Source of the DNA: an uncultured Gammaproteobacteria bacterium
GTDB lineage: Bacteria; Patescibacteriota; Patescibacteriia; UBA1558; GWA2-36-10
Direction of reading: 5' to 3'
DNA length: 64,000 nucleotides
Assembly: GCA_964515785.1 (NCBI GenBank)
Contig: CAZEWH010000003.1
Location: 16,013-80,012 of the forward strand
The translations under genes and the position numbers were made by a program. Positions within the stretch are counted from its first letter, which is position 1. Every line of letters starts with the position of its first letter. The notes beneath the pieces are model-generated. The model was not told the origin of the DNA and did no database searches. It worked only from the letters and a program-made list of their open reading frames with translations. Of this stretch, positions 1 to 64,000 are shown piece by piece.

Positions 1-184
1 TAATAGCTTGAAAAGTGTCGCCTGATTGGCTGGCTAATTCTGCCCAAAATTGATCATCTGTTTGTGTACCGGCATTTTTGATCGGCTCTGTCTTGAGCCA
101 AGCCCAAAATATAGCAACAATAAAAAAACTTACCAGAACAAATAATAAAACTTTTTTATTTTTTTCATTGCCTAAAAAAATCAT
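1..184 (-). CDS. hypothetical signal-anchor/membrane protein, N-terminal part only (gene runs off window start)
   Basis: ATG at 184 overlaps stop of upstream gene by 4 bp (ATGA); translation MIFLGNEKNKKVLLFVLVSFFIVAIFWAWLKTEP... has hydrophobic N-terminal segment; AT-rich native composition. Confidence 0.4.
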   Translation of the reverse strand, partial: MIFLGNEKNKKVLLFVLVSFFIVAIFWAWLKTEPIKNAGTQTDDQFWAELASQSGDTFQAI

Positions 185-786
185 ACTTGAGTTTTTAAAA
201 CAATTAATTTTATATCTTCTTGGGGTAAATCTTTTTTAGATACTTTAAATTTTTCTTCTTCTTGAGCCTTTACACCAAACTCTTTGATAAAATTACTGAC
301 ATTGTCTAGCTTTAGTTTGCCTGATCCTGCTGCGTGACAACTAGGAATGACTACTCGTGGCTCTATCTGAGAGATAAGCTTACTAGCTTCTTTGGCAGTA
401 GTCAGATCATTGCCACCAACCGGCAAAATCAAAACATCAGCCCCCTCGACTAATTCTAAATCACTATTGGTTAATTCTTGATGACCATATTCTCCTAAAA
501 AAGCAATTCTAATATCTTCAAACAGAATTAAATAAATAATATTTCCGTTGATCTGACGACCATAGACAAAAATATCGTTGTGTTCGTATTCACCAGGTGA
601 ATCAACCACAAAAGCTTCTTTGTGATATTTAGCATCTTTGATCTTATCAGGATCAGAAAATAAGACTACATCAGCTTTGGTCTTGGGAAATTTAGTTGTT
701 TTGTCTAGGCTATAGGGATTAAAAACTATAGCTTTTTTAGTATTTTGAATCTTAAAATAGTTAAATCCGTACCATGAAATTGTCAT
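181..786 (-). CDS. MBL-fold (UPF0173-like) hydrolase homolog, apparently with degenerate metal-binding motif
   Basis: 201 aa; ISWYGFNYFKI...AIVFNP and LILPVGG...VVIPSCH resemble UPF0173/metallo-beta-lactamase fold proteins, but the expected HxHxDH position reads VLFSDPD. Confidence 0.45.
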   Translation of the reverse strand: MTISWYGFNYFKIQNTKKAIVFNPYSLDKTTKFPKTKADVVLFSDPDKIKDAKYHKEAFVVDSPGEYEHNDIFVYGRQINGNIIYLILFEDIRIAFLGEYGHQELTNSDLELVEGADVLILPVGGNDLTTAKEASKLISQIEPRVVIPSCHAAGSGKLKLDNVSNFIKEFGVKAQEEEKFKVSKKDLPQEDIKLIVLKTQV

Positions 787-912
787 ATTTTTTAGCTTAT
801 TTATTTACTCTAAAACGCTATTATTTTAGCATAAATATCTATAAAAGTAAAGACAAATAAGGCTATAAATAGCCTATTTTTATTGACTGAAATCAAGTAA
901 ATTTTATGCATA

Positions 913-951
913 AAAAAGACCCCACTTGTTCTCACAAATGGGGTAAAAAAA
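913..951 (-). terminator. rho-independent terminator for ORF 952-1662
   Basis: hairpin ACCCCA...TGGGGT (919-944) followed on minus strand by T-run. Confidence 0.55.
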
Positions 952-1662
952 CTAGACAACTACCTGACGGGAATGCAGGTTGACATGGGAATCAACAGAA
1001 AAGCACCAATAGATGCTGATCTCGTCATCACGAAGGTGCGAATAAACGCTCGGTACACCGTCATTGGAGACGCGCGAACCAGCACAAAGTGTCGCATTCT
1101 GGATATCCAGATGCTGACCTGTTTCACTCCAGTACTTGAGTTCATAGACCAGACGCTCTAGCAAGGTGATGGAATCAATTCCCCGCTCTTTGAGCTGGTC
1201 AACTGAAGTATTTTCCAGCTCCTCGTCAGATTCCTCTCTATCGCGAAGACGGATGACGTAATTGCAGTCAGCTACGCGGTCATTCTCGATAACATCCTTA
1301 TCCAGATTATCAACACATGTCCAGACTTTGAAGTGTTTGCGCATGACTTTAATCAAGTCGTTTAGCTTCAATCCCTTGGGGATGAAGATGACACGGTCAA
1401 AGCCGCCGGGGTTGTCGAGAATTTGAATATCAGAGAAGTCTACCGACATACGGAGGTACCTGCGGTAGAACTCCTGCCATTCTTCGCGTATATCCGAAGT
1501 AGTAAAGCAATGTTCTTCGCGCAGAAAACGCTTTAGGCTCTGAAACCACATCTGGCCATTGGGACCAGCCAGTTTTTGCAACAGGTCATACAGTGTGCCT
1601 AGCGTAACTACCGGCAGCTGTACGAGCTGAGCTCTAATCATACCGAGCATGTCTCTAGACAT
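952..1662 (-). CDS. hypothetical protein, GC-rich ORFan (island A)
   Basis: 236-aa ORF; codon usage (CTG/GCC/CGC) and GC clearly above flanks; AAGGAG 7 nt upstream of ATG; own terminator; no recognisable motif. Confidence 0.55.
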   Translation of the reverse strand: MSRDMLGMIRAQLVQLPVVTLGTLYDLLQKLAGPNGQMWFQSLKRFLREEHCFTTSDIREEWQEFYRRYLRMSVDFSDIQILDNPGGFDRVIFIPKGLKLNDLIKVMRKHFKVWTCVDNLDKDVIENDRVADCNYVIRLRDREESDEELENTSVDQLKERGIDSITLLERLVYELKYWSETGQHLDIQNATLCAGSRVSNDGVPSVYSHLRDDEISIYWCFSVDSHVNLHSRQVVV

Positions 1663-1885
1663 GGTCAGTCTCCTTTATTTAAAGGACAGTATCACTCCAG
1701 GCTTTCTAGAGTAATATGCAATAATAGCATATTTTGTTTATTTTGTCAATATTATACATACATCTAAACATTCTTGACCTTTTTCATAATTTATGGTAAA
1801 TTACAGACCAATTCAATAATAAATTTTCTCATGTCCATGCGTGAGACACTCAGTTTAAAAACTGGGTTAACGATTAATAATTAAC

Positions 1886-3112
1886 ATGACAAGTACACAA
1901 ACAAGTCCAATGGAGGCCTTACTTCAAGACGAAAAGGCTGTCCAAGTCCCAAAAATTGGTGACATGGTCACAGGTAAAGTGATCTCTATCTCTAAAAACG
2001 AAATTTATCTAGATCTAGAAGGTATTACGACCGGTATTATTCGTGGTCGCGAAATCTACGATGAATCTGATGAATTTTCAAATCTTAAAGTCGATGAAAA
2101 AGCAACCGCTACTGTCATCGGTCTTGATAATGAAAATGGCTACATGGAATTATCTTTCCGTGAAGCTGGTCACAAAAAAGCTTGGGACAATTTAGAAAAA
2201 CTTTATAACGATGGAGAAATCATTGCCTCTAAAGTATTTGATGCCAATAAAGGTGGCTTGATGATCAAATTAGGTAATGTGATTGGCTTTTTACCAGTTT
2301 CTCAATTAACTATCGAACACTATCCTCGTATTGAAGGTGGTGACAAAAATAAAATCTTGACTCATTTGAAATCATTTATTGGTCAAGATATGAAAACAAA
2401 GATTATCGATGTCAATGAAAAAGAAGAAAAACTGATTGTTTCAGAAAAAGCTGCTTGGGATGACAAACAAAAGAAAGTTATCTCCAAATATAGAGTTGGT
2501 GACAAAGTCAAAGGTAAAATCACTGGTGTGGTCGACTTTGGTGCTTTTGTAGAATTTGGTGACAACCTCGAAGGTCTGGTCCATATCTCAGAGCTAGCTT
2601 GGCAGCGCATTGATGATCCTCGTGATATCGTCAAAGTTGGCGACATTGTCGAAACTGCTATTATTGATATCGAAAATACAAAGATTTCTTTGTCTATCAA
2701 AAAACTTAAGAAAGATCCTTGGGTCGATGTTGATAAAAAATACAAAGCTGGCGATATAGTCAACGGAAAAGTTATCAAAGTCAATCCTTTTGGTGCCTTT
2801 GTAGAACTAGATGACGATATTCATGGCTTAGTCCATATTTCTGAAATCAGTAACAAAAAAATCTCAAATCTAGAAGATACTATAGAGGTTGGTAAAAAAT
2901 ACGACTTTAATATTTTGAGTGTAGAACCACATAATCATCGTCTTGGTTTGTCTTTAAAAAAGAAAGATTCTAAAAAATCTGCAGACAAAGAAACTCCAAA
3001 AAAAGAAGATAAACCTGCTAAAGAAGATAAAAAAGACGAAGAAAAAACTGACGAAAAAAAAGAGGTTAAAGAAACTAAAGAAGAAAAAGTAGAAGAAAAA
3101 GCTAAAAAATAA
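1886..3112 (+). CDS. rpsA: 30S ribosomal protein S1
   Basis: 408 aa with four S1-like repeats (e.g. GDKVKGKITGVVDFGAFVEFGDNLEGLVHISE) and Lys/Glu-rich C-terminal tail. Confidence 0.85.
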   Translation: MTSTQTSPMEALLQDEKAVQVPKIGDMVTGKVISISKNEIYLDLEGITTGIIRGREIYDESDEFSNLKVDEKATATVIGLDNENGYMELSFREAGHKKAWDNLEKLYNDGEIIASKVFDANKGGLMIKLGNVIGFLPVSQLTIEHYPRIEGGDKNKILTHLKSFIGQDMKTKIIDVNEKEEKLIVSEKAAWDDKQKKVISKYRVGDKVKGKITGVVDFGAFVEFGDNLEGLVHISELAWQRIDDPRDIVKVGDIVETAIIDIENTKISLSIKKLKKDPWVDVDKKYKAGDIVNGKVIKVNPFGAFVELDDDIHGLVHISEISNKKISNLEDTIEVGKKYDFNILSVEPHNHRLGLSLKKKDSKKSADKETPKKEDKPAKEDKKDEEKTDEKKEVKETKEEKVEEKAKK

Positions 3113-3117
3113 TTTTT

Positions 3118-4926
3118 ATGAAAAAAATCATCAAAAATTTTGTAATATTTTTCCTTATATTTGCAGTCTTAGCAAGCATCTTTGCTGCTTTTGATAAGCA
3201 AGATGATAATATTGAATCTATTACTATCACTCAACTTGTCCAAGAAATAAATAATGAGCAAGTAGAGAGTATAGAAGTAACTGGTAATGAACTGAATATT
3301 ACTCTAACAAATAAAGAATCTCGTTTGAGTCAAAAAGAAACCAACGAATCTTTGAGTACTTTACTGAGTAATTATGAAATAGCTCCTGACAAACTAGCCA
3401 AGGTCAATATTACTATTGGTGATGAACCAACTAAAGGAGTTTTCATGACTAGTATTTTTCCGTTTTTGATTCCTATCATCTTTATTATTGCTTTGATCTG
3501 GTTTATGATGCGCCAGGTCCAAGGTGTAAATAATCGAGCTATGACCTTTGGTCAATCTGGTGCTAAGGTTGCTGACCAACAAAAGCAAAAATATACTTTC
3601 AAAGATGTAGCTGGTGCTTATGAAGCTAAAGAAGATCTCAAAGAAATAGTAGAATTTTTACAACAACCACAAAAATTTATTTCCCTAGGCGCCAAAATCC
3701 CTAAAGGTGTACTATTACTTGGTGCTCCTGGTACTGGTAAGACTCTATTAGCTAGGGCAGTGGCTGGTGAAGCTAAAGTTCCGTTTTTTCATATTTCTGG
3801 TTCTGAATTTGTAGAAATGTTTGTAGGTGTAGGTGCTAGCCGTGTTCGTGATTTATTTAAAAAAGCAAAAAAAGCTGCTCCTTGTTTGATATTTATTGAT
3901 GAAATTGATGCAGTTGGTCGCCAACGTGGTGCTGGATTAGGTGGTTCTCATGATGAAAGAGAACAAACTCTAAACCAAATCTTGGTAGAAATGGATGGTT
4001 TTGATAACCAAACAAATATTATCATTATTGCTGCTACCAATAGACCAGATGTCTTGGATCCTGCCTTGCTCCGACCAGGACGTTTTGATCGTCAAGTAGT
4101 TATAGATATTCCAGATATCAAAGAAAGAAAGGCTATCTTAAAAATTCATGCCAAAGACAAACCCTTGGAAAAAGACGTAGACCTCAAACAAGTGGCTCAA
4201 CGTACTCCGGGATTTTCTGGAGCAGATCTATCCAATGTCTTGAATGAGGCTGCTATCATGGCTGCCAAAGAAGATAAAAAAATTATTAATCATCAAACTA
4301 TATTGGACGCTATTGAAAGAGTCTTGTTAGGACGTGAAAGAAAAAGTCATATCTTATCTGACAAAGAAAAAAAAATAACAGCTTATCATGAAGCTGGTCA
4401 TGCTATCGTAGCGCATGTCCTACCAAATGCTGACCCAGTCCACAAAGTATCTATTATTTCTCGTGGTAGAGCAGCCGGCTATACTATCAATCTTCCTCAA
4501 GAAGACAAAAAAATGCAAGGTTATTCTGACTTTTTGGATAACATGGCCGTCCTACTTGGTGGCTATGCAGCTGAAGAAATGTATTTTGATGAAGTGACTA
4601 CTGGAGCCAGTAATGATCTCAAAAAATTGACCAGTATTGCTCGTCAGATTGTCACTCAATATGGTATGGACAAAAAACTAGGGCCACGTACTTTTGGTCA
4701 AAAAGAAGAAATGGTTTTCTTGGGTAAAGAAATCCACGAAAGACGTGACTATAGTGAAAAAACTGCTGAAGTAATAGATGAAGAAATTTCTAAATATGTA
4801 AAACAAGCTCTGGAAACTGCCAAGAAAGTAATCACTGACAATAAAGACAAGATAGAAAAAATAGCCAAAGTCTTGGTAGAAAAAGAAACTCTAGAAAAAG
4901 AAGCTTTTGATGCATTAGTTGCTTAA
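3118..4926 (+). CDS. ftsH: ATP-dependent zinc metalloprotease FtsH
   Basis: N-terminal TM helices; Walker A GAPGTGKT; Walker B IIFIDEID; SRH; zinc motif [10 protein letters not shown]. Confidence 0.9.
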
Positions 4927-4935
4927 ATAGAAAAA

Positions 4936-4964
4936 CCCGCTGAACTTAAGCGGGTTTTTTGTTT
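4936..4964 (+). terminator. rho-independent terminator after ftsH
   Basis: CCCGCTGAACTTAAGCGGG hairpin followed by TTTTTTGTTTT. Confidence 0.7.
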
Positions 4965-5012
4965 TAATAAAAAAACTGGAGTCCCTATTTATATAGTTAC
5001 TCCAGTAAAGAT

Positions 5013-5354
5013 TCAAAGATCCAAACCCTCCACCTTAGCGGGGTCAAGTTGACTGCCACCATTAGGGAAAAGAACCATCGGGCCCATGGTCGGCATCATA
5101 CACATGATACGACCATTACTAATCTCCTGAGGTTTAATCTCGTTACCGTTTACAGAGCTAGTAGTGATGTCCCATTTTCTCCAGGTACCCTCACCTGGGG
5201 TCATGGCAGCCATCCACTCATTTTCAAAGCGGACCATACCATAATCGTCGATGGTAATACTCTTGATGGGCCCACGATAAACACTACCGCCCTCTTGAGT
5301 CTCAATATCACCACCAATAAACTTGCCACTGTCGACTACTTCTTGCCATTCCAT
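5013..5354 (-). CDS. hypothetical protein, GC-rich ORFan (island B)
   Basis: ORF 5013-5369; preferred start is second ATG (5354) because GGGAGG lies 7 nt upstream of it (inside codons 2-3 of the longer ORF); translation MEWQEVVDSGKFIGGDIETQEGG...; no known motif. Confidence 0.5.
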   Translation of the reverse strand: MEWQEVVDSGKFIGGDIETQEGGSVYRGPIKSITIDDYGMVRFENEWMAAMTPGEGTWRKWDITTSSVNGNEIKPQEISNGRIMCMMPTMGPMVLFPNGGSQLDPAKVEGLDL

Positions 5355-5439
5355 AAACTGACCTCCCATTAGGGTTTAAAAACAACAGATGAATTCATAA
5401 TAAATTAACACTAAGCTAAATTATTGTCAAATAGAAGAA

Positions 5440-5705
5440 CCAGTGCTTCTGATGGATAGACCTTGCGGCGCACCATCCACACTGGTTCAGCTCGGTCCTC
5501 AATGACCATGATTTAGTCACTCCGCGTACGGACGAGGACCCTTCGTTAGATCCTAGTTATTCAAATAAGCCAATGTGGCTCTCCATCTACCGGTTGCTAC
5601 CGGCAGGCTTGGAAACAGCAGATATTGTATCCAGCTTTCGGCCTATCATGTGGTGAACCCACTTCGCCGCAGCACGCAATACATAGAGCTACTGCTCACG
5701 TTTAG
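5440..5705 (-). other. GC-rich non-coding block upstream of ORF 5013-5354; candidate structured leader or small RNA
   Basis: about 270 bp with no ORF of 60 aa or more on either strand, GC far above flanks, long-range complementarity (TGCGGCG near 5' end with CGCCGCA near 3' end on minus strand); no match to tmRNA/RNase P/SRP/rRNA signature strings that I know. Confidence 0.3.
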
Positions 5706-5803
5706 AATCTATTTATGAGATTAGCAAATAAATTATTTTTAGTCAAAATATTTACAGTTATGGATATCTCAGTTAAAATAGTAATATAAATTAAATAAAC
5801 ACT

Positions 5804-6346
5804 ATGAAAAAAATTATTTTAACTATTATAATTTTGGCTCTAGTAATTTTCTTTTGGCCAAAATATAATGGTAGTGGCGGTAGTGCTGTTGACGCTAAAA
5901 ATACTCAATGTCAATGCATTGGTATTCAAAAAGATTGGGTAGCTATTGGCTCTTGGAAGTCTACTTGTTATGGAATTCCTATAGATTGCCAAACTACTTA
6001 TGGAACAAGAGACCATCTAACTACTATTTCTGAAATAAAAAATACTAAGCCTACTACAGGTAATTTTATTGTAGAAGGCTATGTAGTAAAAATATATACT
6101 TGCCCCTCATGTCCGCCAGGAGCTCAATGTAAACCTTGTATGAAAAATAATATTATAATTTCAACTAATAATAATTTGCTTGAAACTTATGATCTATCAG
6201 ATAATGAATTAATATTATTTATAAACGACCTTGAAGGACTTGAGTTAGGTAAAAAATACGAATTCTCTATAAATATTCTAGATTATAAATCTACTTTGGA
6301 AAATATAAATGATATCAAAATAGCTGGATGGAATCCAATAGAATAA
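5804..6346 (+). CDS. secreted cysteine-rich hypothetical protein (native composition)
   Basis: 180 aa; N-terminal signal/anchor MKKIILTIIILALVIFF; multiple CxC/CPxC pairs; TTTACA-17-TAAAAT promoter upstream. Confidence 0.55.
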   Translation: MKKIILTIIILALVIFFWPKYNGSGGSAVDAKNTQCQCIGIQKDWVAIGSWKSTCYGIPIDCQTTYGTRDHLTTISEIKNTKPTTGNFIVEGYVVKIYTCPSCPPGAQCKPCMKNNIIISTNNNLLETYDLSDNELILFINDLEGLELGKKYEFSINILDYKSTLENINDIKIAGWNPIE

Positions 6347-6349
6347 AAT

Positions 6350-6386
6350 AAAAAAGTCGTGGTATAGTCCACGACTTTATTTTTTA
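6350..6386. terminator. bidirectional terminator shared by convergent genes
   Basis: AGTCGTGG-TATAGT-CCACGACT hairpin flanked by A-run and T-run. Confidence 0.6.
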
Positions 6387-6704
6387 AACCTCGATGATCA
6401 CCGTATGATCGGCTGTGCCATGCTCCCAGCGAGGATTAAAATCCGGCTGCTGGAAAGTCTCATGGTAACGTGGATGAAGATCACTCTCCAGAGAGCAAAC
6501 GTCTTCGGTAGTCATCACGACTAGACAAGTGGCATCGCCAAAGCCTGTCCGTAAAGCCAAGCTATGAGCCTCTTCGGTACTCAGTGGCCACTTGGCTGCC
6601 AAGGACTGAGCCATGGATTTGGCCAACATACCATTACAGCCAGCTACGACTTTCATGACCACCTGACCATCTGAAGTGACTGTTACTAAACCTTGCGTTG
6701 CCAT
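6384..6704 (-). CDS. hypothetical protein, GC-rich (island C, third gene)
   Basis: ATG at 6704 preceded by AAGGAGG with 5-6 nt spacing (track ORF starts 6 nt earlier at a GTG); translation MATQGLVTVTSDGQVVMKVVAGCNG...; no known motif. Confidence 0.5.
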   Translation of the reverse strand: MATQGLVTVTSDGQVVMKVVAGCNGMLAKSMAQSLAAKWPLSTEEAHSLALRTGFGDATCLVVMTTEDVCSLESDLHPRYHETFQQPDFNPRWEHGTADHTVIIEV

Positions 6705-6714
6705 ATCCACCTCC

Positions 6715-6933
6715 TTAGGATCTGAAAATGTTTAGAAGAATCCAGCTGTCCCCCCGATCATCCTCCTGGCCGCGGGCCAGCTCCTGATCTAGATGAGGGC
6801 ATGATGTGGCAATGAAAATCTGCTCATCAGTGCGGGCAAGACCGACTGCTAGGGGTATTTCAGCTGAGGCCCTGCAATCGTACTGCTTGCATTCGCAAAG
6901 AATTGCCTGTGTTTCCTCGACTGCTTCGGACAC
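6715..6933 (-). CDS. small Cys-rich hypothetical protein, GC-rich (island C, second gene)
   Basis: track ORF 6715-6996 overlaps upstream gene; AAGGAGG then GTG at 6933 gives a 72-aa product MSEAVEETQAILCECKQYDCRAS...SCPH... without overlap; SD of next gene overlaps its stop. Confidence 0.4.
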   Translation of the reverse strand: MSEAVEETQAILCECKQYDCRASAEIPLAVGLARTDEQIFIATSCPHLDQELARGQEDDRGDSWILLNIFRS

Positions 6934-6955
6934 AACGGCCTCCTTAATGGTAGTT

Positions 6956-7165
6956 CTACAAACCGATTCGACCTTTGATCTGTCTTTCGGTTTCATCCAT
7001 TTTCTTTTTAAGAACCCAGAAGGCTCTTATCTGAAATCCTCCGCCGATTGTGATAATCGCCAAAGGAAGGACAATCCAAGCTGGATGCGTTGTCACATCT
7101 TTGAGAACAAAAGCTAATATCGTTCCAATAACGATAAAGCAAATACCAACTAAGAAATTCTTCAT
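6956..7165 (-). CDS. small two-helix membrane protein (island C, first gene)
   Basis: 69 aa, two hydrophobic stretches; AGAGG 6 nt upstream of ATG. Confidence 0.45.
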   Translation of the reverse strand: MKNFLVGICFIVIGTILAFVLKDVTTHPAWIVLPLAIITIGGGFQIRAFWVLKKKMDETERQIKGRIGL

Positions 7166-7292
7166 CTTGCACCTCTTTGACTTTTGAATTTATGTACGTA
7201 AAACATAGCAATATAACATAAATATATTGCTTTGTCAACATGTACCACTCACACTTTGTGTTCGGGTACATGTTTAAAAATACTAAATAAAA

Positions 7293-7313
7293 AGACCTGA
7301 ATGATTCAGGTCT
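7293..7313 (-). terminator. terminator hairpin containing the stop codon of ORF 7306-7632
   Basis: AGACCTGA-ATCATT-CAGGTCT hairpin then T-run on minus strand; TGA stop lies inside stem. Confidence 0.5.
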
Positions 7314-7632
7314 TGAAATCGTAATTCCAGCTGATTCTAATAATGAACTGGCTGCACTGTTTATCAACTCGCAGAATAGTAGAATTCAACTCCCAACTGT
7401 CCATCACAGCTTGATGACCATACTTTTTGCGTAGCAAACCCAACACATATTCATCAGTGATCTTTGTCTCACTAGGACGGACAATCCAAAAAGTGCTAGT
7501 CCTCAAGCCGTTTACTACCTTGGGTTTACCTCTAGGAAAAAGCATTCCCAAGATATCCGGGACACCGGAAAAACCATCTCTGTCTATGAGAAAAAGACGA
7601 TCTGACAAAGCAAAGTTATCACTAGGCCGCAT
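7306..7632 (-). CDS. hypothetical protein, GC-rich ORFan (island D1)
   Basis: 108 aa; AGGAGG 7 nt upstream; own terminator; no motif recognised. Confidence 0.5.
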   Translation of the reverse strand: MRPSDNFALSDRLFLIDRDGFSGVPDILGMLFPRGKPKVVNGLRTSTFWIVRPSETKITDEYVLGLLRKKYGHQAVMDSWELNSTILRVDKQCSQFIIRISWNYDFKT

Positions 7633-7747
7633 TGTTGTGCCTCCTGTTCTGTTGATTTAGAAGAACTCAAGTCTATACTTAGACTAGCTGAATTAAATAA
7701 ATATAGCAAGTAAAAAAGAGCTAGCAAATTGCTAACTCTTTGAAAAA

Positions 7748-8044
7748 CTAGTCCTCGTCCTGATTCCGCGGATCGCGGAACTTGAGCTCATGCCTGTCGC
7801 AGAACTTGGCCAGGAATTGGTAAAAACGCTCTTCATCATTTTCCCAAATCTTGACCTCAATATGCCAACCATTGGGATGATCGCGATATGTCTCAACGGG
7901 TTGAAACATTTTTCCAGCGTGTGTATCATGCACAGCAAACTCTTCGCCGTAGTTAATGATGAACTCCCAGACATGCGGCAGGGGAATTACAATATGAAGA
8001 TAGATAAAGCGCATGTAAATACTTACATCGTGCTCTTTAGGCAT
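7748..8044 (-). CDS. hypothetical protein, GC-rich ORFan (island D2)
   Basis: 98 aa; AGGAGG 6 nt upstream of ATG; 5'-UTR shares a 20-nt module with the ORF at 34872-35075. Confidence 0.5.
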   Translation of the reverse strand: MPKEHDVSIYMRFIYLHIVIPLPHVWEFIINYGEEFAVHDTHAGKMFQPVETYRDHPNGWHIEVKIWENDEERFYQFLAKFCDRHELKFRDPRNQDED

Positions 8045-8163
8045 TAGATCCCTCCTGGTAAAGGTACAAAAACAAACTTAAATTACTCTTTTATAGTAAA
8101 ATTGTCAAATTGCTCAAGAATTAAAGCAATGTTATAATAAAAACATTATTAATATAATAAAAT

Positions 8164-8502
8164 ATGTTTAAACCAGAATTAACACAACAACCAGCCGAAG
8201 GTGCTGAGCAAAGTCGAAGTACTGAAAATTCTGAACCAGAAATGAGTCCTGAGCTCAGAGCAGGTCGTGAAGCATTATTAGCTGATCTAGAAGAAGCTGG
8301 CGAAGAAGGTTTGCGAATAATTTATTATGCAGCTGATGTAGTCATCAAGCCAGTACCTGGAGATCCGGAGCGCGTCACTTTTGAAACGCAGCAAGGCAAT
8401 AGTCGCTGGACAGGTAAAAGAAAATTTGGCAACGAGACCGTTACTCTCAATAGCATGGTTTTGCACTCCAAATATAAAAATACATTAGATAAAGCCGCTT
8501 AA
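8164..8502 (+). CDS. hypothetical acidic protein
   Basis: 112-aa ORF immediately upstream of CorC-like gene; no SD; moderately GC-rich 5' half; no motif. Confidence 0.35.
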   Translation: MFKPELTQQPAEGAEQSRSTENSEPEMSPELRAGREALLADLEEAGEEGLRIIYYAADVVIKPVPGDPERVTFETQQGNSRWTGKRKFGNETVTLNSMVLHSKYKNTLDKAA

Positions 8503-8507
8503 AAAAT

Positions 8508-9503
8508 ATGGATTATATTATTGTAATTATTTTAGTTTTGTTATCAGGATTATTTTCTGGCCTGACTCTAGGACTCTTGAGCCTCGACAAAAACGAACTC
8601 AATCGCAAAATTTCACTTGGTAATAAACAAGCTAAAAAAGTCTATGCAGTACGAAAGCGGGGCAATCTCCTGCTCTGCACTTTATTACTCGGTAATGTAG
8701 CTGTGAATTCTACTTTAGCGATTTTCCTAGGTGATATTGCTAGCGGCGTAGTAGCTGGTTTGATAGCTACAGGCTTGATTGTTATCTTTGGTGAGATCAT
8801 ACCACAGGCCACTTTTGCTCGCTACGCTCTAGAGGTTGGTGCTCGCACAGCCTGGCTAGTCCGTATATTTATGATAATCCTCTTTCCAGTATGTTGGCCG
8901 ATTGCCTGGATCTTGGACAAGACCCTAGGTGAAGAAATGCCAACTGTTTATTCCAAAAAAGAATTGATGAAAATTGTCGAAGAACATGAAGGATCTAAAG
9001 AGTCTGATGTGGATGCTGATGAAGAAAGAATTATCAAAGGTGCTCTATCTTTTTCTCATAAAACAGCAGAACAGATCATGACTCCTCGCACAGTTGTCTA
9101 TGCTCTGCCTCATGATGCTATATTAAATAAAAGATTACTTAATAAAATAAAAAAAGAAGGATTTACTAGGATTCCAATTTATAAAGAAAAAATAGATAAT
9201 ACTATTGGTGTGCTTTATGTCAAAGATTTGATCAATATCAGGACAAACACCAAGATTGAAAAAGTCTACCGCAAAGAAAAAACCCTAGCCATCCAAAAAT
9301 CTATGAAACTAGACAACTTACTTCAAACTTTTATAAAATCGAAAAAACATATGGCCTTTGTTCAAGATGAATATAAGGGCCTGGAAGGTGTTGTCACCCT
9401 AGAAGATATCCTCGAAGAAATTATTAGACAAGAAATTGTCGATGAAACAGATCGAGTAGTTAATTTACAAAAAAAAGCGCGTGCCAAGGAAAAGAAAAAA
9501 TAG
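8508..9503 (+). CDS. CNNM/CorC-family transporter (DUF21 + CBS pair + CorC_HlyC)
   Basis: N-terminal multi-TM DUF21-like region, central CBS-like region, C-terminal VTLEDILEEIIRQEIVDETD typical of CorC/HlyC transporter-associated domain. Confidence 0.7.
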   Translation: MDYIIVIILVLLSGLFSGLTLGLLSLDKNELNRKISLGNKQAKKVYAVRKRGNLLLCTLLLGNVAVNSTLAIFLGDIASGVVAGLIATGLIVIFGEIIPQATFARYALEVGARTAWLVRIFMIILFPVCWPIAWILDKTLGEEMPTVYSKKELMKIVEEHEGSKESDVDADEERIIKGALSFSHKTAEQIMTPRTVVYALPHDAILNKRLLNKIKKEGFTRIPIYKEKIDNTIGVLYVKDLINIRTNTKIEKVYRKEKTLAIQKSMKLDNLLQTFIKSKKHMAFVQDEYKGLEGVVTLEDILEEIIRQEIVDETDRVVNLQKKARAKEKKK

Positions 9504-9579
9504 ATTTTTCTTTTTTCAAAAAATATTGTATAATGTAGGTAGCTAATAAATATACAAATAAAAAACTAAAAATAAAAAT

Positions 9580-10554
9580 ATGAAACCTTTTTACAGAAAA
9601 ATATACCCTCGATCTTGGAAAACAGTCAAAAACAATTTTTCTTTATTGTTTTTTGGTCTATTTGCTTCGATTCTGGGTTTTCAAGAAATGACAATTATCT
9701 TTAATTTTAACGAATTAGAGGCTGACTTCTTGAGCGCTACTATCATGTCTTTATACGAATGGATCAGTATAATAGCCATGACTCAAATAACTTGGGCTAA
9801 TGTCCCAGCTATCCTAAACCTTGTACTAATCTTTATTATTTTTGCTGCTATTATTATTTTGGCAATATCTTCACAAGGTGCTTTGATCTCTGCAGCAGTT
9901 GATGCCACTAGTAAAAGCAAAAAAACAATTAGTACTTATTTTTCCAAACATTTCCAAATTGGTTTAGAAAAATTTTGGTCATTACTTGGCCTTAATATAG
10001 TAAATATCTTGATTGGTTACTTCTTTGTTAAACTAATTATTCAACCATTAATTTATTTTATTGTTGTTAGTAATACTGGTCCTGGTCTTTACCTATTATT
10101 GTCTATAATAATCTTCTTTATTCTTGTACCACTAGTAGTAATTATCTCTTTTGTTACACGCTACGGAGCAGCTTATATTATTTTGAAAAACCAAAACTTT
10201 AGTAAAGCTTTTGTAAACGGTTGGAATCTATTTAAAGCCAATTGGTTGATTACTATAGAAAATGCAGTATTGTTGATTTTGATTACTTTTGTCTTCTTTT
10301 TACTAATGATATCAGCAATGGTCTTTGTCTTTACTCCATTTTTGATTCTTAGCTTTTTGATAGCAGCTAATACTCTAATTTATTGGCTAATCATATTGAT
10401 AGGCTCTTTACTAGCTGTTATCATTTTTATCCTAGCTGGTGGTATGTTTGGTGCCTATTATAATATAACCTGGGCTAATATCTGGATTCAATTAACTGCT
10501 AAAGGTAAAAGTCACAGTAAAATCCAACGAGCTACTAAAAAATATTTACCCTAA
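9580..10554 (+). CDS. polytopic membrane protein, unknown function
   Basis: 324 aa, about 6-8 hydrophobic helices, AT-rich native composition. Confidence 0.5.
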   Translation: MKPFYRKIYPRSWKTVKNNFSLLFFGLFASILGFQEMTIIFNFNELEADFLSATIMSLYEWISIIAMTQITWANVPAILNLVLIFIIFAAIIILAISSQGALISAAVDATSKSKKTISTYFSKHFQIGLEKFWSLLGLNIVNILIGYFFVKLIIQPLIYFIVVSNTGPGLYLLLSIIIFFILVPLVVIISFVTRYGAAYIILKNQNFSKAFVNGWNLFKANWLITIENAVLLILITFVFFLLMISAMVFVFTPFLILSFLIAANTLIYWLIILIGSLLAVIIFILAGGMFGAYYNITWANIWIQLTAKGKSHSKIQRATKKYLP

Positions 10555-10565
10555 ATAATATTTCC

Positions 10566-10591
10566 TGCCCCGCCTTTGGCGGGGTTTTTTG
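10566..10591 (+). terminator. rho-independent terminator
   Basis: CCCCGCC-TTTG-GCGGGG hairpin + TTTTTTG. Confidence 0.65.
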
Positions 10592-10653
10592 ATTGACTTT
10601 AAAGACTAGTAAAAGTATAATTATCTATATATTGATACTTAATTGTATAAAAC

Positions 10654-12393
10654 ATGTCTGACAAATCAAAATTATCCATAAGCTCTGGAAAAAGTAAACA
10701 AAAATTGTCTTCAAAGCTTTCTGAATTGGAAATAAAAGAAAAAGAAAGACAGACCGAGGAACAAGCTACCAAAGATGGCTTGTCTTATATCAATCTTCAT
10801 AAATTTCCTATTTCACAATCAGCTGTAAAAATGATTCCACGTGATAAAGCTGAATCTCTACAAACCATTTGTATTTTGTATAGCGGAGAAGAATTACGCC
10901 TAGCTTCATTGAATCCACGTAACCCACAAGTATCCAAATTGGGAAAAGAACTCGGCGATAGATATCATGCTAATGTAAAAATATACTTAACCTCAAAATA
11001 CAGCTTTGAACAAGCTTTAGAAATCTACAAAACTATTCCTATTATTACCCAAATGGAAGGAGTTAGTATTTCAGAAGAAGATCTAAATAAATTTGATGAA
11101 AAACTACAAAATTTTAAGGGCTTGGAAAAATTAATTGAAGAAACTGGCCTAACAGAATCAATCAATTTGATCATGGCTGCTGGTCTAAAATTTGATGCTT
11201 CAGATGTACATATTGAAGCTGAAGCTGAAACTGTCAAAGTCAGACTTAGAATTGATGGAGTATTACATGAAACAGCCGTCTTACCAAAAGAAGCCTGGAA
11301 TAAAATTGCTTCTCGTATCAAATTATTATCTGGTCTTAAAATAAATGTTACTGATAAACCACAAGATGGTCGTTTTGCCATTAAACTTAGTACAGAAGAA
11401 ATAGATGTTAGGGTATCGTTTATTCCTTCCAATTATGGCGAAAGTATTGTCATGCGTTTATTACGTTCTTCTAGTATCGGTCTAGAATTTGAAAAACTGG
11501 GCCTACGCGGCAAAGCCTATAATGATTTACTCAATGAATTTTCAAAACCAAACGGTATGATTTTGACGACTGGTCCGACTGGCTCTGGTAAAACTACTAC
11601 TCTTTATGCCATTTTAAATAAACTCAACCAAGAAGACACAAAAATAATTACTTTAGAAGATCCAATTGAATATAAATTACCAGGTATTATCCAAAGTCAA
11701 GTTGATACTGGTGAAGCTGGAGCCGATGTCGCTCCTGCTGCCGCTACTACTATAGTCAAACCAAGTGTTCGTTATACTTTTGCCAAAGGCTTGAGAGCTA
11801 TTTTGCGTCAAGATCCTGATATTGTGATGGTTGGTGAAATTCGAGACCTAGAAACAGCTGATACAGCTATAAATGCAGCTTTGACTGGTCATTTATTACT
11901 ATCTACCTTACATACCAATTCAGCTGCTGGTGCTATACCCCGCTTTTTAGCTATGGGAGTCAAACCATTTTTACTAGCCCCTTCACTCAATGCTATCATT
12001 GGTCAGCGTCTAGCTCGCCGTCTTTGCCAAAAATGTAAAGTAGAAGATAAAAAAGTAGATAATAAAACTATGACTCTGGTCATGAATACTCTAAATGAAA
12101 TCGATGCTAGTTCTGGTCATAAACTCAATGATCTATCTGATCTTAAATTTTTCAAAGCTAAGGGCTGTAAAGAATGTCATGATCTAGGATATAAAGGACG
12201 GGTTGGTATTTATGAAATTTTTACAATGAGTCCAGAGATAGAAAAAATGATCCTGAGTGGTAAAGTTTCAGAATATGAAATAGAAAAAACCGCTATCAAA
12301 GGCGGCATGATTACTATGATGCAGGATGGATTTTTGAAAGCACTCGATGGATTGACTTCTATCGAAGAAGTACTCAAAGAAGTCAAAGCTTAG
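10654..12393 (+). CDS. pilB: type IV pilus / type II secretion assembly ATPase (PilB/GspE family)
   Basis: Walker A GPTGSGKTTT; Asp box/Walker B LRQDPDIVMVGEIRD; His box; tetracysteine C-x2-C...C-x2-C zinc motif near C-terminus. Confidence 0.85.
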   Translation: MSDKSKLSISSGKSKQKLSSKLSELEIKEKERQTEEQATKDGLSYINLHKFPISQSAVKMIPRDKAESLQTICILYSGEELRLASLNPRNPQVSKLGKELGDRYHANVKIYLTSKYSFEQALEIYKTIPIITQMEGVSISEEDLNKFDEKLQNFKGLEKLIEETGLTESINLIMAAGLKFDASDVHIEAEAETVKVRLRIDGVLHETAVLPKEAWNKIASRIKLLSGLKINVTDKPQDGRFAIKLSTEEIDVRVSFIPSNYGESIVMRLLRSSSIGLEFEKLGLRGKAYNDLLNEFSKPNGMILTTGPTGSGKTTTLYAILNKLNQEDTKIITLEDPIEYKLPGIIQSQVDTGEAGADVAPAAATTIVKPSVRYTFAKGLRAILRQDPDIVMVGEIRDLETADTAINAALTGHLLLSTLHTNSAAGAIPRFLAMGVKPFLLAPSLNAIIGQRLARRLCQKCKVEDKKVDNKTMTLVMNTLNEIDASSGHKLNDLSDLKFFKAKGCKECHDLGYKGRVGIYEIFTMSPEIEKMILSGKVSEYEIEKTAIKGGMITMMQDGFLKALDGLTSIEEVLKEVKA

Positions 12394-12402
12394 ACTAATT
12401 AT

Positions 12403-12431
12403 AAAACCCCGCCGTTGGCGGGGCTTTTTTA
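12403..12431. terminator. bidirectional terminator between pilB and valS
   Basis: CCCCGCC-GTTG-GCGGGG hairpin with A-run before and T-run after. Confidence 0.7.
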
Positions 12432-14951
12432 TTTCAACTTATTTTTAGCTTCAATTAAATTTTGTTTATTTTGCTCTATCACTTGTGGTGGAGCATTTTT
12501 GATAAACTTTTTATTAGCTAACTTTGCTTCTAAAGATTTTACATATTTGGCTAGATCAGCTTTTTCTTTATCTGACATAGCTTTAGTTAAATTAATCCAA
12601 CCACTAGTCTGATTGATAGTAAATTTTTTGGCTCTGCTAATTTCTGTAACTAAATTCACACGACATAATTTAGATATATTTTCTAAGTCTTGTTTAGAAA
12701 ACAATTTACTTTCTAATTTACAATCTGGTAAATCTTTAGGAGGGATCTTATTATCAGCTTTTAAATTTCTGATCTTAGTGACCAAATTTTTTAGTTCAGA
12801 AAAATCCTTAATAGCTTTATTGTCTGCTTTACTAGCTGGTGGCCACTTGTCTATCAACAATAAATTTTTAGAGCCAAATTCTTGCCAAATAACTTCTGTG
12901 ATAAAAGGCGTAAATGGATGCCAAAGAATTAATAATCTTTCTAAGATATATAATAATATCTTGTCTTTGCCTTTTTCTAATTTAGCAATTTCCAGATACC
13001 AATCGGCCAATTTTGCCCAGGTAAATTCATAAAGCTTTTCACCAGCTTGAGAAAATCTATAATTATCAAGATCTTGGGTAATTTCTTGAACCAAGTTATC
13101 AAACTCAGCCAATATCCACTTATCAGCTAAAGTACTTGGCTTTGGTCTAGTTTTGACTATCTCTATTTTATTTACTGTAGTAAAAATAAATCTAGAAATA
13201 TTCCAAAGTTTATTTACAAAATTTCTATAGCCAGCAATTTTTTCTTCATAAAGGTTTAAATCAGCCCCTGGTGATGAACCAATTACTAATGATAACCTCA
13301 AAGCATCAGTACCAAATTTATTGATCATATCTAGAGGATCTATACCATTACCTAAAGACTTGGACATCTTGCGACCTTGCTTGTCACGGATCATACCATG
13401 CAGATAAACAGTTTCAAATGGCTTGTCATCCAATAAATATTCAGACATCAGTATCATACGAGCTACCCAGAAAAACAAAATATCATAACCAGTCTCCATC
13501 ACGCTGGTCGGATGAAAATTTTTGAAATCTGTAGTCTTATCAGGCCAACCTAAAGTTGAAAAAGTCCATAAAGAAGAAGAAAACCAAGTATCAAGAGTAT
13601 CTGGGTCTTGCTTCCAACCCCCACCTGTTGGTTTATCTAGGCTAACTTTTATTTTATTGCCCTTGTACCAAACAGGTATCCTATGTCCCCACCAGATTTG
13701 TCTAGAAATACACCAATCATGCAAATTATTCATCCAGTGATAATATGTTTTTTTAAATCTATCAGGTAATATTTCAATATCGCCTTTTTTAACAACTTCA
13801 GTAGATAGTTGTTTAAGGGTTTTGTTACGACCTGGTATTTTTTTGTCTACTGCTACAAACCATTGCTCAGAAGTAAGTGGCTCAATAGCTGTACCACAAC
13901 GATAACAAACTGATAAATTATGTACATAATTTTCATCAATTTTTTCTACTAGGTCTTTTTTCTTTAAAATCTCTACAACTTTTTGGCGGGCATCTTTGAC
14001 TGGCAAACCAGCCATATCACCGGCTGCTGAAGTTAACTTACCATCTTTGTCTATAATCTGTTCTATTTCTAGATTATGCTTTTGAGCTAATTCAAAATCA
14101 GCAAAACTATGAGCTGGTGTGATTGTCATAGCACCACTACCCATTTCCATGTCAGCAATTGGATCAGCAATTACTTTGGCCTTGATCTTACCATTGATCC
14201 ATTCAACATCAAATTCTTTGCCAATTATGTTTTTGTATCTTTTGTCTTTAGGATGAACTATGATGACTTTATCAGAAAACTTTGTCTCTGGACGAGCCGT
14301 ACCAATCACTACTGGACCATATTTAAAATAATAAAATGGACTTTTCTGTTCTTTGTATTCAACCTCGTCATCAGCCAGGGTCGAAGCACAGCGTGGACAC
14401 CAATTTACTATGCGATTACCTCTATATATCAAACCATCTTTGTACATTTTGATAAAAGCTTGATTGACTGCATGAGATAAACCATCATCAAAAGTATATC
14501 TTTCTCGAGACCAGTCACAGCTAGCTCCCATCTTACGAATCTGATTACGGATAGTATCTTGGCTTTCGGCTACATATTTTTTGACTCGTGACAAAAACTT
14601 GACTCTGCCTAGTGTGTGTCGGTCAGTACCTTCATCGGCTAATATTTTTTCTACTTTGGTCTGAGTAGCGATCGCTGCATGATCAGTCCCTGGCAACCAT
14701 AAAGTCTGATATCCCTGCAAACGCTTGTAGCGAATCATCAAATCCTCATAAGCCATAGTCGAAGCATGGCCAAGATGCAAAATGCCGGTCGCATTGGGAG
14801 GCGGCATGGAAATAGTAAAAGTCTTGCTTGTTTTTTTGAGATTATCAGGATTAAAAAAACCAGACTGTTCCCACAGCTGATAGATATTGTCTTCATAAGA
14901 AGCCGGTATATATGCTTTTGGTAATTCTTTTTTACTCATTCTAATCATCAA
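12429..14951 (-). CDS. valS: valyl-tRNA synthetase
   Basis: HIGH motif PPPNATGILHLGHA, KMSKS motif KMSKSLGN, 840 aa; true start may be the internal MSKKELPK Met (14936). Confidence 0.9.
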   Translation of the reverse strand: MMIRMSKKELPKAYIPASYEDNIYQLWEQSGFFNPDNLKKTSKTFTISMPPPNATGILHLGHASTMAYEDLMIRYKRLQGYQTLWLPGTDHAAIATQTKVEKILADEGTDRHTLGRVKFLSRVKKYVAESQDTIRNQIRKMGASCDWSRERYTFDDGLSHAVNQAFIKMYKDGLIYRGNRIVNWCPRCASTLADDEVEYKEQKSPFYYFKYGPVVIGTARPETKFSDKVIIVHPKDKRYKNIIGKEFDVEWINGKIKAKVIADPIADMEMGSGAMTITPAHSFADFELAQKHNLEIEQIIDKDGKLTSAAGDMAGLPVKDARQKVVEILKKKDLVEKIDENYVHNLSVCYRCGTAIEPLTSEQWFVAVDKKIPGRNKTLKQLSTEVVKKGDIEILPDRFKKTYYHWMNNLHDWCISRQIWWGHRIPVWYKGNKIKVSLDKPTGGGWKQDPDTLDTWFSSSLWTFSTLGWPDKTTDFKNFHPTSVMETGYDILFFWVARMILMSEYLLDDKPFETVYLHGMIRDKQGRKMSKSLGNGIDPLDMINKFGTDALRLSLVIGSSPGADLNLYEEKIAGYRNFVNKLWNISRFIFTTVNKIEIVKTRPKPSTLADKWILAEFDNLVQEITQDLDNYRFSQAGEKLYEFTWAKLADWYLEIAKLEKGKDKILLYILERLLILWHPFTPFITEVIWQEFGSKNLLLIDKWPPASKADNKAIKDFSELKNLVTKIRNLKADNKIPPKDLPDCKLESKLFSKQDLENISKLCRVNLVTEISRAKKFTINQTSGWINLTKAMSDKEKADLAKYVKSLEAKLANKKFIKNAPPQVIEQNKQNLIEAKNKLK

Positions 14952-15363
14952 TTACTATACGACGTTTGGTGTCATTGATATAGTCAAATTTAACATTTAT
15001 AGTATTAGTTGGCAAATTGCTTATTTTGTCAGCCCATTCTATAACAATCACAGCATCCTCTGCTAAAAAATCACTCAAGCCAATATCTTTGAGGTCCTCG
15101 ACTCCATCAAGTCTATAACAATCAGTATGCACAAATTGTTTTATACCATTGTGTTTGATTTCATATACTTTCATCAATACAAAAGTCGGACTAGTGATCT
15201 CTTCTTTGATGCCTAGAGCTGTAGCAAGTGCTTTGACAAAAATTGTCTTACCTACACCCAAATTTCCAGACAAAGCAATCACTTCTCCACCCCTTAATTT
15301 ATCAGCTAAAATTTTAGCTATTTTACCAGTTTCTTCTATATTATTAGTAACAAATTCTTGCAT
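14941..15363 (-). CDS. tsaE: tRNA t6A biosynthesis ATPase TsaE (YjeE)
   Basis: P-loop GNLGVGKT, about 140 aa, adjacent to tsaD. Confidence 0.7.
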   Translation of the reverse strand: MQEFVTNNIEETGKIAKILADKLRGGEVIALSGNLGVGKTIFVKALATALGIKEEITSPTFVLMKVYEIKHNGIKQFVHTDCYRLDGVEDLKDIGLSDFLAEDAVIVIEWADKISNLPTNTINVKFDYINDTKRRIVIDD

Positions 15364-15396
15364 AAATTTTTATTTTTATTGTTAAGTAATTATAAG

Positions 15397-16440
15397 TTAT
15401 TTCTCAGTTAATTGCCAATTGGCTTTTGGCTGCATTGACATTAAATCTTGTTTTTTAAATACTTGCCCAGAGTTGGCAACTTGATAATAAGCTGCAGCAG
15501 CTATCATGGCTGCATTGTCCCCAGTAAATTTTAGATCTGGATAAAATAATGGCAACTTATATTGATCAGCTTTAGTTTGTAAAGCTTGACGTAGAGCATT
15601 ATTAGCTGATACTCCTCCGGCTATCATGATAGATTTGACACCAAACTCACCTGCTGCTCTCATAGTCTTGTGTATTAAGACATCTATGACTGCTGTCTGA
15701 AAACTATCACACATGTTTTTTATTTCTTTGGTATCTACATCACCTTCTTTTTCTAAAGCATAGAGTACGGCAGTTTTAAGACCAGCCAAACTAAAATCAT
15801 AATCTTTATTATTTATCATAGGGCGAGGAAGTTTGTAAGCTGTATGATCTCCACCTTGAGCTAAGTCACTGACTATTGGACCACCAGGATATCCTAATTC
15901 CATGAGCTTGGCTACTTTATCAAAAGCTTCACCTACTGCGTCATCCAAAGTCTTGCCTAATAATTTGTATTGTCCATGCCCAGTCATGAGTATTAATTCT
16001 GTATGCCCACCTGAGACTATTAATACTAAAACAGGAAAATATTTCTTATCATCTTTTACTAACTTATCATGACCAAGCCAGTTAGAGTATATATGCCCTT
16101 CTATATGATTGACTGGCACAAGTGGCAAATTATTAGCAAAAGCCAAAGTCTTGGCTACTGTAGTACCAAGCAACAAAGAAGTGATCAAGCCTGGCCCTTG
16201 CGTGACTGCTATATAATCTATTTTCTTAAAGTCTTTTGGTTTAATAGTGCTATCCAATAAAGGCATAATAGTTTCTAGATGCTTGCGTGCTGCTACTTCT
16301 GGTACTACTCCGCCGTATTGTTTATGAATGTCTATTTGGGAATAAATCTGATTTTTTTCTAATTTTAAACTACCTTGTTTAGCAGACAACAAGGCAATAG
16401 CTGTTTCATCACAAGATGTTTCTATAGCAAGTATTTTCAT
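15397..16440 (-). CDS. tsaD: tRNA N6-adenosine threonylcarbamoyltransferase TsaD (Kae1/Gcp family)
   Basis: MKILAIETSCDETAIAL N-terminus (start taken at this Met rather than ORF start 16479), ASKH-fold motifs, HTELIL. Confidence 0.85.
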   Translation of the reverse strand: MKILAIETSCDETAIALLSAKQGSLKLEKNQIYSQIDIHKQYGGVVPEVAARKHLETIMPLLDSTIKPKDFKKIDYIAVTQGPGLITSLLLGTTVAKTLAFANNLPLVPVNHIEGHIYSNWLGHDKLVKDDKKYFPVLVLIVSGGHTELILMTGHGQYKLLGKTLDDAVGEAFDKVAKLMELGYPGGPIVSDLAQGGDHTAYKLPRPMINNKDYDFSLAGLKTAVLYALEKEGDVDTKEIKNMCDSFQTAVIDVLIHKTMRAAGEFGVKSIMIAGGVSANNALRQALQTKADQYKLPLFYPDLKFTGDNAAMIAAAAYYQVANSGQVFKKQDLMSMQPKANWQLTEK

Positions 16441-16544
16441 AGCTATATTATAGCAGAAATCTTGACAAAATATAATCAAAATGTTAAGTTGAGTTGTTTT
16501 TCGTAGTACACTTCAACCTTAAAGAAAAAAGGCAAGGTAAATAA

Positions 16545-17234
16545 ATGAATAATCGTACTGGTATTCTGGTCCATGGCTGTCACGTACAAGCCGAGGACTG
16601 GGAACGCATTGTCTGGGGTGAACCACCCTATCAGTTAGGTCGTATCCCCGCAGCCGTGTTACTGGCTATCAAAACTGAAGCCAGAATGATCATCTTTGGC
16701 ACTGGTGCCTCTCAAACTCCTGAGGGTATCAAAGAAGGTCAGGCTACTCTCAATCTCTTGAAAGAGCGTTGGGATAATCTGTGTGACTTCATAGACCTGG
16801 AAGAAAAGTACCAAGGAGGTGGCTGGCCTAATAAGGAAAACTTCCTCGATATTTGTGTTGCTGAGATCGAATCTCAAAACACTGTCGATGAAGTCCGTAA
16901 CGCTGGTCAAATCTTCGCAGATGCTGGCATTGACAGAATCTGTCTGGTCTCCAGCCCGACTCATTTGTCACGTTGCCTGCTCAACGCCATGCAAGTTTTT
17001 GGCAAGACTCCGGAACTTCAGCATCTGATGCGTGGACTGTTTGCTCATCCGAGTGACACCTGCTATGCTGGAGCGACTACCGATGACATCGTGGTCCTTG
17101 AGCCAAATCACCGCGGTGATATTGAGCCGACTAGTCCTCAGCTCAACGAATTAGTTCCTCGATTCTTTGGACTCCAAGACAAACAAAGCTTTGTCGAAGA
17201 TTTTGAAGCTCTGTTGCGTAAACACGGCGCTTAA
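16545..17234 (+). CDS. DUF218 (YdcF/SanA-like) domain protein, GC-rich (island E)
   Basis: E..NT.DE.RNA...LVSSP.HL.RC pattern matches DUF218 signature; GC-rich; hairpin terminator 17244-17270. Confidence 0.4.
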   Translation: MNNRTGILVHGCHVQAEDWERIVWGEPPYQLGRIPAAVLLAIKTEARMIIFGTGASQTPEGIKEGQATLNLLKERWDNLCDFIDLEEKYQGGGWPNKENFLDICVAEIESQNTVDEVRNAGQIFADAGIDRICLVSSPTHLSRCLLNAMQVFGKTPELQHLMRGLFAHPSDTCYAGATTDDIVVLEPNHRGDIEPTSPQLNELVPRFFGLQDKQSFVEDFEALLRKHGA

Positions 17235-17300
17235 ATCTTCAAAGACTCTCAGAATTTTGAGAGTCTTTTTCTTTTATGTAAAATATGCTTAGATATAATT

Positions 17301-17921
17301 ATGCCCAGAAAAAAATTAATAAAATTCAAAGAATTAAACAAACTAACTAATACTATTCAGTTTGACCAGCCAGATATCAAAAATAGACTAGCTAATTTTG
17401 TAGTTGATCAAGATATTATTTTAGAACTAGCTTGTGGTAAGGCTGAATATGCTAATGAGTTAGCTAAAAAATATCCAGATAAAATAGTCATTGCCATAGA
17501 TATCCAAGGCGAACGCTTATGGCATGGCGCCAAACAAGCTCAAGATAATAATATAAATAATATTTTATTTCTAAGAGCTCAAATAAAAAATATAGAACAA
17601 TATTTTAAGCCAAATTCTGTAGCAGAAATATGGATTACTTTTCCTGATCCTTTTCCTCGAAAAAGCCAAATCAAAAAAAGATTGACTAGTCCTAGATTTT
17701 TAAAGATTTATAAAAATATTTTGAAACCTAATAATTTACTTCATCTCAAAACTGACGATGAAAAATTATATAATTATTCTATAAAGTCTATTCAAGATTT
17801 TAACGGCAAAATTATTAGTAAACAGCAAGATAGCTTATTAGATACACAAAGCTATTTTGAAAAAAAGCATTTAGCTAATAATAAAAAAATATATTACTTG
17901 AGATTTAGTTTAACCCCCTAA
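17301..17921 (+). CDS. trmB: tRNA (guanine-N7)-methyltransferase
   Basis: SAM motif LELACGKAEY; signature FPDPFPRKSQIKKR. Confidence 0.75.
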   Translation: MPRKKLIKFKELNKLTNTIQFDQPDIKNRLANFVVDQDIILELACGKAEYANELAKKYPDKIVIAIDIQGERLWHGAKQAQDNNINNILFLRAQIKNIEQYFKPNSVAEIWITFPDPFPRKSQIKKRLTSPRFLKIYKNILKPNNLLHLKTDDEKLYNYSIKSIQDFNGKIISKQQDSLLDTQSYFEKKHLANNKKIYYLRFSLTP

Positions 17922-18012
17922 ATCCCCCTTGTCAGGGGGACTTGATGAACATAGAACAATATTAGTTAATTAGTTCCTCTCCTGACAAGGGGAGGTCAGG
18001 AGGGGTTAAATA
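17911..18012. repeat. three-stem GC-clamped intergenic element (family member 1), overlaps trmB stop
   Basis: outer stem AACCCC...GGGGTT enclosing hairpins TCCCCC-TTGTCA-GGGGGA and CCTCTCC-TGACAA-GGGGAGG. Confidence 0.4.
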
Positions 18013-18016
18013 AAAA

Positions 18017-18036
18017 ACCAGTCTTGTGTGACTGGT
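18017..18036 (-). terminator. terminator hairpin for ORF 18046-18450
   Basis: ACCAGTC-TTGTGTG-ACTGGT with T-run on minus strand. Confidence 0.5.
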
Positions 18037-18045
18037 TTTAATGTG

Positions 18046-18450
18046 CTATTTCTTCTTGGTCTTGGACGAAGCAAGACGACTGCCTACATAGTTTTGCAAG
18101 GCCTGGAGATATTGCAAATGTTCTGTGCGCAACCTAGGACTAAGCAATTTGTCTTGAAGTTGAGACACGCCACCAAACTTGACCAGGGCTTGAGCACTTA
18201 GATCAAGAAGATCGCCATCATAACCCTTATGAGGATATTGCAATAGGGTTTCAATGCACTGCTGATATGCTTTTTTGGGAATATGCCCTCTAAGCATGAG
18301 AAGAACAGCAATGCGCGTTGGCCAATCACAAGGGTGACGAATTATCATGGCCTCAATTTTTTCGAGAAAAGCAGTCTCTCTACCACCAGTAAACATTTTG
18401 ATTAACAACTCATGCAAAGGCGGACATTCGGCTCCTGGCTTATTAGACAT
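18046..18450 (-). CDS. hypothetical protein, GC-rich ORFan (island F)
   Basis: 134 aa; GGAGG 6 nt upstream; TTGACA-17-TAAAAT promoter on minus strand; no motif. Confidence 0.5.
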   Translation of the reverse strand: MSNKPGAECPPLHELLIKMFTGGRETAFLEKIEAMIIRHPCDWPTRIAVLLMLRGHIPKKAYQQCIETLLQYPHKGYDGDLLDLSAQALVKFGGVSQLQDKLLSPRLRTEHLQYLQALQNYVGSRLASSKTKKK

Positions 18451-18583
18451 TAGAATCCTCCTATATTAAATGAACGCTTTAGTTGGAAATAAACACTTAT
18501 TTTTATCAAATATACATTAACTTGTCAATTAGTGCTTAAATGCTATATTAAAAACACGTGGCTCATGTAGTGAGCTTTACGTG

Positions 18584-18612
18584 TTGACAATTTGCTATAA
18601 ATATGCTATAAT
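18584..18612 (+). promoter_or_regulatory. consensus sigma70-type promoter (TTGACA-17-TATAAT) for secreted-protein gene; inverted repeat ACACGTG...CACGTGT just upstream
   Basis: exact -35 and -10 hexamers with 17-nt spacer, 9 nt before ATG region. Confidence 0.5.
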
Positions 18613-18620
18613 ATCTAATT

Positions 18621-20024
18621 ATGAAAAATTTAGTCAAAATCCTAATAGTTACAAGCTTAATGCTCTCTGCTCTGCCTACTCAGGCTACAGGGCTAGCTTT
18701 TGAAAGTATTAATCTTGGTCCTATCACTGGTAATAGTATAGATATTGTTTGGGAAACAAACCAAGCAACTATTGGCACTGTTTATTTTGGTACTAGTCCT
18801 TATAATCTTTCTAACCATCTTGGTACTAACGTCTATAGTATAAACCATACTACTACTTTGACTGGCTTAGAAGGTGACACTACTTATTATTATAAAATAG
18901 TAGCTAGCAACCGATCTGGTGAACAGATAGAGATTTTTACTCGAGACTTTACTACTGGTGATGTGATCGATGGTTCAAAACCAGAAATTATAGCCACCCG
19001 CCTTTTACAAACTACTGGTGACGTAATTGCTTTTTACTTTGAAACAAACAAACCTACTCGTGCTACTATCAGATATAGTGAACATACAGCTGGTGTATTA
19101 CATACTCTTCGTTATCCTAGAGGGTACACTACTCGACATACTGCTCATATATCAAGATTAATACCACTCTCTAGGTACGATATTAAAATAATTGTAGAAG
19201 ATAGAGATAATAGACGAGATTCAAAATATATGGACAATGTTGGCACTACTTCAAAAACAGGTGCACATTACCCACATATGACTATAGAAAATATACGACC
19301 TGATGGTCCTGGCTCTGATATGATTTCTAGTGATTCTGTGACTTTCACTTATCATACAAATCTAGTGGCTGAGAGTTATATTAAATATGGTACTACTCAT
19401 GGTGTATACAAAACCAAAGTTTATGCCAATGATGGTATACAAGACACCAATCATAAAATTGTTTTGAACAATTTACAACCAAATACCAGATACTACTATA
19501 TCATTGCTACAAAAAATGGCTTGTATGGTAAAAACGCTCAAATCAATGAACAAACTTTTACTACTAGACCAGCTCCTCGAGTACTAGGCTTAGTAATTCA
19601 TAGTGACAATGTTGACAATGACAATGATGGCTTATCAAATAATCGTGAATTAGCTCTAGGAACTGATCCAAATAATCCTGACAGCGATGGTGACGGTTAT
19701 AATGACGGTCTAGAAATAGACAATGGTTATAATCCTCTTGGTCCTGGTAGATATAATATTTTTAAATACAATAAACCTCGCTTATCTCATGATTATGAAA
19801 TGTCAAAGTCTATTGAACTCAAACAAGAGTTAGAAAAAATCTTGGGTGGCCTAAACCTTCAAGCTCAAGATTGGTTTACTGTAGTCAATGCTTATATCTA
19901 CGGTGAATATCCAATAGAGGCTATTGCTCAAAGTATCAAACACGGAGGTAAAACTGTACATCCAAATATTGCCTGGGACTTTTGGCAAAAAGCTAAAGAC
20001 TATCTTAATTATATAAATTTATAA
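18621..20024 (+). CDS. secreted surface protein with FN3/PAP-N-like repeats and Asp-rich calcium-binding (thrombospondin type 3-like) repeats
   Basis: signal peptide; repeated TTxTGLEGDTTYYYKI / NTRYYYII motifs; DNDNDGLSNNRE...DPNNPDSDGDGYNDGLE. Confidence 0.55.
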   Translation: MKNLVKILIVTSLMLSALPTQATGLAFESINLGPITGNSIDIVWETNQATIGTVYFGTSPYNLSNHLGTNVYSINHTTTLTGLEGDTTYYYKIVASNRSGEQIEIFTRDFTTGDVIDGSKPEIIATRLLQTTGDVIAFYFETNKPTRATIRYSEHTAGVLHTLRYPRGYTTRHTAHISRLIPLSRYDIKIIVEDRDNRRDSKYMDNVGTTSKTGAHYPHMTIENIRPDGPGSDMISSDSVTFTYHTNLVAESYIKYGTTHGVYKTKVYANDGIQDTNHKIVLNNLQPNTRYYYIIATKNGLYGKNAQINEQTFTTRPAPRVLGLVIHSDNVDNDNDGLSNNRELALGTDPNNPDSDGDGYNDGLEIDNGYNPLGPGRYNIFKYNKPRLSHDYEMSKSIELKQELEKILGGLNLQAQDWFTVVNAYIYGEYPIEAIAQSIKHGGKTVHPNIAWDFWQKAKDYLNYINL

Positions 20025-20035
20025 TTTTATATTAA

Positions 20036-20103
20036 AAAATACCCCCTCTCTTTCTCCCCCTAGTCTAGGGGGAGATGTCCGTAGGACAGAGGGGGTATTT
20101 TTT
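20036..20103. repeat. three-stem GC-clamped intergenic element (family member 2)
   Basis: ACCCCCTCT...AGAGGGGGT outer stem; inner hairpins CTCCCCCTAG-TC-CTAGGGGGAG and TGTCC-GTA-GGACA; near-identical copy at 28234-28300. Confidence 0.45.
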
Positions 20104-20227
20104 ATTTGACAGCTATTTTATCTAAGAGTATAATACTAGGCAGAATGCTAAAAATAATAATCCATAAGAAAAGGTATTATCTCAATGATGGCTATTTAAA
20201 TTTTTTCAAAAATATATTAATCAATAA

Positions 20228-20254
20228 ATTCCGCTAATAGCGGAATTTTTTTAT
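20228..20254 (+). terminator. rho-independent terminator
   Basis: ATTCCGC-TAATA-GCGGAAT + TTTTTTT. Confidence 0.6.
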
Positions 20255-20272
20255 TATTAACCAAAAAAACCT

Positions 20273-21277
20273 ATGCAAAAAGCAAACGTAGCTAGTCTTG
20301 AGGGCTTTGTACTCAAGGCCGCTCAAGATTTTTTTCACAACCAAGGCTTTACTCCTCTGTTTCCACCGAGGATTGTCAGAGCTAGTGGGGCTTGTGAGAA
20401 CGTCAACACTTTATTTGAGGTCAGTGTCGATAATGACCACAAATGGTTTGACCGCAATGCCTATCTAGCTCAGACTGGCCAACTTTATCTAGAGGCCTTT
20501 GTACCTAGTTTAGACAAAGTATATTGTGTTGGTCCATCATTTCGAGCTGAACCAAAAATAGACAGTCGCCATCTAACAGAGTTCACTATGATGGAAATAG
20601 AATTTGCTGGTAATTTTGAAGATTTATTATCTTATATCGAAAGCCTGATTCATCATGTAGCCCAGGCAGTAGCTGATCAACCACAGGCCAAAGAAAAATT
20701 TGGTCTTAGTGACCAAGATTTGAAAAGACTCAAATCTTGTCCAGCAAAATTTCATCGCTTTACTTATGACCAAGCGATAAAAAAGCTTCAAGAGCTTGGC
20801 GAAGATATCAGATGGGGAGATGATATCTCCAGTCAACGAGAAAAATTATTAATTGCAACGGTTGGAAATCAACCGTTATTTATTACCCATTATCCTGACC
20901 CAATGTATCCAGAACATCAAGATATCGAAGTAGAAAAATTTTTCAACATGCTACCTTCCAAAGATAATCCTGGTAGAGTCTTGAGCTCTGATTGTATCTT
21001 GCCCTTTGGTGGCGAGTCAGTCGGTGCGGCTGCCAGAGTTCATACACTTGATGAACTGATTAATAGATTAAAAAACTCCAAGATGTACAAACGCTTAGAG
21101 AAAAAGGGTGGAGATATATCTGACTTTGAATGGTATATTGATAAAATCAAAACCAACGGTGCTGTACCCCACGCTGGCTGTGGCTTTGGTATGTCTAGAA
21201 TATTACAATTTATCTCTGGTAAGACAGATATCACTGATGCTGTCACTTTTCCAGCTAACAAAGGACAGATTATTTAA
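20273..21277 (+). CDS. class II aaRS catalytic-core paralog (AsnRS/AspRS-like, no anticodon-binding domain); possible AsnA-type asparagine synthetase
   Basis: motif 2 FRAEPKIDSRHLTEFTMMEIEF, motif 3 GAVPHAGCGFGMSRILQF; only 334 aa and ORF starts right after a terminator, so N-terminal OB domain is genuinely absent. Confidence 0.55.
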   Translation: MQKANVASLEGFVLKAAQDFFHNQGFTPLFPPRIVRASGACENVNTLFEVSVDNDHKWFDRNAYLAQTGQLYLEAFVPSLDKVYCVGPSFRAEPKIDSRHLTEFTMMEIEFAGNFEDLLSYIESLIHHVAQAVADQPQAKEKFGLSDQDLKRLKSCPAKFHRFTYDQAIKKLQELGEDIRWGDDISSQREKLLIATVGNQPLFITHYPDPMYPEHQDIEVEKFFNMLPSKDNPGRVLSSDCILPFGGESVGAAARVHTLDELINRLKNSKMYKRLEKKGGDISDFEWYIDKIKTNGAVPHAGCGFGMSRILQFISGKTDITDAVTFPANKGQII

Positions 21278-21308
21278 AAACGGACTCAAAATTTTGAGTC
21301 CGTTTGTA

Positions 21309-21704
21309 CTATAGCAATTTGCTAATACCCCAGAGGGCTAGCAAATGCATAGTATTGTCTACCACCGCATAGACTAGACAGGAAAAAGCAATATCAATTT
21401 CCCGATATTGATCAGATGATTGCCATGCTTTGACAAAATTCCTACCTCTGATCATGTCTAGCCATTTTGCACCCCAAGACCATCTATCCAAAGGCCAATG
21501 ACTCAAGAATACTAAAGCCATGAGCCAAGGATGGAAATTCCATAAGAATAGACAAACACTAAGGGTATAAACCAGACAGTGCCAAGTGCACCATCCTGCA
21601 CCCTTCCAGCCTTTGACTGACTTGTTGAGAGCCATGGCTTTGGTTTGCAGGAGATAGTCACCTACTAGATGACCAAGTACGATTCTAGCAAAAAGATCTT
21701 CCAT
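21309..21704 (-). CDS. DUF3307-like small integral membrane protein (island G, second gene)
   Basis: 131 aa, HLVGDYLLQ and HWPLD motifs reminiscent of DUF3307; AAGGAG 6 nt upstream; overlaps upstream gene by 20 bp. Confidence 0.35.
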   Translation of the reverse strand: MEDLFARIVLGHLVGDYLLQTKAMALNKSVKGWKGAGWCTWHCLVYTLSVCLFLWNFHPWLMALVFLSHWPLDRWSWGAKWLDMIRGRNFVKAWQSSDQYREIDIAFSCLVYAVVDNTMHLLALWGISKLL

Positions 21705-22719
21705 GATGGACTCCTTGTCTAGCTTGAGATCTCAGATCTTCAAGCGAACCACTCGAGTCAATGCACTGCAGAAACAGTCGATGTTGTCTAACAATGTCTA
21801 CTGTCTGTTGCCAGCCAGGAATCTTGTCAATAAAAGCTGCCAGTCTAGGAGTACCTCTCCCATTGACCCTGCGCAGATTTTGAGATTCATCCTGACAACC
21901 CACATAGATGACTTTGCCACCGATAAAACGCCAAAACATTTTATCGGCCTGCATGCCATAGGGGACTTCAACAAAGACATTGCTATGCTGAGGCACAGCT
22001 CGCAAAGCTTGTTTGAGTAAATCCATCCAAGGCTCTTTGATGACAGCCTTGAGCTCTTCTTCACGTTCTAGAGCTAGCTGTACTAGATCCTGTCCTGGAA
22101 ATCTCTTTTCCAGTAATGGCTTTAACTGATCATTGAAATCATCAGTGTTGATATGCACATTACTAGTAGATTCTTCACTTAGCATCTGCAAAAAAGTAGA
22201 TTTACCAGAACCAGGCTTACCAACTACTAGAAAGAGATTGTTGATCATTAGCACTTTCTCAAGCAAAGCACTGATGACTAGTGGCGATACAAATTGACTC
22301 AATTCTTCCAAAGCCAATTCTGTGGCTAGTTGCCTGACTTTGGAAGAAGAAATGCCGTTGTGTTGCTCGTCACTGATCAGGTAGAGATACTTATCAATGC
22401 CATACTCTTGGCTATTGAGAAGCATAACTTCTGTTTCATGTTGCAGGTCATTGTGATCGCGAATACCTCTGATCATCACCAGTTGTGATAGATCGTATTT
22501 GCCTTCACCAAAAACCTTGACTTTGACATTGCTTGGCAAGTCATAGCTTTGCCAAAGTTGTTTGCATTCTTCGGCTGTAAACCAGCTACCATTTTTTTGA
22601 GGATTTCTCGAGCAAATGATAACTAGTTCTGGCAACATGACTGCTGCTTTACGAACAATAGCCAAATGCCCAAAAGTCGGCGGGCAAAAGCTACCAGGAT
22701 AAACATAGGTGACTGACAT
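21685..22719 (-). CDS. fusion of phosphopantetheine adenylyltransferase (CoaD/PPAT) domain and a P-loop kinase domain (CoaE-like?) (island G, first gene)
   Basis: N-term VYPGSFCPPTFGHLAIV...VMIRGIRDHNDLQHE...ISSSKVRQLA aligns along the length of E. coli CoaD as I recall it (about one-third identity by eye); C-term Walker A VVGKPGSGKST then NVHINTDD like CoaE; GC-rich; AAGGAGG 7 nt upstream. Confidence 0.55.
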   Translation of the reverse strand: MSVTYVYPGSFCPPTFGHLAIVRKAAVMLPELVIICSRNPQKNGSWFTAEECKQLWQSYDLPSNVKVKVFGEGKYDLSQLVMIRGIRDHNDLQHETEVMLLNSQEYGIDKYLYLISDEQHNGISSSKVRQLATELALEELSQFVSPLVISALLEKVLMINNLFLVVGKPGSGKSTFLQMLSEESTSNVHINTDDFNDQLKPLLEKRFPGQDLVQLALEREEELKAVIKEPWMDLLKQALRAVPQHSNVFVEVPYGMQADKMFWRFIGGKVIYVGCQDESQNLRRVNGRGTPRLAAFIDKIPGWQQTVDIVRQHRLFLQCIDSSGSLEDLRSQARQGVHHGRSFC

Positions 22720-22898
22720 GATCTTGCCTCCTTGTATTGGGTGATAGATTTGTCAATGTACTATGTTTGTATTATTATATAAATAAGAGATTTTGAACTA
22801 TTTTTAGTCAATTTTTTGATAAATTATTGTTTTTTAGCTAGTATTAGCTTCAAAAATATAATAAACTGTCGAATTTTTTCGACAACAACCATAAATAT

Positions 22899-23651
22899 AT
22901 GATCAAAGAAATAAAAAACAACCTAAAAGAATTGGGCTTTAATAACAATGAAATCAAGGTTTATACTGCTTTGACTCAATTAGGTGAAGCTACAGCTGCT
23001 CAAATAGCCAAAAAATCTGATATCCCCCGTACTACTGCTATAAGTATTTTGGATAAATTGGCTAATAATAAGCTACTTACTACCCATGTCTATCGAGGTA
23101 AGACATATTATTGGATTGAATCTCCTCAAACACTTAAAGAATCTTTTGTTCACAAAACAGTTGTTGCAGAACAACTCAGCGACCTACTCAATGATCTGTA
23201 TAGATCAGAAGCACACTTTCCTTATTCTAAGACTTTTGATACAAAAACTGGCATCAAAAATTTTATTGAAAAAAATATTGCTAATTTAAAAAAGAAATCA
23301 ACTATCTATACTATAGATAGTCCTGGGTCCGGTAATTATGCCAAAATATATTCAGAAAATTTTTCAAAAATTATGTTGGCTGCCAAAAAAAATAAACAAA
23401 TTTTTACTAAAAGCCTAGTACCAGCTGGATCACTAAAAAGTGTAGCTGAATATAAAATAAAAAACCAGAATATTGAAATTCGGGAATTGCCAAGTGATAT
23501 AAAATTTGAAGCTTCGTTATGGATTATTGAAAATAAAATATTTCACTTTTCTGGCAATCCTCCATTTATAGTTATGATCAAACACGATTTGATATATAGT
23601 GGTATCAAAAGTATTTATGATTATTTCTGGAATATATCTAGAACTAGTTAA
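22899..23651 (+). CDS. TrmB-family HTH transcriptional regulator
   Basis: N-terminal HTH EIKVYTALTQLGEATAAQIAKKSDIPRTTAISILDKLANNKLL typical of TrmB-type regulators. Confidence 0.5.
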   Translation: MIKEIKNNLKELGFNNNEIKVYTALTQLGEATAAQIAKKSDIPRTTAISILDKLANNKLLTTHVYRGKTYYWIESPQTLKESFVHKTVVAEQLSDLLNDLYRSEAHFPYSKTFDTKTGIKNFIEKNIANLKKKSTIYTIDSPGSGNYAKIYSENFSKIMLAAKKNKQIFTKSLVPAGSLKSVAEYKIKNQNIEIRELPSDIKFEASLWIIENKIFHFSGNPPFIVMIKHDLIYSGIKSIYDYFWNISRTS

Positions 23652-23705
23652 ATAGGGTTGACTTTTTCCTAATTTTTAGCTATGCTATTGAGCGTTGTAT
23701 TTCTT

Positions 23706-23780
23706 GGCCCCATCGTCTAGTGGTTAGGACTTCAGGTTTTCATCCTGGCAACCGGGGTTCGATTCCCCGTGGGGTCACCA
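23706..23780 (+). tRNA. tRNA-Glu (anticodon UUC), CCA encoded
   Basis: cloverleaf GGCCCCA/TGGGGTC acceptor, anticodon loop TTTTCAT, T-arm GGTTCGATTCC. Confidence 0.85.
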
Positions 23781-23813
23781 AAAAATACTCATCCTTGTGA
23801 TGGGTGTTTTTTA

Positions 23814-23842
23814 TTTGACAGTGTACTTTCAAAATTATAAAA
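23814..23842 (+). promoter_or_regulatory. TTGACA-17-TAAAAT promoter for the 21-aa peptide mini-gene
   Basis: read directly from sequence; followed 13 nt later by AGGAGG. Confidence 0.35.
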
Positions 23843-23869
23843 TATAATTACACACAGGAGGATGATATC

Positions 23870-23935
23870 ATGAAACGATTCATGATTCCGCGAGTTGCTC
23901 ATTGCATTGTTGGCTCCTGGCCAGGGGTGAGATGA
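23870..23935 (+). CDS. 21-aa peptide mini-gene (MKRFMIPRVAHCIVGSWPGVR), GC-rich
   Basis: AGGAGG 8 nt upstream of ATG; stop TGA embedded in long hairpin GGGGTGAGA...TCTCACCC followed by T-run; below the 60-aa ORF-track threshold. Confidence 0.35.
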   Translation: MKRFMIPRVAHCIVGSWPGVR

Positions 23936-24031
23936 TTAAGTAGAAATACTATATCGTCTCACCCTATTTTTTATTAAAATAAAAACAGAGACTCTAAATA
24001 AGAAATCTCTGTTGTATTTTTTTGAAAAAAA

Positions 24032-24310
24032 TTAGGCGATCTCAGAGTGAGCTACTCCTCTGTCAAAATCAACAGAAATGACTTTGACGTCACCCTCGCG
24101 ATCTACTGCTTCAGCAGGGATGTGCAGAATGATCACTTCTGCGGCAACCTCTTGTAGCTCGATGAAATCATAAACATTGGAAATGGCCTCAACCATCTTG
24201 AGTGGTACCTGACAAACACCATCAGATCGCGTGCCGGTCTTAATACCACGAGGAACGCTCAGGGAAGATCCCTTCATCAAAATGAAAGGAGTTGTTTTTG
24301 AGATATGCAT
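24032..24310 (-). CDS. hypothetical 92-aa protein, GC-rich ORFan (island H)
   Basis: track ORF starts at 24349 but AAGGAGG sits 6 nt upstream of internal ATG (MHISKTTPF...); shares 5'-UTR module with ORF 21685-22719. Confidence 0.5.
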   Translation of the reverse strand: MHISKTTPFILMKGSSLSVPRGIKTGTRSDGVCQVPLKMVEAISNVYDFIELQEVAAEVIILHIPAEAVDREGDVKVISVDFDRGVAHSEIA

Positions 24311-24390
24311 TCTTTGCCTCCTTGGCACATTGGGATGAACTACAAACAATCGTATCTTACATTATCTAAAAAAACTGTCAATATAAAAAA

Positions 24391-26190
24391 TTATTCAACA
24401 GTCACTGACTTAGCAAGATTGCGGGGCTTGTCTACATCTAAGCCTTTCATGTCAGCAATATGATAAGCTAATAATTGCAATGGTATGACATTGATTACTG
24501 GTGACAAAATATCATCTACCTCTGGGACTATAATAATATATTCTGCCAGGTCTTTGATTTCTGGGGTGGCATTATTTACTATAGCGATAATACGACCATC
24601 ACGAGCTTTGACTTCTTGCATATTGGCAATGATCTTTTGCGATAGATTATTTTTAGTAGCTACAAAAACTACTGGCATGTTTTTGTCTATCAAAGCAATC
24701 GGACCATGTTTGATCTCAGCCGCTGGATAACCTTCAGCATGAATATAAGAAATTTCTTTGAGCTTGAGAGCTCCTTCTAAAGCTACAGGAAAACTAAGTC
24801 CTCTGCCTAAATATAAAAAATTGTTTATGTCTTTGAATTGCCTGGCTATTTTCTTAACTTTGTCTTCGGTTTTCAAAACTTGCTCAATATGATTTGGCAA
24901 ATCTTTCAAATTATTCAAAATCTTCTGATCTAGTTCTAGGCCTTTGGTTTGTCTAATATAAAAAGCTAAAATCAGCAAAGCTACAACTTGTGAAGTAAAA
25001 GCTTTTGTACTAGCTACACCAATTTCTGGACCAACATGCAGATATATTCCAGAATCTACTTCTCGAGTAATAGTCGAACCAACTACATTAACTATACCTA
25101 GAGTCTTGGCATTTTTTTCTTTGGCTTCCCGCAAAGCTGCTAGAGTATCAGCTGTCTCACCAGATTGAGACATAGCTATAAGCATGTCTTTGTCAGTCAA
25201 GATAGGATTGCGATAACGAAATTCAGAAGCATAATCTACTTCAGTTGGTATCTCAGCAATTTGTTGCAAAATATATTTACCAATCAAGGCAGAATGCCAA
25301 CTAGTACCACAGGCTGTGATCATGATACGCTGTATTTTGGTGATATCAAAATCAATTGTTAGTTTGATCTGACCATCTTTGATACGACCACGAATAGTAT
25401 TGGCAATAGCAGCCGGCTGTTCCATGATTTCTTTGAGCATAAAATGCTTATAGCCTTTTTTCTCCATTTGCTCAACATTCCATTTTATTTCTTCTATTTT
25501 TTTATCTATCTTTTCACCTGACAAATTTTTGATAACATAATTGTCCTTGGTGATAACAGCCATTTCATTATCATTGAGGTAAATAACTTTTTTGGTATAT
25601 TTCAAAATAGCTGGTACATCAGAAGCTACAAACATCTCTCCGTCCCCCAAACCAATGATCAAGGGTGAGCCACGACGAGCCGCTATTATTTTTTCTTCAT
25701 CTCGATGAATAATAGCTATGCCAAAAGCTCCTTCAATCAACTCTAAAGCTTGACAAACTGCTTTTTCAAAATCTTTTTGATAAAACTTGGCTATCAGATG
25801 AGCTACAATTTCTGAATCTGTTTCAGAACTAAGTTTAACTCCGTCTTTGATCAATAATTCTTTGAGAGCTTGATAATTTTCAATAATACCATTGTGAACT
25901 ATAGCAATTTTTTGACTAGTATCTAGATGAGGATGAGCATTTTGCTCGTTGGGTTCACCATGAGTAGCCCATCGAGTATGAGCAATACCAATAGTACCAG
26001 ACATTTTGTCTAACTTCACTTCTTTAGCTAAAGCTGAAATATTACCCTTTTTTTTGATAACTTTTAATTTATCATCGCCAATTACACAAAGACCCGCACT
26101 ATCATAGCCACGATATTCAAGTTTTTTTAAGCCCTCCAAAAGTAGGGGGGCTGTTTGTTTGTTACCAATATAACCAATAATTCCACACAT
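24391..26190 (-). CDS. glmS: glutamine--fructose-6-phosphate aminotransferase
   Basis: N-terminal MCGIIGYIG Ntn amidotransferase, two SIS domains, 599 aa. Confidence 0.9.
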   Translation of the reverse strand: MCGIIGYIGNKQTAPLLLEGLKKLEYRGYDSAGLCVIGDDKLKVIKKKGNISALAKEVKLDKMSGTIGIAHTRWATHGEPNEQNAHPHLDTSQKIAIVHNGIIENYQALKELLIKDGVKLSSETDSEIVAHLIAKFYQKDFEKAVCQALELIEGAFGIAIIHRDEEKIIAARRGSPLIIGLGDGEMFVASDVPAILKYTKKVIYLNDNEMAVITKDNYVIKNLSGEKIDKKIEEIKWNVEQMEKKGYKHFMLKEIMEQPAAIANTIRGRIKDGQIKLTIDFDITKIQRIMITACGTSWHSALIGKYILQQIAEIPTEVDYASEFRYRNPILTDKDMLIAMSQSGETADTLAALREAKEKNAKTLGIVNVVGSTITREVDSGIYLHVGPEIGVASTKAFTSQVVALLILAFYIRQTKGLELDQKILNNLKDLPNHIEQVLKTEDKVKKIARQFKDINNFLYLGRGLSFPVALEGALKLKEISYIHAEGYPAAEIKHGPIALIDKNMPVVFVATKNNLSQKIIANMQEVKARDGRIIAIVNNATPEIKDLAEYIIIVPEVDDILSPVINVIPLQLLAYHIADMKGLDVDKPRNLAKSVTVE

Positions 26191-26191
26191 A

Positions 26192-26728
26192 TTATAATCT
26201 ACCTTTTTGTAATTTTAATAAAAATGCTAAATAGTTTACAGCTGGATGCAAAATCAAAGCTAAAACCAAAGATACCAGCCATATATCCCATGATAATTTG
26301 ATATAAAAAGAAATACAAAATAAAGAACCAACCATCCAATCTAACTGATCAAATGGAGGCCAGGGTTCACCAGGCATAACATTAACACGTCGTTTAAAAA
26401 AACTACGCACCAAATCACCTAATAAAGCACCAGCAGCTAACAATAATCCCAACAACCAAATATTACTCTGCTGATAATCAAGCATAGTAATAGATTGGAC
26501 ATAAGGATAGAGCAGTTGCTGAATATAAACAATTATTAAAGCAGACACTACACCAAAAAATAAGCCTCGCCAAGTTTTGTGGCCACCAAAAATACGTTTA
26601 CCATTAAAAAGCTTTCCGTTATCAACTGGATAATTCAAAAAATTGATACGTCTAAAAAGAACTGGTGCCATGTTGGCAAAACCAGCTGGTAAAAATAGCC
26701 AAAGCAATTTTAAAATATAAATCCACAT
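26192..26728 (-). CDS. CDP-archaeol synthase-like (DUF46/CarS-like) membrane protein
   Basis: YPVDNGKLFNGKRIFGGHKTWRGLFFG resembles CarS/DUF46 signature; 5 TM; adjacent to CDP-alcohol phosphatidyltransferase. Confidence 0.35.
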   Translation of the reverse strand: MWIYILKLLWLFLPAGFANMAPVLFRRINFLNYPVDNGKLFNGKRIFGGHKTWRGLFFGVVSALIIVYIQQLLYPYVQSITMLDYQQSNIWLLGLLLAAGALLGDLVRSFFKRRVNVMPGEPWPPFDQLDWMVGSLFCISFYIKLSWDIWLVSLVLALILHPAVNYLAFLLKLQKGRL

Positions 26729-27337
26729 TTAATAATCTTTAATTTTAAATTTTTTAGATTTTAATTTATAGTTTACTTTCAAAAAACTATTTACTATAAC
26801 TGGTATCATAAAAATAGAAAAAAGAAACAAAGCGTCATTGAGGTAATTTTGAGAAGTAAATACTAGCCAAGCAAATAATGCATAAACAATATATTTGGTT
26901 CGTAAAACAAAACGTGGTTTTATTCTTAATAAATAACGTATAATCACTAGGCAAATCATAACAACATACAAAAATACATACAATAATCCTAGACTAGGGT
27001 CTACGTATCCATAAAGTCCTAAAGTCCAAACAATTATAAACATCCCAGTATAATCTACAAAAGTATCCATAACTTCACCAGCTGTATTGTCTTGTTTTGT
27101 TAGACGAGCCACTGCTCCATCTAGACCATCCAATAATAAATGAACAACTAAAAATAACAAAGATAGTTTTAAATTAGTATCAATATAATAGACAAAACCA
27201 AATAAAATTACCAAACCAAACAAACTAATTTGATTAGGGGTGATACCAGTCTTGGCTATCAAACAAGATAAAGGATAAAAAAATTTATCACGCCAAGCTT
27301 TACATGTTTCATATTGCTTTAAGCCGGTCATTGACAT
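26729..27337 (-). CDS. CDP-alcohol phosphatidyltransferase family protein
   Basis: signature D-G-x2-A-R...G...D: LLDGLDGAVARLT; polytopic. Confidence 0.6.
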   Translation of the reverse strand: MSMTGLKQYETCKAWRDKFFYPLSCLIAKTGITPNQISLFGLVILFGFVYYIDTNLKLSLLFLVVHLLLDGLDGAVARLTKQDNTAGEVMDTFVDYTGMFIIVWTLGLYGYVDPSLGLLYVFLYVVMICLVIIRYLLRIKPRFVLRTKYIVYALFAWLVFTSQNYLNDALFLFSIFMIPVIVNSFLKVNYKLKSKKFKIKDY

Positions 27338-27427
27338 ATATATTATTATACATTAATAATACCTTTTTTCTAGTGATTATTCAATAAAGATATGTTATAA
27401 TAAAAACAAGATAAATAAACTAAATTT

Positions 27428-28231
27428 ATGCTTGATAATAACCAACAACTTAATAATACTGAACCAGCTACTATGGACATTGATAATACCAATACTACTC
27501 CACCGCCTGGACCACAAATTCCTAATCCTGTTAGTAAAATAAACCCAGGTCAAGCTACTTCCAATCAACTAGCCAATCAAGGTGTGGCTCCTGATAGAAC
27601 TAATCTAACAAATCCAGCTAATCCTGCTCCTCAAGCTCCACCTGCTCCTCAGATGACTCAACAACAAAATCAGACTCAAGAACAAACCTTTGGTAAAAGT
27701 GAATTACTTGATGCTGGGAAAATACTCCAAGAAGTATTGGAAATACAACCTGGTCAAATAGTAGCTGATCTTGGGGCTGGTGGTGGTATGTTTACCATCC
27801 AGACAGCTCGTTTGGTAGGTGACCGTGGCCAAGTCTATGCTGTAGATATCATGAAGAGCTCATTATCTGATATAGAATCAAAAGCTCGCATGACTGGCTT
27901 TAATAATGTAAAAGCAGTTTGGAGCAATCTAGAAATAGTAGGTGCTGCCAAAATCAATGAAGCCTCTCTAGATCATGCTATGCTAGTCAATGTTTTATTC
28001 CAATCCAAAAAACATTTTGAAATGATGACTGAAGCTACTAGACTTTTAAAACCAGGAGGAAAATTGTTGATTATTGATTGGAGTGATAATGCTCCTGGCT
28101 TTGCCCCACCAAAAGAAATGAAAGTTGACCCAGCTCAACTCAATGCTCATGCAGTAAAACTCAATCTATCCCTAGAACAAGAATTCAAAGCTGGTAATTA
28201 TCATTTTGGCTTAATATTCATAAAACAATAA
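27428..28231 (+). CDS. class I SAM-dependent methyltransferase with N-terminal P/Q/N-rich low-complexity region
   Basis: motif I VADLGAGGGMF; post-I acidic residue; about 100-aa N-terminal low-complexity tract. Confidence 0.55.
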   Translation: MLDNNQQLNNTEPATMDIDNTNTTPPPGPQIPNPVSKINPGQATSNQLANQGVAPDRTNLTNPANPAPQAPPAPQMTQQQNQTQEQTFGKSELLDAGKILQEVLEIQPGQIVADLGAGGGMFTIQTARLVGDRGQVYAVDIMKSSLSDIESKARMTGFNNVKAVWSNLEIVGAAKINEASLDHAMLVNVLFQSKKHFEMMTEATRLLKPGGKLLIIDWSDNAPGFAPPKEMKVDPAQLNAHAVKLNLSLEQEFKAGNYHFGLIFIKQ

Positions 28232-28233
28232 AT

Positions 28234-28300
28234 ACCCCCTCTTTTTCTCCCCCTAGACTAGGGGGAGATGTCGAATTTATGAGACAGTGGGGGTATTTTA
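28234..28300. repeat. three-stem GC-clamped intergenic element (family member 3)
   Basis: ACCCCCTCT...GTGGGGGT outer stem; CTCCCCCTAG-AC-CTAGGGGGAG and TGTC-GAATTTATGA-GACA inner hairpins; paralog of 20036-20103. Confidence 0.45.
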
Positions 28301-28336
28301 ATTGACAAAATATCAAAAATTTCTTAATATATTCTT

Positions 28337-28744
28337 ATGAATTTAGATAAATTATTAGATTGGTCATATTTATTTTATCGTTTGCCGCCAGCAGGCTTTT
28401 CTTGGGGCATGAGAATTTTCTTATTAGTCATTTTTATTAGTGCTTTGATTGTGGCTATCATTGCTGGCATCAAATATGCCAAAAAACAAGCTATTGTCAA
28501 AAACTTTTGGCGCAAATTGCAAGTCTGGGGTTGGACTACTGGCTTGGTTGGCTTATTATTGTTTTACTTCCGAGAAGTTAGAGCTATTTATTTAAGTTCT
28601 CGAGCCTGGCTATTTCTATGGCTAATAATAATATTTATTTGGTTAATATTTATTATTGTTTACTTATTTAGAGTTATTCCTAAAAAACAAGAAGCTAAAC
28701 AATCTAAAGAAGCTTTTGATAAATGGTTACCAAAGAAAAAATGA
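28337..28744 (+). CDS. small membrane protein
   Basis: 135 aa with three hydrophobic helices. Confidence 0.4.
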   Translation: MNLDKLLDWSYLFYRLPPAGFSWGMRIFLLVIFISALIVAIIAGIKYAKKQAIVKNFWRKLQVWGWTTGLVGLLLFYFREVRAIYLSSRAWLFLWLIIIFIWLIFIIVYLFRVIPKKQEAKQSKEAFDKWLPKKK

Positions 28745-28857
28745 CAGAGTCATCCTCGGGCTTGACCTGAGGATCCAGAAATTTAATTTACTAGATCCCC
28801 GCCTACGCGGGGATGACATTTATAAAAACAGGCAAGATCATTAACCTGTTTTTTATG

Positions 28858-29196
28858 TACAAAAAATCTCTAGGCACTCGCGGTGAAAATATTGCCGTCA
28901 GATACTATGAAAATTTAGGCTATAAAATAATCCAGCAAAATTTCTGGACTGTTTTAGGTGAACTAGATCTTGTTTTAGAAAAAAATAAACAAATATTAGT
29001 AGTAGAAGTAAAAACCCGCTGCAATGACAAATTTGGTTGGGGTGAAGAATGTATTAGTCCCAAAAAATTGATAAATATCCAGCAAGCCTATTATGTCTTA
29101 CAGCAAGAAATGGACTTACCTGAATATTTTGAAATAGAAATCTGTGCTATAGAGCTAAGCTATAAAAAAGCTAAGATCAAGAGATTTTTGATATAA
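28858..29196 (+). CDS. yraN: YraN-family (UPF0102) putative endonuclease
   Basis: GENIAVRYYENLGYKIIQQNF...GELDLVL...VVEVKTR matches YraN signature; start set at MYKKS Met. Confidence 0.55.
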   Translation, partial: YKKSLGTRGENIAVRYYENLGYKIIQQNFWTVLGELDLVLEKNKQILVVEVKTRCNDKFGWGEECISPKKLINIQQAYYVLQQEMDLPEYFEIEICAIELSYKKAKIKRFLI

Positions 29197-29286
29197 TATT
29201 GACTTTTTTACCTAAATAAGCTAGACTATTGTTACATTAAGCTAGTTTATTAAACTAGCTTATTTTTATAAGTAAATTTTAATAAA

Positions 29287-30528
29287 ATGGCAAACGACAA
29301 AAGTATTGCTACAGCCATCAAACAGATTTGCGAGGAAAAAAACCTTTCAATGGAAGCAGTTATTTCTGCTATAGAGGCAGCCCTAGCAGCCGCCTACCGC
29401 AAAGAATTTGGTAACAAAGATCAAAATATCAAAGTTGTCTTCAATGCTGATAATGCTCAGACAGCTGTTTTTGATGTAAAAACTGTAGTAGAAGATGTTG
29501 ATTTGGAAGAAGAGGAAAAATTACTCGAAGCTCAACGCGAAAAACGTGAAGCTGGCGAGGAAATTCCTGAAGAAGACATTATCAAAAAATTTAATACTCG
29601 TGCTGAAATTATGATCTCTGAAGCACTGGAAATAAATCCAGATTATAAAATCGGCGACATCATCGAAACAAAACTAGAAGTCCCAGAAGAATACGGACGT
29701 ATGGCAGCTCAGACTGCCAAACAAGTCATTGTCCAGCGTCTACGTGAAGCTGAGCGTGACCATATATTTTCTGAATACAAAGACAAAGAAAATGAACTTG
29801 TACTTGGCACAATCCAAAGAAAAGAAGGTCGTCGCTTTATTGTCGATCTTGGCAAAGCCAATGGTGTCCTACCACCAGAAGAGCAAATACGTAGTGAAGG
29901 ATACAATATTGGTACTCGCCTCAACTTTTTTATTGTCCAGGTGCATATGACAAACAAAGGACCAGAAATTGTCTTATCTCGTACTCACCCAGAAATTGTC
30001 CGTGAATTATTTGCCACTGAAGTACCAGAAATAGCCGCTGGCTCAGTAGAGATAAAAGGCATTGCTCGTGAAGCAGGAAGTCGTTCTAAAATTGCAGTAA
30101 CTGCTACTGAAGAAAACATAGATCCAGTTGGCTCTTGTGTTGGTCAAAAAGGCTCTCGAGTCCAAACAGTAATCAACGAACTAGGTGGTGAAAAAATAGA
30201 CATTATTGAATGGGATGAAGATATTAAGACTTTTATTGCCAATGCTTTGAGTCCAGCTGAAATTGATAAAATTGAAACTGACGAAGAAAATAGTACTGCT
30301 TCTGTCATGGTTCATGACGATCAATTGTCTCTGGCAATTGGTAAGAGTGGACAAAATGCTCGTCTAGCTGCCAAGCTATCTGGCTGGAAGATTGATATTA
30401 TCTCTCCTAACTCTGAAGGAAAAATAGACAAAGAAGAAAAAGAAGATAAAACTGAAGAGAAAGATGAAGTAGCTGAAGAAGTTAAAGAAGAAAAACCAAA
30501 GAAGAAAAAAACTACAACTAAAAAATAA
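29287..30528 (+). CDS. nusA: transcription termination/antitermination factor NusA
   Basis: N-terminal NusA domain, S1 domain, two KH domains ([18 protein letters not shown]), Lys-rich tail. Confidence 0.85.
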
Positions 30529-30545
30529 CTATAATTTACAAAATT

Positions 30546-32597
30546 ATGTCACACATTATTTTACTTGCTATTTTAGCATCTGTCATCTCTATCATTTTTG
30601 GAGTGATTTTAATCCAAAAAATTCTCAAAAAACCTAGAGGTGATGAAAAAATGAAAGCGATTGCTGACGCTATCCAAGCTGGCGCCAAAGCTTATCTAAG
30701 TCGTCAATACAAAACTATTGCTTACCTAGCTATTGCTTTATTTATTGTTCTGGGTTTTGTAGTTGATTGGTATACAGCTATTGCCTTTTTGATAGGAGCT
30801 GTTTTATCTGCTGCAGCTGGTATCATTGGTATGAATATCTCTGTACGTACCAATGTCCGGACAGCTGAAGCTGCCAAAAAGGGAATCCAACCAGCTATGA
30901 AATTAGCCGTCTTGGGCGGTGCAGTGACTGGTATGCTTGTCGTGGGCTTAGCATTACTTGGTGTAGCAGGGATGTATCTTATCCCAGCTGTTACTGTCAA
31001 ACACTTGATTGGTTTAGGATTTGGTGGAAGTCTTATTTCTGTCTTTGCTAGACTTGGTGGTGGTATTTTTACCAAGGCTGCTGATGTTGGAGCTGACCTA
31101 GTTGGAAAAGTCGAAGCTGGCATCCCAGAAGATGACCCTCGTAACCCAGCTGTGATTGCTGACAATGTTGGTGACAATGTTGGTGACTGCGCTGGCATGG
31201 CTGCAGATCTGTTTGAAACCTATGCAGTCACACTTGTAGCTGCTATGTTACTAGGTTCTTTGACTTTTGTTGATTTTGACAATGCTGTGCTTTATCCTCT
31301 AGCCCTTGGCGCTGTAGCGATTGTTACTTCTTTAGTTAGTTTAGCTTTTATCCGTCTCAAAAAAAATCAATCAGTTGAAGAAATCCAAAAAAATAATGGC
31401 ATTATGAAAGCTCTATACAAAGGTTTGATAGCAGCTGGTGTTTTGACTGTAGTTGGCTTTTTCTTTGTAACAAAATACATGATGTCCGATCTAGTGACTG
31501 CCAACTATATGAATATTTACTATGCTAGTTTAGTTGGTCTAGTAGTAACTGCTTTTATCGTTTGGATTACAGAGTATTATACTTCAGATAGATACAAACC
31601 AGTCAAATCAATTGCCAAAGCTTCTGAAACTGGTCATGGCACAAACATCATCCAAGGTTTGGCTATTAGTATGAAATCTACTGCTTGGCCAATTTTGGTA
31701 ATTGTAGCTGGTATTATCGTAGCTTTCCAATTGGCTGGACTTTATGGGATTGCTATTGCTGCTATGAGCATGTTGTCTCTAGCTGGTATTATAGTCACTA
31801 TCGATGCCTATGGACCAATCACTGACAATGCTGGTGGTATTGCTGAAATGGCTGAACTAGATGACTCTGTTCGTAATATTACTGATCCTCTAGACTCAGT
31901 CGGTAATACAACAAAAGCTGTAACCAAAGGATATGCTATTGCTTCTGCAGGATTAGCTGCTCTAGTATTGTTTGCTGCTTATACTCAAGACCTCTTGCAC
32001 TTTGGTCAATCATTTTCATTTACCTTAGAAAATCCATATGTCTTAGCTGGTCTATTTATTGGCGGTCTATTACCATATTTCTTTGGAGCCCTATCTATGG
32101 AAGCTGTTGGTAAAACTGCTGGCTATGTTGTCAAAGAAGTTAGACGTCAATTCAAAGCCAAACCTGGTATTATGCAGGGTACTGAAAAACCAGACTATGA
32201 AGCAGCTGTTGATATTGTGACTAAAGGAGCGTTGAAACAAATGATTGTACCAGCTTTGATCCCAGTCTTGGTACCTATTTTGATAATGATTATTTTTGGT
32301 AAATTTGTTAGCTTAGAAGCTGGCTTACTGGTCTTGGGCGGTACTCTAGTTGGTAGTATCGTAACTGGTATCTTTATTGCTATTTCTATGACATCTGGTG
32401 GAGGTGCTTGGGACAATGCCAAGAAATATATTGAAAATGGTAATCATGGTGGCAAAGGTTCTGAAGCTCATAAAGCTGCTGTAACTGGTGACACAGTTGG
32501 TGATCCCTACAAGGACACAGCTGGTCCAGCTATCAATCCTATGATTAAAATTTTGAATGTTGTTGCTCTATTACTAATTATTATTATTTTTGCTTAA
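30546..32597 (+). CDS. hppA: membrane-bound proton-translocating pyrophosphatase
   Basis: [41 protein letters not shown] and C-terminal [14 protein letters not shown] motifs; 683 aa polytopic. Confidence 0.9.
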
Positions 32598-32618
32598 ACT
32601 TACTTAATATAAATTATT

Positions 32619-33899
32619 ATGAAAATCACCAAAAAAGACCTAGACAAAAGCCAAATTGAATTGACTATTGAAGTGTCTCTTGAAGAAATCAAACCTCATT
32701 TAGACAAAGCTGCTAATCAAATTGCTGAAAAAAATAAAATTCCTGGATTTCGTCCAGGTAAAGCTCCTTATGATTTGATCAAAAGCAAATTTGGAGAAAT
32801 GGCTATTCTACAAGCTGCTGTAGATAGTGTTGTGTCTGAAACTTATTTTAAAGCTGTAACTCAAGAAAAATTACAAACTATCGGACAACCTCAGATCAAT
32901 GTTGAAAAAATTGCTCCCAATAACCCTATAGTTTATAAAGCAACTGTTGCTTTATTACCAAAAATTACTTTGGGAAAATGGCAAGATCTGTCTATAAAAA
33001 AACAATCAGTCAAAGCAACAGATGAAGAGATAGAAAAAACTATCCAAGAACTCCAAGATATGAATGTCAAAGAAAAAATAACTGACAAGGCTATTGCTAA
33101 GGGTAGCAAAGCAGAAATTGATTTTGAAGTTACTTTTGATAAAGTTGTCATCGAAGGTGGCAAACATAGTAAATATCCGATTGTGATTGGTGAGGGAAAT
33201 ATGATCCCTGGTTTTGAAGATAATTTAATTGGTATGAAAAAAGGAGAAGATAAAAAGTTTTCTCTCAAATTTCCTGACAAATATTTTCAAAGCAACTTAG
33301 CTGGTAAAAAACATGAGTTTGCAGTCAAGATACTTGAAGTATATGAAAGAGATCTGCCAAAACTAGATGATGCTTTTGCAAAAACTATTGGTTTTGAAAG
33401 TTTAGATAAATTTAAAAAACAATTAACCGAGAATATTACCCAAGATAAAGACACCAAAGAACAACAGCGAGTAGAAGCCGAAGCTATCAAGACTATTATT
33501 GATGCTTCTGAGCTGGCTGATATTCCTGAAATCTTGATCCATAACGAAATACATAAAATGATACATGAATTAGAACATAATATTGAACAACAAGGTATGG
33601 ATATGGATGGATATTTAAAATCTATCAAAAAAACCAAAGAAGATTTACAAAAAGATTTTGAACCTCAGGCTATTGAGCGTATCAAAGGGGCTCTAATTTT
33701 GCGACAAATCTCTGACGAAGAAAAAATTAATATCAGTGATAAAGAAATTGATGCAGAACTGACTAAGCAAGAAGAAATGTACAAAGACAACCCTCAGGCA
33801 ATGCAAAATATTAAACAACCAGAATATCGTACTTATCTTCAAAATTTATTGGCCAATCAAGCGGTCATCAAATTTATCAACGAAAAAATCATCAAGTAA
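32619..33899 (+). CDS. tig: trigger factor
   Basis: MKITKKDLDKSQIELTIEV N-terminal ribosome-binding domain, FKBP-like middle region, 426 aa. Confidence 0.85.
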   Translation: MKITKKDLDKSQIELTIEVSLEEIKPHLDKAANQIAEKNKIPGFRPGKAPYDLIKSKFGEMAILQAAVDSVVSETYFKAVTQEKLQTIGQPQINVEKIAPNNPIVYKATVALLPKITLGKWQDLSIKKQSVKATDEEIEKTIQELQDMNVKEKITDKAIAKGSKAEIDFEVTFDKVVIEGGKHSKYPIVIGEGNMIPGFEDNLIGMKKGEDKKFSLKFPDKYFQSNLAGKKHEFAVKILEVYERDLPKLDDAFAKTIGFESLDKFKKQLTENITQDKDTKEQQRVEAEAIKTIIDASELADIPEILIHNEIHKMIHELEHNIEQQGMDMDGYLKSIKKTKEDLQKDFEPQAIERIKGALILRQISDEEKINISDKEIDAELTKQEEMYKDNPQAMQNIKQPEYRTYLQNLLANQAVIKFINEKIIK

Positions 33900-33936
33900 G
33901 ATGATTTTTTCTTTTAAACTTGCTATAATATAAGCT

Positions 33937-34725
33937 ATGTATGAAACCGAATTAAAAATAGCTAAACAAGCTGTCCGAAGTGCGAGTAAATTTTTGAAAC
34001 CAGAATTTTTTAATTGGAAAATAGGTGGTGGTAAACTAAAAAATGGCGATGAAATAGTTACTTATTGTGATAAAAAATCTGAAAAAATTATTTTAACTAA
34101 GTTAAAAAAACATTTTCCCAAATATACTGTACTTTCTGAGGAAAAGGGATTAATAGATAATCATAGTGATTATTTTTGGACTATCGATCCCTTAGATGGT
34201 ACTTCTAATTTTACAAATCATAATCCGTTTTGGGCGGTATCTATTAGCTTGTTTTATAAAAAAGAAGTAGTGCTTGGCGTGACCTATTGTCCGATTTTAG
34301 ACGAAATGTATTGGGCTATCAAAAATCAAGGAGCTTATAAAAATAAAACTAAACTCAAAATATCTCAAGAACAAAATATAAAAAAATATATCATTGGTTA
34401 CAACCACGGTACTTCTTCAGATGATACCAAAAAAATATTCAAAATGTATTATCATTTTCAAAAGACGGTTCATCGGACTAGAAATTTTTATTGTACTAGT
34501 TTACAAATGGCTCTGACAGCTGGTGGTTATCTTGACGCTTATATGGTAAAAAACCCACACATATGGGATGTGGCTGCTGGAATTATTTTGTTGCAAGAAG
34601 CTGGTGCTACATTGACTGACTGGAAAAATAAACCTTGGATTAAAAATTCAAAAAGTATCTTAGCTAGTAACAAAAAAATGCATCCTATTTTACTAAAAGA
34701 ACTAAAAAAACTCAAACTTGCCTAA
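33937..34725 (+). CDS. inositol monophosphatase/FBPase family protein
   Basis: WTIDPLDGTSNF motif, WDVAAG near C-terminus. Confidence 0.7.
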   Translation: MYETELKIAKQAVRSASKFLKPEFFNWKIGGGKLKNGDEIVTYCDKKSEKIILTKLKKHFPKYTVLSEEKGLIDNHSDYFWTIDPLDGTSNFTNHNPFWAVSISLFYKKEVVLGVTYCPILDEMYWAIKNQGAYKNKTKLKISQEQNIKKYIIGYNHGTSSDDTKKIFKMYYHFQKTVHRTRNFYCTSLQMALTAGGYLDAYMVKNPHIWDVAAGIILLQEAGATLTDWKNKPWIKNSKSILASNKKMHPILLKELKKLKLA

Positions 34726-34757
34726 AATATAAAAGTCTGCTAAATTATTATCCTCAA

Positions 34758-34832
<75 letters not shown>

Positions 34833-34833
34833 T

Positions 34834-34855
34834 CTCGCAATGCGAGATTTTTTTG
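34834..34855 (+). terminator. terminator hairpin after tRNA-Cys
   Basis: TCTCGCA-A-TGCGAGA + TTTTTTT. Confidence 0.55.
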
Positions 34856-34871
34856 ATACAAAAAAGCCCGA

Positions 34872-35075
34872 CTATTCAGTCGAGCCTTGATTTGATTCTT
34901 CTTGAGGAAGTTTGCAGCAAGCATCAGCTTCGTCAAAAGTCATGTATCGCATCCCGCAGACCGGGCAACGATAACGGCCATCGATACGGCCGTGTCGTTC
35001 GGCTTCAGACAACAGTTTGTGGTACTTGACATACTTCTTGGTTGCGGCATCATTTTGACTACCACTCACGTTCAT
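34872..35075 (-). CDS. zinc-ribbon-like mini-protein, GC-rich (tRNA-cluster island)
   Basis: RCPVCGMRYMTFDEADACCK; AAGGAGG abuts the ATG, so GTG at 35069 (6-nt spacing) is the likelier start; terminator CGACTGAATAGTCG + T-run downstream. Confidence 0.45.
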   Translation of the reverse strand: MNVSGSQNDAATKKYVKYHKLLSEAERHGRIDGRYRCPVCGMRYMTFDEADACCKLPQEESNQGSTE

Positions 35076-35234
35076 CCTCCTTGCAAAGGTACAAAGAACT
35101 ATTCTAAATTATCATAATTTTTTAGCTATGGCAAATAAAAAATCACGTAAAGACGCGAGCGTCCACGTGATAAAACAAAAACAAGCTAAAAGCTTGAATG
35201 GCGTGCCACGAACTTGAGCGAAGCGAATAGTTTG

Positions 35235-35322
35235 TGGTACCGGCGATCGGACTTGAACCGATACGGCCAATGGCCACAGGATTTTAAGTCCTGCGTGTCT
35301 ACCAATTCCACCACGCCGGCAC
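35235..35322 (-). tRNA. tRNA-Leu (anticodon UAA), long variable arm, CCA encoded
   Basis: reverse complement GTGCCGGCGTGGTGGAATTGGTAGACACGCAGGACTTAAAATCCTG...GGTTCAAGTCCGATCGCCGGTACCA. Confidence 0.8.
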
Positions 35323-35332
35323 GTTCTCAAAC

Positions 35333-35409
35333 TGGAGCGAGTGACCGGATTCGAACCGGCGACCTTTTCCTTGGCAAGGAAACGTTCTAGCCAACTGAAC
35401 TACACTCGC
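35333..35409 (-). tRNA. tRNA-Gly (anticodon GCC), CCA encoded
   Basis: reverse complement GCGAGTGTAGTTCAGTTGGCTAGAACGTTTCCTTGCCAAGGAAAAGGTCGCCGGTTCGAATCCGGTCACTCGCTCCA. Confidence 0.8.
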
Positions 35410-35583
35410 TTGTATAAATAATATAACTGGAATAAACTACCTGCCTTCCGAAGCTTTAGCGTAGGGAGGCACTCGCTTATATATACGCTACATATTATAT
35501 AGAAAACAGCTAAAAAGTCAAGTATTTACCCTTGTTTTATATGCTATAAATGATATTATTAATATACTTATTTCAGACAAAAT

Positions 35584-38301
35584 ATGGGCAAAAAGACCAA
35601 AAAACTAGTTGTTATAGATAGTCATGCATTGTTACATAGAGCTTGGCATGCAGTACCTCCTTTGAGTACCAAAGACGGCATTATGGTCAATGCAGTTTTT
35701 GGATATACCTCTTTACTCCTCAATATTATCAAAGAAATAAAACCAGATTATCTAATAGCTTCTTTTGATGTAGCTGGTGGTACTTTTCGTCATGAACAAT
35801 ATGAAGAATACAAAGCTCAGCGAGTAAAACAAGCTGATGAATTTTATGATCAAATCCCCTTGGCTTATGAAATTTTAGAAGCTTTTAATATTCCTATTCT
35901 CACAAAAAAAGGTTTTGAAGCTGATGATATAATAGGCACAATAGCGGCTCAGACTTATAAAAATCATGAAGACGTAGAAACTATTATAGTAACGGGAGAT
36001 TTGGACACTTTGCAATTAGTCAATGGCCGCGTCAAAGTCATGACTTTGAAACGTGGTTTTAATGATACAATTATTTATGACAAAACTGCAGTAGTCGAAC
36101 GCTATGGTCTTAATCCAGATCAGCTTATAGATATGAAAGCAATCATGGGTGATAGTTCTGACAATATCAAAGGTGTGGCTGGGATTGGTCTCAAAGGAGC
36201 CACTGATCTTATCAAAGAATTTGGTAATCTAGAAGATGTTTATAAAAATCTAGATAAAATTTCCAAAGACAGAACTAAAAAATTATTATCAGAGCAAAAA
36301 AAAGAAGCTTTTGAGAGTAAAGAGCTAGTTACTATTGTCCAGGATGTGTCTATCAAGTGGAAATTAGAACAGGCAAAATTTTCTGACTTTGATCCTGAAG
36401 AAGTTTACGAAATTTTCAAAAAATTTGAATTTAATTCTTTACTAAATCGTATTCCACACAAAGAGGCTAAGCAAAATACTAATGAAATTTTTTCTAAAAA
36501 AGGTTTTGATTATAAATTAATAAACTCAAGACCTGATTTTGCTAAATTTTTACAAGAATTAAAACAACAAAAATTAATCTCTATAGATACAGAAACTTCT
36601 GGGCTAGATGTCTTGACTGAAGAAATTTTAGGCATTTCTTTTGCTTGGAAAAAACAACATGGCTATTATATTAATTTGTCTAATAAAGATTTAAAACAAG
36701 AAGCTCTAGGCAAACTAAAACCAATCTTAGAAGATAATAAAATCAAAAAAATTGGGCATAACCTAAAATTTGATTATAAAGTTTTTAAAACTCTAGACAT
36801 AGAATTAAACGGTATTGCTTTTGATACTATATTAGCTGCTTATTTGATCAATCCTAGCCGAGGTTTACGCCTAGAAGAGCTGGCTTTTAGCTATCTTGGT
36901 TACAAAAAACTTAAACTTATAGACTTGTTTGACGAAAAGCCTAAAAATAAAAAAGCCCTAGATATCAAAGCTATCCCTCTAGATAGATTGGCTTGGTATG
37001 GAGTAGAAGATGTAGATATCACGCTGCGTTTATATCAAAAATTATTACCACTAACTAAAGACAATAAAAATTTTGAACTATTACAACAGATTGAAATACC
37101 ACTTATTCCAGCTTTAGCTGATATGGAACTTAATGGCATTGCATTAGATACTGATTTCTTAAAAATCATGTCCAAAGAATTTGCTTCTAATATCAAAAAA
37201 ATAACTAGCAAAATATATAAATTATCTGGACAAGAGTTTAATATTGCTTCTCCTAAGCAACTTAAGGAAATTTTATTTGAAAATTTAGAAATCAGTGCCG
37301 ACGGCATCAAAAAAACCAAGACCGGTCTATCCACTGCAGCTTCAGAACTTGAAAAACTAAAAAACAAACATGATATCATTCCACTAATTATAGAATACAG
37401 AGAACTAGCCAAACTACAATCTACTTATATCAATGCTCTGCCTGAATTATGTAACAAAAACACAAAGCGAGTCCATACTAGCTTCAACCAGACAGTTACT
37501 ATTACTGGTCGTTTGTCTTCTTCTGATCCAAATCTACAAAATATCCCTATCCGGACTGCTTTGGGTCGCGAGATTCGTAAGGCTTTTGTGGCACCACGCA
37601 ATCATGTCTTACTGTCAGCTGATTATTCTCAAATTGAGCTACGACTAGCAGCTGCTATTTCCAAAGATCCTAAAATGATGAAAGCTTTTAAGAATAAGGA
37701 AGATATTCATGCTCGTACAGCCGCTGAAATACATAAGATAGATCTAAAAGATGTTACCAAAGAAACACGTCGGACTGCCAAAGAAGTAAATTTTGGTGTA
37801 CTCTATGGTTTGGGTTCTACTGGACTAGCTCAACGTACTGATATGAACCGCAATGAAGCTAAAGAATTTATTACAAAATACTTTACAGTTTACAAAAAAA
37901 TAGATGATTATATAAAAAATACCAAAGCTTTTGCTCATCGCCATGGCTTTGTCCAAACTTTGTTTGGTCGCCGGCGCTATCTACCAGATATCAATTCTTA
38001 TATGCCTATGCTCAAAGCTCAAGCCGAACGCATGGCTATCAATATGCCTATCCAGGGTACAGCTGCAGATCTGATGAAACTAGCTATGATCAAAATATAC
38101 CAAGACTTGCCAAAAATTGATGCAAAGTCTAAAATAGTCCTACAAGTGCACGATGAATTAGTACTAGAAGTGCCAAAAAACTCAATTAAAAAAGTAGCTA
38201 AGTTCGTCAAAACTACCATGGAAGATATCTATAAATTATCTGTACCACTAGTGGTAGATATCGAAGTTGGTCGCACTTGGGGAAATTTGGAAAAACTATG
38301 A
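35584..38301 (+). CDS. polA: DNA polymerase I
   Basis: 5'-3' exonuclease N-terminus, 3'-5' exo-like middle, polymerase motifs DYSQIELR and QVHDELVLE; 905 aa. Confidence 0.9.
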   Translation: MGKKTKKLVVIDSHALLHRAWHAVPPLSTKDGIMVNAVFGYTSLLLNIIKEIKPDYLIASFDVAGGTFRHEQYEEYKAQRVKQADEFYDQIPLAYEILEAFNIPILTKKGFEADDIIGTIAAQTYKNHEDVETIIVTGDLDTLQLVNGRVKVMTLKRGFNDTIIYDKTAVVERYGLNPDQLIDMKAIMGDSSDNIKGVAGIGLKGATDLIKEFGNLEDVYKNLDKISKDRTKKLLSEQKKEAFESKELVTIVQDVSIKWKLEQAKFSDFDPEEVYEIFKKFEFNSLLNRIPHKEAKQNTNEIFSKKGFDYKLINSRPDFAKFLQELKQQKLISIDTETSGLDVLTEEILGISFAWKKQHGYYINLSNKDLKQEALGKLKPILEDNKIKKIGHNLKFDYKVFKTLDIELNGIAFDTILAAYLINPSRGLRLEELAFSYLGYKKLKLIDLFDEKPKNKKALDIKAIPLDRLAWYGVEDVDITLRLYQKLLPLTKDNKNFELLQQIEIPLIPALADMELNGIALDTDFLKIMSKEFASNIKKITSKIYKLSGQEFNIASPKQLKEILFENLEISADGIKKTKTGLSTAASELEKLKNKHDIIPLIIEYRELAKLQSTYINALPELCNKNTKRVHTSFNQTVTITGRLSSSDPNLQNIPIRTALGREIRKAFVAPRNHVLLSADYSQIELRLAAAISKDPKMMKAFKNKEDIHARTAAEIHKIDLKDVTKETRRTAKEVNFGVLYGLGSTGLAQRTDMNRNEAKEFITKYFTVYKKIDDYIKNTKAFAHRHGFVQTLFGRRRYLPDINSYMPMLKAQAERMAINMPIQGTAADLMKLAMIKIYQDLPKIDAKSKIVLQVHDELVLEVPKNSIKKVAKFVKTTMEDIYKLSVPLVVDIEVGRTWGNLEKL

Positions 38302-39248
38302 TTTTTTTCTACTATGGTGAAGACTCATTTCGAGCTTGCCAAAAGATAAAAGCTATTGAGCAAAAATTTCAAGACAAGGTTGATAAAAATGCTCACAATA
38401 TACAAACTCTAGACGCTGAATTTATCTCAGCTGATGATTTTTGGCAGGCTATCAGAGCTCAAGGATTTTTGGCTGACAAAAAACTAATTATTATCAAAAA
38501 TATTTTTTCCAATCGCAAGCTAAAAGATTGGCAAGATGAGCTTATAAAATATTTAAACAAACAAGAAGATACTACAGAAGAAAACTATCTAGTTTTTTGG
38601 CAAACTGGCAAAGTAGATTCTCGTCTCAAGCTTTTCAAGGCTCTAAAAAAATTCAAATTTGTCGAGGAGTTTATAAATCTCAAACCACTAGAAATTAAAA
38701 AATGGATAGAACGTCAAGTGGCTAATCAAAACAAAAATATCACTCCCCAAGCAATTGATGTCTTGATTAGCTATGTTGGAAATAATCTTTGGCAGCTCTA
38801 TCAAGAAATAAATAAATTATTAAACTATTGTGATAAAGATATTACAGATCAAGATGTAAAAACTCTAGTCCAAGCCAAGATAGATGAAAATATTTTTAAT
38901 TTTGTAGATGCTTTAGGAAACAAAGATAAAGCTCTGGCCCTCAAAATGCTCGAAGATCAGATAAACAACGGTGTTAATTCTCAATATATTTTGACTATGG
39001 TCACTCGCCAGTACAGAATTTTGATAAAAGCTAAATCTTTAGAAAATCAGATAAAATATCCTGGTGCTTTGGCTCAAGCTTTAAAAATACCTAGCTTGGT
39101 AGCTGAAAAAGCTATGACTCAAAGCAAAATGTATGACCTGGTTCAACTAAAAAAAATATACCAGCAATTGCTGATACTTGATGAAAAATTTAAGAGCACT
39201 GTTGATCAAGAAAAAATCCTATTTGCTCAAGTTATAAATAGTTTATAA
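38298..39248 (+). CDS. holA: DNA polymerase III delta subunit (HolA-like)
   Basis: 317 aa; ATGA overlap with polA stop; weak similarity pattern of delta subunit (clamp-loader AAA-like lid); assignment moderately uncertain. Confidence 0.5.
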   Translation: MIFFYYGEDSFRACQKIKAIEQKFQDKVDKNAHNIQTLDAEFISADDFWQAIRAQGFLADKKLIIIKNIFSNRKLKDWQDELIKYLNKQEDTTEENYLVFWQTGKVDSRLKLFKALKKFKFVEEFINLKPLEIKKWIERQVANQNKNITPQAIDVLISYVGNNLWQLYQEINKLLNYCDKDITDQDVKTLVQAKIDENIFNFVDALGNKDKALALKMLEDQINNGVNSQYILTMVTRQYRILIKAKSLENQIKYPGALAQALKIPSLVAEKAMTQSKMYDLVQLKKIYQQLLILDEKFKSTVDQEKILFAQVINSL

Positions 39249-39284
39249 AACAAAAAATCCCGCCAAAGGCGGGAAAATTTGTTT
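39245..39284. terminator. bidirectional terminator between holA and rpsT
   Basis: TCCCGCC-AAAG-GCGGGA hairpin flanked by A/T runs. Confidence 0.6.
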
Positions 39285-39304
39285 ATATCAAAGATCAGTA
39301 AAAT

Positions 39305-39652
39305 TTATTTTTTAGTGTCTTCTTTCTTAACTGGTTCAGATGGTTTGGCTTCTGCTTTTTTAGGAGCTTTAACAGCGTCTACTTTGACACCAGCTTTTTT
39401 AAGCATAGCAATAAAACGAGTTTTTTTACGATTACCAGTATTTGGTTTCAAGACTCCAGATTTTACTGCTTTATCAATAGCTTTTTGCAAGCTATAAACT
39501 AGATCATTGGCTCGTGTCTCGATATCACCTTTAGTAATAGATTTTTCACCTTGCTTGATAAGTTCTTTAATATTACGCTTAACCAAAACATTGGCTCGGG
39601 TAAGCTTTGCTGTTTGTTTCAAGTGTTTGATTGCTGATTTCTTATTTGGCAT
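39305..39652 (-). CDS. rpsT: 30S ribosomal protein S20 with Lys/Ala-rich C-terminal extension
   Basis: MPNKKSAIKHLKQTAKLTRANVLVKRNIKELIKQ typical S20 N-terminus. Confidence 0.8.
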   Translation of the reverse strand: MPNKKSAIKHLKQTAKLTRANVLVKRNIKELIKQGEKSITKGDIETRANDLVYSLQKAIDKAVKSGVLKPNTGNRKKTRFIAMLKKAGVKVDAVKAPKKAEAKPSEPVKKEDTKK

Positions 39653-39716
39653 ATTTACTGTTATAATTAATCTAACTTACAAGATATTAACATAAAATTA
39701 TTAAAACGTCAAGACT

Positions 39717-39965
39717 ATGGCAAAATACATATCACCCCAACAACAAATGCTAATTATCGAGAAATTATACCGTTCTCAAGATTCAATATATAGCACTGAA
39801 AAGTTTAACAAAGCATATCAAGACAAAACTGGTAAAATGGGCGACAGAACTCTAGAACTCAATGATTTTGCCCGTAAAATGAAGAAGACTGCTTTTACTA
39901 GCTTTGATGTAGAGCGTTTTACCAAAGAAATTACTGGTGAAATAATTGATCTAGAGACTTTATAA
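39717..39965 (+). CDS. hypothetical small protein
   Basis: 82-aa ORF, native composition, no motif; 3' end overlaps truB. Confidence 0.3.
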   Translation: MAKYISPQQQMLIIEKLYRSQDSIYSTEKFNKAYQDKTGKMGDRTLELNDFARKMKKTAFTSFDVERFTKEITGEIIDLETL

Positions 39966-40686
39966 CCTGACTAGTATCTAGTTTATATTTTTGTAAAGTA
40001 ATCTTAGAAACTTCATCCAATAACAAAGCATTATTTACATCAAAATCGCCAATTTTGGTACGACGCAAGTCTGCTAAAAGCGCTCCTGTGGTCATAGCTT
40101 GTCCTAGATCATAAGCCAAACTACGGATATAAGTGCCAGCTGAAGCTGTCACTTTTATTTTTGCCTTAGGATATTCAAAATTTAAAATTTCTAAATTATA
40201 AATATTTATTTTTTTTGTAGGCGCTGTGACTTCTTTGCCTGCTCGGGCTAATTTATGTAATTTTTGTCCAGCTACTTTTTTGGCAGAATAAATTGGCGCT
40301 TGTTGTTCTTGTTCACCCAAAAATTTATTTAAATTATTTTTTAATTTAATTAAATCAAATTCTTGAGCTTTATTATTTATTTTTATCTCGCCTTCTAAAT
40401 CATAAGTATCAGAAGTTTGGCCAAATAAAATATCAGCTATATAAATTTTGGGTAGATTATGAAAGACATCAATAAATTTAGTAGCCTGACCAGTAGCCAT
40501 GATTAACAAACCAGAAGCAAGTGGATCTAGAGTGCCAGCAAAACCAACTTTTTTTATATTTAAAACTTTTCGTAATATAGCCACAGCTTTAAAAGAATTT
40601 ATACTTTTTGGTTTGTCTATTAAATAAAAACCAGCTTGCGGATCTGCCAAAATATTTTGAATTTTTTGTTTACTTATTTTTATCAT
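39931..40686 (-). CDS. truB: tRNA pseudouridine(55) synthase
   Basis: GFAGTLDPLASGLL catalytic-Asp motif. Confidence 0.85.
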   Translation of the reverse strand: MIKISKQKIQNILADPQAGFYLIDKPKSINSFKAVAILRKVLNIKKVGFAGTLDPLASGLLIMATGQATKFIDVFHNLPKIYIADILFGQTSDTYDLEGEIKINNKAQEFDLIKLKNNLNKFLGEQEQQAPIYSAKKVAGQKLHKLARAGKEVTAPTKKINIYNLEILNFEYPKAKIKVTASAGTYIRSLAYDLGQAMTTGALLADLRRTKIGDFDVNNALLLDEVSKITLQKYKLDTSQVIKSLDQLFHQ

Positions 40687-42647
40687 GACTTTTTATTAAT
40701 CAAAATATCTAACTTGTCTCTTAGTTCTATAGCTTTTTCAAACTCCCAATTATCAGCTGCTAATTCCATTTGTTGTCTTAGATTATCTTGTAGCCCCTGA
40801 ATATCACTAGGTGATAATTCTTTGATTTCGTCTTTAAAATTTTTCTTGATATCTAGTTCTTTGAATTGCACTTCTTTGATTTTTTTAGAAATACTCTGAG
40901 GCTTAGTATTATATTTTTTATTATAATCTAATTGAGCCTTACGGCGGCGAGCCGTTTCTCTGATAGCGGCGATGATAGAACCAGTCTGATTATCAGCATA
41001 CATGATGACTCGACCATCTTGATGGCGAGCCGCTCTACCCATGACTTGCACTAGACTTGATTTTGATCTTAAAAATCCTTCTTTGTCAGCATCCAAAATA
41101 GCTACTAAAGACACTTCTGGAAGATCAAGGCCCTCTCGCAATAAATTTATGCCTACTAGGACATCATATTTACCAGCTCTCAAATCTCGCAATATTTCTA
41201 CTCGCTCTAAAGTCTTGATTTCAGAGTGCAGATATTGCACTTTAATATTGCGAGATAATAATACCTCTGTTAGATCTTCAGCTAAACGTTTAGTAAGAGT
41301 AGTGACCAACACTCGTTGCTTATTTTTAGTTGTTGCTTGAATTTCTTTGACCAGATCATCTATTTGACCTTTACTTGGCCTGATATCTATCTCAGGATCT
41401 ACTATATAAGTAGGACGGATAAGCTGCTCAACGACCTGCTTTGATTTGTCTAGCTCAGTATCAGCTGGAGTAGCTGATATATAAATAGTATTTTTTAGTA
41501 ATTTGTTAAACTCATCAATATCTAGTGGTCGATTATCAAAAGCAGATTGCAATCTAAAACCAAAATCTACCAGGTTTTGTTTGCGGGCTCTATCACCAGC
41601 ATACATACCACCGATTTGAGGCAAAGTCATATGAGATTCATCTATAAATACCAAAAAATCATCAGGAAAATAATCAAGCAAGCTATTTGGTGCATCACCT
41701 GGCTGTCTGCCATCAAAATAACGAGAATAATTTTCTATACCACCACAGTATCCAACTTGCTCTATCATTTCTAGATCATGATTAGTTCTAGTATTTAATC
41801 TCTCAGCAAATAAAGGTTCACCTTTTTTGTGTAAAGCAGCTACTTCTTTGTTTAGATCTTTTTTTATGATAGGTAATACTTTTTTAATCTTATCTTCAGC
41901 TGTCAAAAAGTGCTTGGCTGGAAAAATAAAAACTTGCTTAATCTTGTCTTTGACATGATGATTAAAAATATCTATTAGTTCAATGTTTTCTAATTTATCC
42001 CCGAAAAAATTCAGACGATAAAATTCATTTTCCTGACCAGAAGCAAAAATATCTATAATTTCTCCTCGCACAGCAAAAGTGCCACGACTCAAGACAGTGT
42101 CGTTGCGTTGATATTGTAGATTATTTAAATTTTTAAGTAATCTGAATCTATTATATTCTTTATTAATTTCTAAATCTATTTTAAAATCTGCATACTCAGC
42201 TGGATTACCAAGATTATAAATACAAGATACAGAAGCCACTATCAATACATCTCGTCGTGTTAATAAACTTTGAGTGGAAGCATGCCTTAATCTGTCTATT
42301 TCTTCATTGATCTGGGTTTCCTTGGCAATATAAGTATCTGAAGATGGAATATAAGCCTCAGGTTGGTAATAATCATAATAAGATACAAAGTAGTGAACTG
42401 CGTTATTTGGAAAAAAGTCTTGAAACTCAGAAGCAAGCTGAGCTGCCAAAGTCTTGTTATGACAAATCACTAAGGTCGGTCGATTGGTTTTGGCTACTAC
42501 ATTGGCCATAGTAAAAGTCTTGCCACTACCAGTCACACCTAAGAGAGTTTGGTGGTCATAATTCTTGTTTAAACCGTCAACCAAACTATCAATAGCTTGT
42601 TGTTGATCACCGGCTGGTTTAAATTTTGCTTTAAGCTGAAAATCCAT
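40683..42647 (-). CDS. uvrB: excinuclease ABC subunit B
   Basis: Walker A GVTGSGKTFT, helicase motifs, C-terminal UVR domain, 654 aa. Confidence 0.9.
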   Translation of the reverse strand: MDFQLKAKFKPAGDQQQAIDSLVDGLNKNYDHQTLLGVTGSGKTFTMANVVAKTNRPTLVICHNKTLAAQLASEFQDFFPNNAVHYFVSYYDYYQPEAYIPSSDTYIAKETQINEEIDRLRHASTQSLLTRRDVLIVASVSCIYNLGNPAEYADFKIDLEINKEYNRFRLLKNLNNLQYQRNDTVLSRGTFAVRGEIIDIFASGQENEFYRLNFFGDKLENIELIDIFNHHVKDKIKQVFIFPAKHFLTAEDKIKKVLPIIKKDLNKEVAALHKKGEPLFAERLNTRTNHDLEMIEQVGYCGGIENYSRYFDGRQPGDAPNSLLDYFPDDFLVFIDESHMTLPQIGGMYAGDRARKQNLVDFGFRLQSAFDNRPLDIDEFNKLLKNTIYISATPADTELDKSKQVVEQLIRPTYIVDPEIDIRPSKGQIDDLVKEIQATTKNKQRVLVTTLTKRLAEDLTEVLLSRNIKVQYLHSEIKTLERVEILRDLRAGKYDVLVGINLLREGLDLPEVSLVAILDADKEGFLRSKSSLVQVMGRAARHQDGRVIMYADNQTGSIIAAIRETARRRKAQLDYNKKYNTKPQSISKKIKEVQFKELDIKKNFKDEIKELSPSDIQGLQDNLRQQMELAADNWEFEKAIELRDKLDILINKKS

Positions 42648-42722
42648 ACTAGAATATTAACAAATATTCAAAACTTGGCAAATAAAGAAAAATCCCCTAT
42701 TATTAAAAAATAACGAAAGGGG

Positions 42723-42974
42723 GTGAAAACCATGAGTAAAGTATGCAATTGTCCCACATCTTTCAATATTGTAATCGGCCTATATTTAATAGCTTTTAGT
42801 ATTATAAGCTGGATACAACTTTGGGAAATTACTATGCCATCTTGGCTAATATTAGTCAACTTAATTTTAGGATTATTAATTATTATTTTAAATTCACTTA
42901 ATCGTGCATATGAAAAAGCAGAAAATTTATCTGTTGAAGAAGCCAATAAACTCCACGCCAACGAAGGCTTCTAA
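42723..42974 (+). CDS. small membrane protein
   Basis: 83 aa, two hydrophobic helices. Confidence 0.35.
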   Translation: MKTMSKVCNCPTSFNIVIGLYLIAFSIISWIQLWEITMPSWLILVNLILGLLIIILNSLNRAYEKAENLSVEEANKLHANEGF

Positions 42975-43029
42975 ACAAAATAATTCAACATAAAAACACC
43001 CTGATAGAAAATATCAAGGTGTTTTTATT

Positions 43030-45963
43030 TTACTCAATAAAATTGACGATAATACCTGGAGTAGTAAATAAATTATTAGATCTATCTTTGACTATCATAT
43101 AAAATTTATAAACACCTGGGGTAAGTTCGTGTGTTAGACCAACTGATAAATTATTGACACTTGGATTTTCTATATAATTGAACCAACGAGAATTATCTTC
43201 AGGGTCAAGATAATAAAAATCCAATTTCTTTACTTTACTAGGATTGTCTATATTAAGCTGCAAGCTCAAAGGCAGATCACTTACTGACAGAGTTTCACCA
43301 TTGCTAGGATCAAGCCACAAAATATTAAAATCACGATCATTATCGTCAAGCTGTAAATTTATATTTATAGTCTTGTCTTTAAAATTATCCAAATCATCAA
43401 AAGCAATTGCTTTGAATTGATGCTGTCCATTACTCAAAAATGGATTTATCTGATAAGTAAAGTCAAAGGGTTCACTATAAGCTGTGCCAATCAAATCATC
43501 ATCTATAAAATATTCTACTCTCTCTACACCACGCGGTGCTGAAGCATTGACTCGCATATCAAAACTTCCCTGAGTAATAGTCTGATTATTATTTGGTGAC
43601 AACAAAGAAATATTAGGTTGTAAATCAGCCAAATGAATATCATCATATTCAGTAGGAGCAGACTCTGCTGTATAACCATTTTCTTCAGCCCATTTTTGAA
43701 CTACTTCTTCCCATAGTTCATACTGCGGATCTGATACTGGATTAGACAAAGGGTCACCCAGAGGATCATTTGTATTTACATAATGTAAAATACTATGAGC
43801 CTCTAAATATTGTTTTTCTTTGCGAGTAGTATAGGGTGTATATTCAGTAGCAAGCTTACCTGACATAGTATCAATCATTACTGGTTCACCGCCGCCCATC
43901 TCACCACAAACCATTGGCTTGTCACAGTCATCCAAATCATGAAGCTTAAATCCTACTACTGGCATATCTTTGGTGGCCTCACGCATAAATTTGTTCCAAA
44001 TAGGGGCTGCTACCTGACCACCACTAGCTCCTTTTTTCATCTCAGTATTATCGTTGTTACCTACCCAGACACCAGTCGCAATCTGTGGTGTAAAGCCAAT
44101 TGTCCAGGCATCTCTATAATCATTGGTTGTACCTGTTTTGGCAGCTACTTGTCTGTCTGCTAGAGTCAATAAATTATTTTCTCCAAAAACATAAGCTCGA
44201 GCAGAGTTATCTGATAATACCTCATTCAAAACACGAACTGGTTCTTTATCTATTACTCGACGGCCTTTATTATCTTGATTATCTTCAACTACTTTTCCGT
44301 TACTATCTTCTATTTTTAAGATTGGATTGGACTCCATAAAAACACCTTCACGAGCCATAGTAGCATAAGCATTGACGTGCTCCAATAACTTGACTTCACC
44401 ACCACCAAGTACTAAAGATAATCCATAGCGATCTCGCTCTGTCAAAGTACTATAACCAAACTCAGCAGCCAGATCCAAAGTATTGTAAACTCCTGCTAGA
44501 TAAAGAGTTTTGACTGCTGCAATATTGAGAGAGCCAGCCAAGGCCTTACGCATGCTTACTGGACCATGTTCTTCTAGATCATAATTGTGTGGCTCATAAT
44601 CATCACCACCAGAAGCAAAATTGGTCACTAGATCAAAAACTACTGATTCTGGTCTAAAGCCTTGAGAGAAAGCCTCTAAATAAACCAAAGGCTTCATACT
44701 GCTACCTGGTTGACGCTTGGCCAGAGCTACATTGACTTGACCATCTATATCATCATCAAAATAATCTTTGGAACCAACCATAGCTAATATTTGAGCTGTC
44801 TCAACATCTATAGATACTAGAGCAGCATTATTTGCTTCCCAGTCTTCTAAATTAGTTTCTGCAATTTCTTCAATAGTTGCTTCAGCGGTTTGCTGCAAAT
44901 CCCAATCAAGTGAAGTAGTAATCTTCCAACCGCTCTGTTCAAGGTTGGTAGTACCATATTTATTTTCTAAAAATTCACGAACATACAAAACAAAATGTGG
45001 TGCTTTTATATTTTCTATTCTTTTTTTGAAAATTAATTCCTCAGCTTTAGCAGCTTCAGCATCAATTGAAGAAATAAAATCTTGTTCCTCCATCAAATCT
45101 AAGACAATATGCTGACGATCTATTAATTTATCTTTATTGGAGCCATAGGGAGAATAATAAGTCGGACCTTTTGGCAAAGAAGCCAAGATAGCTGCTTCAG
45201 CCAAACTAAGATCTTTGGCTGCCTTACCAAAATAATAATGAGCCGCTGACTCTACACCATAAGCAGAACTCCCATAAGGTATTTCATTGAAATAAAACTG
45301 CAGAATTTCTTGTTTGGAATATTTAGATTCTATACGATAAGACAAAATCCATTCTTTGATTTTACGAGATACTTTTCTCTCGTTGGTAAGAATAGCATTT
45401 TTGACAAACTGTTGAGTCAGGGTCGATCCACCTTGAGCACGCTTGCCTTGCAGACGTGGTACAATCTGTCCTCGGATAATACCCCATAAAGAAATCCCTT
45501 TATGTTCATAAAAATTTTTGTCTTCAATAGCAATCGTAGCATTGATTACATAATCTGGTAATTCTTCTATATCTATCAAAGTCCTGTTTTCTGGACCATG
45601 TACCTCATAAAGTAAAGTCTCACCTGTACGGTCATAAATCTTGGCGCTCAAAGCTACGCTACGATCCATAATCTTGCCTGGTTCTGGCAAATCTTTGGAA
45701 TAATAAACAAACAAAATAATAATAAAAATACCAAATAATAGCACCCCAGCTGTGATAAATGGCCATAATCTGCGTATTAAACGCTTGGATAAACTCTTTT
45801 TTGGGGTCTTTTTAATCTTATTAGAAGAAGAAAAACGCCTTTTTTTAGGCCTTTTTTTCTTCATTTTAATATCTGCATTGATATTATGACTAGTAAATTT
45901 GGGCTTACTATTACCTATTTGCCGGCTACGAAAGCCAGTCTTTTTTAATTGGGGAATTGGCAT
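43030..45963 (-). CDS. class A penicillin-binding protein (transglycosylase + transpeptidase) with long C-terminal beta-rich extension
   Basis: GT51 motifs ATIAIEDKNFYEHKG, transpeptidase SSMKP/SxN/KTG(T) motifs, N-terminal anchor, about 250-aa C-terminal extra domains. Confidence 0.85.
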   Translation of the reverse strand: MPIPQLKKTGFRSRQIGNSKPKFTSHNINADIKMKKKRPKKRRFSSSNKIKKTPKKSLSKRLIRRLWPFITAGVLLFGIFIIILFVYYSKDLPEPGKIMDRSVALSAKIYDRTGETLLYEVHGPENRTLIDIEELPDYVINATIAIEDKNFYEHKGISLWGIIRGQIVPRLQGKRAQGGSTLTQQFVKNAILTNERKVSRKIKEWILSYRIESKYSKQEILQFYFNEIPYGSSAYGVESAAHYYFGKAAKDLSLAEAAILASLPKGPTYYSPYGSNKDKLIDRQHIVLDLMEEQDFISSIDAEAAKAEELIFKKRIENIKAPHFVLYVREFLENKYGTTNLEQSGWKITTSLDWDLQQTAEATIEEIAETNLEDWEANNAALVSIDVETAQILAMVGSKDYFDDDIDGQVNVALAKRQPGSSMKPLVYLEAFSQGFRPESVVFDLVTNFASGGDDYEPHNYDLEEHGPVSMRKALAGSLNIAAVKTLYLAGVYNTLDLAAEFGYSTLTERDRYGLSLVLGGGEVKLLEHVNAYATMAREGVFMESNPILKIEDSNGKVVEDNQDNKGRRVIDKEPVRVLNEVLSDNSARAYVFGENNLLTLADRQVAAKTGTTNDYRDAWTIGFTPQIATGVWVGNNDNTEMKKGASGGQVAAPIWNKFMREATKDMPVVGFKLHDLDDCDKPMVCGEMGGGEPVMIDTMSGKLATEYTPYTTRKEKQYLEAHSILHYVNTNDPLGDPLSNPVSDPQYELWEEVVQKWAEENGYTAESAPTEYDDIHLADLQPNISLLSPNNNQTITQGSFDMRVNASAPRGVERVEYFIDDDLIGTAYSEPFDFTYQINPFLSNGQHQFKAIAFDDLDNFKDKTININLQLDDNDRDFNILWLDPSNGETLSVSDLPLSLQLNIDNPSKVKKLDFYYLDPEDNSRWFNYIENPSVNNLSVGLTHELTPGVYKFYMIVKDRSNNLFTTPGIIVNFIE

Positions 45964-46034
45964 ATATTATCAGTATTTGAATTATACCAAAAATACGCTA
46001 TAATTTGAATATAATAAGTGAATAAAAATTTGCT

Positions 46035-47243
46035 ATGACTAAAGTTAGTACAGATCAGGAAAAAATTCAAGAACTAATGACCCGGGGTGTTCAGAACATT
46101 TATCCAAATCCCGATTTTTTAACTAAGGCTCTAAAATCAGGAAAACAACTGACTTTGTATTTGGGTATAGATCCAACTGGTCCAACTTTGCATCTTGGGC
46201 ATGCTATTCCTCTCAAAAAATTAGCTGAGTTTCAAGCTCTTGGTCATAAAGTAATATTATTGATCGGTAATTTTACAGCCACTATCGGAGACCCGACTGA
46301 CAAGGCGGCTACTCGCAAACCTCTTACTCGTCAGCAGGTCTTAGATAATGCATCAGATTATAAAAAACAAGCAAAAACTTTTTTGAAATTTTCTGGAGCC
46401 AATAAAGCCGATTTTAAATACAATGCAGTTTGGTTTGATAAATTAAATTTTGCTGAGGTTTTAAAATTATCTTCTCATTTTACTGTCCAGCAATTACTAG
46501 AGCGTGATATGTTTGACAAGCGCATGAAGGATGGCAAACCAATTGGCTTACACGAATTTTTGTACCCAGTGATGCAAGCTTATGATTCTGTAGCTATGAA
46601 TGTAGATGGTGAAATTGGTGGCAATGATCAGACCTTCAACATGCTAGCTGGCCGAACTTTGATGAAGTCCACAGGCAATAAAGAAAAATTTGTCTTGACT
46701 ATGAAATTGTTGGCTGACAATACTGGTACCAAGATGGGAAAGACTGAAGGTAATATGCTGGCCATGTCAGACAGTCCTCAAGATATGTTTGGTAAAGTAA
46801 TGTCTTGGACAGATGACATGATCATCGATGGTTTTGAACTTTGTAGTAATACATCTATGAAAGATATCAAAAAATTTGCCCAAGAATTGGAATCTGGTAC
46901 AAATCCTCGAGATATCAAATTTAAATTAGCTACAGAAATAGTAAAATTTTATTATTCTGACAAAGATGCTGAAATATCTGGACAAGAATTTAATAAAATT
47001 TTTAGCGAAAAAGGCAAGCCTAGTGACATGTCAGAGTTTGATATAGCTAGTGGCAAAATAAATCCAGTAGATTTATTAATTAATCTAAAATTCTCTACTT
47101 CAAAATCTGAAGCTAAGCGCTTAATTACTGGCAATGGCTTTAAAGTTAATGATAAAAAAATAACAGACTGGCAAACAGATATAGCTATCAAATCTGGCGA
47201 TGTTATCCAGGCTGGTAAACGTAAATTTGGAAAGATAAAATAA
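46035..47243 (+). CDS. tyrS: tyrosyl-tRNA synthetase
   Basis: HIGH (TLHLGHA), KMSKS-like KMGKT, C-terminal S4 domain. Confidence 0.85.
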   Translation: MTKVSTDQEKIQELMTRGVQNIYPNPDFLTKALKSGKQLTLYLGIDPTGPTLHLGHAIPLKKLAEFQALGHKVILLIGNFTATIGDPTDKAATRKPLTRQQVLDNASDYKKQAKTFLKFSGANKADFKYNAVWFDKLNFAEVLKLSSHFTVQQLLERDMFDKRMKDGKPIGLHEFLYPVMQAYDSVAMNVDGEIGGNDQTFNMLAGRTLMKSTGNKEKFVLTMKLLADNTGTKMGKTEGNMLAMSDSPQDMFGKVMSWTDDMIIDGFELCSNTSMKDIKKFAQELESGTNPRDIKFKLATEIVKFYYSDKDAEISGQEFNKIFSEKGKPSDMSEFDIASGKINPVDLLINLKFSTSKSEAKRLITGNGFKVNDKKITDWQTDIAIKSGDVIQAGKRKFGKIK

Positions 47244-47938
47244 TGATCAAACCAATTACCACATTATTTATGCTTATTTCAGTTGATGGTAAAATATCAA
47301 CTGGTAATACAGATAAACTAGATTTTGATAAAGACCTCCCTAAAATAAAAGGAATCAAAGAAGGTCTACAACAATATTATGATATTGAAAAAACCACTGA
47401 TTATCATTCTTTAAACTCTGGTAAAGTACTAGCAAAAATCGGAGCTAATAAACCTCAAAAAAATATTGCCAAAACAGTAGTTCGTTTTTTGATTATAGAC
47501 AATAAACCTCACCTCAATAAAACTGGCGTAGATAATTTTATTAGAAAAAGCAAAAAACTGTATATTATTACTACCAATAAAAAACATCCTGCTTTTTTAC
47601 GTAAAGACGCAGATAATCTTGAGATTATTTATTATCCAAAAACTATAGACTTTGTAGATTTATTCAAAAAACTAAAAAAAGATTTTGATGTAAAAAGATT
47701 GACGATCCAAACCGGTGGCACACTAAATTCTATCTTCTTGAGAAATAAATTAATCGACAAATTATCTATAGTCGTAGCGCCAGCCTTGGTTGGCGGCAAA
47801 GATACATCTTCTTTGATCGACGGCAAGTCACTATCTTCTGTCAAAGAATTGTCTCAAATAAAAGCTTTGAAATTACTCACAGTAAAAAAACTAAAAAACT
47901 CTTATATACATCTTAAATACTCTATTATTAATAAATAA
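47243..47938 (+). CDS. RibD C-terminal domain / DHFR-like reductase family protein
   Basis: LISVDGKIS N-terminal and IQTGGTLNSIFL...VVAPALVGG C-terminal patterns. Confidence 0.5.
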   Translation: MIKPITTLFMLISVDGKISTGNTDKLDFDKDLPKIKGIKEGLQQYYDIEKTTDYHSLNSGKVLAKIGANKPQKNIAKTVVRFLIIDNKPHLNKTGVDNFIRKSKKLYIITTNKKHPAFLRKDADNLEIIYYPKTIDFVDLFKKLKKDFDVKRLTIQTGGTLNSIFLRNKLIDKLSIVVAPALVGGKDTSSLIDGKSLSSVKELSQIKALKLLTVKKLKNSYIHLKYSIINK

Positions 47939-47950
47939 AAATAAAAATAT

Positions 47951-48568
47951 ATGGACGTAAAAAATTCACCAAAACAACATCTGATAGTAGGAATATTTTC
48001 TATAATTCTAGTTATTATTCTCCATTATTTATTAGATTTAGAGTGGGCCAAGGCTTTTGCTAGAACTTCATTTTTTCTTTTATTCTTGATAATGATAATC
48101 GGGCCACTGACTAGAATAAAAACTCCTACTAAAAGTGCAGAACCCCTAGTAAGTCCCTGGAGATGGCGAGGAGAATTGGGTATTTGGTTTTTTCTGACAG
48201 CTCTAATGCATTTTATTCTTTTATTAACAGACAGGTCTTTATCTACTATGATCAAAATTGGTGGATCTGGATATAGCTTGACCAATCTACTTGGTCTCAT
48301 TGCTTTGATCATGGCTATATTATTAGCTATCACTTCTATAGGAAAAGTTATTTCCTGGCTAGGAGTCAGATCTTGGAAAAGATTACATAGTTTGACCTAT
48401 GTGGTTTTTTATCTAGTGGCTGCTCACTATATATATTTTCAATTTTTCTCAACCTACGGCAAAGTTGGTCCTGATTGGTTTGGTTGGATAGCAACTATTC
48501 TGACTATCATCGCTATAATCCTACAAATCATTGCTTTTATAAAAACTGTTTTAAAACAAAAAAAATAA
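47951..48568 (+). CDS. polytopic membrane protein with conserved His in helices (ferric-reductase/MsrQ-like?)
   Basis: six hydrophobic helices, His in LMHFILLL and AAHYIYFQF; weak. Confidence 0.3.
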   Translation: MDVKNSPKQHLIVGIFSIILVIILHYLLDLEWAKAFARTSFFLLFLIMIIGPLTRIKTPTKSAEPLVSPWRWRGELGIWFFLTALMHFILLLTDRSLSTMIKIGGSGYSLTNLLGLIALIMAILLAITSIGKVISWLGVRSWKRLHSLTYVVFYLVAAHYIYFQFFSTYGKVGPDWFGWIATILTIIAIILQIIAFIKTVLKQKK

Positions 48569-48571
48569 ACT

Positions 48572-48650
48572 CCCGCCAGAGGCGGGTCCGCCTTTGGCGG
48601 AAAAATAACCAAATAGAAAAGACGTTCTAAAAATGAACGTCTTTTTTGAA
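48572..48650. terminator. triple hairpin terminator block
   Basis: CCCGCC-AGAG-GCGGG, CCGCC-TTTG-GCGG, and AGACGTTC...GAACGTCT + TTTTTT. Confidence 0.6.
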
Positions 48651-48651
48651 A

Positions 48652-48984
48652 TTAGAGCTTAGCCTCTAGCTTGGCCCAAAACTCACCTTTAGGATCACTA
48701 TGCCAAGTACCATCTGGCTCTTCGACATCAAAACGATCCTCACACACTCTGACAGTGATTCCAAACTCCACATTACCTTCACTGAAGAATTTTACTTCGT
48801 AATGTGGCACTTGCTCAAGGTCAACCGACTCAATAGACCCATGATCTTCGCGGCCTCCACCAGCTGCCCAAAAGAAAAGGTCGTCTGCTTCTTGTGGATC
48901 GTCGATCACTACTGATTGAATTTCTGATTGACCAGGCATGTGTTTGGTAGCTTCAACTCTGACCATTTTAGGAACATGTCCCAC
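48652..48984 (-). CDS. hypothetical acidic protein, GC-rich (island I, third gene)
   Basis: track ORF to 49041 overlaps upstream gene; AGGAGG then GTG at 48984 (6-nt spacing) gives a non-overlapping 110-aa product. Confidence 0.45.
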   Translation of the reverse strand: MGHVPKMVRVEATKHMPGQSEIQSVVIDDPQEADDLFFWAAGGGREDHGSIESVDLEQVPHYEVKFFSEGNVEFGITVRVCEDRFDVEEPDGTWHSDPKGEFWAKLEAKL

Positions 48985-48994
48985 GATTAACCTC

Positions 48995-49297
48995 CTAACC
49001 CTCTTCAGAGCTTTTAAAGAAATCTCCCCAAGGGCCATCAACTAACTTCAGAATGGTCAACGGCACTTCAAAACGCTGATGATTCATGCTCGGTACCAGG
49101 ATCGTAGCTATGTCATTACCAGAAATCTGATCCGGTACATCATCTTCATTGATAATGCCTGTCGTTGCTTCCTCCATTGCCACGATAATGCCCTTGGTGT
49201 CAGCTGGTAGATCTTCATGAGCTTCGATCAGAGTGACTTCAGTTTCCATCAGATCTTCAGCTGTGAATTCAACTTCTACTCTTGCTCCCATGTTCAA
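48995..49297 (-). CDS. hypothetical acidic protein, GC-rich (island I, second gene)
   Basis: 100 aa, AAGGAGG 6 nt upstream. Confidence 0.5.
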   Translation of the reverse strand: MNMGARVEVEFTAEDLMETEVTLIEAHEDLPADTKGIIVAMEEATTGIINEDDVPDQISGNDIATILVPSMNHQRFEVPLTILKLVDGPWGDFFKSSEEG

Positions 49298-49314
49298 CCT
49301 CCTTATAAAGACAA

Positions 49315-49623
49315 CTATTCAAGTAACTCACAAAACATTTTACCAAAGACAAGAGCAGACATATGCTCTAATAGAGTATTCTCACGCCACCACGCAGCTG
49401 CTTTTGGACTCTTGATTGCAAGGATCTCTACAGCTTGCATTGCATCCACAGGATATCCCATTATGTTCTCAGGTTCTGCTAGACCACCATGAACACCTGT
49501 ATGAACACCCCTATTAAGATCGATAGCTTTGATAGGAATTTCCAAACCAACCCATTGTTCTCGCACCCATTCTGGGGCTTGTCCCGCAGGGACGCTGGTA
49601 ATCCTGATTTTTGACATAGTCAA
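49315..49623 (-). CDS. hypothetical protein, GC-rich (island I, first gene)
   Basis: 102 aa, AGGAGG 7 nt upstream. Confidence 0.5.
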   Translation of the reverse strand: MTMSKIRITSVPAGQAPEWVREQWVGLEIPIKAIDLNRGVHTGVHGGLAEPENIMGYPVDAMQAVEILAIKSPKAAAWWRENTLLEHMSALVFGKMFCELLE

Positions 49624-49685
49624 ACCTCCTGGTTAAATGAAAAGATCAGGTTCTTCAATAGATTAACATAATTTATTTAAAAAGC

Positions 49686-49709
49686 AAACCTCGGCCTAGG
49701 CCGAGGTTT
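49686..49709. terminator. palindromic terminator
   Basis: AAACCTCGGCC-TA-GGCCGAGGTTT perfect palindrome with flanking T/A runs. Confidence 0.6.
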
Positions 49710-50360
49710 TTATAATACTTCTATGAGTTCTAAAGTTATTTCATCTAAATGCGTGACTAGAGTATCCGCGGGATATTGTTTCGACTTATCTGGCACATAG
49801 CCAATACACTTCATGTTGGCAGCTTGAGCTGCTTGCATGCCAGATAGTCCGTCTTCGATAACAATACATTCTAAGGGCAAGACATCTAGCCGTTCAGCGG
49901 CTAACAAAAATACATCAGGAGCCGGTTTACCGTCTTTGACTTCATGGCCGCTAGTCAAAATATCAAACTTTTTTTTGAGATCAAGTTTATCCATGATTAC
50001 ATTTATATTTGGCAAAGTAGAGGTAGAAGCTACTGCTAATTTCAAGTTAGCATTTACTAATCTATCTACTAATTCAAAAATTCCAGGAATGGGTGGGGTA
50101 AATTTTTTAAGAGATTCTATCATTTTATCTCTTTTATCATGGACTAGCTGAGAAATTTTTTCTTGACTAATGTCTATATCAGCTTCTTTGAATAATTCTG
50201 TAAAAAAATCTACAGCTCGCCGTCCACTATACCTGGCTGTAATCTCTTCAGCTGTGATATTTATACCATGATTATTCAAAATCTCGGCTTCTAAAGCAGA
50301 ATGGATTTTCTGAGTATCAGATATCACTCCATCCATGTCAAAAATAATGGCTTTGATCAT
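49710..50360 (-). CDS. HAD-superfamily hydrolase, beta-phosphoglucomutase-like
   Basis: IIFDMDGVISDT motif I, KPAPDVFL, IEDGLSGMQAA motif IV. Confidence 0.65.
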   Translation of the reverse strand: MIKAIIFDMDGVISDTQKIHSALEAEILNNHGINITAEEITARYSGRRAVDFFTELFKEADIDISQEKISQLVHDKRDKMIESLKKFTPPIPGIFELVDRLVNANLKLAVASTSTLPNINVIMDKLDLKKKFDILTSGHEVKDGKPAPDVFLLAAERLDVLPLECIVIEDGLSGMQAAQAANMKCIGYVPDKSKQYPADTLVTHLDEITLELIEVL

Positions 50361-51292
50361 AATCCTTGTTTATAAAATTTAGCTGCTTCATCTGGATCTA
50401 TAGGATTGATAATCAAACCAGAACCAATCTCTACTCCAGCCCAGACAGATCCCCTAGGCACGACTTTCATATATAGATGCTGATCATTGTCGTTAATCAC
50501 TTGATGAAAATAAAAATTATAAGGCAAGTCTAGCTGACCAATCTTACCTAAAACATGTTTGAGTATCTTGGCAAATGATTTCATTTCTGAATCGGTCAAT
50601 TCTGTAATATTATCCCGATGCTTGATCGGCATAATCCAGATTTCATAATTAAACATAGAGGCATAAGGTGTAAAAGCTACTACATTTTTATCACGATAAA
50701 CTAGGCGAGGACCTTTGGATTCTTTATGAATAACATCACAATAGACGCAGCGACCGTGTTTGAGCTTATAAGCTTGTTGACGCTGTGATTTGTCAAACAA
50801 ATGAGGTGGTAAAAATTGTGTAGCAAAAATCTGAGAATGAGAATGCTTGAGACTTGCTCCAGCTACACCACCGTCATTTTTGAAAATCAAAATATAATCA
50901 ATTTTTTTATTTTTAGAAATTTTTTCAGTTCGTACTTTATAAGCCTTGAGTAGCTCAGCAATGTGACCAAGTGGTAAATCTTCTATTTCATCAACATGAT
51001 CTGAAGTTTCTATGACTACTTCTTGTTGACCATAAGCTTTTTTGTTTTGTAGAGATACAGCTGGATATTTATTTTTGATAATATTTATTTTCCAATCTGC
51101 TTTAGTGCCGTATCGATAAAGACTAGGTACACTTTTCAAATTCTCAGGACAAAAAATACAAGAAGTGACCATTTTTTTGTGGCGCTCCTGTGGCTTGGCT
51201 ACATCATGAGGTCTTTTTCCTCGACGAGGGGCAATAATAACATATTTTTCCTGAATATAGTCTTTGCGTATTTCAGAAGATTTTAAAGGCAT
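50357..51292 (-). CDS. GalT-type (HIT superfamily) hexose-1-phosphate nucleotidyltransferase
   Basis: CIFCPEN zinc-site-like motif and HSHSQ (HxHxQ) active-site motif. Confidence 0.5.
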   Translation of the reverse strand: MPLKSSEIRKDYIQEKYVIIAPRRGKRPHDVAKPQERHKKMVTSCIFCPENLKSVPSLYRYGTKADWKINIIKNKYPAVSLQNKKAYGQQEVVIETSDHVDEIEDLPLGHIAELLKAYKVRTEKISKNKKIDYILIFKNDGGVAGASLKHSHSQIFATQFLPPHLFDKSQRQQAYKLKHGRCVYCDVIHKESKGPRLVYRDKNVVAFTPYASMFNYEIWIMPIKHRDNITELTDSEMKSFAKILKHVLGKIGQLDLPYNFYFHQVINDNDQHLYMKVVPRGSVWAGVEIGSGLIINPIDPDEAAKFYKQGL

Positions 51293-51296
51293 ATGA

Positions 51297-52778
51297 TTAT
51301 TTTAATTTATTATATAATTTGAGATATTCTTTAGCTGATTTTTCCCAAGAAAAATCCTGTTGCAAACAAATAGTCCGTATTTTGTTGAATCTAGTTTTAT
51401 TTTTATATAAACTCAAGGCTTGGTTCAAATTTTTGAGCATAGCGGTTTGATTATAATCACTAAAAACTACGCCAGTTTTGTTGTGCACTACAGTATCTTT
51501 GAGTCCACCAGTCTTACGTACCATCGGAATAGTTCCATAGCGCATAGAAATCATTTGACCCAGGCCACACGGCTCAAAGGCTGAGGGCATAAGGAAAAAA
51601 TCAGAGCCAGCATAGATACGACGAGCCAAATCAGCATCAAACATTATTTTTACTTTTATCTTTTTTGGTGCTATATGAGTAACAGCTTTTAGCTCTTGTT
51701 CATATTTGGCTTGACCAGTACCTAAAATAACTACTTGAACATCATTTTTCAAAAACTTTTTCAAAGCTGGGGCTAATATGTCTACACCTTTTTGTTTGAC
51801 CAAACGGCTGACCATACCAAATACTGGAATCTTATCATCAAGTGGTAATTTTAACTCTTCTTGCAGGGTAAGCTTATTAGCTATCTTGCCAACCTGGACA
51901 GTCTTGGCACTATATTTCTTGGCAATAGCTTTGTCTGTTTGAGGATTAAAAGCTTTTACACTAATACCGTTTATTATTCCAAATAAATGCTTTTTACGAC
52001 GCAATAAATATTTGTCTAAGCGTTCACCATATTCTTTGGTTAAAATCTCTTTGGCATAATTTGGACTAACTGTATTTATAAAATCTGCTGATAATATTCC
52101 TACTTTCATTAGATCTATTACTTGACCATCTTTGTCATAATAATCCTCCATCAGGGCTGGTGTTAATTTGTTGTGCAGGCCAGCATAATCTACAATATCC
52201 AAACCAGTAATGCCCTGGTTGGCTAAATTGTGAATAGTAAAGAGCGTTTTTATATTTTTGAAATTATCATGAGTCAGGCTATATTCATCTATAAAAGTCG
52301 GTAAGAGGGCTGAATGCCAATCATGACAATGAATAAGATCTGGTGACCACTTCATGGCCTGAATACTATTGGCCACTGCCTTTGAAAAGAAAACAAACCT
52401 TTCTACATCACCTATTTCACGTGAATAAACATTTCCTTTGAGATATTTACGGCCACCAGTATATATTTGTTTGCCGTCAAACAACTTATGTTTGACCAAA
52501 TAGATATTTATGCGGCTACCAGGCAAACTAGTCCTATACAAACTAAATTTATCTTCAAAATCTTCTACTTGTATGGGAATATCTTTTTTGACTAAAGTAG
52601 TTTTATACAATTTTTTATCTATCATCCCATAAAAAGGAATGATAATCTTTACTCCAACTCCCAATCTATTGAGTGCTTTTGGTAAAGAACCCATTACATC
52701 TCCAAGACCACCTACTTTGACCAATGGCTTGAGTTCTGCGCCTGTAAAAAGGACTTCTAATTTTTGTTTTTTTGGCAT
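51297..52778 (-). CDS. glgA: glycogen/starch synthase (GT5, GlgA-like)
   Basis: N-terminal KVGGLGDV motif, about 490 aa GT-B. Confidence 0.8.
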   Translation of the reverse strand: MPKKQKLEVLFTGAELKPLVKVGGLGDVMGSLPKALNRLGVGVKIIIPFYGMIDKKLYKTTLVKKDIPIQVEDFEDKFSLYRTSLPGSRINIYLVKHKLFDGKQIYTGGRKYLKGNVYSREIGDVERFVFFSKAVANSIQAMKWSPDLIHCHDWHSALLPTFIDEYSLTHDNFKNIKTLFTIHNLANQGITGLDIVDYAGLHNKLTPALMEDYYDKDGQVIDLMKVGILSADFINTVSPNYAKEILTKEYGERLDKYLLRRKKHLFGIINGISVKAFNPQTDKAIAKKYSAKTVQVGKIANKLTLQEELKLPLDDKIPVFGMVSRLVKQKGVDILAPALKKFLKNDVQVVILGTGQAKYEQELKAVTHIAPKKIKVKIMFDADLARRIYAGSDFFLMPSAFEPCGLGQMISMRYGTIPMVRKTGGLKDTVVHNKTGVVFSDYNQTAMLKNLNQALSLYKNKTRFNKIRTICLQQDFSWEKSAKEYLKLYNKLK

Positions 52779-52825
52779 TTTGTTTTATTTTTTATTTATT
52801 TTAACAATACTATTATAACAGAAAA

Positions 52826-53395
52826 TTATTTTTCTCCCAAGAATTTTAATATCTCATCTACCAATTCTGGATTTGGCAATTGTGAAGAGTCAACTACTAG
52901 ATAGTCTAATTTACTTTTCTTAATAATATCCAAATATTCTTGCTGTTGTTTGATATATTTATCTGGAGTTTGTGCTATATTGGCATAATGTGGATATAGA
53001 CTTAATCTGTCTTCTAATCTTTTTTTAATCAAATCTTCATCTTCTTGAAAACTAGTCAAAATTATTTTGGCATCTAATTTTTTGAGTCTAGTCTCAACTC
53101 CAGAAAAATCATATTCCCGGTTATTATATAATTTCTGATAAACATATTCAGTAATATGAAATTTTTCTAAAATAATATTCAAATTAGCCAAGCTTTCCAA
53201 TAATTCTAAATATCCATTAATAACTGTCTGGCCATATGAAGTACCATAGAGACCTACATCACAGTTAAACCAATGACAGCCATCTAAAATACGGCCACCA
53301 GAATTATATTTTGGTTCTATAGCTTTATATATCTGGCTCATCAAGTAGCTTTTACCAGACAATTCAGCCCCTTCAAAAATTATTTTATGTGGCAT
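52826..53395 (-). CDS. P-loop nucleoside/nucleotide kinase-like protein
   Basis: IIFEGAELSGKS Walker-A-like; 189 aa. Confidence 0.35.
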   Translation of the reverse strand: MPHKIIFEGAELSGKSYLMSQIYKAIEPKYNSGGRILDGCHWFNCDVGLYGTSYGQTVINGYLELLESLANLNIILEKFHITEYVYQKLYNNREYDFSGVETRLKKLDAKIILTSFQEDEDLIKKRLEDRLSLYPHYANIAQTPDKYIKQQQEYLDIIKKSKLDYLVVDSSQLPNPELVDEILKFLGEK

Positions 53396-53396
53396 A

Positions 53397-54470
53397 CTAG
53401 TGTAGATTAATTTTATGAATATTATTAGTTGCTAATTCCAAATATTTATCACAATCTTCCAATACACCGTCTATAGGATTATTTTCATCTTGCTGATAGA
53501 ATATCAAAATCGCAGAACGTAAAGCAGTCCAGGCCTGATAGAGATTTATGCGATTTATAAAATCTATTTTTATCTTATCAAAATCTTCATCAAAATACTG
53601 TTCCAATAAATATTCTTTATAATTATTTATTCTTTTGCGAGACAAATAATTATGTCCCATAAAATCAAATTGCTGTAAAAAGGCTCCTAAGTCTACCATT
53701 GGATCGCCTTTGGCTACATCGGTAAAATCAATCATTTCGATTTCTTTGGCTTTAAGACTAGCGATAATCACATTATCTGGATGATAATCACCATAAATAA
53801 TAGATGCTTTGAAATTTTTAGAAAATTCTTTTTTCAATTTTCTCATGCGAGCCAATAAACCTTCGACTAGTTTACCATATTCAATATTTTCCTCATAAAA
53901 GTCTGGTACAAAACGCTGTGGTGGTGGCACCATCTTGCTAATCCTAAAAATTGGCCAATCGAAATCAAGCTTAGTATCAAAATTATGAATTTTTTTGATC
54001 CAGGCAACTATTAATTTAAAAGTGGGTTTAAGATTGGCTTCTGGTTCTTGAGTAAAAAAATTCAAAAAACTACGACCAGGTGATGCTTCATAAAAAAATG
54101 CTTTTTGTTTTGTTAAATAAAATAAAGGTTTGGTCACTCTAAATTTTCCTTTATCAAAATTATTATTATATAAAAATCTACAATTATTATAAGCATCTTT
54201 ACGAGAACCATCTGAATGGGCTGAACAAAAAATATCAAGATTATGACTACGATCGTCTTTACCTTTATATTTTATTTTAAATTCAACCACAAAAACTACA
54301 TTGCGAGGACTAATATGTCTTTTGAAGGGGTCAAGTTTAAAACTTTCCAATTTTTTGTAATCTGGATAATATTTTGGTAAATATTCACATAAAATATGAC
54401 GAATAAATTTACGATCCACTAATTTGGTGATATTGTGTTTGACTTCTTCTGATAATATTTTCTTAGTCAT
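53397..54470 (-). CDS. aminoglycoside-phosphotransferase-fold kinase (possible sugar/maltose kinase)
   Basis: GDYHPDNVI catalytic-loop-like and IDFTDVAKGDPMVDLG DFG-like motifs. Confidence 0.45.
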   Translation of the reverse strand: MTKKILSEEVKHNITKLVDRKFIRHILCEYLPKYYPDYKKLESFKLDPFKRHISPRNVVFVVEFKIKYKGKDDRSHNLDIFCSAHSDGSRKDAYNNCRFLYNNNFDKGKFRVTKPLFYLTKQKAFFYEASPGRSFLNFFTQEPEANLKPTFKLIVAWIKKIHNFDTKLDFDWPIFRISKMVPPPQRFVPDFYEENIEYGKLVEGLLARMRKLKKEFSKNFKASIIYGDYHPDNVIIASLKAKEIEMIDFTDVAKGDPMVDLGAFLQQFDFMGHNYLSRKRINNYKEYLLEQYFDEDFDKIKIDFINRINLYQAWTALRSAILIFYQQDENNPIDGVLEDCDKYLELATNNIHKINLH

Positions 54471-54481
54471 ATGCTTGTTAT

Positions 54482-55636
54482 TTACTTTTTATGGTGGCGT
54501 CGCCAATGACTTAGCCAAGTGTTCTTTTTGATATCAATAAATATTTTTTCTGCTTTTATTTTTTCTGCTGTTGTAGCTTTTTCTAAAGATCGCACTACTC
54601 GGATCAACTCTTCTGAGCCATTGTCTATCATATCAGGACTCCAAGTCAGTGGTGACCAATCAGACGGCTTCTTGGCAGAAGCCCACCAAAAAGTACAAGA
54701 AGAAACACCTCTGTCTAGATGATTACGTGCCCAAGACCAATTTGGATCGCCTTTGTATTTTTCTACCAAATTACTAGCAAGGTCAACTAGTTTCCATAAT
54801 AATTTGTGGATTTTATTATTTGGGTCTTGCCACAAAGCATAAGGTATTCGTTTTTTCAATTCTATCTTTGTTGATTCCCAAGAAGCTGCTCTAATATCAA
54901 TCAATTTTGTTTTATCTAGACTTTTTAGATAATTACTAACACTAAGCACTTGTAATTTTTTGTTGGCTAATATTTTTTCAATATAGCCTCGCCAATCTTC
55001 ATGCTGGTGACCATAAATTTCACCATCAGTAGCTGTAATAATAATTTCATTATCTTTTAAACTAGCAAACTTTTTATAAATAATTTCTGGCGGATAATGT
55101 TTGGAAATTTTTCTATCACGAAAAACAACTTGTAGACCAATTTTTTTTATTTTATATAAAATATTATTGTCTATCTTATCAGCATAATGAATCTGATCTA
55201 AAACTAAATATTTAAAACCAGCTCGCTTTACAATTTTGGCAAGCTTATCTGAATAAGCCATTTCTGGTAAATAAAAACCAGTGATTTTTTTGATATCAAA
55301 ATACTGACTTAAAATCTGATTATTAAGATCTATCTGCCTTTTTACTTCTTTATCAGATAATAAAGGTAAGATAGCGTGATATTTAGCAGAGCCAACTAAT
55401 TCTATTTGATTTTTTTTAACCAAATGCTGTAAACGTTTCAATAAATCAGGTCGCATATCTTGCCATTGCTCTATTAGATTGGCAGTAATATTGAGGGTAG
55501 TTTTAAAATTGGGATATTTTTCCCATAGAGTCAACAAATACTCATAACTTTCACTAGCTATTTGCTCAAAGATACCTCTTTGTTGCCAAGGGGGTTGATA
55601 AATATGTAAAAAATTAACCCAAGTTATTTTTTTCAT
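54482..55636 (-). CDS. glycoside hydrolase family 57 protein
   Basis: GH57 conserved regions: HIYQP, IELVGSAKYHAILPLL, YLPEMAYSD, TATDGEIYGHQ. Confidence 0.6.
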   Translation of the reverse strand: MKKITWVNFLHIYQPPWQQRGIFEQIASESYEYLLTLWEKYPNFKTTLNITANLIEQWQDMRPDLLKRLQHLVKKNQIELVGSAKYHAILPLLSDKEVKRQIDLNNQILSQYFDIKKITGFYLPEMAYSDKLAKIVKRAGFKYLVLDQIHYADKIDNNILYKIKKIGLQVVFRDRKISKHYPPEIIYKKFASLKDNEIIITATDGEIYGHQHEDWRGYIEKILANKKLQVLSVSNYLKSLDKTKLIDIRAASWESTKIELKKRIPYALWQDPNNKIHKLLWKLVDLASNLVEKYKGDPNWSWARNHLDRGVSSCTFWWASAKKPSDWSPLTWSPDMIDNGSEELIRVVRSLEKATTAEKIKAEKIFIDIKKNTWLSHWRRHHKK

Positions 55637-57110
55637 CTCTTTTAAATCGTTTAGCTTTATTATAAAGTTGAATATATTTTTGAGCTGGCAATTCCCAAGA
55701 TACAGAAGCCTTCATACCTCGACAAACCAGAGCACGCCAGATTTTTTTATATTTATAAGTCTCCAAAGCACGAGTTATAGCTACTAATAGATCTTTGGAA
55801 CTATAATTTTTAAAAGTAAAGCCGTTTCCTATATTGTTGATAGGATCAAAATTGGTCACTGTGTCATTGAGACCTCCAGTGCTACGTACAATCGGCACAC
55901 AACCATAACGAAAACCTTTGAGCTGGTTGATACCACAAGGCTCATGATGAGATGGTAAGAGGACTAGATCAGAACCAGCATAAACTTGTGTTTCATATTT
56001 TTGATTTTTTTCATGAGAAGGAATAATCACAAATTTATCTGGATATTTTTTTTGTACTTTATTTAAATCTTTAATAAAATTTTTATCGCCAGAACCAATC
56101 ACAATAAATTGTAGATCAAATTGCATCAAAGGCTTAATAATTCGTAAAATTAATTCAAACCCTTTCTGATAAGTAACTCGAGAGGTCATACAAATGATTG
56201 GTACATCATCTCGAACTGGTAATTTAAATAATTTTTGAATAAATTTTTTATTAAGTTTTTTGCGTAATACTTTTTTATGGTCATAATTTCTATAAATCTT
56301 TTTGTCATTGCTGGGATTAAATTCTTTATAATCAATGCCATTTACTACACCAAAAAGCTTGTGCTGACGATTGTTTAAGATGCGATGCAGATCTTGACCA
56401 AAATCACGTTTCAAAATTTCTTCAGCATAAGTTTCAGAAACTGTATTTATGGCGTCAGCATGCAAAATAGCTCGTTTGGCAAAATTAATATATTCTATTT
56501 TTTTGTTATCAAACATTGGCAAAGAACTTTTACCTTTATCACGATATTTAACAGGTACTTCCCACCAGTTTTGGCCAAATTGAAAAACAAGATTATGAAT
56601 AGTATAAACTATTGCTGCAGACTGTAGAGTCTTAGATTTTTTGAAACGATGTTTTTTGAGGTAAGGTATCAGACCAGCTTGCCAATCATGACAATGGATA
56701 ATATCAGCTTTATACTTTAATAAAGAAATCAATTTTAAAGCAGCTACATCAAATAAATAAAATCTCTGATTTTCGTGACCAGAGCCATAAAGCTTTGTAC
56801 GACGACCAAAAAATTTGTCAGCTCTAACAAAATAAGCTGGCAAACCAGGCATCAATTCTCCTCGATAATAACTCACCTTAACTTCGTTCTCTTTATCAAT
56901 ATAAAGATTGACGTCGCTGTATATTCTTTCTAGTTTATGTTTTTTTCTATCAAGGCTCTTGGTATAAAAAGGAGAGATGATGGTTACTTCATGACCTAAG
57001 CGGTGCAAAGATTTTGGTAATGAACGTGCTACATCAGCTAAACCACCAGTTTTGGAAAAAGGATCAACTTCACTAGAAATAGAAACAATTTTTAATTTTT
57101 TTCTTGGCAT
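55614..57110 (-). CDS. second GlgA-like alpha-glucan synthase (GT5/GT4)
   Basis: N-terminal KTGGLADV motif, about 500 aa. Confidence 0.7.
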   Translation of the reverse strand: MPRKKLKIVSISSEVDPFSKTGGLADVARSLPKSLHRLGHEVTIISPFYTKSLDRKKHKLERIYSDVNLYIDKENEVKVSYYRGELMPGLPAYFVRADKFFGRRTKLYGSGHENQRFYLFDVAALKLISLLKYKADIIHCHDWQAGLIPYLKKHRFKKSKTLQSAAIVYTIHNLVFQFGQNWWEVPVKYRDKGKSSLPMFDNKKIEYINFAKRAILHADAINTVSETYAEEILKRDFGQDLHRILNNRQHKLFGVVNGIDYKEFNPSNDKKIYRNYDHKKVLRKKLNKKFIQKLFKLPVRDDVPIICMTSRVTYQKGFELILRIIKPLMQFDLQFIVIGSGDKNFIKDLNKVQKKYPDKFVIIPSHEKNQKYETQVYAGSDLVLLPSHHEPCGINQLKGFRYGCVPIVRSTGGLNDTVTNFDPINNIGNGFTFKNYSSKDLLVAITRALETYKYKKIWRALVCRGMKASVSWELPAQKYIQLYNKAKRFKRDEKNNLG

Positions 57111-57113
57111 AGA

Positions 57114-57608
57114 TTAAACTAATTTTTTATTATAAAAGCTAGCACAAATAGATATAGCTAAGGCATCAGCTGCATCATCAGGCTGAGGTATACTTTTTAG
57201 GTTCAAGATAGCTTTGACCATCCGACCAACCTGCAGCTTATTGGCACTACCGCTTGCAGCTACTGCTTGTTTTATTTGTAAAGGCGTAAATTCTAATAAA
57301 TCTTTTTTATTTTGCTGAATAGCTAATAAAACTACACCCCTACACTGTCCAACATTGAGAGCGGTTGTCACATTACGAGCAAAAAATAATTTTTCTACTG
57401 CTATAATATCCGGATTATATTTTTTTATAATTTTATTCGTTTGCTTATAAATTTCTTCTAAGCGATCACTAAAATCTGTATTTTTATCTGTCTGAATACT
57501 ACCAGCTATAATATATTCTAACTTATTTCCTTCTTTGCTAATCAGACCATAGCCAGTATCAGCTAGACCAGGATCAAAACCTAAGATAATTTGTCGACGT
57601 TTAGCCAT
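57114..57608 (-). CDS. ruvC: Holliday junction resolvase RuvC
   Basis: ILGFDPGLADTGYGLI N-terminal catalytic Asp region, 164 aa. Confidence 0.8.
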   Translation of the reverse strand: MAKRRQIILGFDPGLADTGYGLISKEGNKLEYIIAGSIQTDKNTDFSDRLEEIYKQTNKIIKKYNPDIIAVEKLFFARNVTTALNVGQCRGVVLLAIQQNKKDLLEFTPLQIKQAVAASGSANKLQVGRMVKAILNLKSIPQPDDAADALAISICASFYNKKLV

Positions 57609-58312
57609 TATATGTTGGCGTTAGTATAAATATTATTTATATCATCATCGTCATCCAAAGCATTAAGTAGTTTTAATAACTTTTCATCATCTGTGACATC
57701 AATCTTTTCTTTAGATAAATAAATCATATCAGAGGATTTGACTACAAAACCTGTAGCCTGCAATTTATTTTTAACTGCTTCTAGATTATCTAAACTAGTA
57801 ATAATTTTTATTTCTTCTTCGCGTATAATATCATCAGCTCCAGCATCTATGATTTTTAATTCATCCTCTTCTGAAACCTTGCTTTGCTCCAAAGTAATTT
57901 CTCCTTTGGATTCAAACATCCACATCACAGAACCAGTATTACCTAAGCTGCCGTTGTGTTTTGATAAAATATGTTTGAGATTAGAAAGTGAACGATTTTT
58001 ATTGTCCGTCAAAATCTGGATAATCATCGCTACTCCATCTGGTCCATAAGCTTCATATAATAATTCTTCTATTATACCTTCATCACCAGTGCCACTGCCT
58101 TTTTTGATAGCCCGTTCTATATTGTCTTTTGGCATACTAAAAGATCTGGCCTTATCAACGGCCATCCGTAATTTGAAATTGCTGTCTAAATCAGCACCAC
58201 CGCGAGCCGCTACAGCAATATTTTTAGAAAGCTTTGTAAAAACATTGCTACGTTTAGCGTCTTTGGATTCTTTGGCTCGTTTAATTTTTGACCACTTTGA
58301 ATGTCCACTCAT
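57608..58312 (-). CDS. yebC: YebC/PmpR-family transcriptional regulatory protein
   Basis: MSGHSKWSKIKRAK... hallmark N-terminus. Confidence 0.85.
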   Translation of the reverse strand: MSGHSKWSKIKRAKESKDAKRSNVFTKLSKNIAVAARGGADLDSNFKLRMAVDKARSFSMPKDNIERAIKKGSGTGDEGIIEELLYEAYGPDGVAMIIQILTDNKNRSLSNLKHILSKHNGSLGNTGSVMWMFESKGEITLEQSKVSEEDELKIIDAGADDIIREEEIKIITSLDNLEAVKNKLQATGFVVKSSDMIYLSKEKIDVTDDEKLLKLLNALDDDDDINNIYTNANI

Positions 58313-58538
58313 AACAAATAAAATAAAGGAAAATCATTGATATCTTACCAAAAAAACAGCAAAAAATCAATGTCAAATTGCTCAAAAAAGTTATCAACTT
58401 GACGAGCCTAAAAATAAATAATAAGATATAAATATTCAAAGTTCTGTACCATTTAATAATTAAATTTATTAAGCTCAATCTCCGTGTCCATGCCTGACGG
58501 GGATTTTTTTTATTGTTATATTTTGCTACAATACAGAC

Positions 58539-60122
58539 ATGTCCAAAAACAAATGGCTAAACAAAATACAAAAATATAAGCTAGATTATGTGGCTTTATT
58601 TGTTTTGGTGGGTGGCTATTTTACCAAATTGCAATGGAATAATTATATTGGTGATCCAGATGGTTTTTATCATACCAAAATAGCTCAATTTTTAGGCGAC
58701 GGCATTGTTCTCAAAAGCTTACCTTGGATGCAATTTAGTACTCTGACAAATAATTTTACTGATCATCATTTTTTATATCATATCTTACTTGTTCCTTTTA
58801 CTTATTTTAACGATCCGTTGATTGGTATAAAAATAGCTACTGTTTTATTTGCTACTGTGATGGTTTTAGTTTTTTATTGGCTATTGAAAAAATTTGATCT
58901 AAAATATGCTTGGATTTTTGCCTTACTATTTATTACTATGGAAGCAACTATTTTTAGATTAGGTCTAGTCAAGGCCAATTCTCTATCTTTGTTGATTATT
59001 TGGTTTTTGATTTATGCTTTATACCAAAAAAAATACTGGTTAACAGTATTGCTTGGTTTTATTTTTGTCTGGCTATATGGTGGCTGGCCAATTAGTCTTA
59101 TTATTCTAGTTACTTATTTGATAGCTGAATATATTTATAAAAAAATACACACAAATAAATTAAAAATATTTTGGTCAAAAATTATTCGTGTATTTTATCA
59201 AAAACCAGGCAATAATTTCAAAATATCTTTGAGTTTAATAGCTGGTTTGATATTAGGCCTAATCATCAATCCATATTGGCCAAAAAATTTGTACTTTTAT
59301 TACCAACAAATTGTCCAGATTGGCATAGTCAATCTAGGGCAACAAATCACAGTGGGTGGTGAATGGTATGGTACTAATCTGATGGCTATTATATCATCTG
59401 GAGCACATATTTTTGTATTAGCTAGCGTAATCTTTATTATTTTGGTGCTAAATCATAAAATAATTAGCCGACAAACTTGGTTTAGTTTTATATTGTCTTT
59501 GATATTTTTATTGTTAACTCTCAAATCTCGTCGTTATGTAGAATATTTCTGGCCTTTTGTATTATTTTTTACAGCTTGTGGCCTGACTGATATTATTAAA
59601 AAATTTAATTGGTCTGTTATCAAAAAATTCTGGCGTAGCATATCTAGTTTTCAAAAAGTTTATTTAGGAATCGTTAGTACTGTTTTTATTATTTTTATAT
59701 TGGTGCCGGTTTGGCAAAATATTATCGAAACTAAAATTCCACACAATCATGCCATCAACAAATTTGAAGCAGCGACCACTTGGTTGGCGTCCAATACTCC
59801 TCCTCAATCAATTATTTTGCATAGTGATTGGGATGAATGGCCAATACTATTTTATAATAATGATCAAAATTATTATATTATGGGTCTTGATCCAACTTTT
59901 ATGTATAATTTTGACAAAGATTTGCACCAAAAATTTGTCTCCATCACAACTGGTAAATATAAATACAATCTAGACAAACAAATCAAACAATCTTTTGATG
60001 CTGATTATATTTTTGTAGAAAAAAAGAGCCACCAGGCTCTAATAAACAATTTGGAAGAAAATCAAAATATTAATTTAGTCTATGAAGATGAATTATCGCA
60101 AATTTATTTTATTGAAAATTAA
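58539..60122 (+). CDS. large polytopic membrane protein (GT-C-like glycosyltransferase fold?)
   Basis: 527 aa, more than 10 helices; no catalytic motif confidently read. Confidence 0.4.
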   Translation: MSKNKWLNKIQKYKLDYVALFVLVGGYFTKLQWNNYIGDPDGFYHTKIAQFLGDGIVLKSLPWMQFSTLTNNFTDHHFLYHILLVPFTYFNDPLIGIKIATVLFATVMVLVFYWLLKKFDLKYAWIFALLFITMEATIFRLGLVKANSLSLLIIWFLIYALYQKKYWLTVLLGFIFVWLYGGWPISLIILVTYLIAEYIYKKIHTNKLKIFWSKIIRVFYQKPGNNFKISLSLIAGLILGLIINPYWPKNLYFYYQQIVQIGIVNLGQQITVGGEWYGTNLMAIISSGAHIFVLASVIFIILVLNHKIISRQTWFSFILSLIFLLLTLKSRRYVEYFWPFVLFFTACGLTDIIKKFNWSVIKKFWRSISSFQKVYLGIVSTVFIIFILVPVWQNIIETKIPHNHAINKFEAATTWLASNTPPQSIILHSDWDEWPILFYNNDQNYYIMGLDPTFMYNFDKDLHQKFVSITTGKYKYNLDKQIKQSFDADYIFVEKKSHQALINNLEENQNINLVYEDELSQIYFIEN

Positions 60123-61920
60123 TTTTTTCAGTAATATTTTCTAATTCCAGGTCTACTTCCAAATTTTTTATCTTGCTAAGCATATTATTACCCTGCCAAG
60201 CAAAAATCTGATAACTATCTATATCTTGATCTAGATAATAATAAAAACTAACCAAGCCATCTATTCCTAAGCCATAGTCTAAAGGCATATCAAAATAAGT
60301 ATTTTGATTATAAAATCTAATTAAATAATTTTTATCTTCTATGTTTTGCGTAATCTGCAAAATATTTTGTTTGTCTGTTTTTATAAGCTCCCAATCAGTT
60401 GGCTTGTCTACTATTTTATATAAATCTAAATTATTGTCTGCATGTTTATCTTTATGTTGCCATAATAATAAATTATTATTGACTTTTATTAAATTATAAT
60501 CTTTTAAAAATTCTCGCCATTTTCTTGGGGCCATATCTTTGACATCTTGCAAAAAAATACTACTGTCAAGCTCTGTTAAACAAGCTAAAAAGTCACTATA
60601 ATCTATAATTATAAAATCTACTTGAGGAGGGTCAAATTTTGCAGAATCTAGCTGACCTTCCCCAAAATAAGAATAACAAATCGGATATATATTTTGACGA
60701 CTACTAAAATTAGTTATTAATTTATCACTAATTATTAAAGAATCTGAGCCTGTAATTAAGCTTGAATAATTATTTATAATTTTCTGATAATCTTTGTCTG
60801 TTTGGTGAGCTAAAATATTTTTGATCGGCGAATAAAATATCAAAAAATACAAAGTACTAAAAGCTAACAATATAAAAATAATATTTTTGTATTTTTTATT
60901 AAATATTTTATTGACCCCAAAAATCAAAGCAATAAAAATGCCTGGCAACATACTCATAATATAATAACCAGAATAAACAATCACATCAAAACCACGCGCT
61001 GTCATCAAATATTGCAGTAGTGGAAATATCATTAAGCATAAATATTTGACACGCTTGAGTGGTATGAGTAATAAAGGCAATAAAACAAAAATAATCCCTA
61101 CTATATTTTGCCATTTGAATATATGTTGAATAACTTGAAGTGGGTGACTTAGCCAAGATAATAAAATACTCAGCAAACTATCTCCTCCTAGCCAAGCATA
61201 ATAAACCAAAAACTGACTACTATCTAAGGGCGAGAAAAAATTTATAGTTTTGTAAGCTATTACAAAATATATAACAGAAATAATTACTGGTGTTAAAATA
61301 TATTTTAATTTTTTCTTATCTATCAAGGCCAAGATACTAAAACCTGATGTTATCAAAAAAATATCTTCTCTAACTAATAAAGCTAAAATCAAAAATAATA
61401 TAAATATTTTAAAATTATTTTTTTTATAAAAATAAAATGCCCAAAATATAAAAAATGGCACCAGAGTAATAAGGTGAAATTCAAATAAATTTGCATTATG
61501 TATAAATGGATTAAGCAGCCATAGTATAGAAATAAATAATGCTAATAAATTATTTTTAAAAACTTTATTAGTAATCAAATATAAAGGCCAAGCAGCCAAA
61601 GCTAAAATAGAACTTTGTAATACTAATAAAATTTCTGGAGACTGCTTTATATAATAAAAAGGCAATAGCAAAAATATAATCGGTGTAAAATGATCAGCTA
61701 AATAGCTTTTTAAATTAACTGTATTAGCTAACAAATCTCCATGGATAGTGTTGAAAAAAGTTTGATTCAAAATTGCTAAATCTAGAATATTATAATCAAA
61801 ATTATAATATTTTTTTAGGCTCAAAAAACTAAATAAAATAATATAAGCTAGTATTAAAAGCCATAGTATTATCTTACCGGGGCCCCCCCGGGGGGGGGGG
61901 GGCGGGCCGCTTTTAGGCAA
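60109..61920 (-). CDS. large polytopic membrane protein; annotated start lies inside G/C homopolymer tract and is probably not native
   Basis: 603-aa ORF whose first 16 codons (MPKSGPPPPPRGGPGK, TTG start) are encoded by the G/C tract at 61877-61910; remainder AT-rich multi-TM. Confidence 0.4.
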   Translation of the reverse strand: MPKSGPPPPPRGGPGKIILWLLILAYIILFSFLSLKKYYNFDYNILDLAILNQTFFNTIHGDLLANTVNLKSYLADHFTPIIFLLLPFYYIKQSPEILLVLQSSILALAAWPLYLITNKVFKNNLLALFISILWLLNPFIHNANLFEFHLITLVPFFIFWAFYFYKKNNFKIFILFLILALLVREDIFLITSGFSILALIDKKKLKYILTPVIISVIYFVIAYKTINFFSPLDSSQFLVYYAWLGGDSLLSILLSWLSHPLQVIQHIFKWQNIVGIIFVLLPLLLIPLKRVKYLCLMIFPLLQYLMTARGFDVIVYSGYYIMSMLPGIFIALIFGVNKIFNKKYKNIIFILLAFSTLYFLIFYSPIKNILAHQTDKDYQKIINNYSSLITGSDSLIISDKLITNFSSRQNIYPICYSYFGEGQLDSAKFDPPQVDFIIIDYSDFLACLTELDSSIFLQDVKDMAPRKWREFLKDYNLIKVNNNLLLWQHKDKHADNNLDLYKIVDKPTDWELIKTDKQNILQITQNIEDKNYLIRFYNQNTYFDMPLDYGLGIDGLVSFYYYLDQDIDSYQIFAWQGNNMLSKIKNLEVDLELENITEKINFQ

Positions 61921-61998
61921 TATTAAAAAAATATAAAAATTATAAAAAAAAAACTATTTTATCACCCCGCCCCCCCGCCGGGGGGCCCCCCCCCCGGA
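61877..61998. repeat. pair of G/C homopolymer-rich tracts flanking a 53-bp pure A/T spacer
   Basis: CCGGGGCCCCCCCGGGGGGGGGGGGGCGGGCCGC ... 53 nt A/T ... ACCCCGCCCCCCCGCCGGGGGGCCCCCCCCCCGGACC; nothing like it elsewhere in window. Confidence 0.7.
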
Positions 61999-62089
61999 CC
62001 TCACTATTTCAGCTAATTTATCCATTAATCTAATTATAGCAAATTATGAGAAATTATTTTAACATGTGGATGCGGAGTATCTTTATGTG

Positions 62090-62118
62090 TTGACAAAAGC
62101 CAAAAAATATGATATAAT
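62090..62118 (+). promoter_or_regulatory. perfect consensus sigma70 promoter TTGACA-17-TATAAT driving lipoprotein gene
   Basis: exact hexamers, 17-nt spacer; AAGGAG 8 nt upstream of ATG at 62190. Confidence 0.55.
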
Positions 62119-62189
62119 ACTATATTCATGAGACATTCATGGACAAATAGCTAAAACGGCTAAAACAGCCCTTTCCAAGGAGATAAATA

Positions 62190-62876
62190 ATGAAAGCCAT
62201 CAAAGTGATGTTGCTGCTACTTGCGTGCCTGAGCTTGCTCCTGGTGGGCTGTGGACAGCAAACCAGGACCACAAGTGGAGTCAAAATCGGTAGCTGGCCT
62301 CGTGGCAAAGATGCCACTGGAAGCAAGGTGATCGTCAGCGCCTCTTTTCAGAACAAATACAAATACCCCGTTGAGATCGCAATCAACAACGAGGATTTTG
62401 TTCTGATTCCGAGTGGTAAGAAATTTCCTTTCCGATTCAAGACTCATCACCAGGTCAGATATACTGTCCGGGCTGAAGTGGACAACGGCTATGATACCCA
62501 ACGTACCACAATCGAAGTCCAACGCTCCGGGCTATTCACCTACGGCGATGTGATTGTCATCAACGAAAACTTCATTCGCGATGCTTGTGAAGTGGTTGGT
62601 ATCATTACCAACAACCGCGGTTGGGAGATTACTTTCTGGCATTCTCAGGGTAGTAAACGCTGGGTCTTGAAACCTGGTCAGAGTACAGAGAAAATTACCA
62701 TTCTCTCTATTCCAACTACCTTCCACTGGGAGATCAGTGACCCTGACTACAGACAAAGTATGTTTGGAGTCAAGAGGCATCGGCCAACCTACTCTTATAA
62801 AGTCAATATCAATCAGAGCGCTGATTTTTACTGGCAGGGAGAGTGGCTCCACTGGCATTTTCCTCTTAATGATTGA
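62190..62876 (+). CDS. lipoprotein, GC-rich (island J)
   Basis: signal peptide with lipobox LLVGC; 228 aa; GC-rich codons; consensus promoter + SD + terminator. Confidence 0.6.
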   Translation: MKAIKVMLLLLACLSLLLVGCGQQTRTTSGVKIGSWPRGKDATGSKVIVSASFQNKYKYPVEIAINNEDFVLIPSGKKFPFRFKTHHQVRYTVRAEVDNGYDTQRTTIEVQRSGLFTYGDVIVINENFIRDACEVVGIITNNRGWEITFWHSQGSKRWVLKPGQSTEKITILSIPTTFHWEISDPDYRQSMFGVKRHRPTYSYKVNINQSADFYWQGEWLHWHFPLND

Positions 62877-62887
62877 CACGGTCAATC

Positions 62888-62928
62888 AAAAACCCCTTCG
62901 TCTTCACGAAGGGGTTTCTTTTTTTATA
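62888..62928 (+). terminator. rho-independent terminator
   Basis: AACCCCTTCG-TCTTCA-CGAAGGGGTT + TCTTTTTTTAT. Confidence 0.65.
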
Positions 62929-62933
62929 AAAAA

Positions 62934-63314
62934 TTATGGTATTGGGTCTGGATTACCTTCACCGTCACCAATTACACCTTCAGATAACAAACCATCAAAG
63001 ACAAATTTGACAATGGCATAGGCAGCAATGACAATCACCAGACCAATCGTAGCATTGACCATGACTTCTTTAGCTTCTTTGATTTTATCAGCATTACCCA
63101 CTGAAGTCATCCAGGTCAAACCACCCCTAACAATCAAAATAACAAAAATCAAACCCAAGACAGAAAGAATAGTATTTATTATTTTATTTATCACTTCTGG
63201 TAATGATCCTTGAAACATACCTGCACCAGCTACATCCAAACCAAAATTAGCAGCATTGGCTGTAGTTGGAAGCAATAAAACAAATAAAATTATTTTGTTG
63301 ATAAATCGTTTCAT
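62934..63314 (-). CDS. small secreted two-helix protein, VirB2/TrbC-pilin-like (paralog 1)
   Basis: Sec signal peptide ending ANA; mature about 100 aa with two hydrophobic helices; conserved GG(L/F/I)xWMTSxGN motif shared with two neighbours. Confidence 0.35.
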   Translation of the reverse strand: MKRFINKIILFVLLLPTTANAANFGLDVAGAGMFQGSLPEVINKIINTILSVLGLIFVILIVRGGLTWMTSVGNADKIKEAKEVMVNATIGLVIVIAAYAIVKFVFDGLLSEGVIGDGEGNPDPIP

Positions 63315-63392
63315 AAAATTTGAAATTTTAGTCCAAGCCCTAGTAGGCCAAAAAATGGCCTACTATAGTCTAGACTAAATATGTGCCTAAAA

Positions 63393-63746
63393 TTAAACTA
63401 CGTCGTCTTGTAATGAATTTAATACAAATCTGGCGATAGCGTAGGAGGATAAAATAATAACTAAACCAACAACGCCGGCTCCAATTAATTTTTTAGCTTC
63501 ATCTACTTTTTCAGTATTACCTTGAGAAGTCATCCATTTGAAACCACCCATCAAAATAATAACAGTAGCTAAAATGCCCAAGAAACCTAAAACAATATTA
63601 ATAATAGCAGCAATAGAGTCTCTTAGATTTTTGGTACCTAAATTTGTACCTGAATCTAGTAGATCATCAGTACCATATTGAGCCATAGCGTGTGGTGCTG
63701 CTAGCATAGGCATCACAACTAATAAAGAATAGTATAGTTTTTTCAT
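63393..63746 (-). CDS. small secreted two-helix protein, VirB2/TrbC-pilin-like (paralog 2)
   Basis: signal peptide ending AMA; GGFKWMTSQGNTEKVDEAKK motif. Confidence 0.35.
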   Translation of the reverse strand: MKKLYYSLLVVMPMLAAPHAMAQYGTDDLLDSGTNLGTKNLRDSIAAIINIVLGFLGILATVIILMGGFKWMTSQGNTEKVDEAKKLIGAGVVGLVIILSSYAIARFVLNSLQDDVV

Positions 63747-63826
63747 CTAGTCACCCCCTTTCTAAGGAAATTTAAATTTATTAATTATCTATATTATAAA
63801 ACAAATTAACTTTGAGGACAAGTTAC

Positions 63827-64000
63827 TTATCCAACCAGTGAAGTAAATAAAAAGTTCAAAATCACATAAGAAAAGAAAATAAAGGCCAAACCAAGTATGG
63901 CCCAAACAATAGTGTCTTTGCCTTTTTTGATCCTATCAGCATTACCCTGAGAGGTCATCCAAGTAATGCCACCCCAGACCAGATAAAACAAAGCAATGGC
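63827..64000 (-). CDS. small two-helix protein paralog 3 (C-terminal part only; gene runs off window end)
   Basis: reverse translation ...WGGITWMTSQGNADRIKKGKDTIVWAILGLAFIFFSY... stop at 63827. Confidence 0.3.
   Translation of the reverse strand, partial: AIALFYLVWGGITWMTSQGNADRIKKGKDTIVWAILGLAFIFFSYVILNFLFTSLVG

Follow-up and report, generated by a model that had tools for sequence, protein, structure and literature searches.

The 64-kb window (the whole stretch of DNA analysed) belongs, judging from its protein similarities and gene order, to a Komeilibacteria-like genome of the Patescibacteria (CPR) of roughly 0.8–1 Mb. Its genes probably (about 0.6) form two classes: an AT-rich, syntenic backbone without Shine-Dalgarno (SD) sequences, and fast-turnover, self-contained modules in slots, which are GC-richer and SD-led. 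This would be a tiny-genome CPR bacterium in which housekeeping genes are almost SD-free and accessory genes are SD-led, one of them from a family that is hypermutated in other bacteria. FtsH was 74–77% identical to FtsH of Komeilibacteria, Parcubacteria and Patescibacteria MAGs, and the order of the backbone genes was kept across MAGs of these groups, interrupted by slots of 0.06–6 kb.

Base composition and Shine-Dalgarno signals

The GC content of the 17 cassette ORFs was 0.458 ± 0.032, compared with 0.331 ± 0.034 for 49 backbone ORFs. GC3 was 0.448 (0.34–0.55) and 0.239 (0.15–0.31), respectively, with zero overlap between the ranges (Mann-Whitney p = 1e-9), and GC1 and GC2 were likewise higher in the cassettes. 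The distinct GC-rich ORF set proposed in the sequence-only reading was therefore confirmed. Composition-normalised trinucleotide signatures agreed between two halves of the cassette set (r = 0.87) more closely than between cassettes and backbone (r = 0.63).

SD strength was calculated as the duplex energy with an assumed 16S 3′ tail, and a duplex of −7 kcal/mol or lower preceded 16 of the 17 cassettes versus 2 of the 49 backbone genes (Fisher p = 3e-12). The seventeenth cassette, 34872, likely starts at GTG 35069, where an AAGGAGG lies 6 nt upstream. The earlier claim of a strong SD at all 17 holds with this start; its counterpart, a backbone free of SDs, does not, as SD use in the backbone is rare (2–3/49) but not absent. 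An extended SD, GAAAGGGGGTGA, precedes two AT-rich backbone genes:

63393-63746, pilin; one of the 2/49
42732-42974, small membrane protein of 79 aa; outside the 2/49 count, in which the opposite-strand ORF was scored at this position

These two genes show that an SD-led gene need not be GC-rich. The GAAAGGGGGTGA motif before both genes is kept in three genomes and, judged from this conservation, the anti-SD is evidently functional.

The start regions of the cassettes were far more structured than those of the backbone (−9.2 vs −3.2 kcal/mol). The backbone leaders were unstructured and A-rich, with G nearly missing and T at position −1. The dichotomy in GC and SD recurred in related genomes. 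In 745 kb pooled from 41 AT-rich Patescibacteria loci, a high GC3 was seen in 39% of the ORFs led by an SD and in 6.5% of the remaining ORFs (odds ratio 9.3, p = 4e-10).

Anatomy and position of the cassettes

A cassette unit opens with a sigma-70 consensus promoter (TTGACA-17-TATAAT in most cases). A leader of 25–70 nt then carries a canonical SD ahead of the GC-richer ORFs, which number one to three, and every cassette transcription unit closes with an intrinsic terminator. The units, with one further GC-rich ORF (16545-17234), are as follows:

952-1662, minus strand, predicted 236-aa member of a diversity-generating-retroelement (DGR) variable-protein family, with an N-terminal helical and a C-terminal C-type-lectin/FGE-like domain
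1721-1749, minus strand, its sigma-70-type promoter (TTGACA-17-TATTAT, TG-extended), lying 58 nt upstream of the start codon
919-944, minus strand, its intrinsic terminator
5013-5354, minus strand, 113-aa orphan with its own terminator; SD GGGAGGT; GC 0.48, GC3 0.48
6384-7165, minus strand, three-gene operon (6956-7165, 69-aa membrane protein; 6715-6933, 72-aa Cys-rich protein, GTG start; 6384-6704, 106 aa); promoter 7210-7238, terminator 6353-6378; SDs AAAGAGGTG, TAAGGAGGC and TAAGGAGGTG; GC 0.39–0.53
7306-7632, minus strand, 108-aa orphan; SD CAGGAGGC; terminator stem 7292-7314, which contains the stop codon
7748-8044, minus strand, 98-aa orphan; SD CAGGAGGG; terminator 7715-7741
16545-17234, plus strand, 229-aa DUF218 protein; weaker SD AAGGCAAGG; terminator 17241-17268
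18046-18450, minus strand, 134-aa orphan; SD TAGGAGGA; promoter 18499-18528, terminator 18014-18039
21309-22719, minus strand, two-gene operon, CoaD-like/kinase and DUF3307; SDs AAGGAGGC and AAGGAG
23870-23935, plus strand, 21-aa mini-ORF; promoter 23815-23843; SD AGGAGGA; adjoins tRNA-Glu
24032-24310, minus strand, 92-aa orphan; SD AAGGAGGC; promoter 24354-24381
34872-35075, minus strand, 65–67-aa CxxC...CC zinc-ribbon-like protein between tRNA-Cys and tRNA-Leu
48652-49623, minus strand, three-gene operon of 100-, 98- and 110-aa acidic orphans; SD-coupled starts
62190-62876, plus strand, 228-aa lipoprotein with an LVGC lipobox; perfect promoter 62090-62118; SD AAGGAGA

The most likely starts of ORFs 6715 and 48652 are GTG 6933, giving the 72-aa product, and GTG 48984. 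The reality of the 21-aa mini-ORF is doubtful, and it is possibly a cassette remnant. The orphan at 5013-5354 had zero matches in Pfam, PHROGs and PADLOC. In 19 contigs, 7748-8044 always had the same neighbourhood.

Each ORF had been credited with its own terminator. This applies to every transcription unit, but the three operons (6956/6715/6384, 49315/48995/48652 and 21685/21309) each have one promoter and one terminator. Similarly, stop codons within terminator stems, said to be several, were verified for 7306-7632 only. The terminator and weaker SD described for the DUF218 gene were both found.

The slots are short intergenic gaps between backbone transcription units, mostly bounded by terminator hairpins or tRNAs, and the cassettes adjoin terminators and tRNA genes, as had been reported. 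No integrase, transposase or recombinase and no direct repeats flanking the cassettes were found in the window, again in agreement with the first description, and no att-like or attC-like repeats were found at the cassettes. With recombinases and repeats absent from the window, no transfer mechanism was found.

It was considered whether the units could be left over from prophages or from other kinds of mobile element, in the form of morons, integron cassettes or ICE cargo. The promoter–ORF–terminator build and atypical composition correspond to the definition of a phage moron, as do the position between transcription units and the presence or absence among close relatives; in addition, DUF3307 matches a PHROG in the 'moron' category. 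However, phage structural and replication genes were absent along with an integrase and attC-like repeats, searches of IMG/VR gave zero matches, and the units are scattered singly among the housekeeping genes of a cellular chromosome, without phage homologues. Unlike morons, which are AT-richer than their host, the cassettes are GC-richer. The cassettes resemble those of integrons in being small, mostly orphan accessory ORFs that vary between close relatives, but they lack attC, IntI and an array, and are scattered units with their own promoter and terminator. A mobile-element origin is accordingly considered improbable.

Assembly chimeras or contamination would explain the jump in composition and nothing else. 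The cassette junctions were reproduced at 99.9–100% identity in independent JGI and ENA assemblies, and orthologues were present at matching positions in a sister species. An artefact of this kind is therefore regarded as extremely unlikely.

Turnover between sister species

The backbone was syntenic with that of a sister species (dS about 0.7) apart from hypervariable intergenic slots. Four cassettes are common to both species, and the same slots also hold differing GC-rich, SD-led genes. In the sister species, the orthologue of 18046-18450 has diverged (43% amino acid identity), and there are copies of 24032-24310 (76–77%, dN/dS 0.16), 34872-35075, and 62190-62876 (78%, dN/dS 0.17, GC3 0.54/0.57). 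Between the window and the sister species, cassette dS was 0.83–1.5 and backbone dS 0.28–1.04. The dN/dS of the common cassettes was 0.16–0.37, and they are therefore real genes; on this coding-sequence evidence, the cassette ORFs are shown to be genuine and under purifying selection. The common cassettes have passed down vertically since the two species separated.

In the sister species, the slot of the DUF218 cassette is taken by Cupin_2, which is GC-rich and SD-led, and a 44%-identical homologue of the DUF218 gene occupies the same slot in a further locus, L025. The sister species lacks the operon 48652-49623, and the two flanking genes are linked there by a single terminator hairpin; the CoaD-like operon is missing as well, and the tRNA-Glu segment with 23870-23935 is inverted. 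As far as a two-species comparison can show, individual slots appear to have acquired, lost or exchanged their cassettes, without an integrase. Because other variable genes of the sister species (Asp/Glu racemase, a 460-aa gene, a 511-aa gene and DUF134) are AT-rich and SD-less, being accessory does not in itself predict GC-richness. A polarised substitution test used L110 and L112 with L107 as the outgroup, and involved small counts in a lineage without AT bias.

Streamlined genomes, such as those of Prochlorococcus and SAR11, have a syntenic core with flexible islets or hypervariable regions of atypical composition at fixed positions. The present genome is similar in that a syntenic core is interrupted at fixed positions by variable, atypical genes. 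It differs in that the slots are numerous and range from a single gene to 3 kb, and in that a translation-initiation signal differing from that of the core sets the variable genes apart.

Origin of the cassettes

The sequence-only reading offered, as one of two options, repeated acquisition from one foreign source. In its explicit form, one GC-richer, SD-using donor outside the CPR, for example a host bacterium, would have supplied the cassettes recently and repeatedly, and they would not yet have ameliorated. The atypical composition and oligonucleotide signature common to the cassettes fit such a donor, as does the arrival of the cassettes with their own expression signals. However, the named homologues were all from Patescibacteria, except for one distant cluster from Aenigmarchaeota (DPANN), and four cassettes are older than the divergence from the sister species, with a dS equal to the backbone. 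The GC3 values are heterogeneous (0.34–0.55), and lipoprotein 62190 had zero donor-like matches and a single relative among 5.8 billion proteins. The similarity searches thus show the cassette families to be, as sampled, Patescibacteria-restricted or genus-level orphans. The single-donor explanation is largely refuted and is considered unlikely. The companion suggestion, a population of accessory cassettes with machinery elsewhere, is borne out in part: the population is cassette-like, and at least one member, 952-1662, lacks a template repeat (TR) and reverse transcriptase (RT) within the window.

By sequence, 952-1662 encodes a member of a family of DGR variable proteins spread across the CPR, and is the only DGR-related cassette in the window (1/17). 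CPR and DPANN are known to carry DGRs with variable proteins of C-type-lectin fold (PMC8144416, PMC11661182). The C-terminal domain of this family has a C-type-lectin/FGE-like fold and, as in those systems, many CPR loci have the variable repeat (VR) at the 3′ end of the target, the TR a few hundred nt downstream, and the Avd and RT genes after it. In the family, 292 of 308 VR/TR mismatches fell at template adenines. The window copy differs, as no TR, RT or Avd was present within the 64 kb; since it was also identical across samples, it is probably not undergoing diversification at present.

Family members occupy differing backbone positions from genome to genome, and almost all have the leader AAAGGAGnCTGryC-ATG. 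Across 48 loci, their GC exceeded that of the flanks by +0.095 on average, and the excess was smaller where host GC was already high. Dozens of unrelated CPR hosts carry GC-rich family members although the accompanying RT is not GC-rich, a further point against a single foreign donor. Target GC3 was 0.38–0.79 and that of the RT at the same locus 0.19–0.43, with the target higher in 17/17 cases (mean +0.28). No description of this contrast was found in the literature searched.

A second co-inherited module showed the same pattern. The genes of the predicted CoA-salvage-type CoaD-like/kinase operon and the regulator paired with it are:

21685-22719, minus strand, CoaD-like adenylyltransferase fused to a P-loop kinase (Pfam and NCBIfam)
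21309-21704, minus strand, DUF3307 membrane protein (Pfam and NCBIfam)
22899-23651, plus strand, TrmB-like regulator, AT-rich and SD-less; GC 0.30, GC3 0.22; NCBIfam TrmB/Csa3 HTH matches

The closest relatives of the operon are in Patescibacteria/Minisyncoccia, followed by Aenigmarchaeota. The regulator is transcribed divergently from the operon and the pair is kept in a Parcubacteria genome (L183), where the regulator (5070-5828, 55% identity) adjoins the CoaD-like homologue. In the window, GC3 was 0.22 for the regulator and 0.39 for the operon; in L183, both were 0.43–0.45. GC-richness is therefore gene-specific even inside co-inherited modules. Since members of one such module differ in their GC/SD signature, simple unameliorated import cannot explain this pattern.

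GC-biased gene conversion was also weighed. Slot genes would recombine with related populations far more often than the backbone, heteroduplex repair would raise their GC, and the SD would be kept only because GC-rich starts need it. The slots do seem prone to recombination, given the slot-by-slot replacement, the inverted tRNA-Glu segment and a homologue in L102 flanked by REP-like hairpin arrays and 112-bp perfect repeats; the smaller GC excess in high-GC hosts and the raised GC1 and GC2 also fit. However, the dS of orthologous cassettes is no lower than that of the backbone, so the two species have not exchanged these genes recently; for genus-level orphans, 62190 among them, there are no known recombination partners, and the DGR RT is AT-rich despite lying a few hundred bases from its target. 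We consider this process a rather unlikely cause.

Translation of the two gene classes

Under the two-class reading, the backbone would start translation without SD pairing, from its unstructured A-rich leaders, and some backbone mRNAs are probably leaderless. The GC-rich, structured starts of the modules may be unable to use this default route and would then require an SD, so that the ribosome's retained anti-SD would make the accessory pool translatable. Both the expression of the cassettes and their SD dependence are inferred from their signals. The modules may move by DNA uptake and recombination inside the Patescibacteria gene pool, and GC-richness would be a property of gene families, kept by selection or a biased process, and not merely a fading mark of import.

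A rival and less likely possibility is a dedicated second channel for translation. The GC-rich genes with an SD would form a regulon switched via anti-SD availability, as with bS21 in Flavobacteria; their structured mRNAs would be hidden from the A-rich/leaderless pathway, and selection would keep both SD and GC. The gene-specific composition within modules, the common oligonucleotide signature, the structured start regions, the SD-spacer leader kept across distant hosts and a GC3 still high after a dS of about 0.8–1.0 are consistent with such a channel, although AT-rich SD-led genes exist and the cassette functions are heterogeneous and mostly orphan. There is also a precedent in Bacteroidia, in which translation is SD-independent, SD genes are rare (F. 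johnsoniae rpsU) and the anti-SD is sequestered by bS21/bS18/bS6 (PMC7797042, PMC9976891, PMC13000453). The present genome resembles these in being nearly SD-free, with A-rich leaders almost without G, and in having a small minority of genes with a strong or extended SD, implying a retained anti-SD. It differs in phylum (Patescibacteria) and in the extent of the minority: in place of one autoregulated ribosomal gene, SD-led genes make up about a quarter of those in the window, and almost all are small, GC-rich and accessory.

Composition and start-site signals of the cassettes

The 17 cassettes, small GC-richer ORFs led by a Shine-Dalgarno (SD) sequence, were compared with the 49 AT-rich housekeeping ORFs of the backbone after ORF calling with refined starts. 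A 500-nt profile showed discrete GC peaks of 0.41-0.51 over a background of 0.26-0.38, in the places where the sequence-only reading had put GC-rich patches. GC3 showed zero overlap between the classes (Mann-Whitney p = 1e-9). Trinucleotide signatures normalised for base composition gave r = 0.87 between random cassette halves, the same as between two backbone samples, and r = 0.63 between cassettes and backbone. Profile, GC3 and signatures thus confirmed both the patches and their atypical composition.

Base composition of the two ORF classes
Class; n; GC; GC3
Cassette ORFs; 17; 0.458 +/- 0.032; 0.448 (0.34-0.55)
Backbone ORFs; 49; 0.331 +/- 0.034; 0.239 (0.15-0.31)

The SD was scored by how strongly the 20 nt ahead of each start are predicted to pair with the 16S 3' tail, with a cut-off of <= -7 kcal/mol. 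This was reached by 16 of the 17 cassettes and 2 of the 49 backbone ORFs (Fisher p = 3e-12); the sole outlier, cassette 34872, fits with a GTG start at 35069. Cassette starts carry AAGGAGG centred at -12 to -6. The SD was absent in 46-47 of the 49 backbone genes, and backbone upstream regions were 45-67% A, with G at <=5% at most positions. Hence, once computed, neither uniform GC or codon statistics nor an equal SD frequency was found. The cassettes are SD-led as claimed, while the backbone, described as lacking SDs, proved SD-poor and not SD-free, given two genes:

63393-63746 (-), AT-rich T4SS pilin gene
42732-42974 (+), AT-rich gene for a 79-aa two-helix membrane protein, adjoining uvrB

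In each, the SD is extended (GAAAGGGGGTGA), with complementarity to approximately 12 nt of the 16S tail, and is kept both in the sister species and in the more distant L100. The two make up a second class of SD-led genes, distinct from the cassettes. Conservation of the extended SD leads us to infer that an anti-SD would be present; the 16S 3' end was not found in the window or any fetched locus.

Among the 42 ATG-start backbone genes examined, position -1 was T in 76%, and G was nearly absent from -20 to -2. This pattern may represent a lineage-specific, Kozak-like context. Several backbone genes have an extended -10 box (TGCTATAAT or TGCTACAAT) whose end lies only 6-8 nt from the ATG, so that their mRNAs are probably leaderless:

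18584-18621
33915-33937
58517-58539
16440-16465 (-)
27337-27360 (-)

When all genes were searched for a -10 peak 6-8 nt before the start, there was no overall peak, and four to five cases were convincing.

Architecture of the cassette units

A near-consensus promoter (TTGACA-16/18-TATAAT) lies 25-70 nt upstream in most cassette units, and every unit is closed by a strong hairpin and T-run. The claim that each ORF has its own terminator holds for units; the three operons (6956/6715/6384, 49315/48995/48652 and 21685/21309) share one terminator each. A stop codon within the terminator stem, reported for several cassettes, was verified for 7306-7632 only. Two starts were moved (that of ORF 6715 to 6933; that of ORF 48652 to 48984), and the reality of the 21-aa mini-ORF 23870-23935 is uncertain. 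Ten units are on the minus strand and three on the plus strand, which is not significant with operons counted once (hand calculation). The junctions were identical at 99.9-100% in independent JGI and ENA assemblies and are therefore real, not assembly artefacts.

Slots and turnover in related genomes

The window FtsH is 74-77% identical to FtsH of MAGs named Candidatus Komeilibacteria, Parcubacteria or Patescibacteria, and the window encodes T4SS pilins of the type found in these candidate phyla radiation (CPR) bacteria. The gene order lactamase-B, S1, FtsH, 324-aa protein, T2SS-E ATPase, ValS, TsaE, TsaD, TrmB is kept across the clade. Particular intergenic gaps range from approximately 60 bp to 6 kb, and it is these slots that the cassettes occupy. 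Small ORFs with GC3 of 0.43-0.67 and AGGAGG-type SDs amid SD-less AT-rich neighbours were also seen at seven related loci (L013, L015, L016, L017, L020, L025, L031). The pooled test covered 41 independent loci with GC <0.40 (745 kb, 686 ORFs, 51 of them SD-led): GC3 was >0.10 above the locus median in 39% of the SD-led and 6.5% of the remaining ORFs (odds ratio 9.3, p = 4e-10).

The sister species, with approximately 85% backbone nucleotide identity and dS of about 0.5-1.0, was recovered for most of the window. The proposed look for the same cassettes in related genomes showed four at orthologous positions in the sister (18046, 24032, 34872 and 62190), and other GC-rich SD-led genes in the same slots.

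Slot contents in the two species
TsaD-TrmB slot; window: DUF218 cassette 16545-17234; sister: GC-rich SD-led Cupin_2 gene
Slot after the AsnS-like gene; window: CoaD-like/DUF3307 operon and TrmB-like regulator; sister: DUF134 and DUF5320
Ferric-reductase-like/HAD slot; window: triple operon 48652-49623; sister: absent, one bidirectional terminator hairpin joining both genes
Sister-only units: 63-aa WG-repeat ORF; two 67-aa ORFs; two ORF-less GC-rich promoter-terminator units

The bidirectional hairpin of the sister persists in the window as the terminator of operon 48652-49623. In the shared cassettes, dS was 0.83-1.5 against 0.28-1.04 in the backbone, and dN/dS was 0.16-0.37 (NG86; three of the four, as dS estimation failed for 34872). 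With backbone-like dS and such dN/dS, the shared cassettes are genuine protein-coding genes that the common ancestor already had. Their proteins evolve faster than those of housekeeping genes, yet the GC3 of these cassettes has remained high (0.54 and 0.57 for 62190 in the two species). Strain polymorphism within the window species was almost nil (<=5 SNPs per 12 kb).

The tRNA-Glu segment (window 23672-23812; L094 11607-11748) has opposite orientations in the two species, so this slot has been rearranged. A 467-aa AT-rich backbone-type gene, 18621-20024 (+), with a weak match to CglD/MtsD-like adhesin repeats, occurs in other Komeilibacteria (L015, L024) and is missing from the sister; slots thus lose AT-rich genes too. 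Between its H+-PPase gene and tig, the sister has a 540-bp insert (L011 1725-2264; GC 0.44) that is not in the window and contains two promoter-plus-terminator units without credible ORFs, possibly small RNAs or the remains of decayed cassettes.

Origin of the cassette families

A single foreign donor, as the sequence-only reading had suggested, was contradicted by the relatives of three cassettes. For 952-1662, at least 141 relatives were found, and every named one was Patescibacteria, Parcubacteria, Komeilibacteria or Yanofskybacteria. The CoaD-like/kinase fusion 21685-22719 (Pfam and NCBIfam) had approximately 94 full-length representative relatives, the nearest named being Patescibacteria, Minisyncoccia and Parcubacteria, followed distantly by Aenigmarchaeota. 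Lipoprotein 62190 had exactly one relative among 5.8 billion clustered proteins, the sister orthologue; its AF2 model, from a two-sequence alignment, was unusable (pLDDT 36). No phage or defence-system matches for the cassettes were found in PHROGs, PADLOC or IMG/VR, the last searched with an alignment of the 952 family and with four cassettes singly, and the orphan cassettes had no match in PHROGs, PADLOC or NCBIfam. Rfam at gathering thresholds gave tRNAs only in the window and L011.

The divergent pair of TrmB-like regulator and CoaD-like adenylyltransferase/P-loop kinase fusion (window 21685-23651) is kept at L183 5070-7056, which suggests a putative regulated CoA-salvage module in CPR bacteria.

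Comparison with known systems

The pattern is a real, lineage-wide feature. The cassettes are best described as a flexible gene pool of SD-poor Patescibacteria, formed of autonomous promoter-SD-ORF-terminator modules in intergenic slots. Their module architecture resembles phage morons, their translation background resembles Bacteroidia, and one member comes from a target family of diversity-generating retroelements (DGRs).

Integron gene cassettes are marked by attC sites, an IntI integrase and promoterless ORFs in an array, none of which was seen here. This identity was rejected: conserved attC-like flanking repeats were lacking, direct repeats at the cassette flanks in the window were chance matches only, no integrase domain was found in the scanned window proteins or among the Pfam assignments precomputed for orthologous loci, and the cassettes have their own promoters. 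Phage morons share the autonomous promoter-ORF-terminator unit of atypical composition but differ in their (pro)phage location, whereas the cassettes adjoin ftsH, valS, tsaD, glmS, polA and similar genes; given these neighbours and the negative PHROGs and IMG/VR searches, a prophage moron identity was also rejected. tRNA-linked genomic islands are multi-gene, with an integrase and repeats of the tRNA 3' end. The cassettes by tRNA-Cys, tRNA-Leu and tRNA-Glu are single small genes with neither integrase nor repeats, and this option was dismissed. SD depletion and A-rich upstream regions are common to the window and the SD-independent initiation of Bacteroidia, in which a canonical anti-SD is sequestered by bS21/bS18/bS6. 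No bS21, bS18 or bS6 genes were found in the window or fetched loci.

Cassette 952-1662 and its DGR family

DGRs are already known as common in CPR (PMC8144416, PMC11661182). A metagenome scan yielded 156 loci of the 952 family, the relatives of the 236-aa DGR variable-protein-like cassette 952-1662 (-). In the 48 analysable loci, the gene exceeded its flanks by 0.095 GC on average, and the leader AAAGGAGnCTGryC-ATG was almost universal. In L100-L102, the family gene has GC 0.57-0.59 and GC3 0.75-0.80, with backbone GC3 of 0.30-0.44. Members occupy different backbone positions in different genomes. Self-comparison of family loci showed that, in at least 16, the last 112-129 nt of the gene are repeated approximately 270-300 nt downstream at 78-91% identity; 292 of 308 mismatches between these variable and template repeats (VR and TR; 16 homologous loci) fell where the downstream copy has an adenine. 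The repeats are followed by genes for an Avd-like protein and a reverse transcriptase (RT) of DGR type. The anatomy of the family loci is that of canonical DGRs.

The window protein shares 47-61% identity with other members of the family. It has a C-terminal C-type-lectin/FGE-type fold bearing the variable region, and its relatives carry a 3' VR and nearby TR with mismatches at TR adenines. Foldseek of its model against the PDB gave nothing significant. No repeat of its 3' end was found within the 64-kb window, and tblastn queries of four RTs and two Avds, taken from the family loci, gave no match there; an active DGR locus was thus rejected. When compared with heterologous TRs, 63% of A positions were mismatched against about 27% of other bases, which is compatible with past diversification only. 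The protein is identical across samples. Taken with the lack of TR, RT and Avd in the 64 kb, this means that 952-1662 is an orphan or remote DGR target, probably no longer undergoing diversification.

A DGR was present in the sister species on an 812-kb contig (L132), with 12 of 16 VR/TR mismatches at adenines:

10065-12487, complete DGR with a 175-aa GC-rich target and an Avd-like gene
10465-10588, VR
10939-11062, TR
11453-12487, RT
6007-6714, TR-less 952-family paralogue, 4 kb upstream

The sister TR matches neither 952-1662 nor the paralogue at the 3' end; this DGR serves another target.

The SD-ATG spacer (CTGACC/CTGGTC/CTGATC) is kept across 952 homologues that are only 40-60% identical and come from unrelated hosts (window 1663-1680; L100-L182). 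This is unusual for an SD spacer and may reflect a regulatory or structural RNA element. In L102, perfect 112-bp direct repeats (9672-9783 and 10865-10976), made of REP-like hairpin units (ATTCCCGC...GCGGGAAT), lie around the 952-1662 homologue and might offer sites at which recombination adds or removes cassettes.

Gene-specific GC and initiation mode

Across 17 distinct DGR loci, GC3 was 0.38-0.79 in the target and 0.19-0.43 in the RT a few hundred bases away, and was higher in the target in 17 of 17 (mean +0.28). Similarly, the CoaD-like operon of the window is SD-led with GC3 of 0.39, and its divergent TrmB-like regulator, 22899-23651 (+), is SD-less with GC3 of 0.22; at L183, from a 43%-GC Parcubacteria genome, both genes have GC3 of 0.43-0.45. 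Import of such modules as units followed by neutral amelioration should not split their GC3, as is seen in the TrmB-like/CoaD-like and RT/target contrasts. Polarised third-position substitutions in one DGR-locus triplet gave near-symmetric rates, from very small counts and a host lineage without AT bias. Depletion of sense-strand A, as a signature of retro-mutagenesis over whole cassettes, was considered as well. A3 drops more than T3 across the cassettes; the same trend is typical of GC-richer genes, and the signature was set aside as not diagnostic.

Minimum free energy of the start region (-30 to +30) was -9.2 kcal/mol in cassettes and -3.2 kcal/mol in the backbone. Plausibly, structured GC-rich starts would need an SD in a cell that by default initiates on unstructured mRNAs, A-rich or leaderless. 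Start-region structure would account for the SD need, not for the persistence of GC-richness. Neither variability nor an SD always goes with GC-richness: the sister's racemase, 460-aa and 511-aa genes are variable yet AT-rich, and the pilin is SD-led yet AT-rich.

A possible but unlikely explanation, which we put at roughly one in six, is that SD-poor Patescibacteria run two initiation channels, one SD-independent for housekeeping and one for a selection-maintained class of structured, GC-rich, SD-led flexible genes, probably for host interaction and including DGR variable proteins. The retained anti-SD would serve, and possibly switch, the second channel, and GC-richness would be functional design, not a trace of origin. 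SD-led initiation coupled with persistently high GC, even inside single co-inherited modules, was not found described in the literature searched. Furthermore, as far as those papers show, it had gone unremarked in CPR DGRs that the diversified target is far GC-richer than its own RT. Why SD-poor bacteria keep a canonical anti-SD has so far been studied only in Bacteroidia. The window adds a second lineage, uncultured and unrelated to the first, in which the few SD-led genes amount to an entire class of accessory genes that are small, GC-rich and exchanged rapidly. A strong SD together with high GC3 picks out flexible, probably host-interaction CPR genes, mostly unannotated orphans, and the lineage offers a natural system for testing a mechanistic coupling of initiation mode and base composition. 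If that coupling is selected and not historical, compositional "foreignness" in reduced genomes would be reinterpreted.

Other elements in the slots

The FtsH-CNNM slot also holds a GC-rich stretch of approximately 270 nt without a convincing ORF, 5440-5712 (-), with a promoter-like site (TTGACT...), a hairpin and T-run at its end and a fold-energy z-score of -4.1. It matched no Rfam family and had no copy in any fetched locus; an Rfam E-value search of 5300-5850 gave one chance match only. Judged by these features, the stretch probably encodes a small RNA not described before. Directly behind genes, at 20034-20111 and 28227-28307, lie two copies (81% identical) of an 80-nt nested-hairpin repeat (CCCCCTAGnCTAGGGGGAG...). 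This repeat resembles a REP-like terminator element, and copies are found at slot borders in the sister species.

Follow-up and report, generated by a model that had tools for sequence, protein, structure and literature searches.

CoA is an essential cofactor, and most cofactor synthesis is believed to be missing from CPR bacteria, so the source of their CoA bears on what these bacteria draw from their hosts. The entry of pantetheine or 4'-phosphopantetheine into cells is poorly understood (PMC12406275). CoA can be made from pantetheine or 4'-phosphopantetheine that has been imported, and before that study no yeast transporter was known for either compound (PMC12406275). The locus described here lies in a 64-kb window (the whole stretch of DNA that was analysed). 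We believe that the locus is probably a regulated 4'-phosphopantetheine-to-CoA salvage unit, which consists of a bifunctional CoA synthase, a DUF3307 membrane protein and a transcriptional regulator. Direct support comes from the domain homologies, the conservation of catalytic residues, the gene linkage and the conservation of the operator; from these we infer the activities of the enzyme and its substrate, the part played by DUF3307, the binding of the regulator and its effector.

Two ORFs on the minus strand form the core of the locus. The fusion gene (21685-22719) encodes a protein of 344 aa in which a PPAT-like domain is joined to a kinase-like domain, and its full-length homologues were found at E-values of 1e-99 to 1e-129. 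The second gene (21309-21704) encodes a DUF3307 protein of 131 aa with four hydrophobic helices. The two ORFs overlap by 20 nt (21685-21704), and an overlap of 17-25 nt is kept in relatives. The Shine-Dalgarno sequences AAGGAGG (22727..22733, minus strand) and AAGGAG (21711-21716, minus strand) each lie 7 nt upstream of the ATG of the fusion gene and the DUF3307 gene, respectively; they are strong and, as first described, canonical. The motifs GSFCPPTFGH, RGIRDHNDLQHE, ISSSKVRQLA, GKPGSGKST and NVHINTDD in the fusion protein, and HLVGDYLLQ and HWPLD in the DUF3307 protein, were all recovered in the sequence, together with the ORFs, coordinates and overlap given by the initial annotation. Judged from the full-length homologues of the fusion, the DUF3307 score and the conserved overlap, both ORFs are real genes and not chance ORFs.

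The N-terminal domain of the fusion protein (aa 1-157, 22249..22719, minus strand) is by homology a PPAT (CoaD), and adenylyl transfer is predicted for it. The TIGR01510 coaD model aligned over positions 3-154 of 155 with 83.9 bits, which misses its equivalog/trusted cut-off of 103.3; PF01467 was passed with 41.2 bits (cut-off 21). PPATs in the PDB matched the domain at an E-value of 1e-16, and the best 50 Foldseek matches of its predicted model (pLDDT 94.4) in the PDB were without exception PPATs (target TM-scores from 0.68 to 0.81, most of them near 0.75-0.80). The similarity to bacterial CoaD (TIGR01510, PF01467) is collinear over the full length at 28-34% identity, with a fold TM-score of about 0.8, and includes the histidine of the T/SxGH motif and the ISSS motif. 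E. coli H18, K42, R88, R91, D95, E99, N106 and S128-S130 aligned one to one with H18, K42, R84, R87, D91, E95, N102 and S124-126 here; apart from H18, we take these E. coli residues to be the ones that bind ATP and 4'-phosphopantetheine. At least 95% of the 167 family members keep H18, K42, R84, R87, N102, S124 and S125, and the equivalents of D95 and E99 and the third serine fall below that level. The initial annotation had read this half as a CoaD, and the PPAT profile, the PPAT fold and the alignment agree, also on the catalytic histidine: the sequence PPTFGH contains the (T/H)xGH pattern, and its H18 aligns with the catalytic H18 of E. coli. Unlike bacterial CoaD, the domain is fused to a kinase, scores below the TIGR01510 cut-off and carries F-x-PPT-x-GH instead of FDPIT-x-GH. 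The same variant is found in some ordinary Clostridia CoaD, among them the stand-alone CoaD of Christensenellales, and is therefore no argument against PPAT activity.

The C-terminal domain (aa 158-344, 21685..22248, minus strand) is most likely a very divergent CoaE-like P-loop kinase, and its sequence and model predict a dephospho-CoA kinase (DPCK). The threshold models of CoaE did not recognize it. PF01121 gave no match in the fusion protein or in any of 28 family members, TIGR00152 reached 15.3 bits against a cut-off of 65.55 and covered only the P-loop, and the identity to bacterial CoaE is 14-21%. The structural comparison gave a different result. The AF2 model of the domain (pLDDT 93.4) had its best TM-scores, 0.70-0.74 with an rmsd of 3.1-3.9, all with dephospho-CoA kinases (4i1u, 0.73-0.74; 8dv0, 0.72; 2if2, 0.71; 9dug, 0.71); adenylate kinases reached a TM-score of about 0.6 with an rmsd of 5.5-6, at E-values similar to those of the DPCK group. 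The three-part DPCK fold (core, helical acceptor-binding insertion and lid) was recovered in the model. Like bacterial CoaE, the domain has a Walker A motif, an Asp behind strand 2 and a helical insertion that separates strand 2 from strand 3; in its lid, R284 and R288 align with the RxxxR of CoaE. At least 95% of the members keep both of these arginines, as well as G167, G172, K173, T175, D193, W231, E251 and G267. In hhalign, a profile of four true CoaE proteins aligned with the whole domain (probability 97.0%, E 1.1e-10, 165 columns), and a CPR CoaE (locus L061) aligned over 172 columns (90%). The earlier reading of this half as CoaE-like is therefore supported by fold and by full-length profile-profile alignment, and the PF01121 and TIGR00152 thresholds do not support it.

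Other P-loop families were compared in the same way. Adk, NadR-RNK, T4 Pnk, Tmk and Cmk aligned with the kinase domain over only 16-44 P-loop columns (NadR-RNK over 40 columns, at a probability of 15-27%), and the identities of NadR-RNK, adenylate, thymidylate and cytidylate kinase were rejected on this ground. The zeta toxin model PF06414 scored 22.1 bits on the full-length protein (cut-off 22.3) and 23.3 bits on the isolated C-terminal domain; in both cases the match spans about 35 residues around the P-loop. A defence or toxin reading was rejected for this reason, and the PADLOC result was P-loop noise. A score with AAA families had been named beforehand as a sign against a CoaE-like kinase. 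The domain does match AAA_18 and AAA_33, but these are kinase-type P-loop models that bona fide CoaE proteins match at the same level, so the assignment is not refuted. When the kinase domain was searched with phmmer against 1.84 billion representatives, 93 relatives were found, nearly all of them the same fusion or fragments of it, and a word-indexed homologue search with the domain alone returned fragments of the same family and nothing else. In contrast to bacterial CoaE, the domain thus forms a family of its own that is rarely seen outside the fusion with PPAT, which ties its function to PPAT. The archaeal CoaE homologues TK1334 and TK2192 have no DPCK activity (PMC6650551), so homology to CoaE is no proof of DPCK activity.

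The strongest local match of the kinase domain is to polynucleotide kinases, to which its first 45 residues are closest: Pnkp1 matched residues 5-95, and T4 Pnk reached a probability of 95%, but over 44 columns. This match, the position of both domains under the equivalog cut-offs, and the phage relatives of DUF3307 that show no linkage to CoA genes suggest another reading, in which the unit is unrelated to CoA. PPAT-like and polynucleotide-kinase-like domains would then act on some other phospho-alcohol, a nucleotide or an RNA end, with DUF3307 as a membrane acceptor or enzyme. A nucleotide-modifying, repair or envelope-precursor system would fall under the same reading, and we regard all of these as improbable. 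The canonical CoaE profile matches T4 Pnk locally in the same way; for this reason, and because the match covers no more than 44 columns, a polynucleotide kinase identity was rejected in spite of its highest local score. Furthermore, the PPAT residues that contact phosphopantetheine and ATP are conserved, and the same DUF3307 subfamily accompanies canonical coaE and coaD.

PPAT-DPCK fusions are known in eukaryotes and archaea, and it was through the archaeal fusion that the DPCK of archaea was discovered (PMC6650551). The fusion described here would be a third, independently evolved fusion of this type. It has the domain order of eukaryotic COASY and, by inference, the same chemistry, in which one polypeptide carries out the final two steps of CoA synthesis (PMC6650551, PMC12406275). 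It is probably a fusion independent of COASY; its PPAT is of the bacterial CoaD type, with bacterial PPATs as the best sequence and fold matches, and it stands in a prokaryotic operon with a membrane partner and a regulator. In uncultured archaeal lineages, PPAT is likewise fused to the enzyme that acts after it, the arCOG04076 DPCK, and that fusion was the clue that identified the archaeal kinase (Shimosaka et al. 2019, PMC6650551). The archaeal enzyme is GTP-dependent and is no homologue of the P-loop CoaE, unlike the divergent CoaE-like P-loop domain here (PMC6650551). A Clostridiales MAG (locus L026) also encodes both activities on one bacterial polypeptide (PF01121, 112 bits; PF01467, 73.8 bits), but in the reversed order CoaE-CoaD, with both domains canonical and with neither a DUF3307 nor a TrmB homologue detected in the 12.5 kb of the locus. 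The kinase family of the present fusion is beyond the reach of current CoaE models, and CoA capacity is therefore probably under-called in metabolic reconstructions of CPR bacteria.

The initial annotation had placed a DUF3307-like membrane partner in overlap with the fusion gene, and this was confirmed. PF11750 (DUF3307) scored 35 bits over residues 4-98 (cut-off 23), and phrog_2470 matched at an E-value of 1.9e-13. The subfamily adjoins a PPAT gene in 57 of the 62 assessable metagenomic loci. The order was fusion then DUF3307 in 37 of these, PPAT-only gene then DUF3307 in 4, DUF3307 then coaD in 13, and DUF3307, coaE, coaD in 3. Operons of the last kind were seen in L061, which is chromosomal and lies next to dnaK/dnaJ, and in L129/L130; their coaE genes are canonical, with PF01121 scores of 115 and 91 bits. 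In a split version that also exists, 2.6 kb separate a stand-alone kinase gene from a PPAT-only gene. Some fusion-bearing genomes (L021 and L022) have no DUF3307 nearby. A tblastn search of DUF3307 against GenBank phages gave no match. The IMG/VR scan returned 22 viral contigs with DUF3307 relatives, on which no PPAT, CoaE or recurrent neighbour family was found, so only the CPR subfamily is linked to PPAT. On the evidence of this gene linkage, DUF3307 is functionally linked to PPAT. Our literature search found nothing that links DUF3307, or a PPAT-kinase fusion of CPR bacteria, to CoA, and the locus gives DUF3307 its first functional context.

What DUF3307 does in this unit was considered from its conserved residues. 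Among the 13 CPR members, the invariant positions include D16, Q20, H42, H69, D73, D116, N117 and H120, and H12 is conserved in 12. Three His, three Asp, one Gln and one Asn are thus invariant within hydrophobic helices, and the spacing H-x3-D occurs three times (H12/D16, H69/D73 and D116/H120). DUF3307 may let 4'-phosphopantetheine or pantetheine into the cell, a possibility that we rate appreciably below even. It is also quite possible, though short of an even chance, that DUF3307 is a His/Asp metal-dependent phosphohydrolase that frees 4'-phosphopantetheine from scavenged CoA-type compounds. Such a membrane-embedded metal-dependent phosphohydrolase or phosphodiesterase would work with PPAT and would be no transporter; its substrate might be CoA, acyl-CoA or holo-carrier proteins, from which it would free 4'-phosphopantetheine, or it might clear a by-product of adenylyl transfer. 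This alternative, which concerns the role of DUF3307 only, is a serious one. Precedents are AcpH, a 4'-phosphopantetheine-releasing enzyme of the HD family, and nadD-yqeK, in which a nucleotidyltransferase is paired with an HD hydrolase. In addition, a COG4339 HD-superfamily phosphohydrolase occupies the position of DUF3307 in L010 and L018 and is fused in frame to the PPAT-kinase protein in P0098, a metallo-beta-lactamase-fold protein follows the PPAT gene in L024, and a weak Nudix-like gene follows a stand-alone kinase in L153. However, these substitute loci number only five, and positional replacement is no proof of an equal role. The soluble substitutes seem to be cytosolic, where there would be little point in cutting CoA in order to rebuild it. 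The comparison of DUF3307 with Pfam at E-values up to 5 returned PF11750 only and no hydrolase family, and the comparison with solved structures returned no relative.

The NadR/PnuC system salvages NAD from nicotinamide riboside with an HTH regulator, a HIGH-type nucleotidyltransferase, a P-loop kinase and a small membrane partner. The present locus has the same types of components, presumably devoted to the salvage of one cofactor, including a HIGH-type nucleotidyltransferase with a C-terminal P-loop kinase. By this analogy, DUF3307 would admit neutral pantetheine, and the kinase domain would be a pantetheine kinase upstream of PPAT that traps the compound as 4'-phosphopantetheine. The PPAT domain would turn this into dephospho-CoA, and a separate CoaE, encoded elsewhere in the genome, would finish the synthesis. 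The invariant polar residues of DUF3307 fit a neutral, amide-rich ligand, and the linkage of DUF3307 to PPAT persists without an adjacent kinase. Nevertheless, we consider such a division of labour unlikely, as only CoaE aligned with the kinase over its whole length and the alignment with NadR-RNK was confined to the P-loop. The neighbouring kinase in the DUF3307-coaE-coaD operons is a true CoaE, and the profile searches reported no similarity of the kinase domain to the PanK families. The locus also differs from NadR/PnuC in its regulator, which is a separate TrmB-type protein, and in its likely order of reactions, transferase before kinase instead of kinase before transferase.

The initial annotation described an operon of two genes. 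The pair is correct, but a third, divergent gene and a palindromic operator had been overlooked. The third gene (22899..23651, plus strand) encodes a predicted repressor-type regulator of 250 aa that belongs, by its sequence matches, to the TrmB family and resembles TrmBL2 in overall length: PF01978 scored 48.7 bits over residues 9-65 (cut-off 25.6), and the best solved relatives were TrmBL2 structures (residues 14-215, E 8e-4). Of 16 genome loci with the full-length fusion (L008-L023), 13 have the regulator gene placed divergently as here; it is so placed also beside the PPAT-only gene of L024, and it was found in most metagenomic loci with enough flank. The 18-bp palindrome TGTCGAAAAAATTCGACA (22867..22884; consensus TGTCGA-N6-TCGACA), about 150 nt upstream of the fusion ATG, is the single mismatch-free copy in the 64-kb window. 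Related loci that have the palindrome carry exactly one copy, always in the same intergenic region. Of 36 distinct upstream regions, 24 have it in perfect form and 28 under a relaxed pattern (shuffle expectation, 0.005). Its conservation suggests that the palindrome is the probable operator of the TrmB-like regulator, to which the regulator would bind. The promoter-proximal region (22750..22779, minus strand) contains a -10-like TATAAT (22774-22779) and, some 39 nt ahead of the fusion start codon, the conserved box CATTGACAA (22750-22758). A box of the form [AG]TT[AG]ACAA was found at -45 to -23 in 14 of the 36 upstream regions (0.2 expected); the function of the CATTGACAA box could be that of a half-site or of a leader element.

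The PPAT homology, the CoaE-like kinase and the linkage of DUF3307 to PPAT make salvage of phosphopantetheine to CoA the best reading, as the initial annotation had suggested. The locus would be a self-contained, locally regulated CoA salvage unit, typical of Parcubacteria-type CPR bacteria. In this unit, the bacterial-type PPAT domain would adenylylate 4'-phosphopantetheine to dephospho-CoA, and the CoaE-like domain would phosphorylate the 3'-OH of dephospho-CoA to yield CoA. The translationally coupled DUF3307 protein would handle the precursor at the membrane, and the TrmBL2-like regulator would act on TGTCGA-N6-TCGACA to control the divergon, presumably in answer to CoA or a precursor. No separate coaE, panK or coaBC was found in the 64-kb window. 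A regulator with so sharply defined an operator could reveal which metabolite the cell senses. More speculatively, the DUF3307 subfamily could provide prokaryotes with an entry route reserved for 4'-phosphopantetheine. It would then be either a small facilitator or a metal-dependent phosphodiesterase of the membrane, which gathers this precursor from CoA compounds that come from the host. Combined with the new, strongly divergent DPCK family and a TrmBL2-type repressor that senses CoA, it would form the minimal CoA supply line on which many CPR episymbionts rely; we hold this wider proposal to be rather doubtful. None of the findings at the locus overturns known biochemistry.

The initial annotation also regarded the operon as foreign, and this part was not upheld. 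The two ORFs do have the higher GC content it described (0.426 and 0.427, against 0.348 for the window), their GC3 is 0.39-0.41 against about 0.24 in typical genes, and the neighbouring regulator gene is AT-rich (0.296). A recent acquisition is nevertheless very unlikely, and a foreign origin was rejected on taxonomy, synteny and a common GC offset. At least 167 full-length homologues of the fusion were found, and all those with a named source are from Patescibacteria. The synteny of TrmB regulator, fusion and DUF3307, together with the operator, is kept across genomes whose other neighbouring genes differ; by these comparisons the three-gene unit is conserved in ultra-small (CPR/Patescibacteria) bacteria. 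The closest relative has the same synteny and the same GC offset (0.428/0.434 against 0.353), its GlmS is 75% identical, and glmS lies near the locus in both. Many other genes of the window are similarly GC-rich, and the offset is smaller or absent in other relatives.

Rfam and tRNA scans returned nothing in the locus itself. A terminator-like hairpin (21278..21305, minus strand), which the consensus scan did not list, lies between the convergent DUF3307 and AsnRS-like genes. It has a 12-bp stem followed by a U-run and a folding energy of -16.8 kcal/mol (z = -6.8 against shuffles), and it may act as a terminator.

The 344-aa fusion (21685-22719, minus strand) and the 131-aa membrane protein DUF3307 (21309-21704, minus strand) overlap by 20 nt. 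These are the coordinates and the overlap of the initial annotation, and every motif that it quoted was found in the sequence. Both ORFs are genuine genes. Homologues of the fusion span its full length at E 1e-99 to 1e-129, and the small ORF scores above the PF11750 (DUF3307) threshold. AAGGAGG (fusion) and AAGGAG (DUF3307) each lie 7 nt 5' of the ATG, and a 12-bp hairpin (dG -16.8 kcal/mol, z -6.8) is located 3' of the DUF3307 gene. The divergent gene at 22899-23651 encodes a 250-aa TrmB winged-helix regulator that is TrmBL2-like over residues 14-215. The unit is larger than the two-gene operon described at first, since it also includes a regulator, a putative operator and a putative terminator. 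No description of a PPAT-kinase/DUF3307/regulator unit was found in the literature searched. Database labels of the fusion are generic, occasionally PPAT/DPCK.

The operon had also been called foreign, and this was contradicted by its distribution. The GC contents of the two ORFs are 0.426 and 0.427, compared with 0.348 for the window, and their GC3 is 0.39-0.41, compared with about 0.24. All named homologues of the fusion belong to CPR lineages of the Parcubacteria type (Falkowbacteria, Komeilibacteria, Nealsonbacteria, Buchananbacteria and Pacebacteria). The divergent TrmB-family gene, the fusion and the overlapping DUF3307 gene recur in genomes with otherwise different neighbours. The closest related locus, L008, whose GlmS is 75% identical and encoded nearby, repeats the pattern of the window, with a GC of 0.315 for the regulator, 0.428 for the fusion, 0.434 for DUF3307 and 0.353 for the rest. 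Many other window genes have equally high GC. Taken together, these data indicate that the GC offset, which is smaller or absent in more distant relatives, is old and not a sign of recent import. With S1, FtsH, ValRS, TsaD/E, GlmS, NusA, H+-PPase, trigger factor, TyrRS, PBP and UvrB, the window resembles a typical Patescibacteria genome in its gene content. Separately, genes and small-ORF clusters with a GC of 0.44-0.50 in this 0.35 genome (952-1662, 5013-8044, 16545-17234, 18046-18450, 48652-49623 and 62190-62876) may be accessory or acquired. Almost all lack a Pfam match and a similarity obvious by eye; one encodes a DUF218 protein and one a likely lipoprotein.

Homology to phosphopantetheine adenylyltransferase (PPAT, CoaD) is well supported for the N-terminal domain. 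TIGR01510 (coaD) aligned with fusion residues 6-155, covering positions 3-154 of its 155, and scored 83.9 bits, under the cut-off of 103.3. PPATs in the PDB matched up to E 1e-16, and the AF2 model (pLDDT 94.4, pTM 0.92) gave TM-scores of about 0.8 on PPAT structures. H18, K42, R88, R91, D95, E99, N106 and S128-130 of E. coli CoaD (sequence from the MG1655 record) have identical counterparts in the fusion. H18, K42, R84, R87, N102, S124 and S125 are conserved in at least 95% of the 167 full-length members. The catalytic His is thus kept, and the original CoaD reading holds. The unusual F-x-PPT-x-GH variant of the motif also occurs in an ordinary 167-aa CoaD of Christensenellales. PPAT homologues were also seen in jumbo phages and megaphages, namely Caulobacter phage BL47 (MZ574432) and its relatives and the Lak megaphages (MK250015-29). 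The Caulobacter phage matches reach query residue 186, spanning the annotated PPAT gene and an adjoining hypothetical gene.

In single-model searches, the C-terminal domain gave only generic kinase-type P-loop matches: AAA_18 (29.9 bits), AAA_33, Zeta_toxin under the threshold, and CoaE at the P-loop only. Bona fide CoaE proteins match AAA_18 and AAA_33 at an equal level, so these labels are no argument against CoaE. A phmmer search of 1.84 billion representative proteins returned only 93 relatives, nearly all of them the same 340-360-aa fusion or its fragments. The kinase domain forms an isolated family, linked to PPAT. When residues 157-344 were modelled separately (pLDDT 93.4), the top TM-scores were those to dephospho-CoA kinases (DPCK, CoaE), at 0.70-0.74 (rmsd 3.1-3.5), compared with about 0.6 (rmsd 5.5-6) for adenylate kinases, whose E-values were like those of the DPCKs. 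Against the PDB, the family profile matched Pnkp1 and T4 Pnk best, from Walker A to the strand 2 Asp only, and one CoaE (4zo4) across residues 3-133. The CoaE profile itself has the same short T4 Pnk match, so that match does not discriminate. Profile-profile alignment covered 165 columns with a profile of four canonical CoaE sequences (97.0%, E 1.1e-10), 172 columns with a CPR CoaE from locus L061 (90%), and 161 columns with E. coli CoaE, placing lid residues R284 and R288 on the CoaE RxxxR; Adk, NadR-RNK, T4 Pnk, Tmk and Cmk aligned over 16-44 columns only. The C-terminal domain is a very divergent CoaE-like domain that fails the family's sequence models, and there is a fair probability that it functions as a DPCK. 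Two fusion homologues (L021, L022 5977-7005), one labelled Saccharibacteria (L021) and one labelled only 'Patescibacteria group' (L022), have no TrmB or DUF3307 neighbour and carry R-x2-R plus a different sequence in place of the RxxxRGT lid motif; this branch may be functionally different.

The gene linkage also points to CoA. Of 80 loci retrieved from metagenomes with DUF3307 as the query, 62 had sufficient flank to judge. The fusion is followed by DUF3307 in 37 of the 62, a fusion-type PPAT-only gene is followed by DUF3307 in 4, DUF3307 is followed by canonical coaD in 13, and the order DUF3307, canonical coaE, coaD was found in 3; the remaining 5 have no PPAT nearby. By these counts, members of this DUF3307 subfamily are found together with PPAT in three gene orders. 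Where the divergent domain is absent, the adjacent kinase slot is filled by a true CoaE (PF01121 passed at 115 and 91 bits). One DUF3307-coaE-coaD operon is chromosomal and adjoins dnaK/dnaJ (L061, 4001-5492). The other two (L129 and L130; L130 3980-5505), with coaE genes identical to each other, are flanked by a Toprim primase-like gene and a DEAD_2 helicase. This setting points to CoA genes carried by a phage or mobile element of a CPR host. In L153 (868-1368 and 4001-5312) the fusion is split: a PPAT-only gene, whose motif reads FCPPQYGH, and a gene for a stand-alone kinase of this family (218 aa) are 2.6 kb apart, with a HIT-family gene between them. A Clostridiales MAG encodes a canonical 366-aa CoaE-CoaD fusion (L026, 5455-6555; PF01121 112 bits, PF01467 73.8 bits) with the kinase first, opposite to the CPR domain order, so fusions covering the final two steps to CoA have more than one origin in bacteria. 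The archaeal DPCK was discovered by the same logic, through its fusion to PPAT (PMC6650551). CoA salvage, as proposed in the initial annotation, is the best-supported reading of the unit, its activity being predicted. The main value lies in a predicted divergent DPCK family and a first functional context for DUF3307.

In CPR DUF3307 proteins, D16, Q20, H42, H69, D73, D116, N117 and H120 are invariant, and H12 is present in 12 of 13 members. The conserved residues lie within four hydrophobic helices, with the H-x3-D spacing occurring three times; no solved structural relative was found. In some genomes other proteins hold the slot behind the fusion. Two are COG4339 "predicted metal-dependent HD superfamily phosphohydrolase" proteins, 40% identical to each other (L010 6974-7672, L018 7049-7690). 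In L156 (4001-5707, TrmB neighbour present) an HD protein of the same COG4339 type is fused in frame to the PPAT-kinase in one three-domain, 568-aa protein, P0098. In locus L024 (5989-7326), the TrmB gene and the palindrome precede a PPAT-only gene of 178 aa, which has an odd Cys-rich tail; the next gene encodes a protein with a metallo-beta-lactamase fold, and the locus has neither a kinase domain nor DUF3307. A weak Nudix-like protein (E 0.013, under threshold) lies 3' of the stand-alone kinase in L153. These replacements favour a hydrolase, which we regard as quite plausible for DUF3307 if short of probable. Pathway logic favours uptake: salvage can run only if 4'-phosphopantetheine is supplied, and transporters for it are little known (PMC12406275). 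A transporter is nearly as plausible as a hydrolase, and some other function is less likely than either. DUF3307 relatives in 22 viral contigs had no PPAT, CoaE or recurrent neighbour, so the association with PPAT is confined to the CPR subfamily. On a 149-kb viral contig (L066, the same as L131; 3995-6146), genes for a nicotinate/quinolinate phosphoribosyltransferase-like protein and an isochorismatase (nicotinamidase-like) lie downstream of a DUF3307 gene 62% identical to that of the window. The context here is NAD salvage, not CoA.

The 18-bp palindrome TGTCGA-N6-TCGACA (22867-22884) lies 14 bp 5' of the regulator ATG, at about -150 relative to the fusion ATG, and occurs once in the window. 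It was found in 19 of 43 loci examined, once each and always at the same spot. Among 36 distinct upstream regions it is perfect in 24 and relaxed in 28, with 0.005 expected. A second box, CATT(G/A)ACAA, about 25-45 nt 5' of the fusion start, was present in 14 of the 36 regions (0.2 expected). The regulator is also present beside the DUF3307-coaD arrangement (L116, L117 and L124). We infer that the TrmB-like regulator binds the palindrome and responds to an effector.

Convergent with the DUF3307 gene is a 334-aa class II Asn/Asp-tRNA synthetase paralogue consisting of the catalytic core only (20273-21277, plus strand; PF00152 165 bits; GC 0.396). The asnS models match it from about position 133 on, far under the cut-off, and archaeal-type asparagine synthetase A models match more weakly; no homologue was found in any related locus. 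A tRNA-Glu(UUC) gene (23706-23780, plus strand) lies directly 3' of the TrmB-like gene, and three further tRNA genes are located at 34758-35409.

Follow-up and report, generated by a model that had tools for sequence, protein, structure and literature searches.

The stretch of DNA analyzed here (hereafter, the window) is 64,000 nt long with a G+C content of 34.8%, and the structure under study lies close to its right end, near the start of a gene for a DUF2079 membrane protein read from the minus strand. The structure consists of two blocks composed exclusively of G and C that enclose an A/T-rich spacer; it is located inside a 138-kb contig, without an N gap, and is flanked on both sides by the correct sequence of one and the same gene. 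The features of this locus, in the coordinates of the window, are the following.

58539-60122, plus strand: 527-aa multi-pass membrane protein, converging on the DUF2079 gene with a 14-nt 3' overlap (60109-60122)
60109-62025, minus strand: the real DUF2079 membrane-protein gene (PF09852, E=3.9e-53), with its true start at ATG 62025-62023
60109-61920, minus strand: mechanically called 603-aa ORF with a TTG start, the first 16 codons of which (MPKSGPPPPPRGGPGK in translation) are read from the left block
61877-61910: left G/C-only block, 34 nt, CCGGGGCCCCCCCGGGGGGGGGGGGGCGGGCCGC, with runs of 2,4,7,13,1,3,2,1,1
61911-61964: A/T-rich filler (the spacer), 54 nt, which includes GGC, C and C
61965-61997: right G/C-only block, 33 nt, CCCCGCCCCCCCGCCGGGGGGCCCCCCCCCCGG, with runs of 4,1,7,1,2,6,10,2
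62033-62062, minus strand: promoter-like site TTAAAA-18-TATAAT, 10/12, with TG, ending 8 nt upstream of the true ATG
62090-62118, plus strand: consensus promoter-like site TTGACA-17-TATAAT, 12/12
62190-62876, plus strand: 228-aa lipoprotein-like gene with a lipoprotein-type signal, MKAIKVMLLLLACLSLLLVGC, downstream of the preceding site
62934-63314, 63393-63746 and 63827-63991, minus strand: tandem small T4SS-pilin/TrbC-like genes (PF18895, PF04956)

An earlier interpretation made from the letters of the DNA without database searches (the sequence-only reading) had drawn attention to two G/C-only blocks with a 13-G and a 10-C run, and both are present as described, at 34 and 33 nt; besides G13 and C10, they hold two C7 runs. 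The spacer, given in that reading as 53 nt of pure A/T, is in fact one nucleotide longer and includes the G and C residues listed above, its longest uninterrupted A/T run being 35 nt. A scan of the whole 64-kb window identified the two blocks as its sole G/C-only runs of more than 11 nt, the next longest measuring 11 nt, and the expected number of such runs of at least 30 nt in 64 kb is about 7e-10 by chance. The run statistics are also foreign to the genome, with homopolymers of 13, 10, 7 and 7 in the blocks versus a maximum of 6 for G or C elsewhere in the window, and the mean run length of 3.8 and 4.1 in the two blocks compares with 2.0-2.3 in shuffles (p=0.002 and 0.004). No second structure that combines G/C blocks with an A/T spacer was found anywhere in the 64-kb window. 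Only two other locally G/C-rich spots occur in it, 6761-6786 (CTGGCCGCGGGCCAG) and 48569-48593 (CCCGCCAGAGGCGGG); both are short hairpins, and the latter looks like a terminator because it directly follows an ORF that ends at 48568.

Two arms of 24 nt, 61879-61902 and 61966-61989, form an inverted repeat with 88% complementarity, and a hairpin or inverted-repeat element was accordingly among the candidates considered. It was ruled out: in both DNA and RNA folding, the arms performed no better than dinucleotide shuffles (z = -1.4 to -1.5), and the blocks look like inverted repeats because any two blocks with long G/C runs are complementary by composition. An Rfam search of the locus retrieved no family, the matches being limited to generic miRNA hairpins below the threshold. 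A repeat search additionally detected a direct repeat at the locus, TTATC..CCCCCCCG..GGGGGG, with a spacing of 90 nt.

The effect of the structure on the reading frame is readily traced. From the ATG at 62025, the minus strand encodes MDKLAEIVRSGGGAPRRGGGVIK and is then closed by an in-frame TAG after 23 codons; beyond this stop comes a TTG (61920-61918, minus strand), followed by ...GKIILWLLILAY. Both the TAG that closes the true frame and the spurious TTG are carried by the spacer. The 603-aa ORF opens at this TTG and takes its first 16 codons from the left block, exactly as the sequence-only reading had it. The further suggestion that the native start had been replaced was correct in part: the ATG itself survives at 62025, and what separates it from the remainder of the gene is the in-frame TAG. 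The TTAAAA-18-TATAAT site is likely to be the native promoter of the DUF2079 gene because it ends 8 nt upstream of this ATG.

The closest database protein to the window ORF is P0001, a call of NCBI origin of 571 aa, which is the same protein begun at an internal TTG at 61824 (60109-61824, minus strand). The artefact for which we argue below would account for this mis-start, which is an error of annotation. The P0001 call is without the first transmembrane helix. The named DUF2079 homologues come from Patescibacteria (Komeilibacteria, Parcubacteria), share at most 48% identity with the protein and carry a tail of 10-20 residues ahead of the same first transmembrane helix, as in MLKFLKQYSYKILWLAIFIY.

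The decisive comparison came from the 90%-identity cluster of P0001, which includes a JGI protein of 606 aa (P0121) that begins MDKLAEIVRAAAAAGGRGKIILWLLILAY. Through this cluster member alone, an 83-kb JGI metagenome contig, L089, was found. The exact P0121 sequence is present on 2 contigs, and the one that was fetched, L089, has been recorded from 2 samples; neither the 603-aa nor the 571-aa product, looked up by exact sequence, led to a contig on record. Two additional features are defined by L089.

61879-62005 of the window: span of all differences between the window and L089 in a base-by-base comparison
L089 5170-5199 (corresponding to window site 61879-61995), gene strand: genuine G/C-only tract, GCGGGCCGCGGCCGCCGCGGGCGGGCGCGG, 30 nt

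Outside this span, the comparison revealed no differing base between L089 and the window, either in 2 kb on the upstream side or in 11.8 kb on the downstream side, and the upstream mismatches are confined to positions 62005, 62001, 61998 and 61994. Thus, an independent assembly of the same organism does not contain the structure; its 606-aa DUF2079 gene is intact and opens with the ATG matching window position 62025 (MDKLAEIVRAAAAAGGRGKIILW...). The site reads ATG GAT AAA TTA GCT GAA ATC GTG CGG GCC GCG GCC GCC GCG GGC GGG CGC GGT AAG in L089, with the 30-nt tract, in frame, in place of the 126-nt structure of the window. From this ATG to the GGT that both versions share, the window is longer than L089 by 96 bases, a multiple of three. 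The length of the N-terminal tail of the L089 product fits that of the homologues, and a frame that is otherwise conserved is broken in the window by the in-frame TAG. No 10-mer of the L089 segment occurs in the window version, and therefore the JGI version is no simple collapse of it.

Gene order across the tract is the same in L089 as in the window. The sequence-only reading had regarded the structure as the boundary between the genomic backbone and a terminal accessory block, a proposal that does not survive: the DUF2079 ATG and its promoter-like site both lie to the right of the tract, so that the tract interrupts a gene and does not divide backbone from accessory sequence, and the gene order continues in L089. 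The perfect consensus promoter that had been reported beyond the tract was recovered, at 62090-62118; it is identical in L089 and belongs to the context, not to the artefact. The 228-aa lipoprotein-like protein encoded further downstream had no Pfam match, and neither had the 527-aa membrane protein on the other side of the DUF2079 gene. With 45-50% G+C in a 35% G+C genome, the 228-aa gene, which is identical in the JGI contig, may have been acquired horizontally. In the T4SS-pilin/TrbC-like set, four genes are called in L089 (2272-4238).

The tract that L089 reveals is unusual in its own right. It encodes AAAAAGGR in frame, at codons 9-17, and this stretch sits in the cytoplasmic N-terminal tail of the DUF2079 membrane protein. 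Its longest homopolymer is 3. Fold prediction gives it an 11-bp all-G/C stem, and four GGC motifs on the sense strand and three on the antisense strand can be read directly from the sequence, together with one NotI and two SacII sites. The gene that holds it is otherwise about 25% G+C, in a genome of 35% G+C, where a tract of such composition is improbable. The N-termini of the DUF2079 homologues compared lack it, and no second tract of this kind was found in the sequence covered, 64 kb plus 17 kb. Searching a metagenome collection with a 24-mer of the tract yielded 9 matches, about the number expected by chance, all of them on contigs of 66-74% G+C, and no copy in an A/T-rich context. The left flank of the locus had 0 matches in the same collection, which is thus evidently without this organism.

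Comparison of the two blocks with the genuine tract provides a clue to their provenance. Each block matches the tract at 24/30 positions in the plus orientation, with p=0.03 against shuffles for the left block and p=0.2, which is not significant alone, for the right one; in both cases, the reverse complement aligned worse. In a three-way alignment, copy 1 is exact at its left and degraded at its right, and copy 2 is degraded at its left and exact at its right, a layout that is expected when two over-extended contig ends are joined without merging their overlap. The alignment suggests that the blocks are two corrupted tandem direct copies of the true tract left by such an unmerged join, and the direct repeat with 90-nt spacing points the same way. 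The corruption would have lengthened the runs, the mean run length being 3.8 and 4.1 in the blocks (maximum 13 and 10) versus 1.6 in the true tract (maximum 3). The A/T filler was likewise compared with the true flanks. Its resemblance to them falls in the top 1.2% of all windows tested, but in the top 9% among A/T-rich windows, and when the comparison was anchored, p was 0.11 and 0.31 relative to all windows and 0.32 and 0.70 relative to windows of similar G+C. As the resemblance is not significant once composition is controlled for, we make no claim that the filler is a noisy version of the flanks, and its derivation from them by degradation is suggestive only.

The sequence-only reading had proposed a check for the same tract at other contig ends, and sequence of the same kind does occur there, in unrelated assemblies. 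The scan covered one genome per species for 185,579 species and sought C7G7 followed by 20 A/T bases within 30 nt. It returned 88 stretches from unrelated taxa, the hosts including Streptomyces, Nocardia, Pseudomonas, Hymenobacter, Pantoea, Ruminococcus, Saccharibacteria, cyanobacteria and archaea. The matches share the style of the window structure, with G/C-only blocks of long runs beside A/T-only blocks. Of the 88, 47 fall no more than 300 nt from a stored-piece end, which is usually also a contig end; chance would place about 7.5% there. For many of the 47, the contig end is beyond doubt, as the locus makes up the entire contig or its final piece. Another 14 are within 300 nt of an N gap, which brings ends and gaps together to 61/88. 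Several matches make up an entire contig, 300-1300 nt long and with a coverage close to 1. The sequence class thus recurs at contig ends and gaps, and most of this public-assembly junk differs in placement from the window copy, which is internal to a long contig, lacks an N gap and has correct sequence on both sides.

Internal instances are also represented in the scan (27/88), many of them in contigs named 'tig...', and it follows from these cases that un-gapped internal instances are not rare in public genomes. Junk of the same style occupies positions that are internal or nearly so in long 'tig...' contigs from several metagenome-assembled genomes, namely at L003, L014, L027, L042, L047, L053, L057, L058, L060, L078 and L080. 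The source record of the window is not among the 88 matches.

Collectively, these observations make it very probable that the structure is an artefact of assembly or gap closure, nucleated at a genuine GC hairpin tract that is hard to sequence. An assembly artefact or scaffold junction had been one of the possibilities raised in the sequence-only reading, and it is the one borne out by the absence of the structure from L089 and by the occurrence of the same style at contig ends and N gaps elsewhere. Inverted repeats and GGC are known to trigger consecutive Illumina miscalls, 49-61% of which copy the immediately preceding base, and the sites of such errors cause coverage loss, assembly gaps and false branching in contig extension (Nakamura et al. 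2011, PMC3141275). The genuine tract possesses both triggers, the predicted 11-bp G/C stem and the GGC motifs, and the window structure begins at the tract, consists predominantly of repeats of the preceding base and occupies a place at which breaking or branching of an assembly would be expected. The sequence-specific errors were described at the level of reads and would be seen here through their assembled consequence, and the same mechanism may have acted at this site.

The course of events could have been as follows. The real genome would have the 30-nt G/C-only tract at this site and an intact DUF2079 gene. Reads entering the tract from either side would fall out of phase and call the preceding base again, coverage would drop, and at this point the assembly would have broken or branched. 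Each contig end would then have been extended through the tract with degraded reads, giving rise to long runs of G and C and, beyond them, to degraded A/T-rich sequence. Joining of the two ends with their overlap unrecognized would leave two corrupted direct copies plus the filler, for a net gain of 96 nt. Copying of the preceding base would turn CCCGCCC into CCCCCCC and GCGGCGG into GGGGGGG, and the homopolymer excess of the window consensus fits this type of error.

The principal biological alternative is a real strain variant, in which replication slippage at the GC hairpin duplicated and degenerated the tract and turned the DUF2079 gene off, the locus being a hypermutable contingency locus. 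Long G/C homopolymers at contingency loci are prone to slippage, and the poly-G/poly-C loci of Neisseria, Haemophilus and Campylobacter likewise place G/C homopolymers in the 5' coding region of envelope-related genes. The case at hand resembles them in that the tract occupies codons 9-17 of a gene for a surface-related membrane protein, the window version introduces a stop that puts one version of the gene out of service, the G13 and C10 runs would be slippage-prone and the extra 96 nt are divisible by three. If this reading were true, the locus would be a hypervariable site in a Patescibacteria genome, the window would represent a natural 'off' variant, and the tract would be one that expands into homopolymer-rich, gene-inactivating forms. 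However, the flanks are identical over 13.8 kb, and yet dozens of substitutions plus a duplication would be needed within 126 nt, with all of the substitutions running toward homopolymerization and the resulting style matching that of contig-end junk from unrelated assemblies. Moreover, unlike the alleles of contingency loci, the two versions are not linked by gain or loss of repeat units: they differ by 96 nt and in sequence, have no 10-mer in common, and the JGI allele is devoid of homopolymers longer than 3. A strain variant is therefore improbable, and the phase-variation switch that the sequence-only reading had entertained finds no counterpart in the two versions compared.

That reading had also considered the scar or boundary of an inserted element, which in its most specific form would be a small MITE-like insertion at the 5' end of the DUF2079 gene, bounded by G/C-rich terminal inverted repeats around an A/T core and possibly accompanied by a CCGG target duplication. 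The 88% complementarity of the arms (61879-61902 and 61966-61989) speaks for such an insertion, as do the CCGG at both junctions and the fact that the frame is open again, reading MDKLAEIVRSGKIILW, once the 117 nt of 61879-61995 are deleted. But the arms fold no better than shuffles (z about -1.5) and owe their complementarity to composition, the 64-kb window has no second copy, and the 'empty' site in L089 is not the product of a precise excision: it holds the 30-nt GC tract, which resembles each block and is collinear with it. An in-frame 117-nt insertion of this type with CCGG duplication was dropped as a candidate, L089 showing the GC tract and no clean junction at the site, and we consider an inserted element very improbable. 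A weaker and narrower version would limit the claim to the genuine 30-nt tract as a functional or once-mobile element similar to GC clusters. Short G/C-rich or palindromic inserts occur within genes of A/T-rich genomes, as with the GC clusters of yeast mitochondrial DNA and the Rickettsia palindromic elements, and the genuine tract, although not the window structure, is similarly a short hairpin-forming G/C-only segment, in frame within a gene of an A/T-rich genome. Unlike these elements, it is single-copy in the sequence examined and without a sign of mobility; the window, L089, the homologues and the metagenome scan yielded nothing that would point to a function or to mobility. The remaining alternative, that the window sequence is true and the JGI version is collapsed or chimeric, draws on the difficulty that GC-rich hairpins pose to every short-read assembly and on the existence of just two independent versions. 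Against it, the JGI version is in frame, has a tail length like that of the homologues and is of normal complexity, and its 606-aa product is found on 2 contigs, with the contig recorded in 2 samples. Given the lack of a 10-mer common to both, it is not derivable from the window version by collapse, and a 30-nt chimeric insert between exact flanks would presumably need reads that contain it. An error on the JGI side is accordingly as hard to credit as an insertion.

If the structure is an assembly or gap-closure artefact, its consequences are purely annotational: the frame acquires a stop, a false TTG is taken as the start and the gene call is truncated. The deposited genome would then carry a false insertion of 96 nt, the call for a conserved membrane protein would be cut to 571 aa, and the mechanical ORF list would display a false proline/glycine-rich start. 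The biological weight of the finding is small, and its usefulness lies in quality control: a filter for long G/C-only runs beside long A/T-only runs would flag sites that could otherwise be misread as phase-variation tracts, G-quadruplexes or element boundaries.
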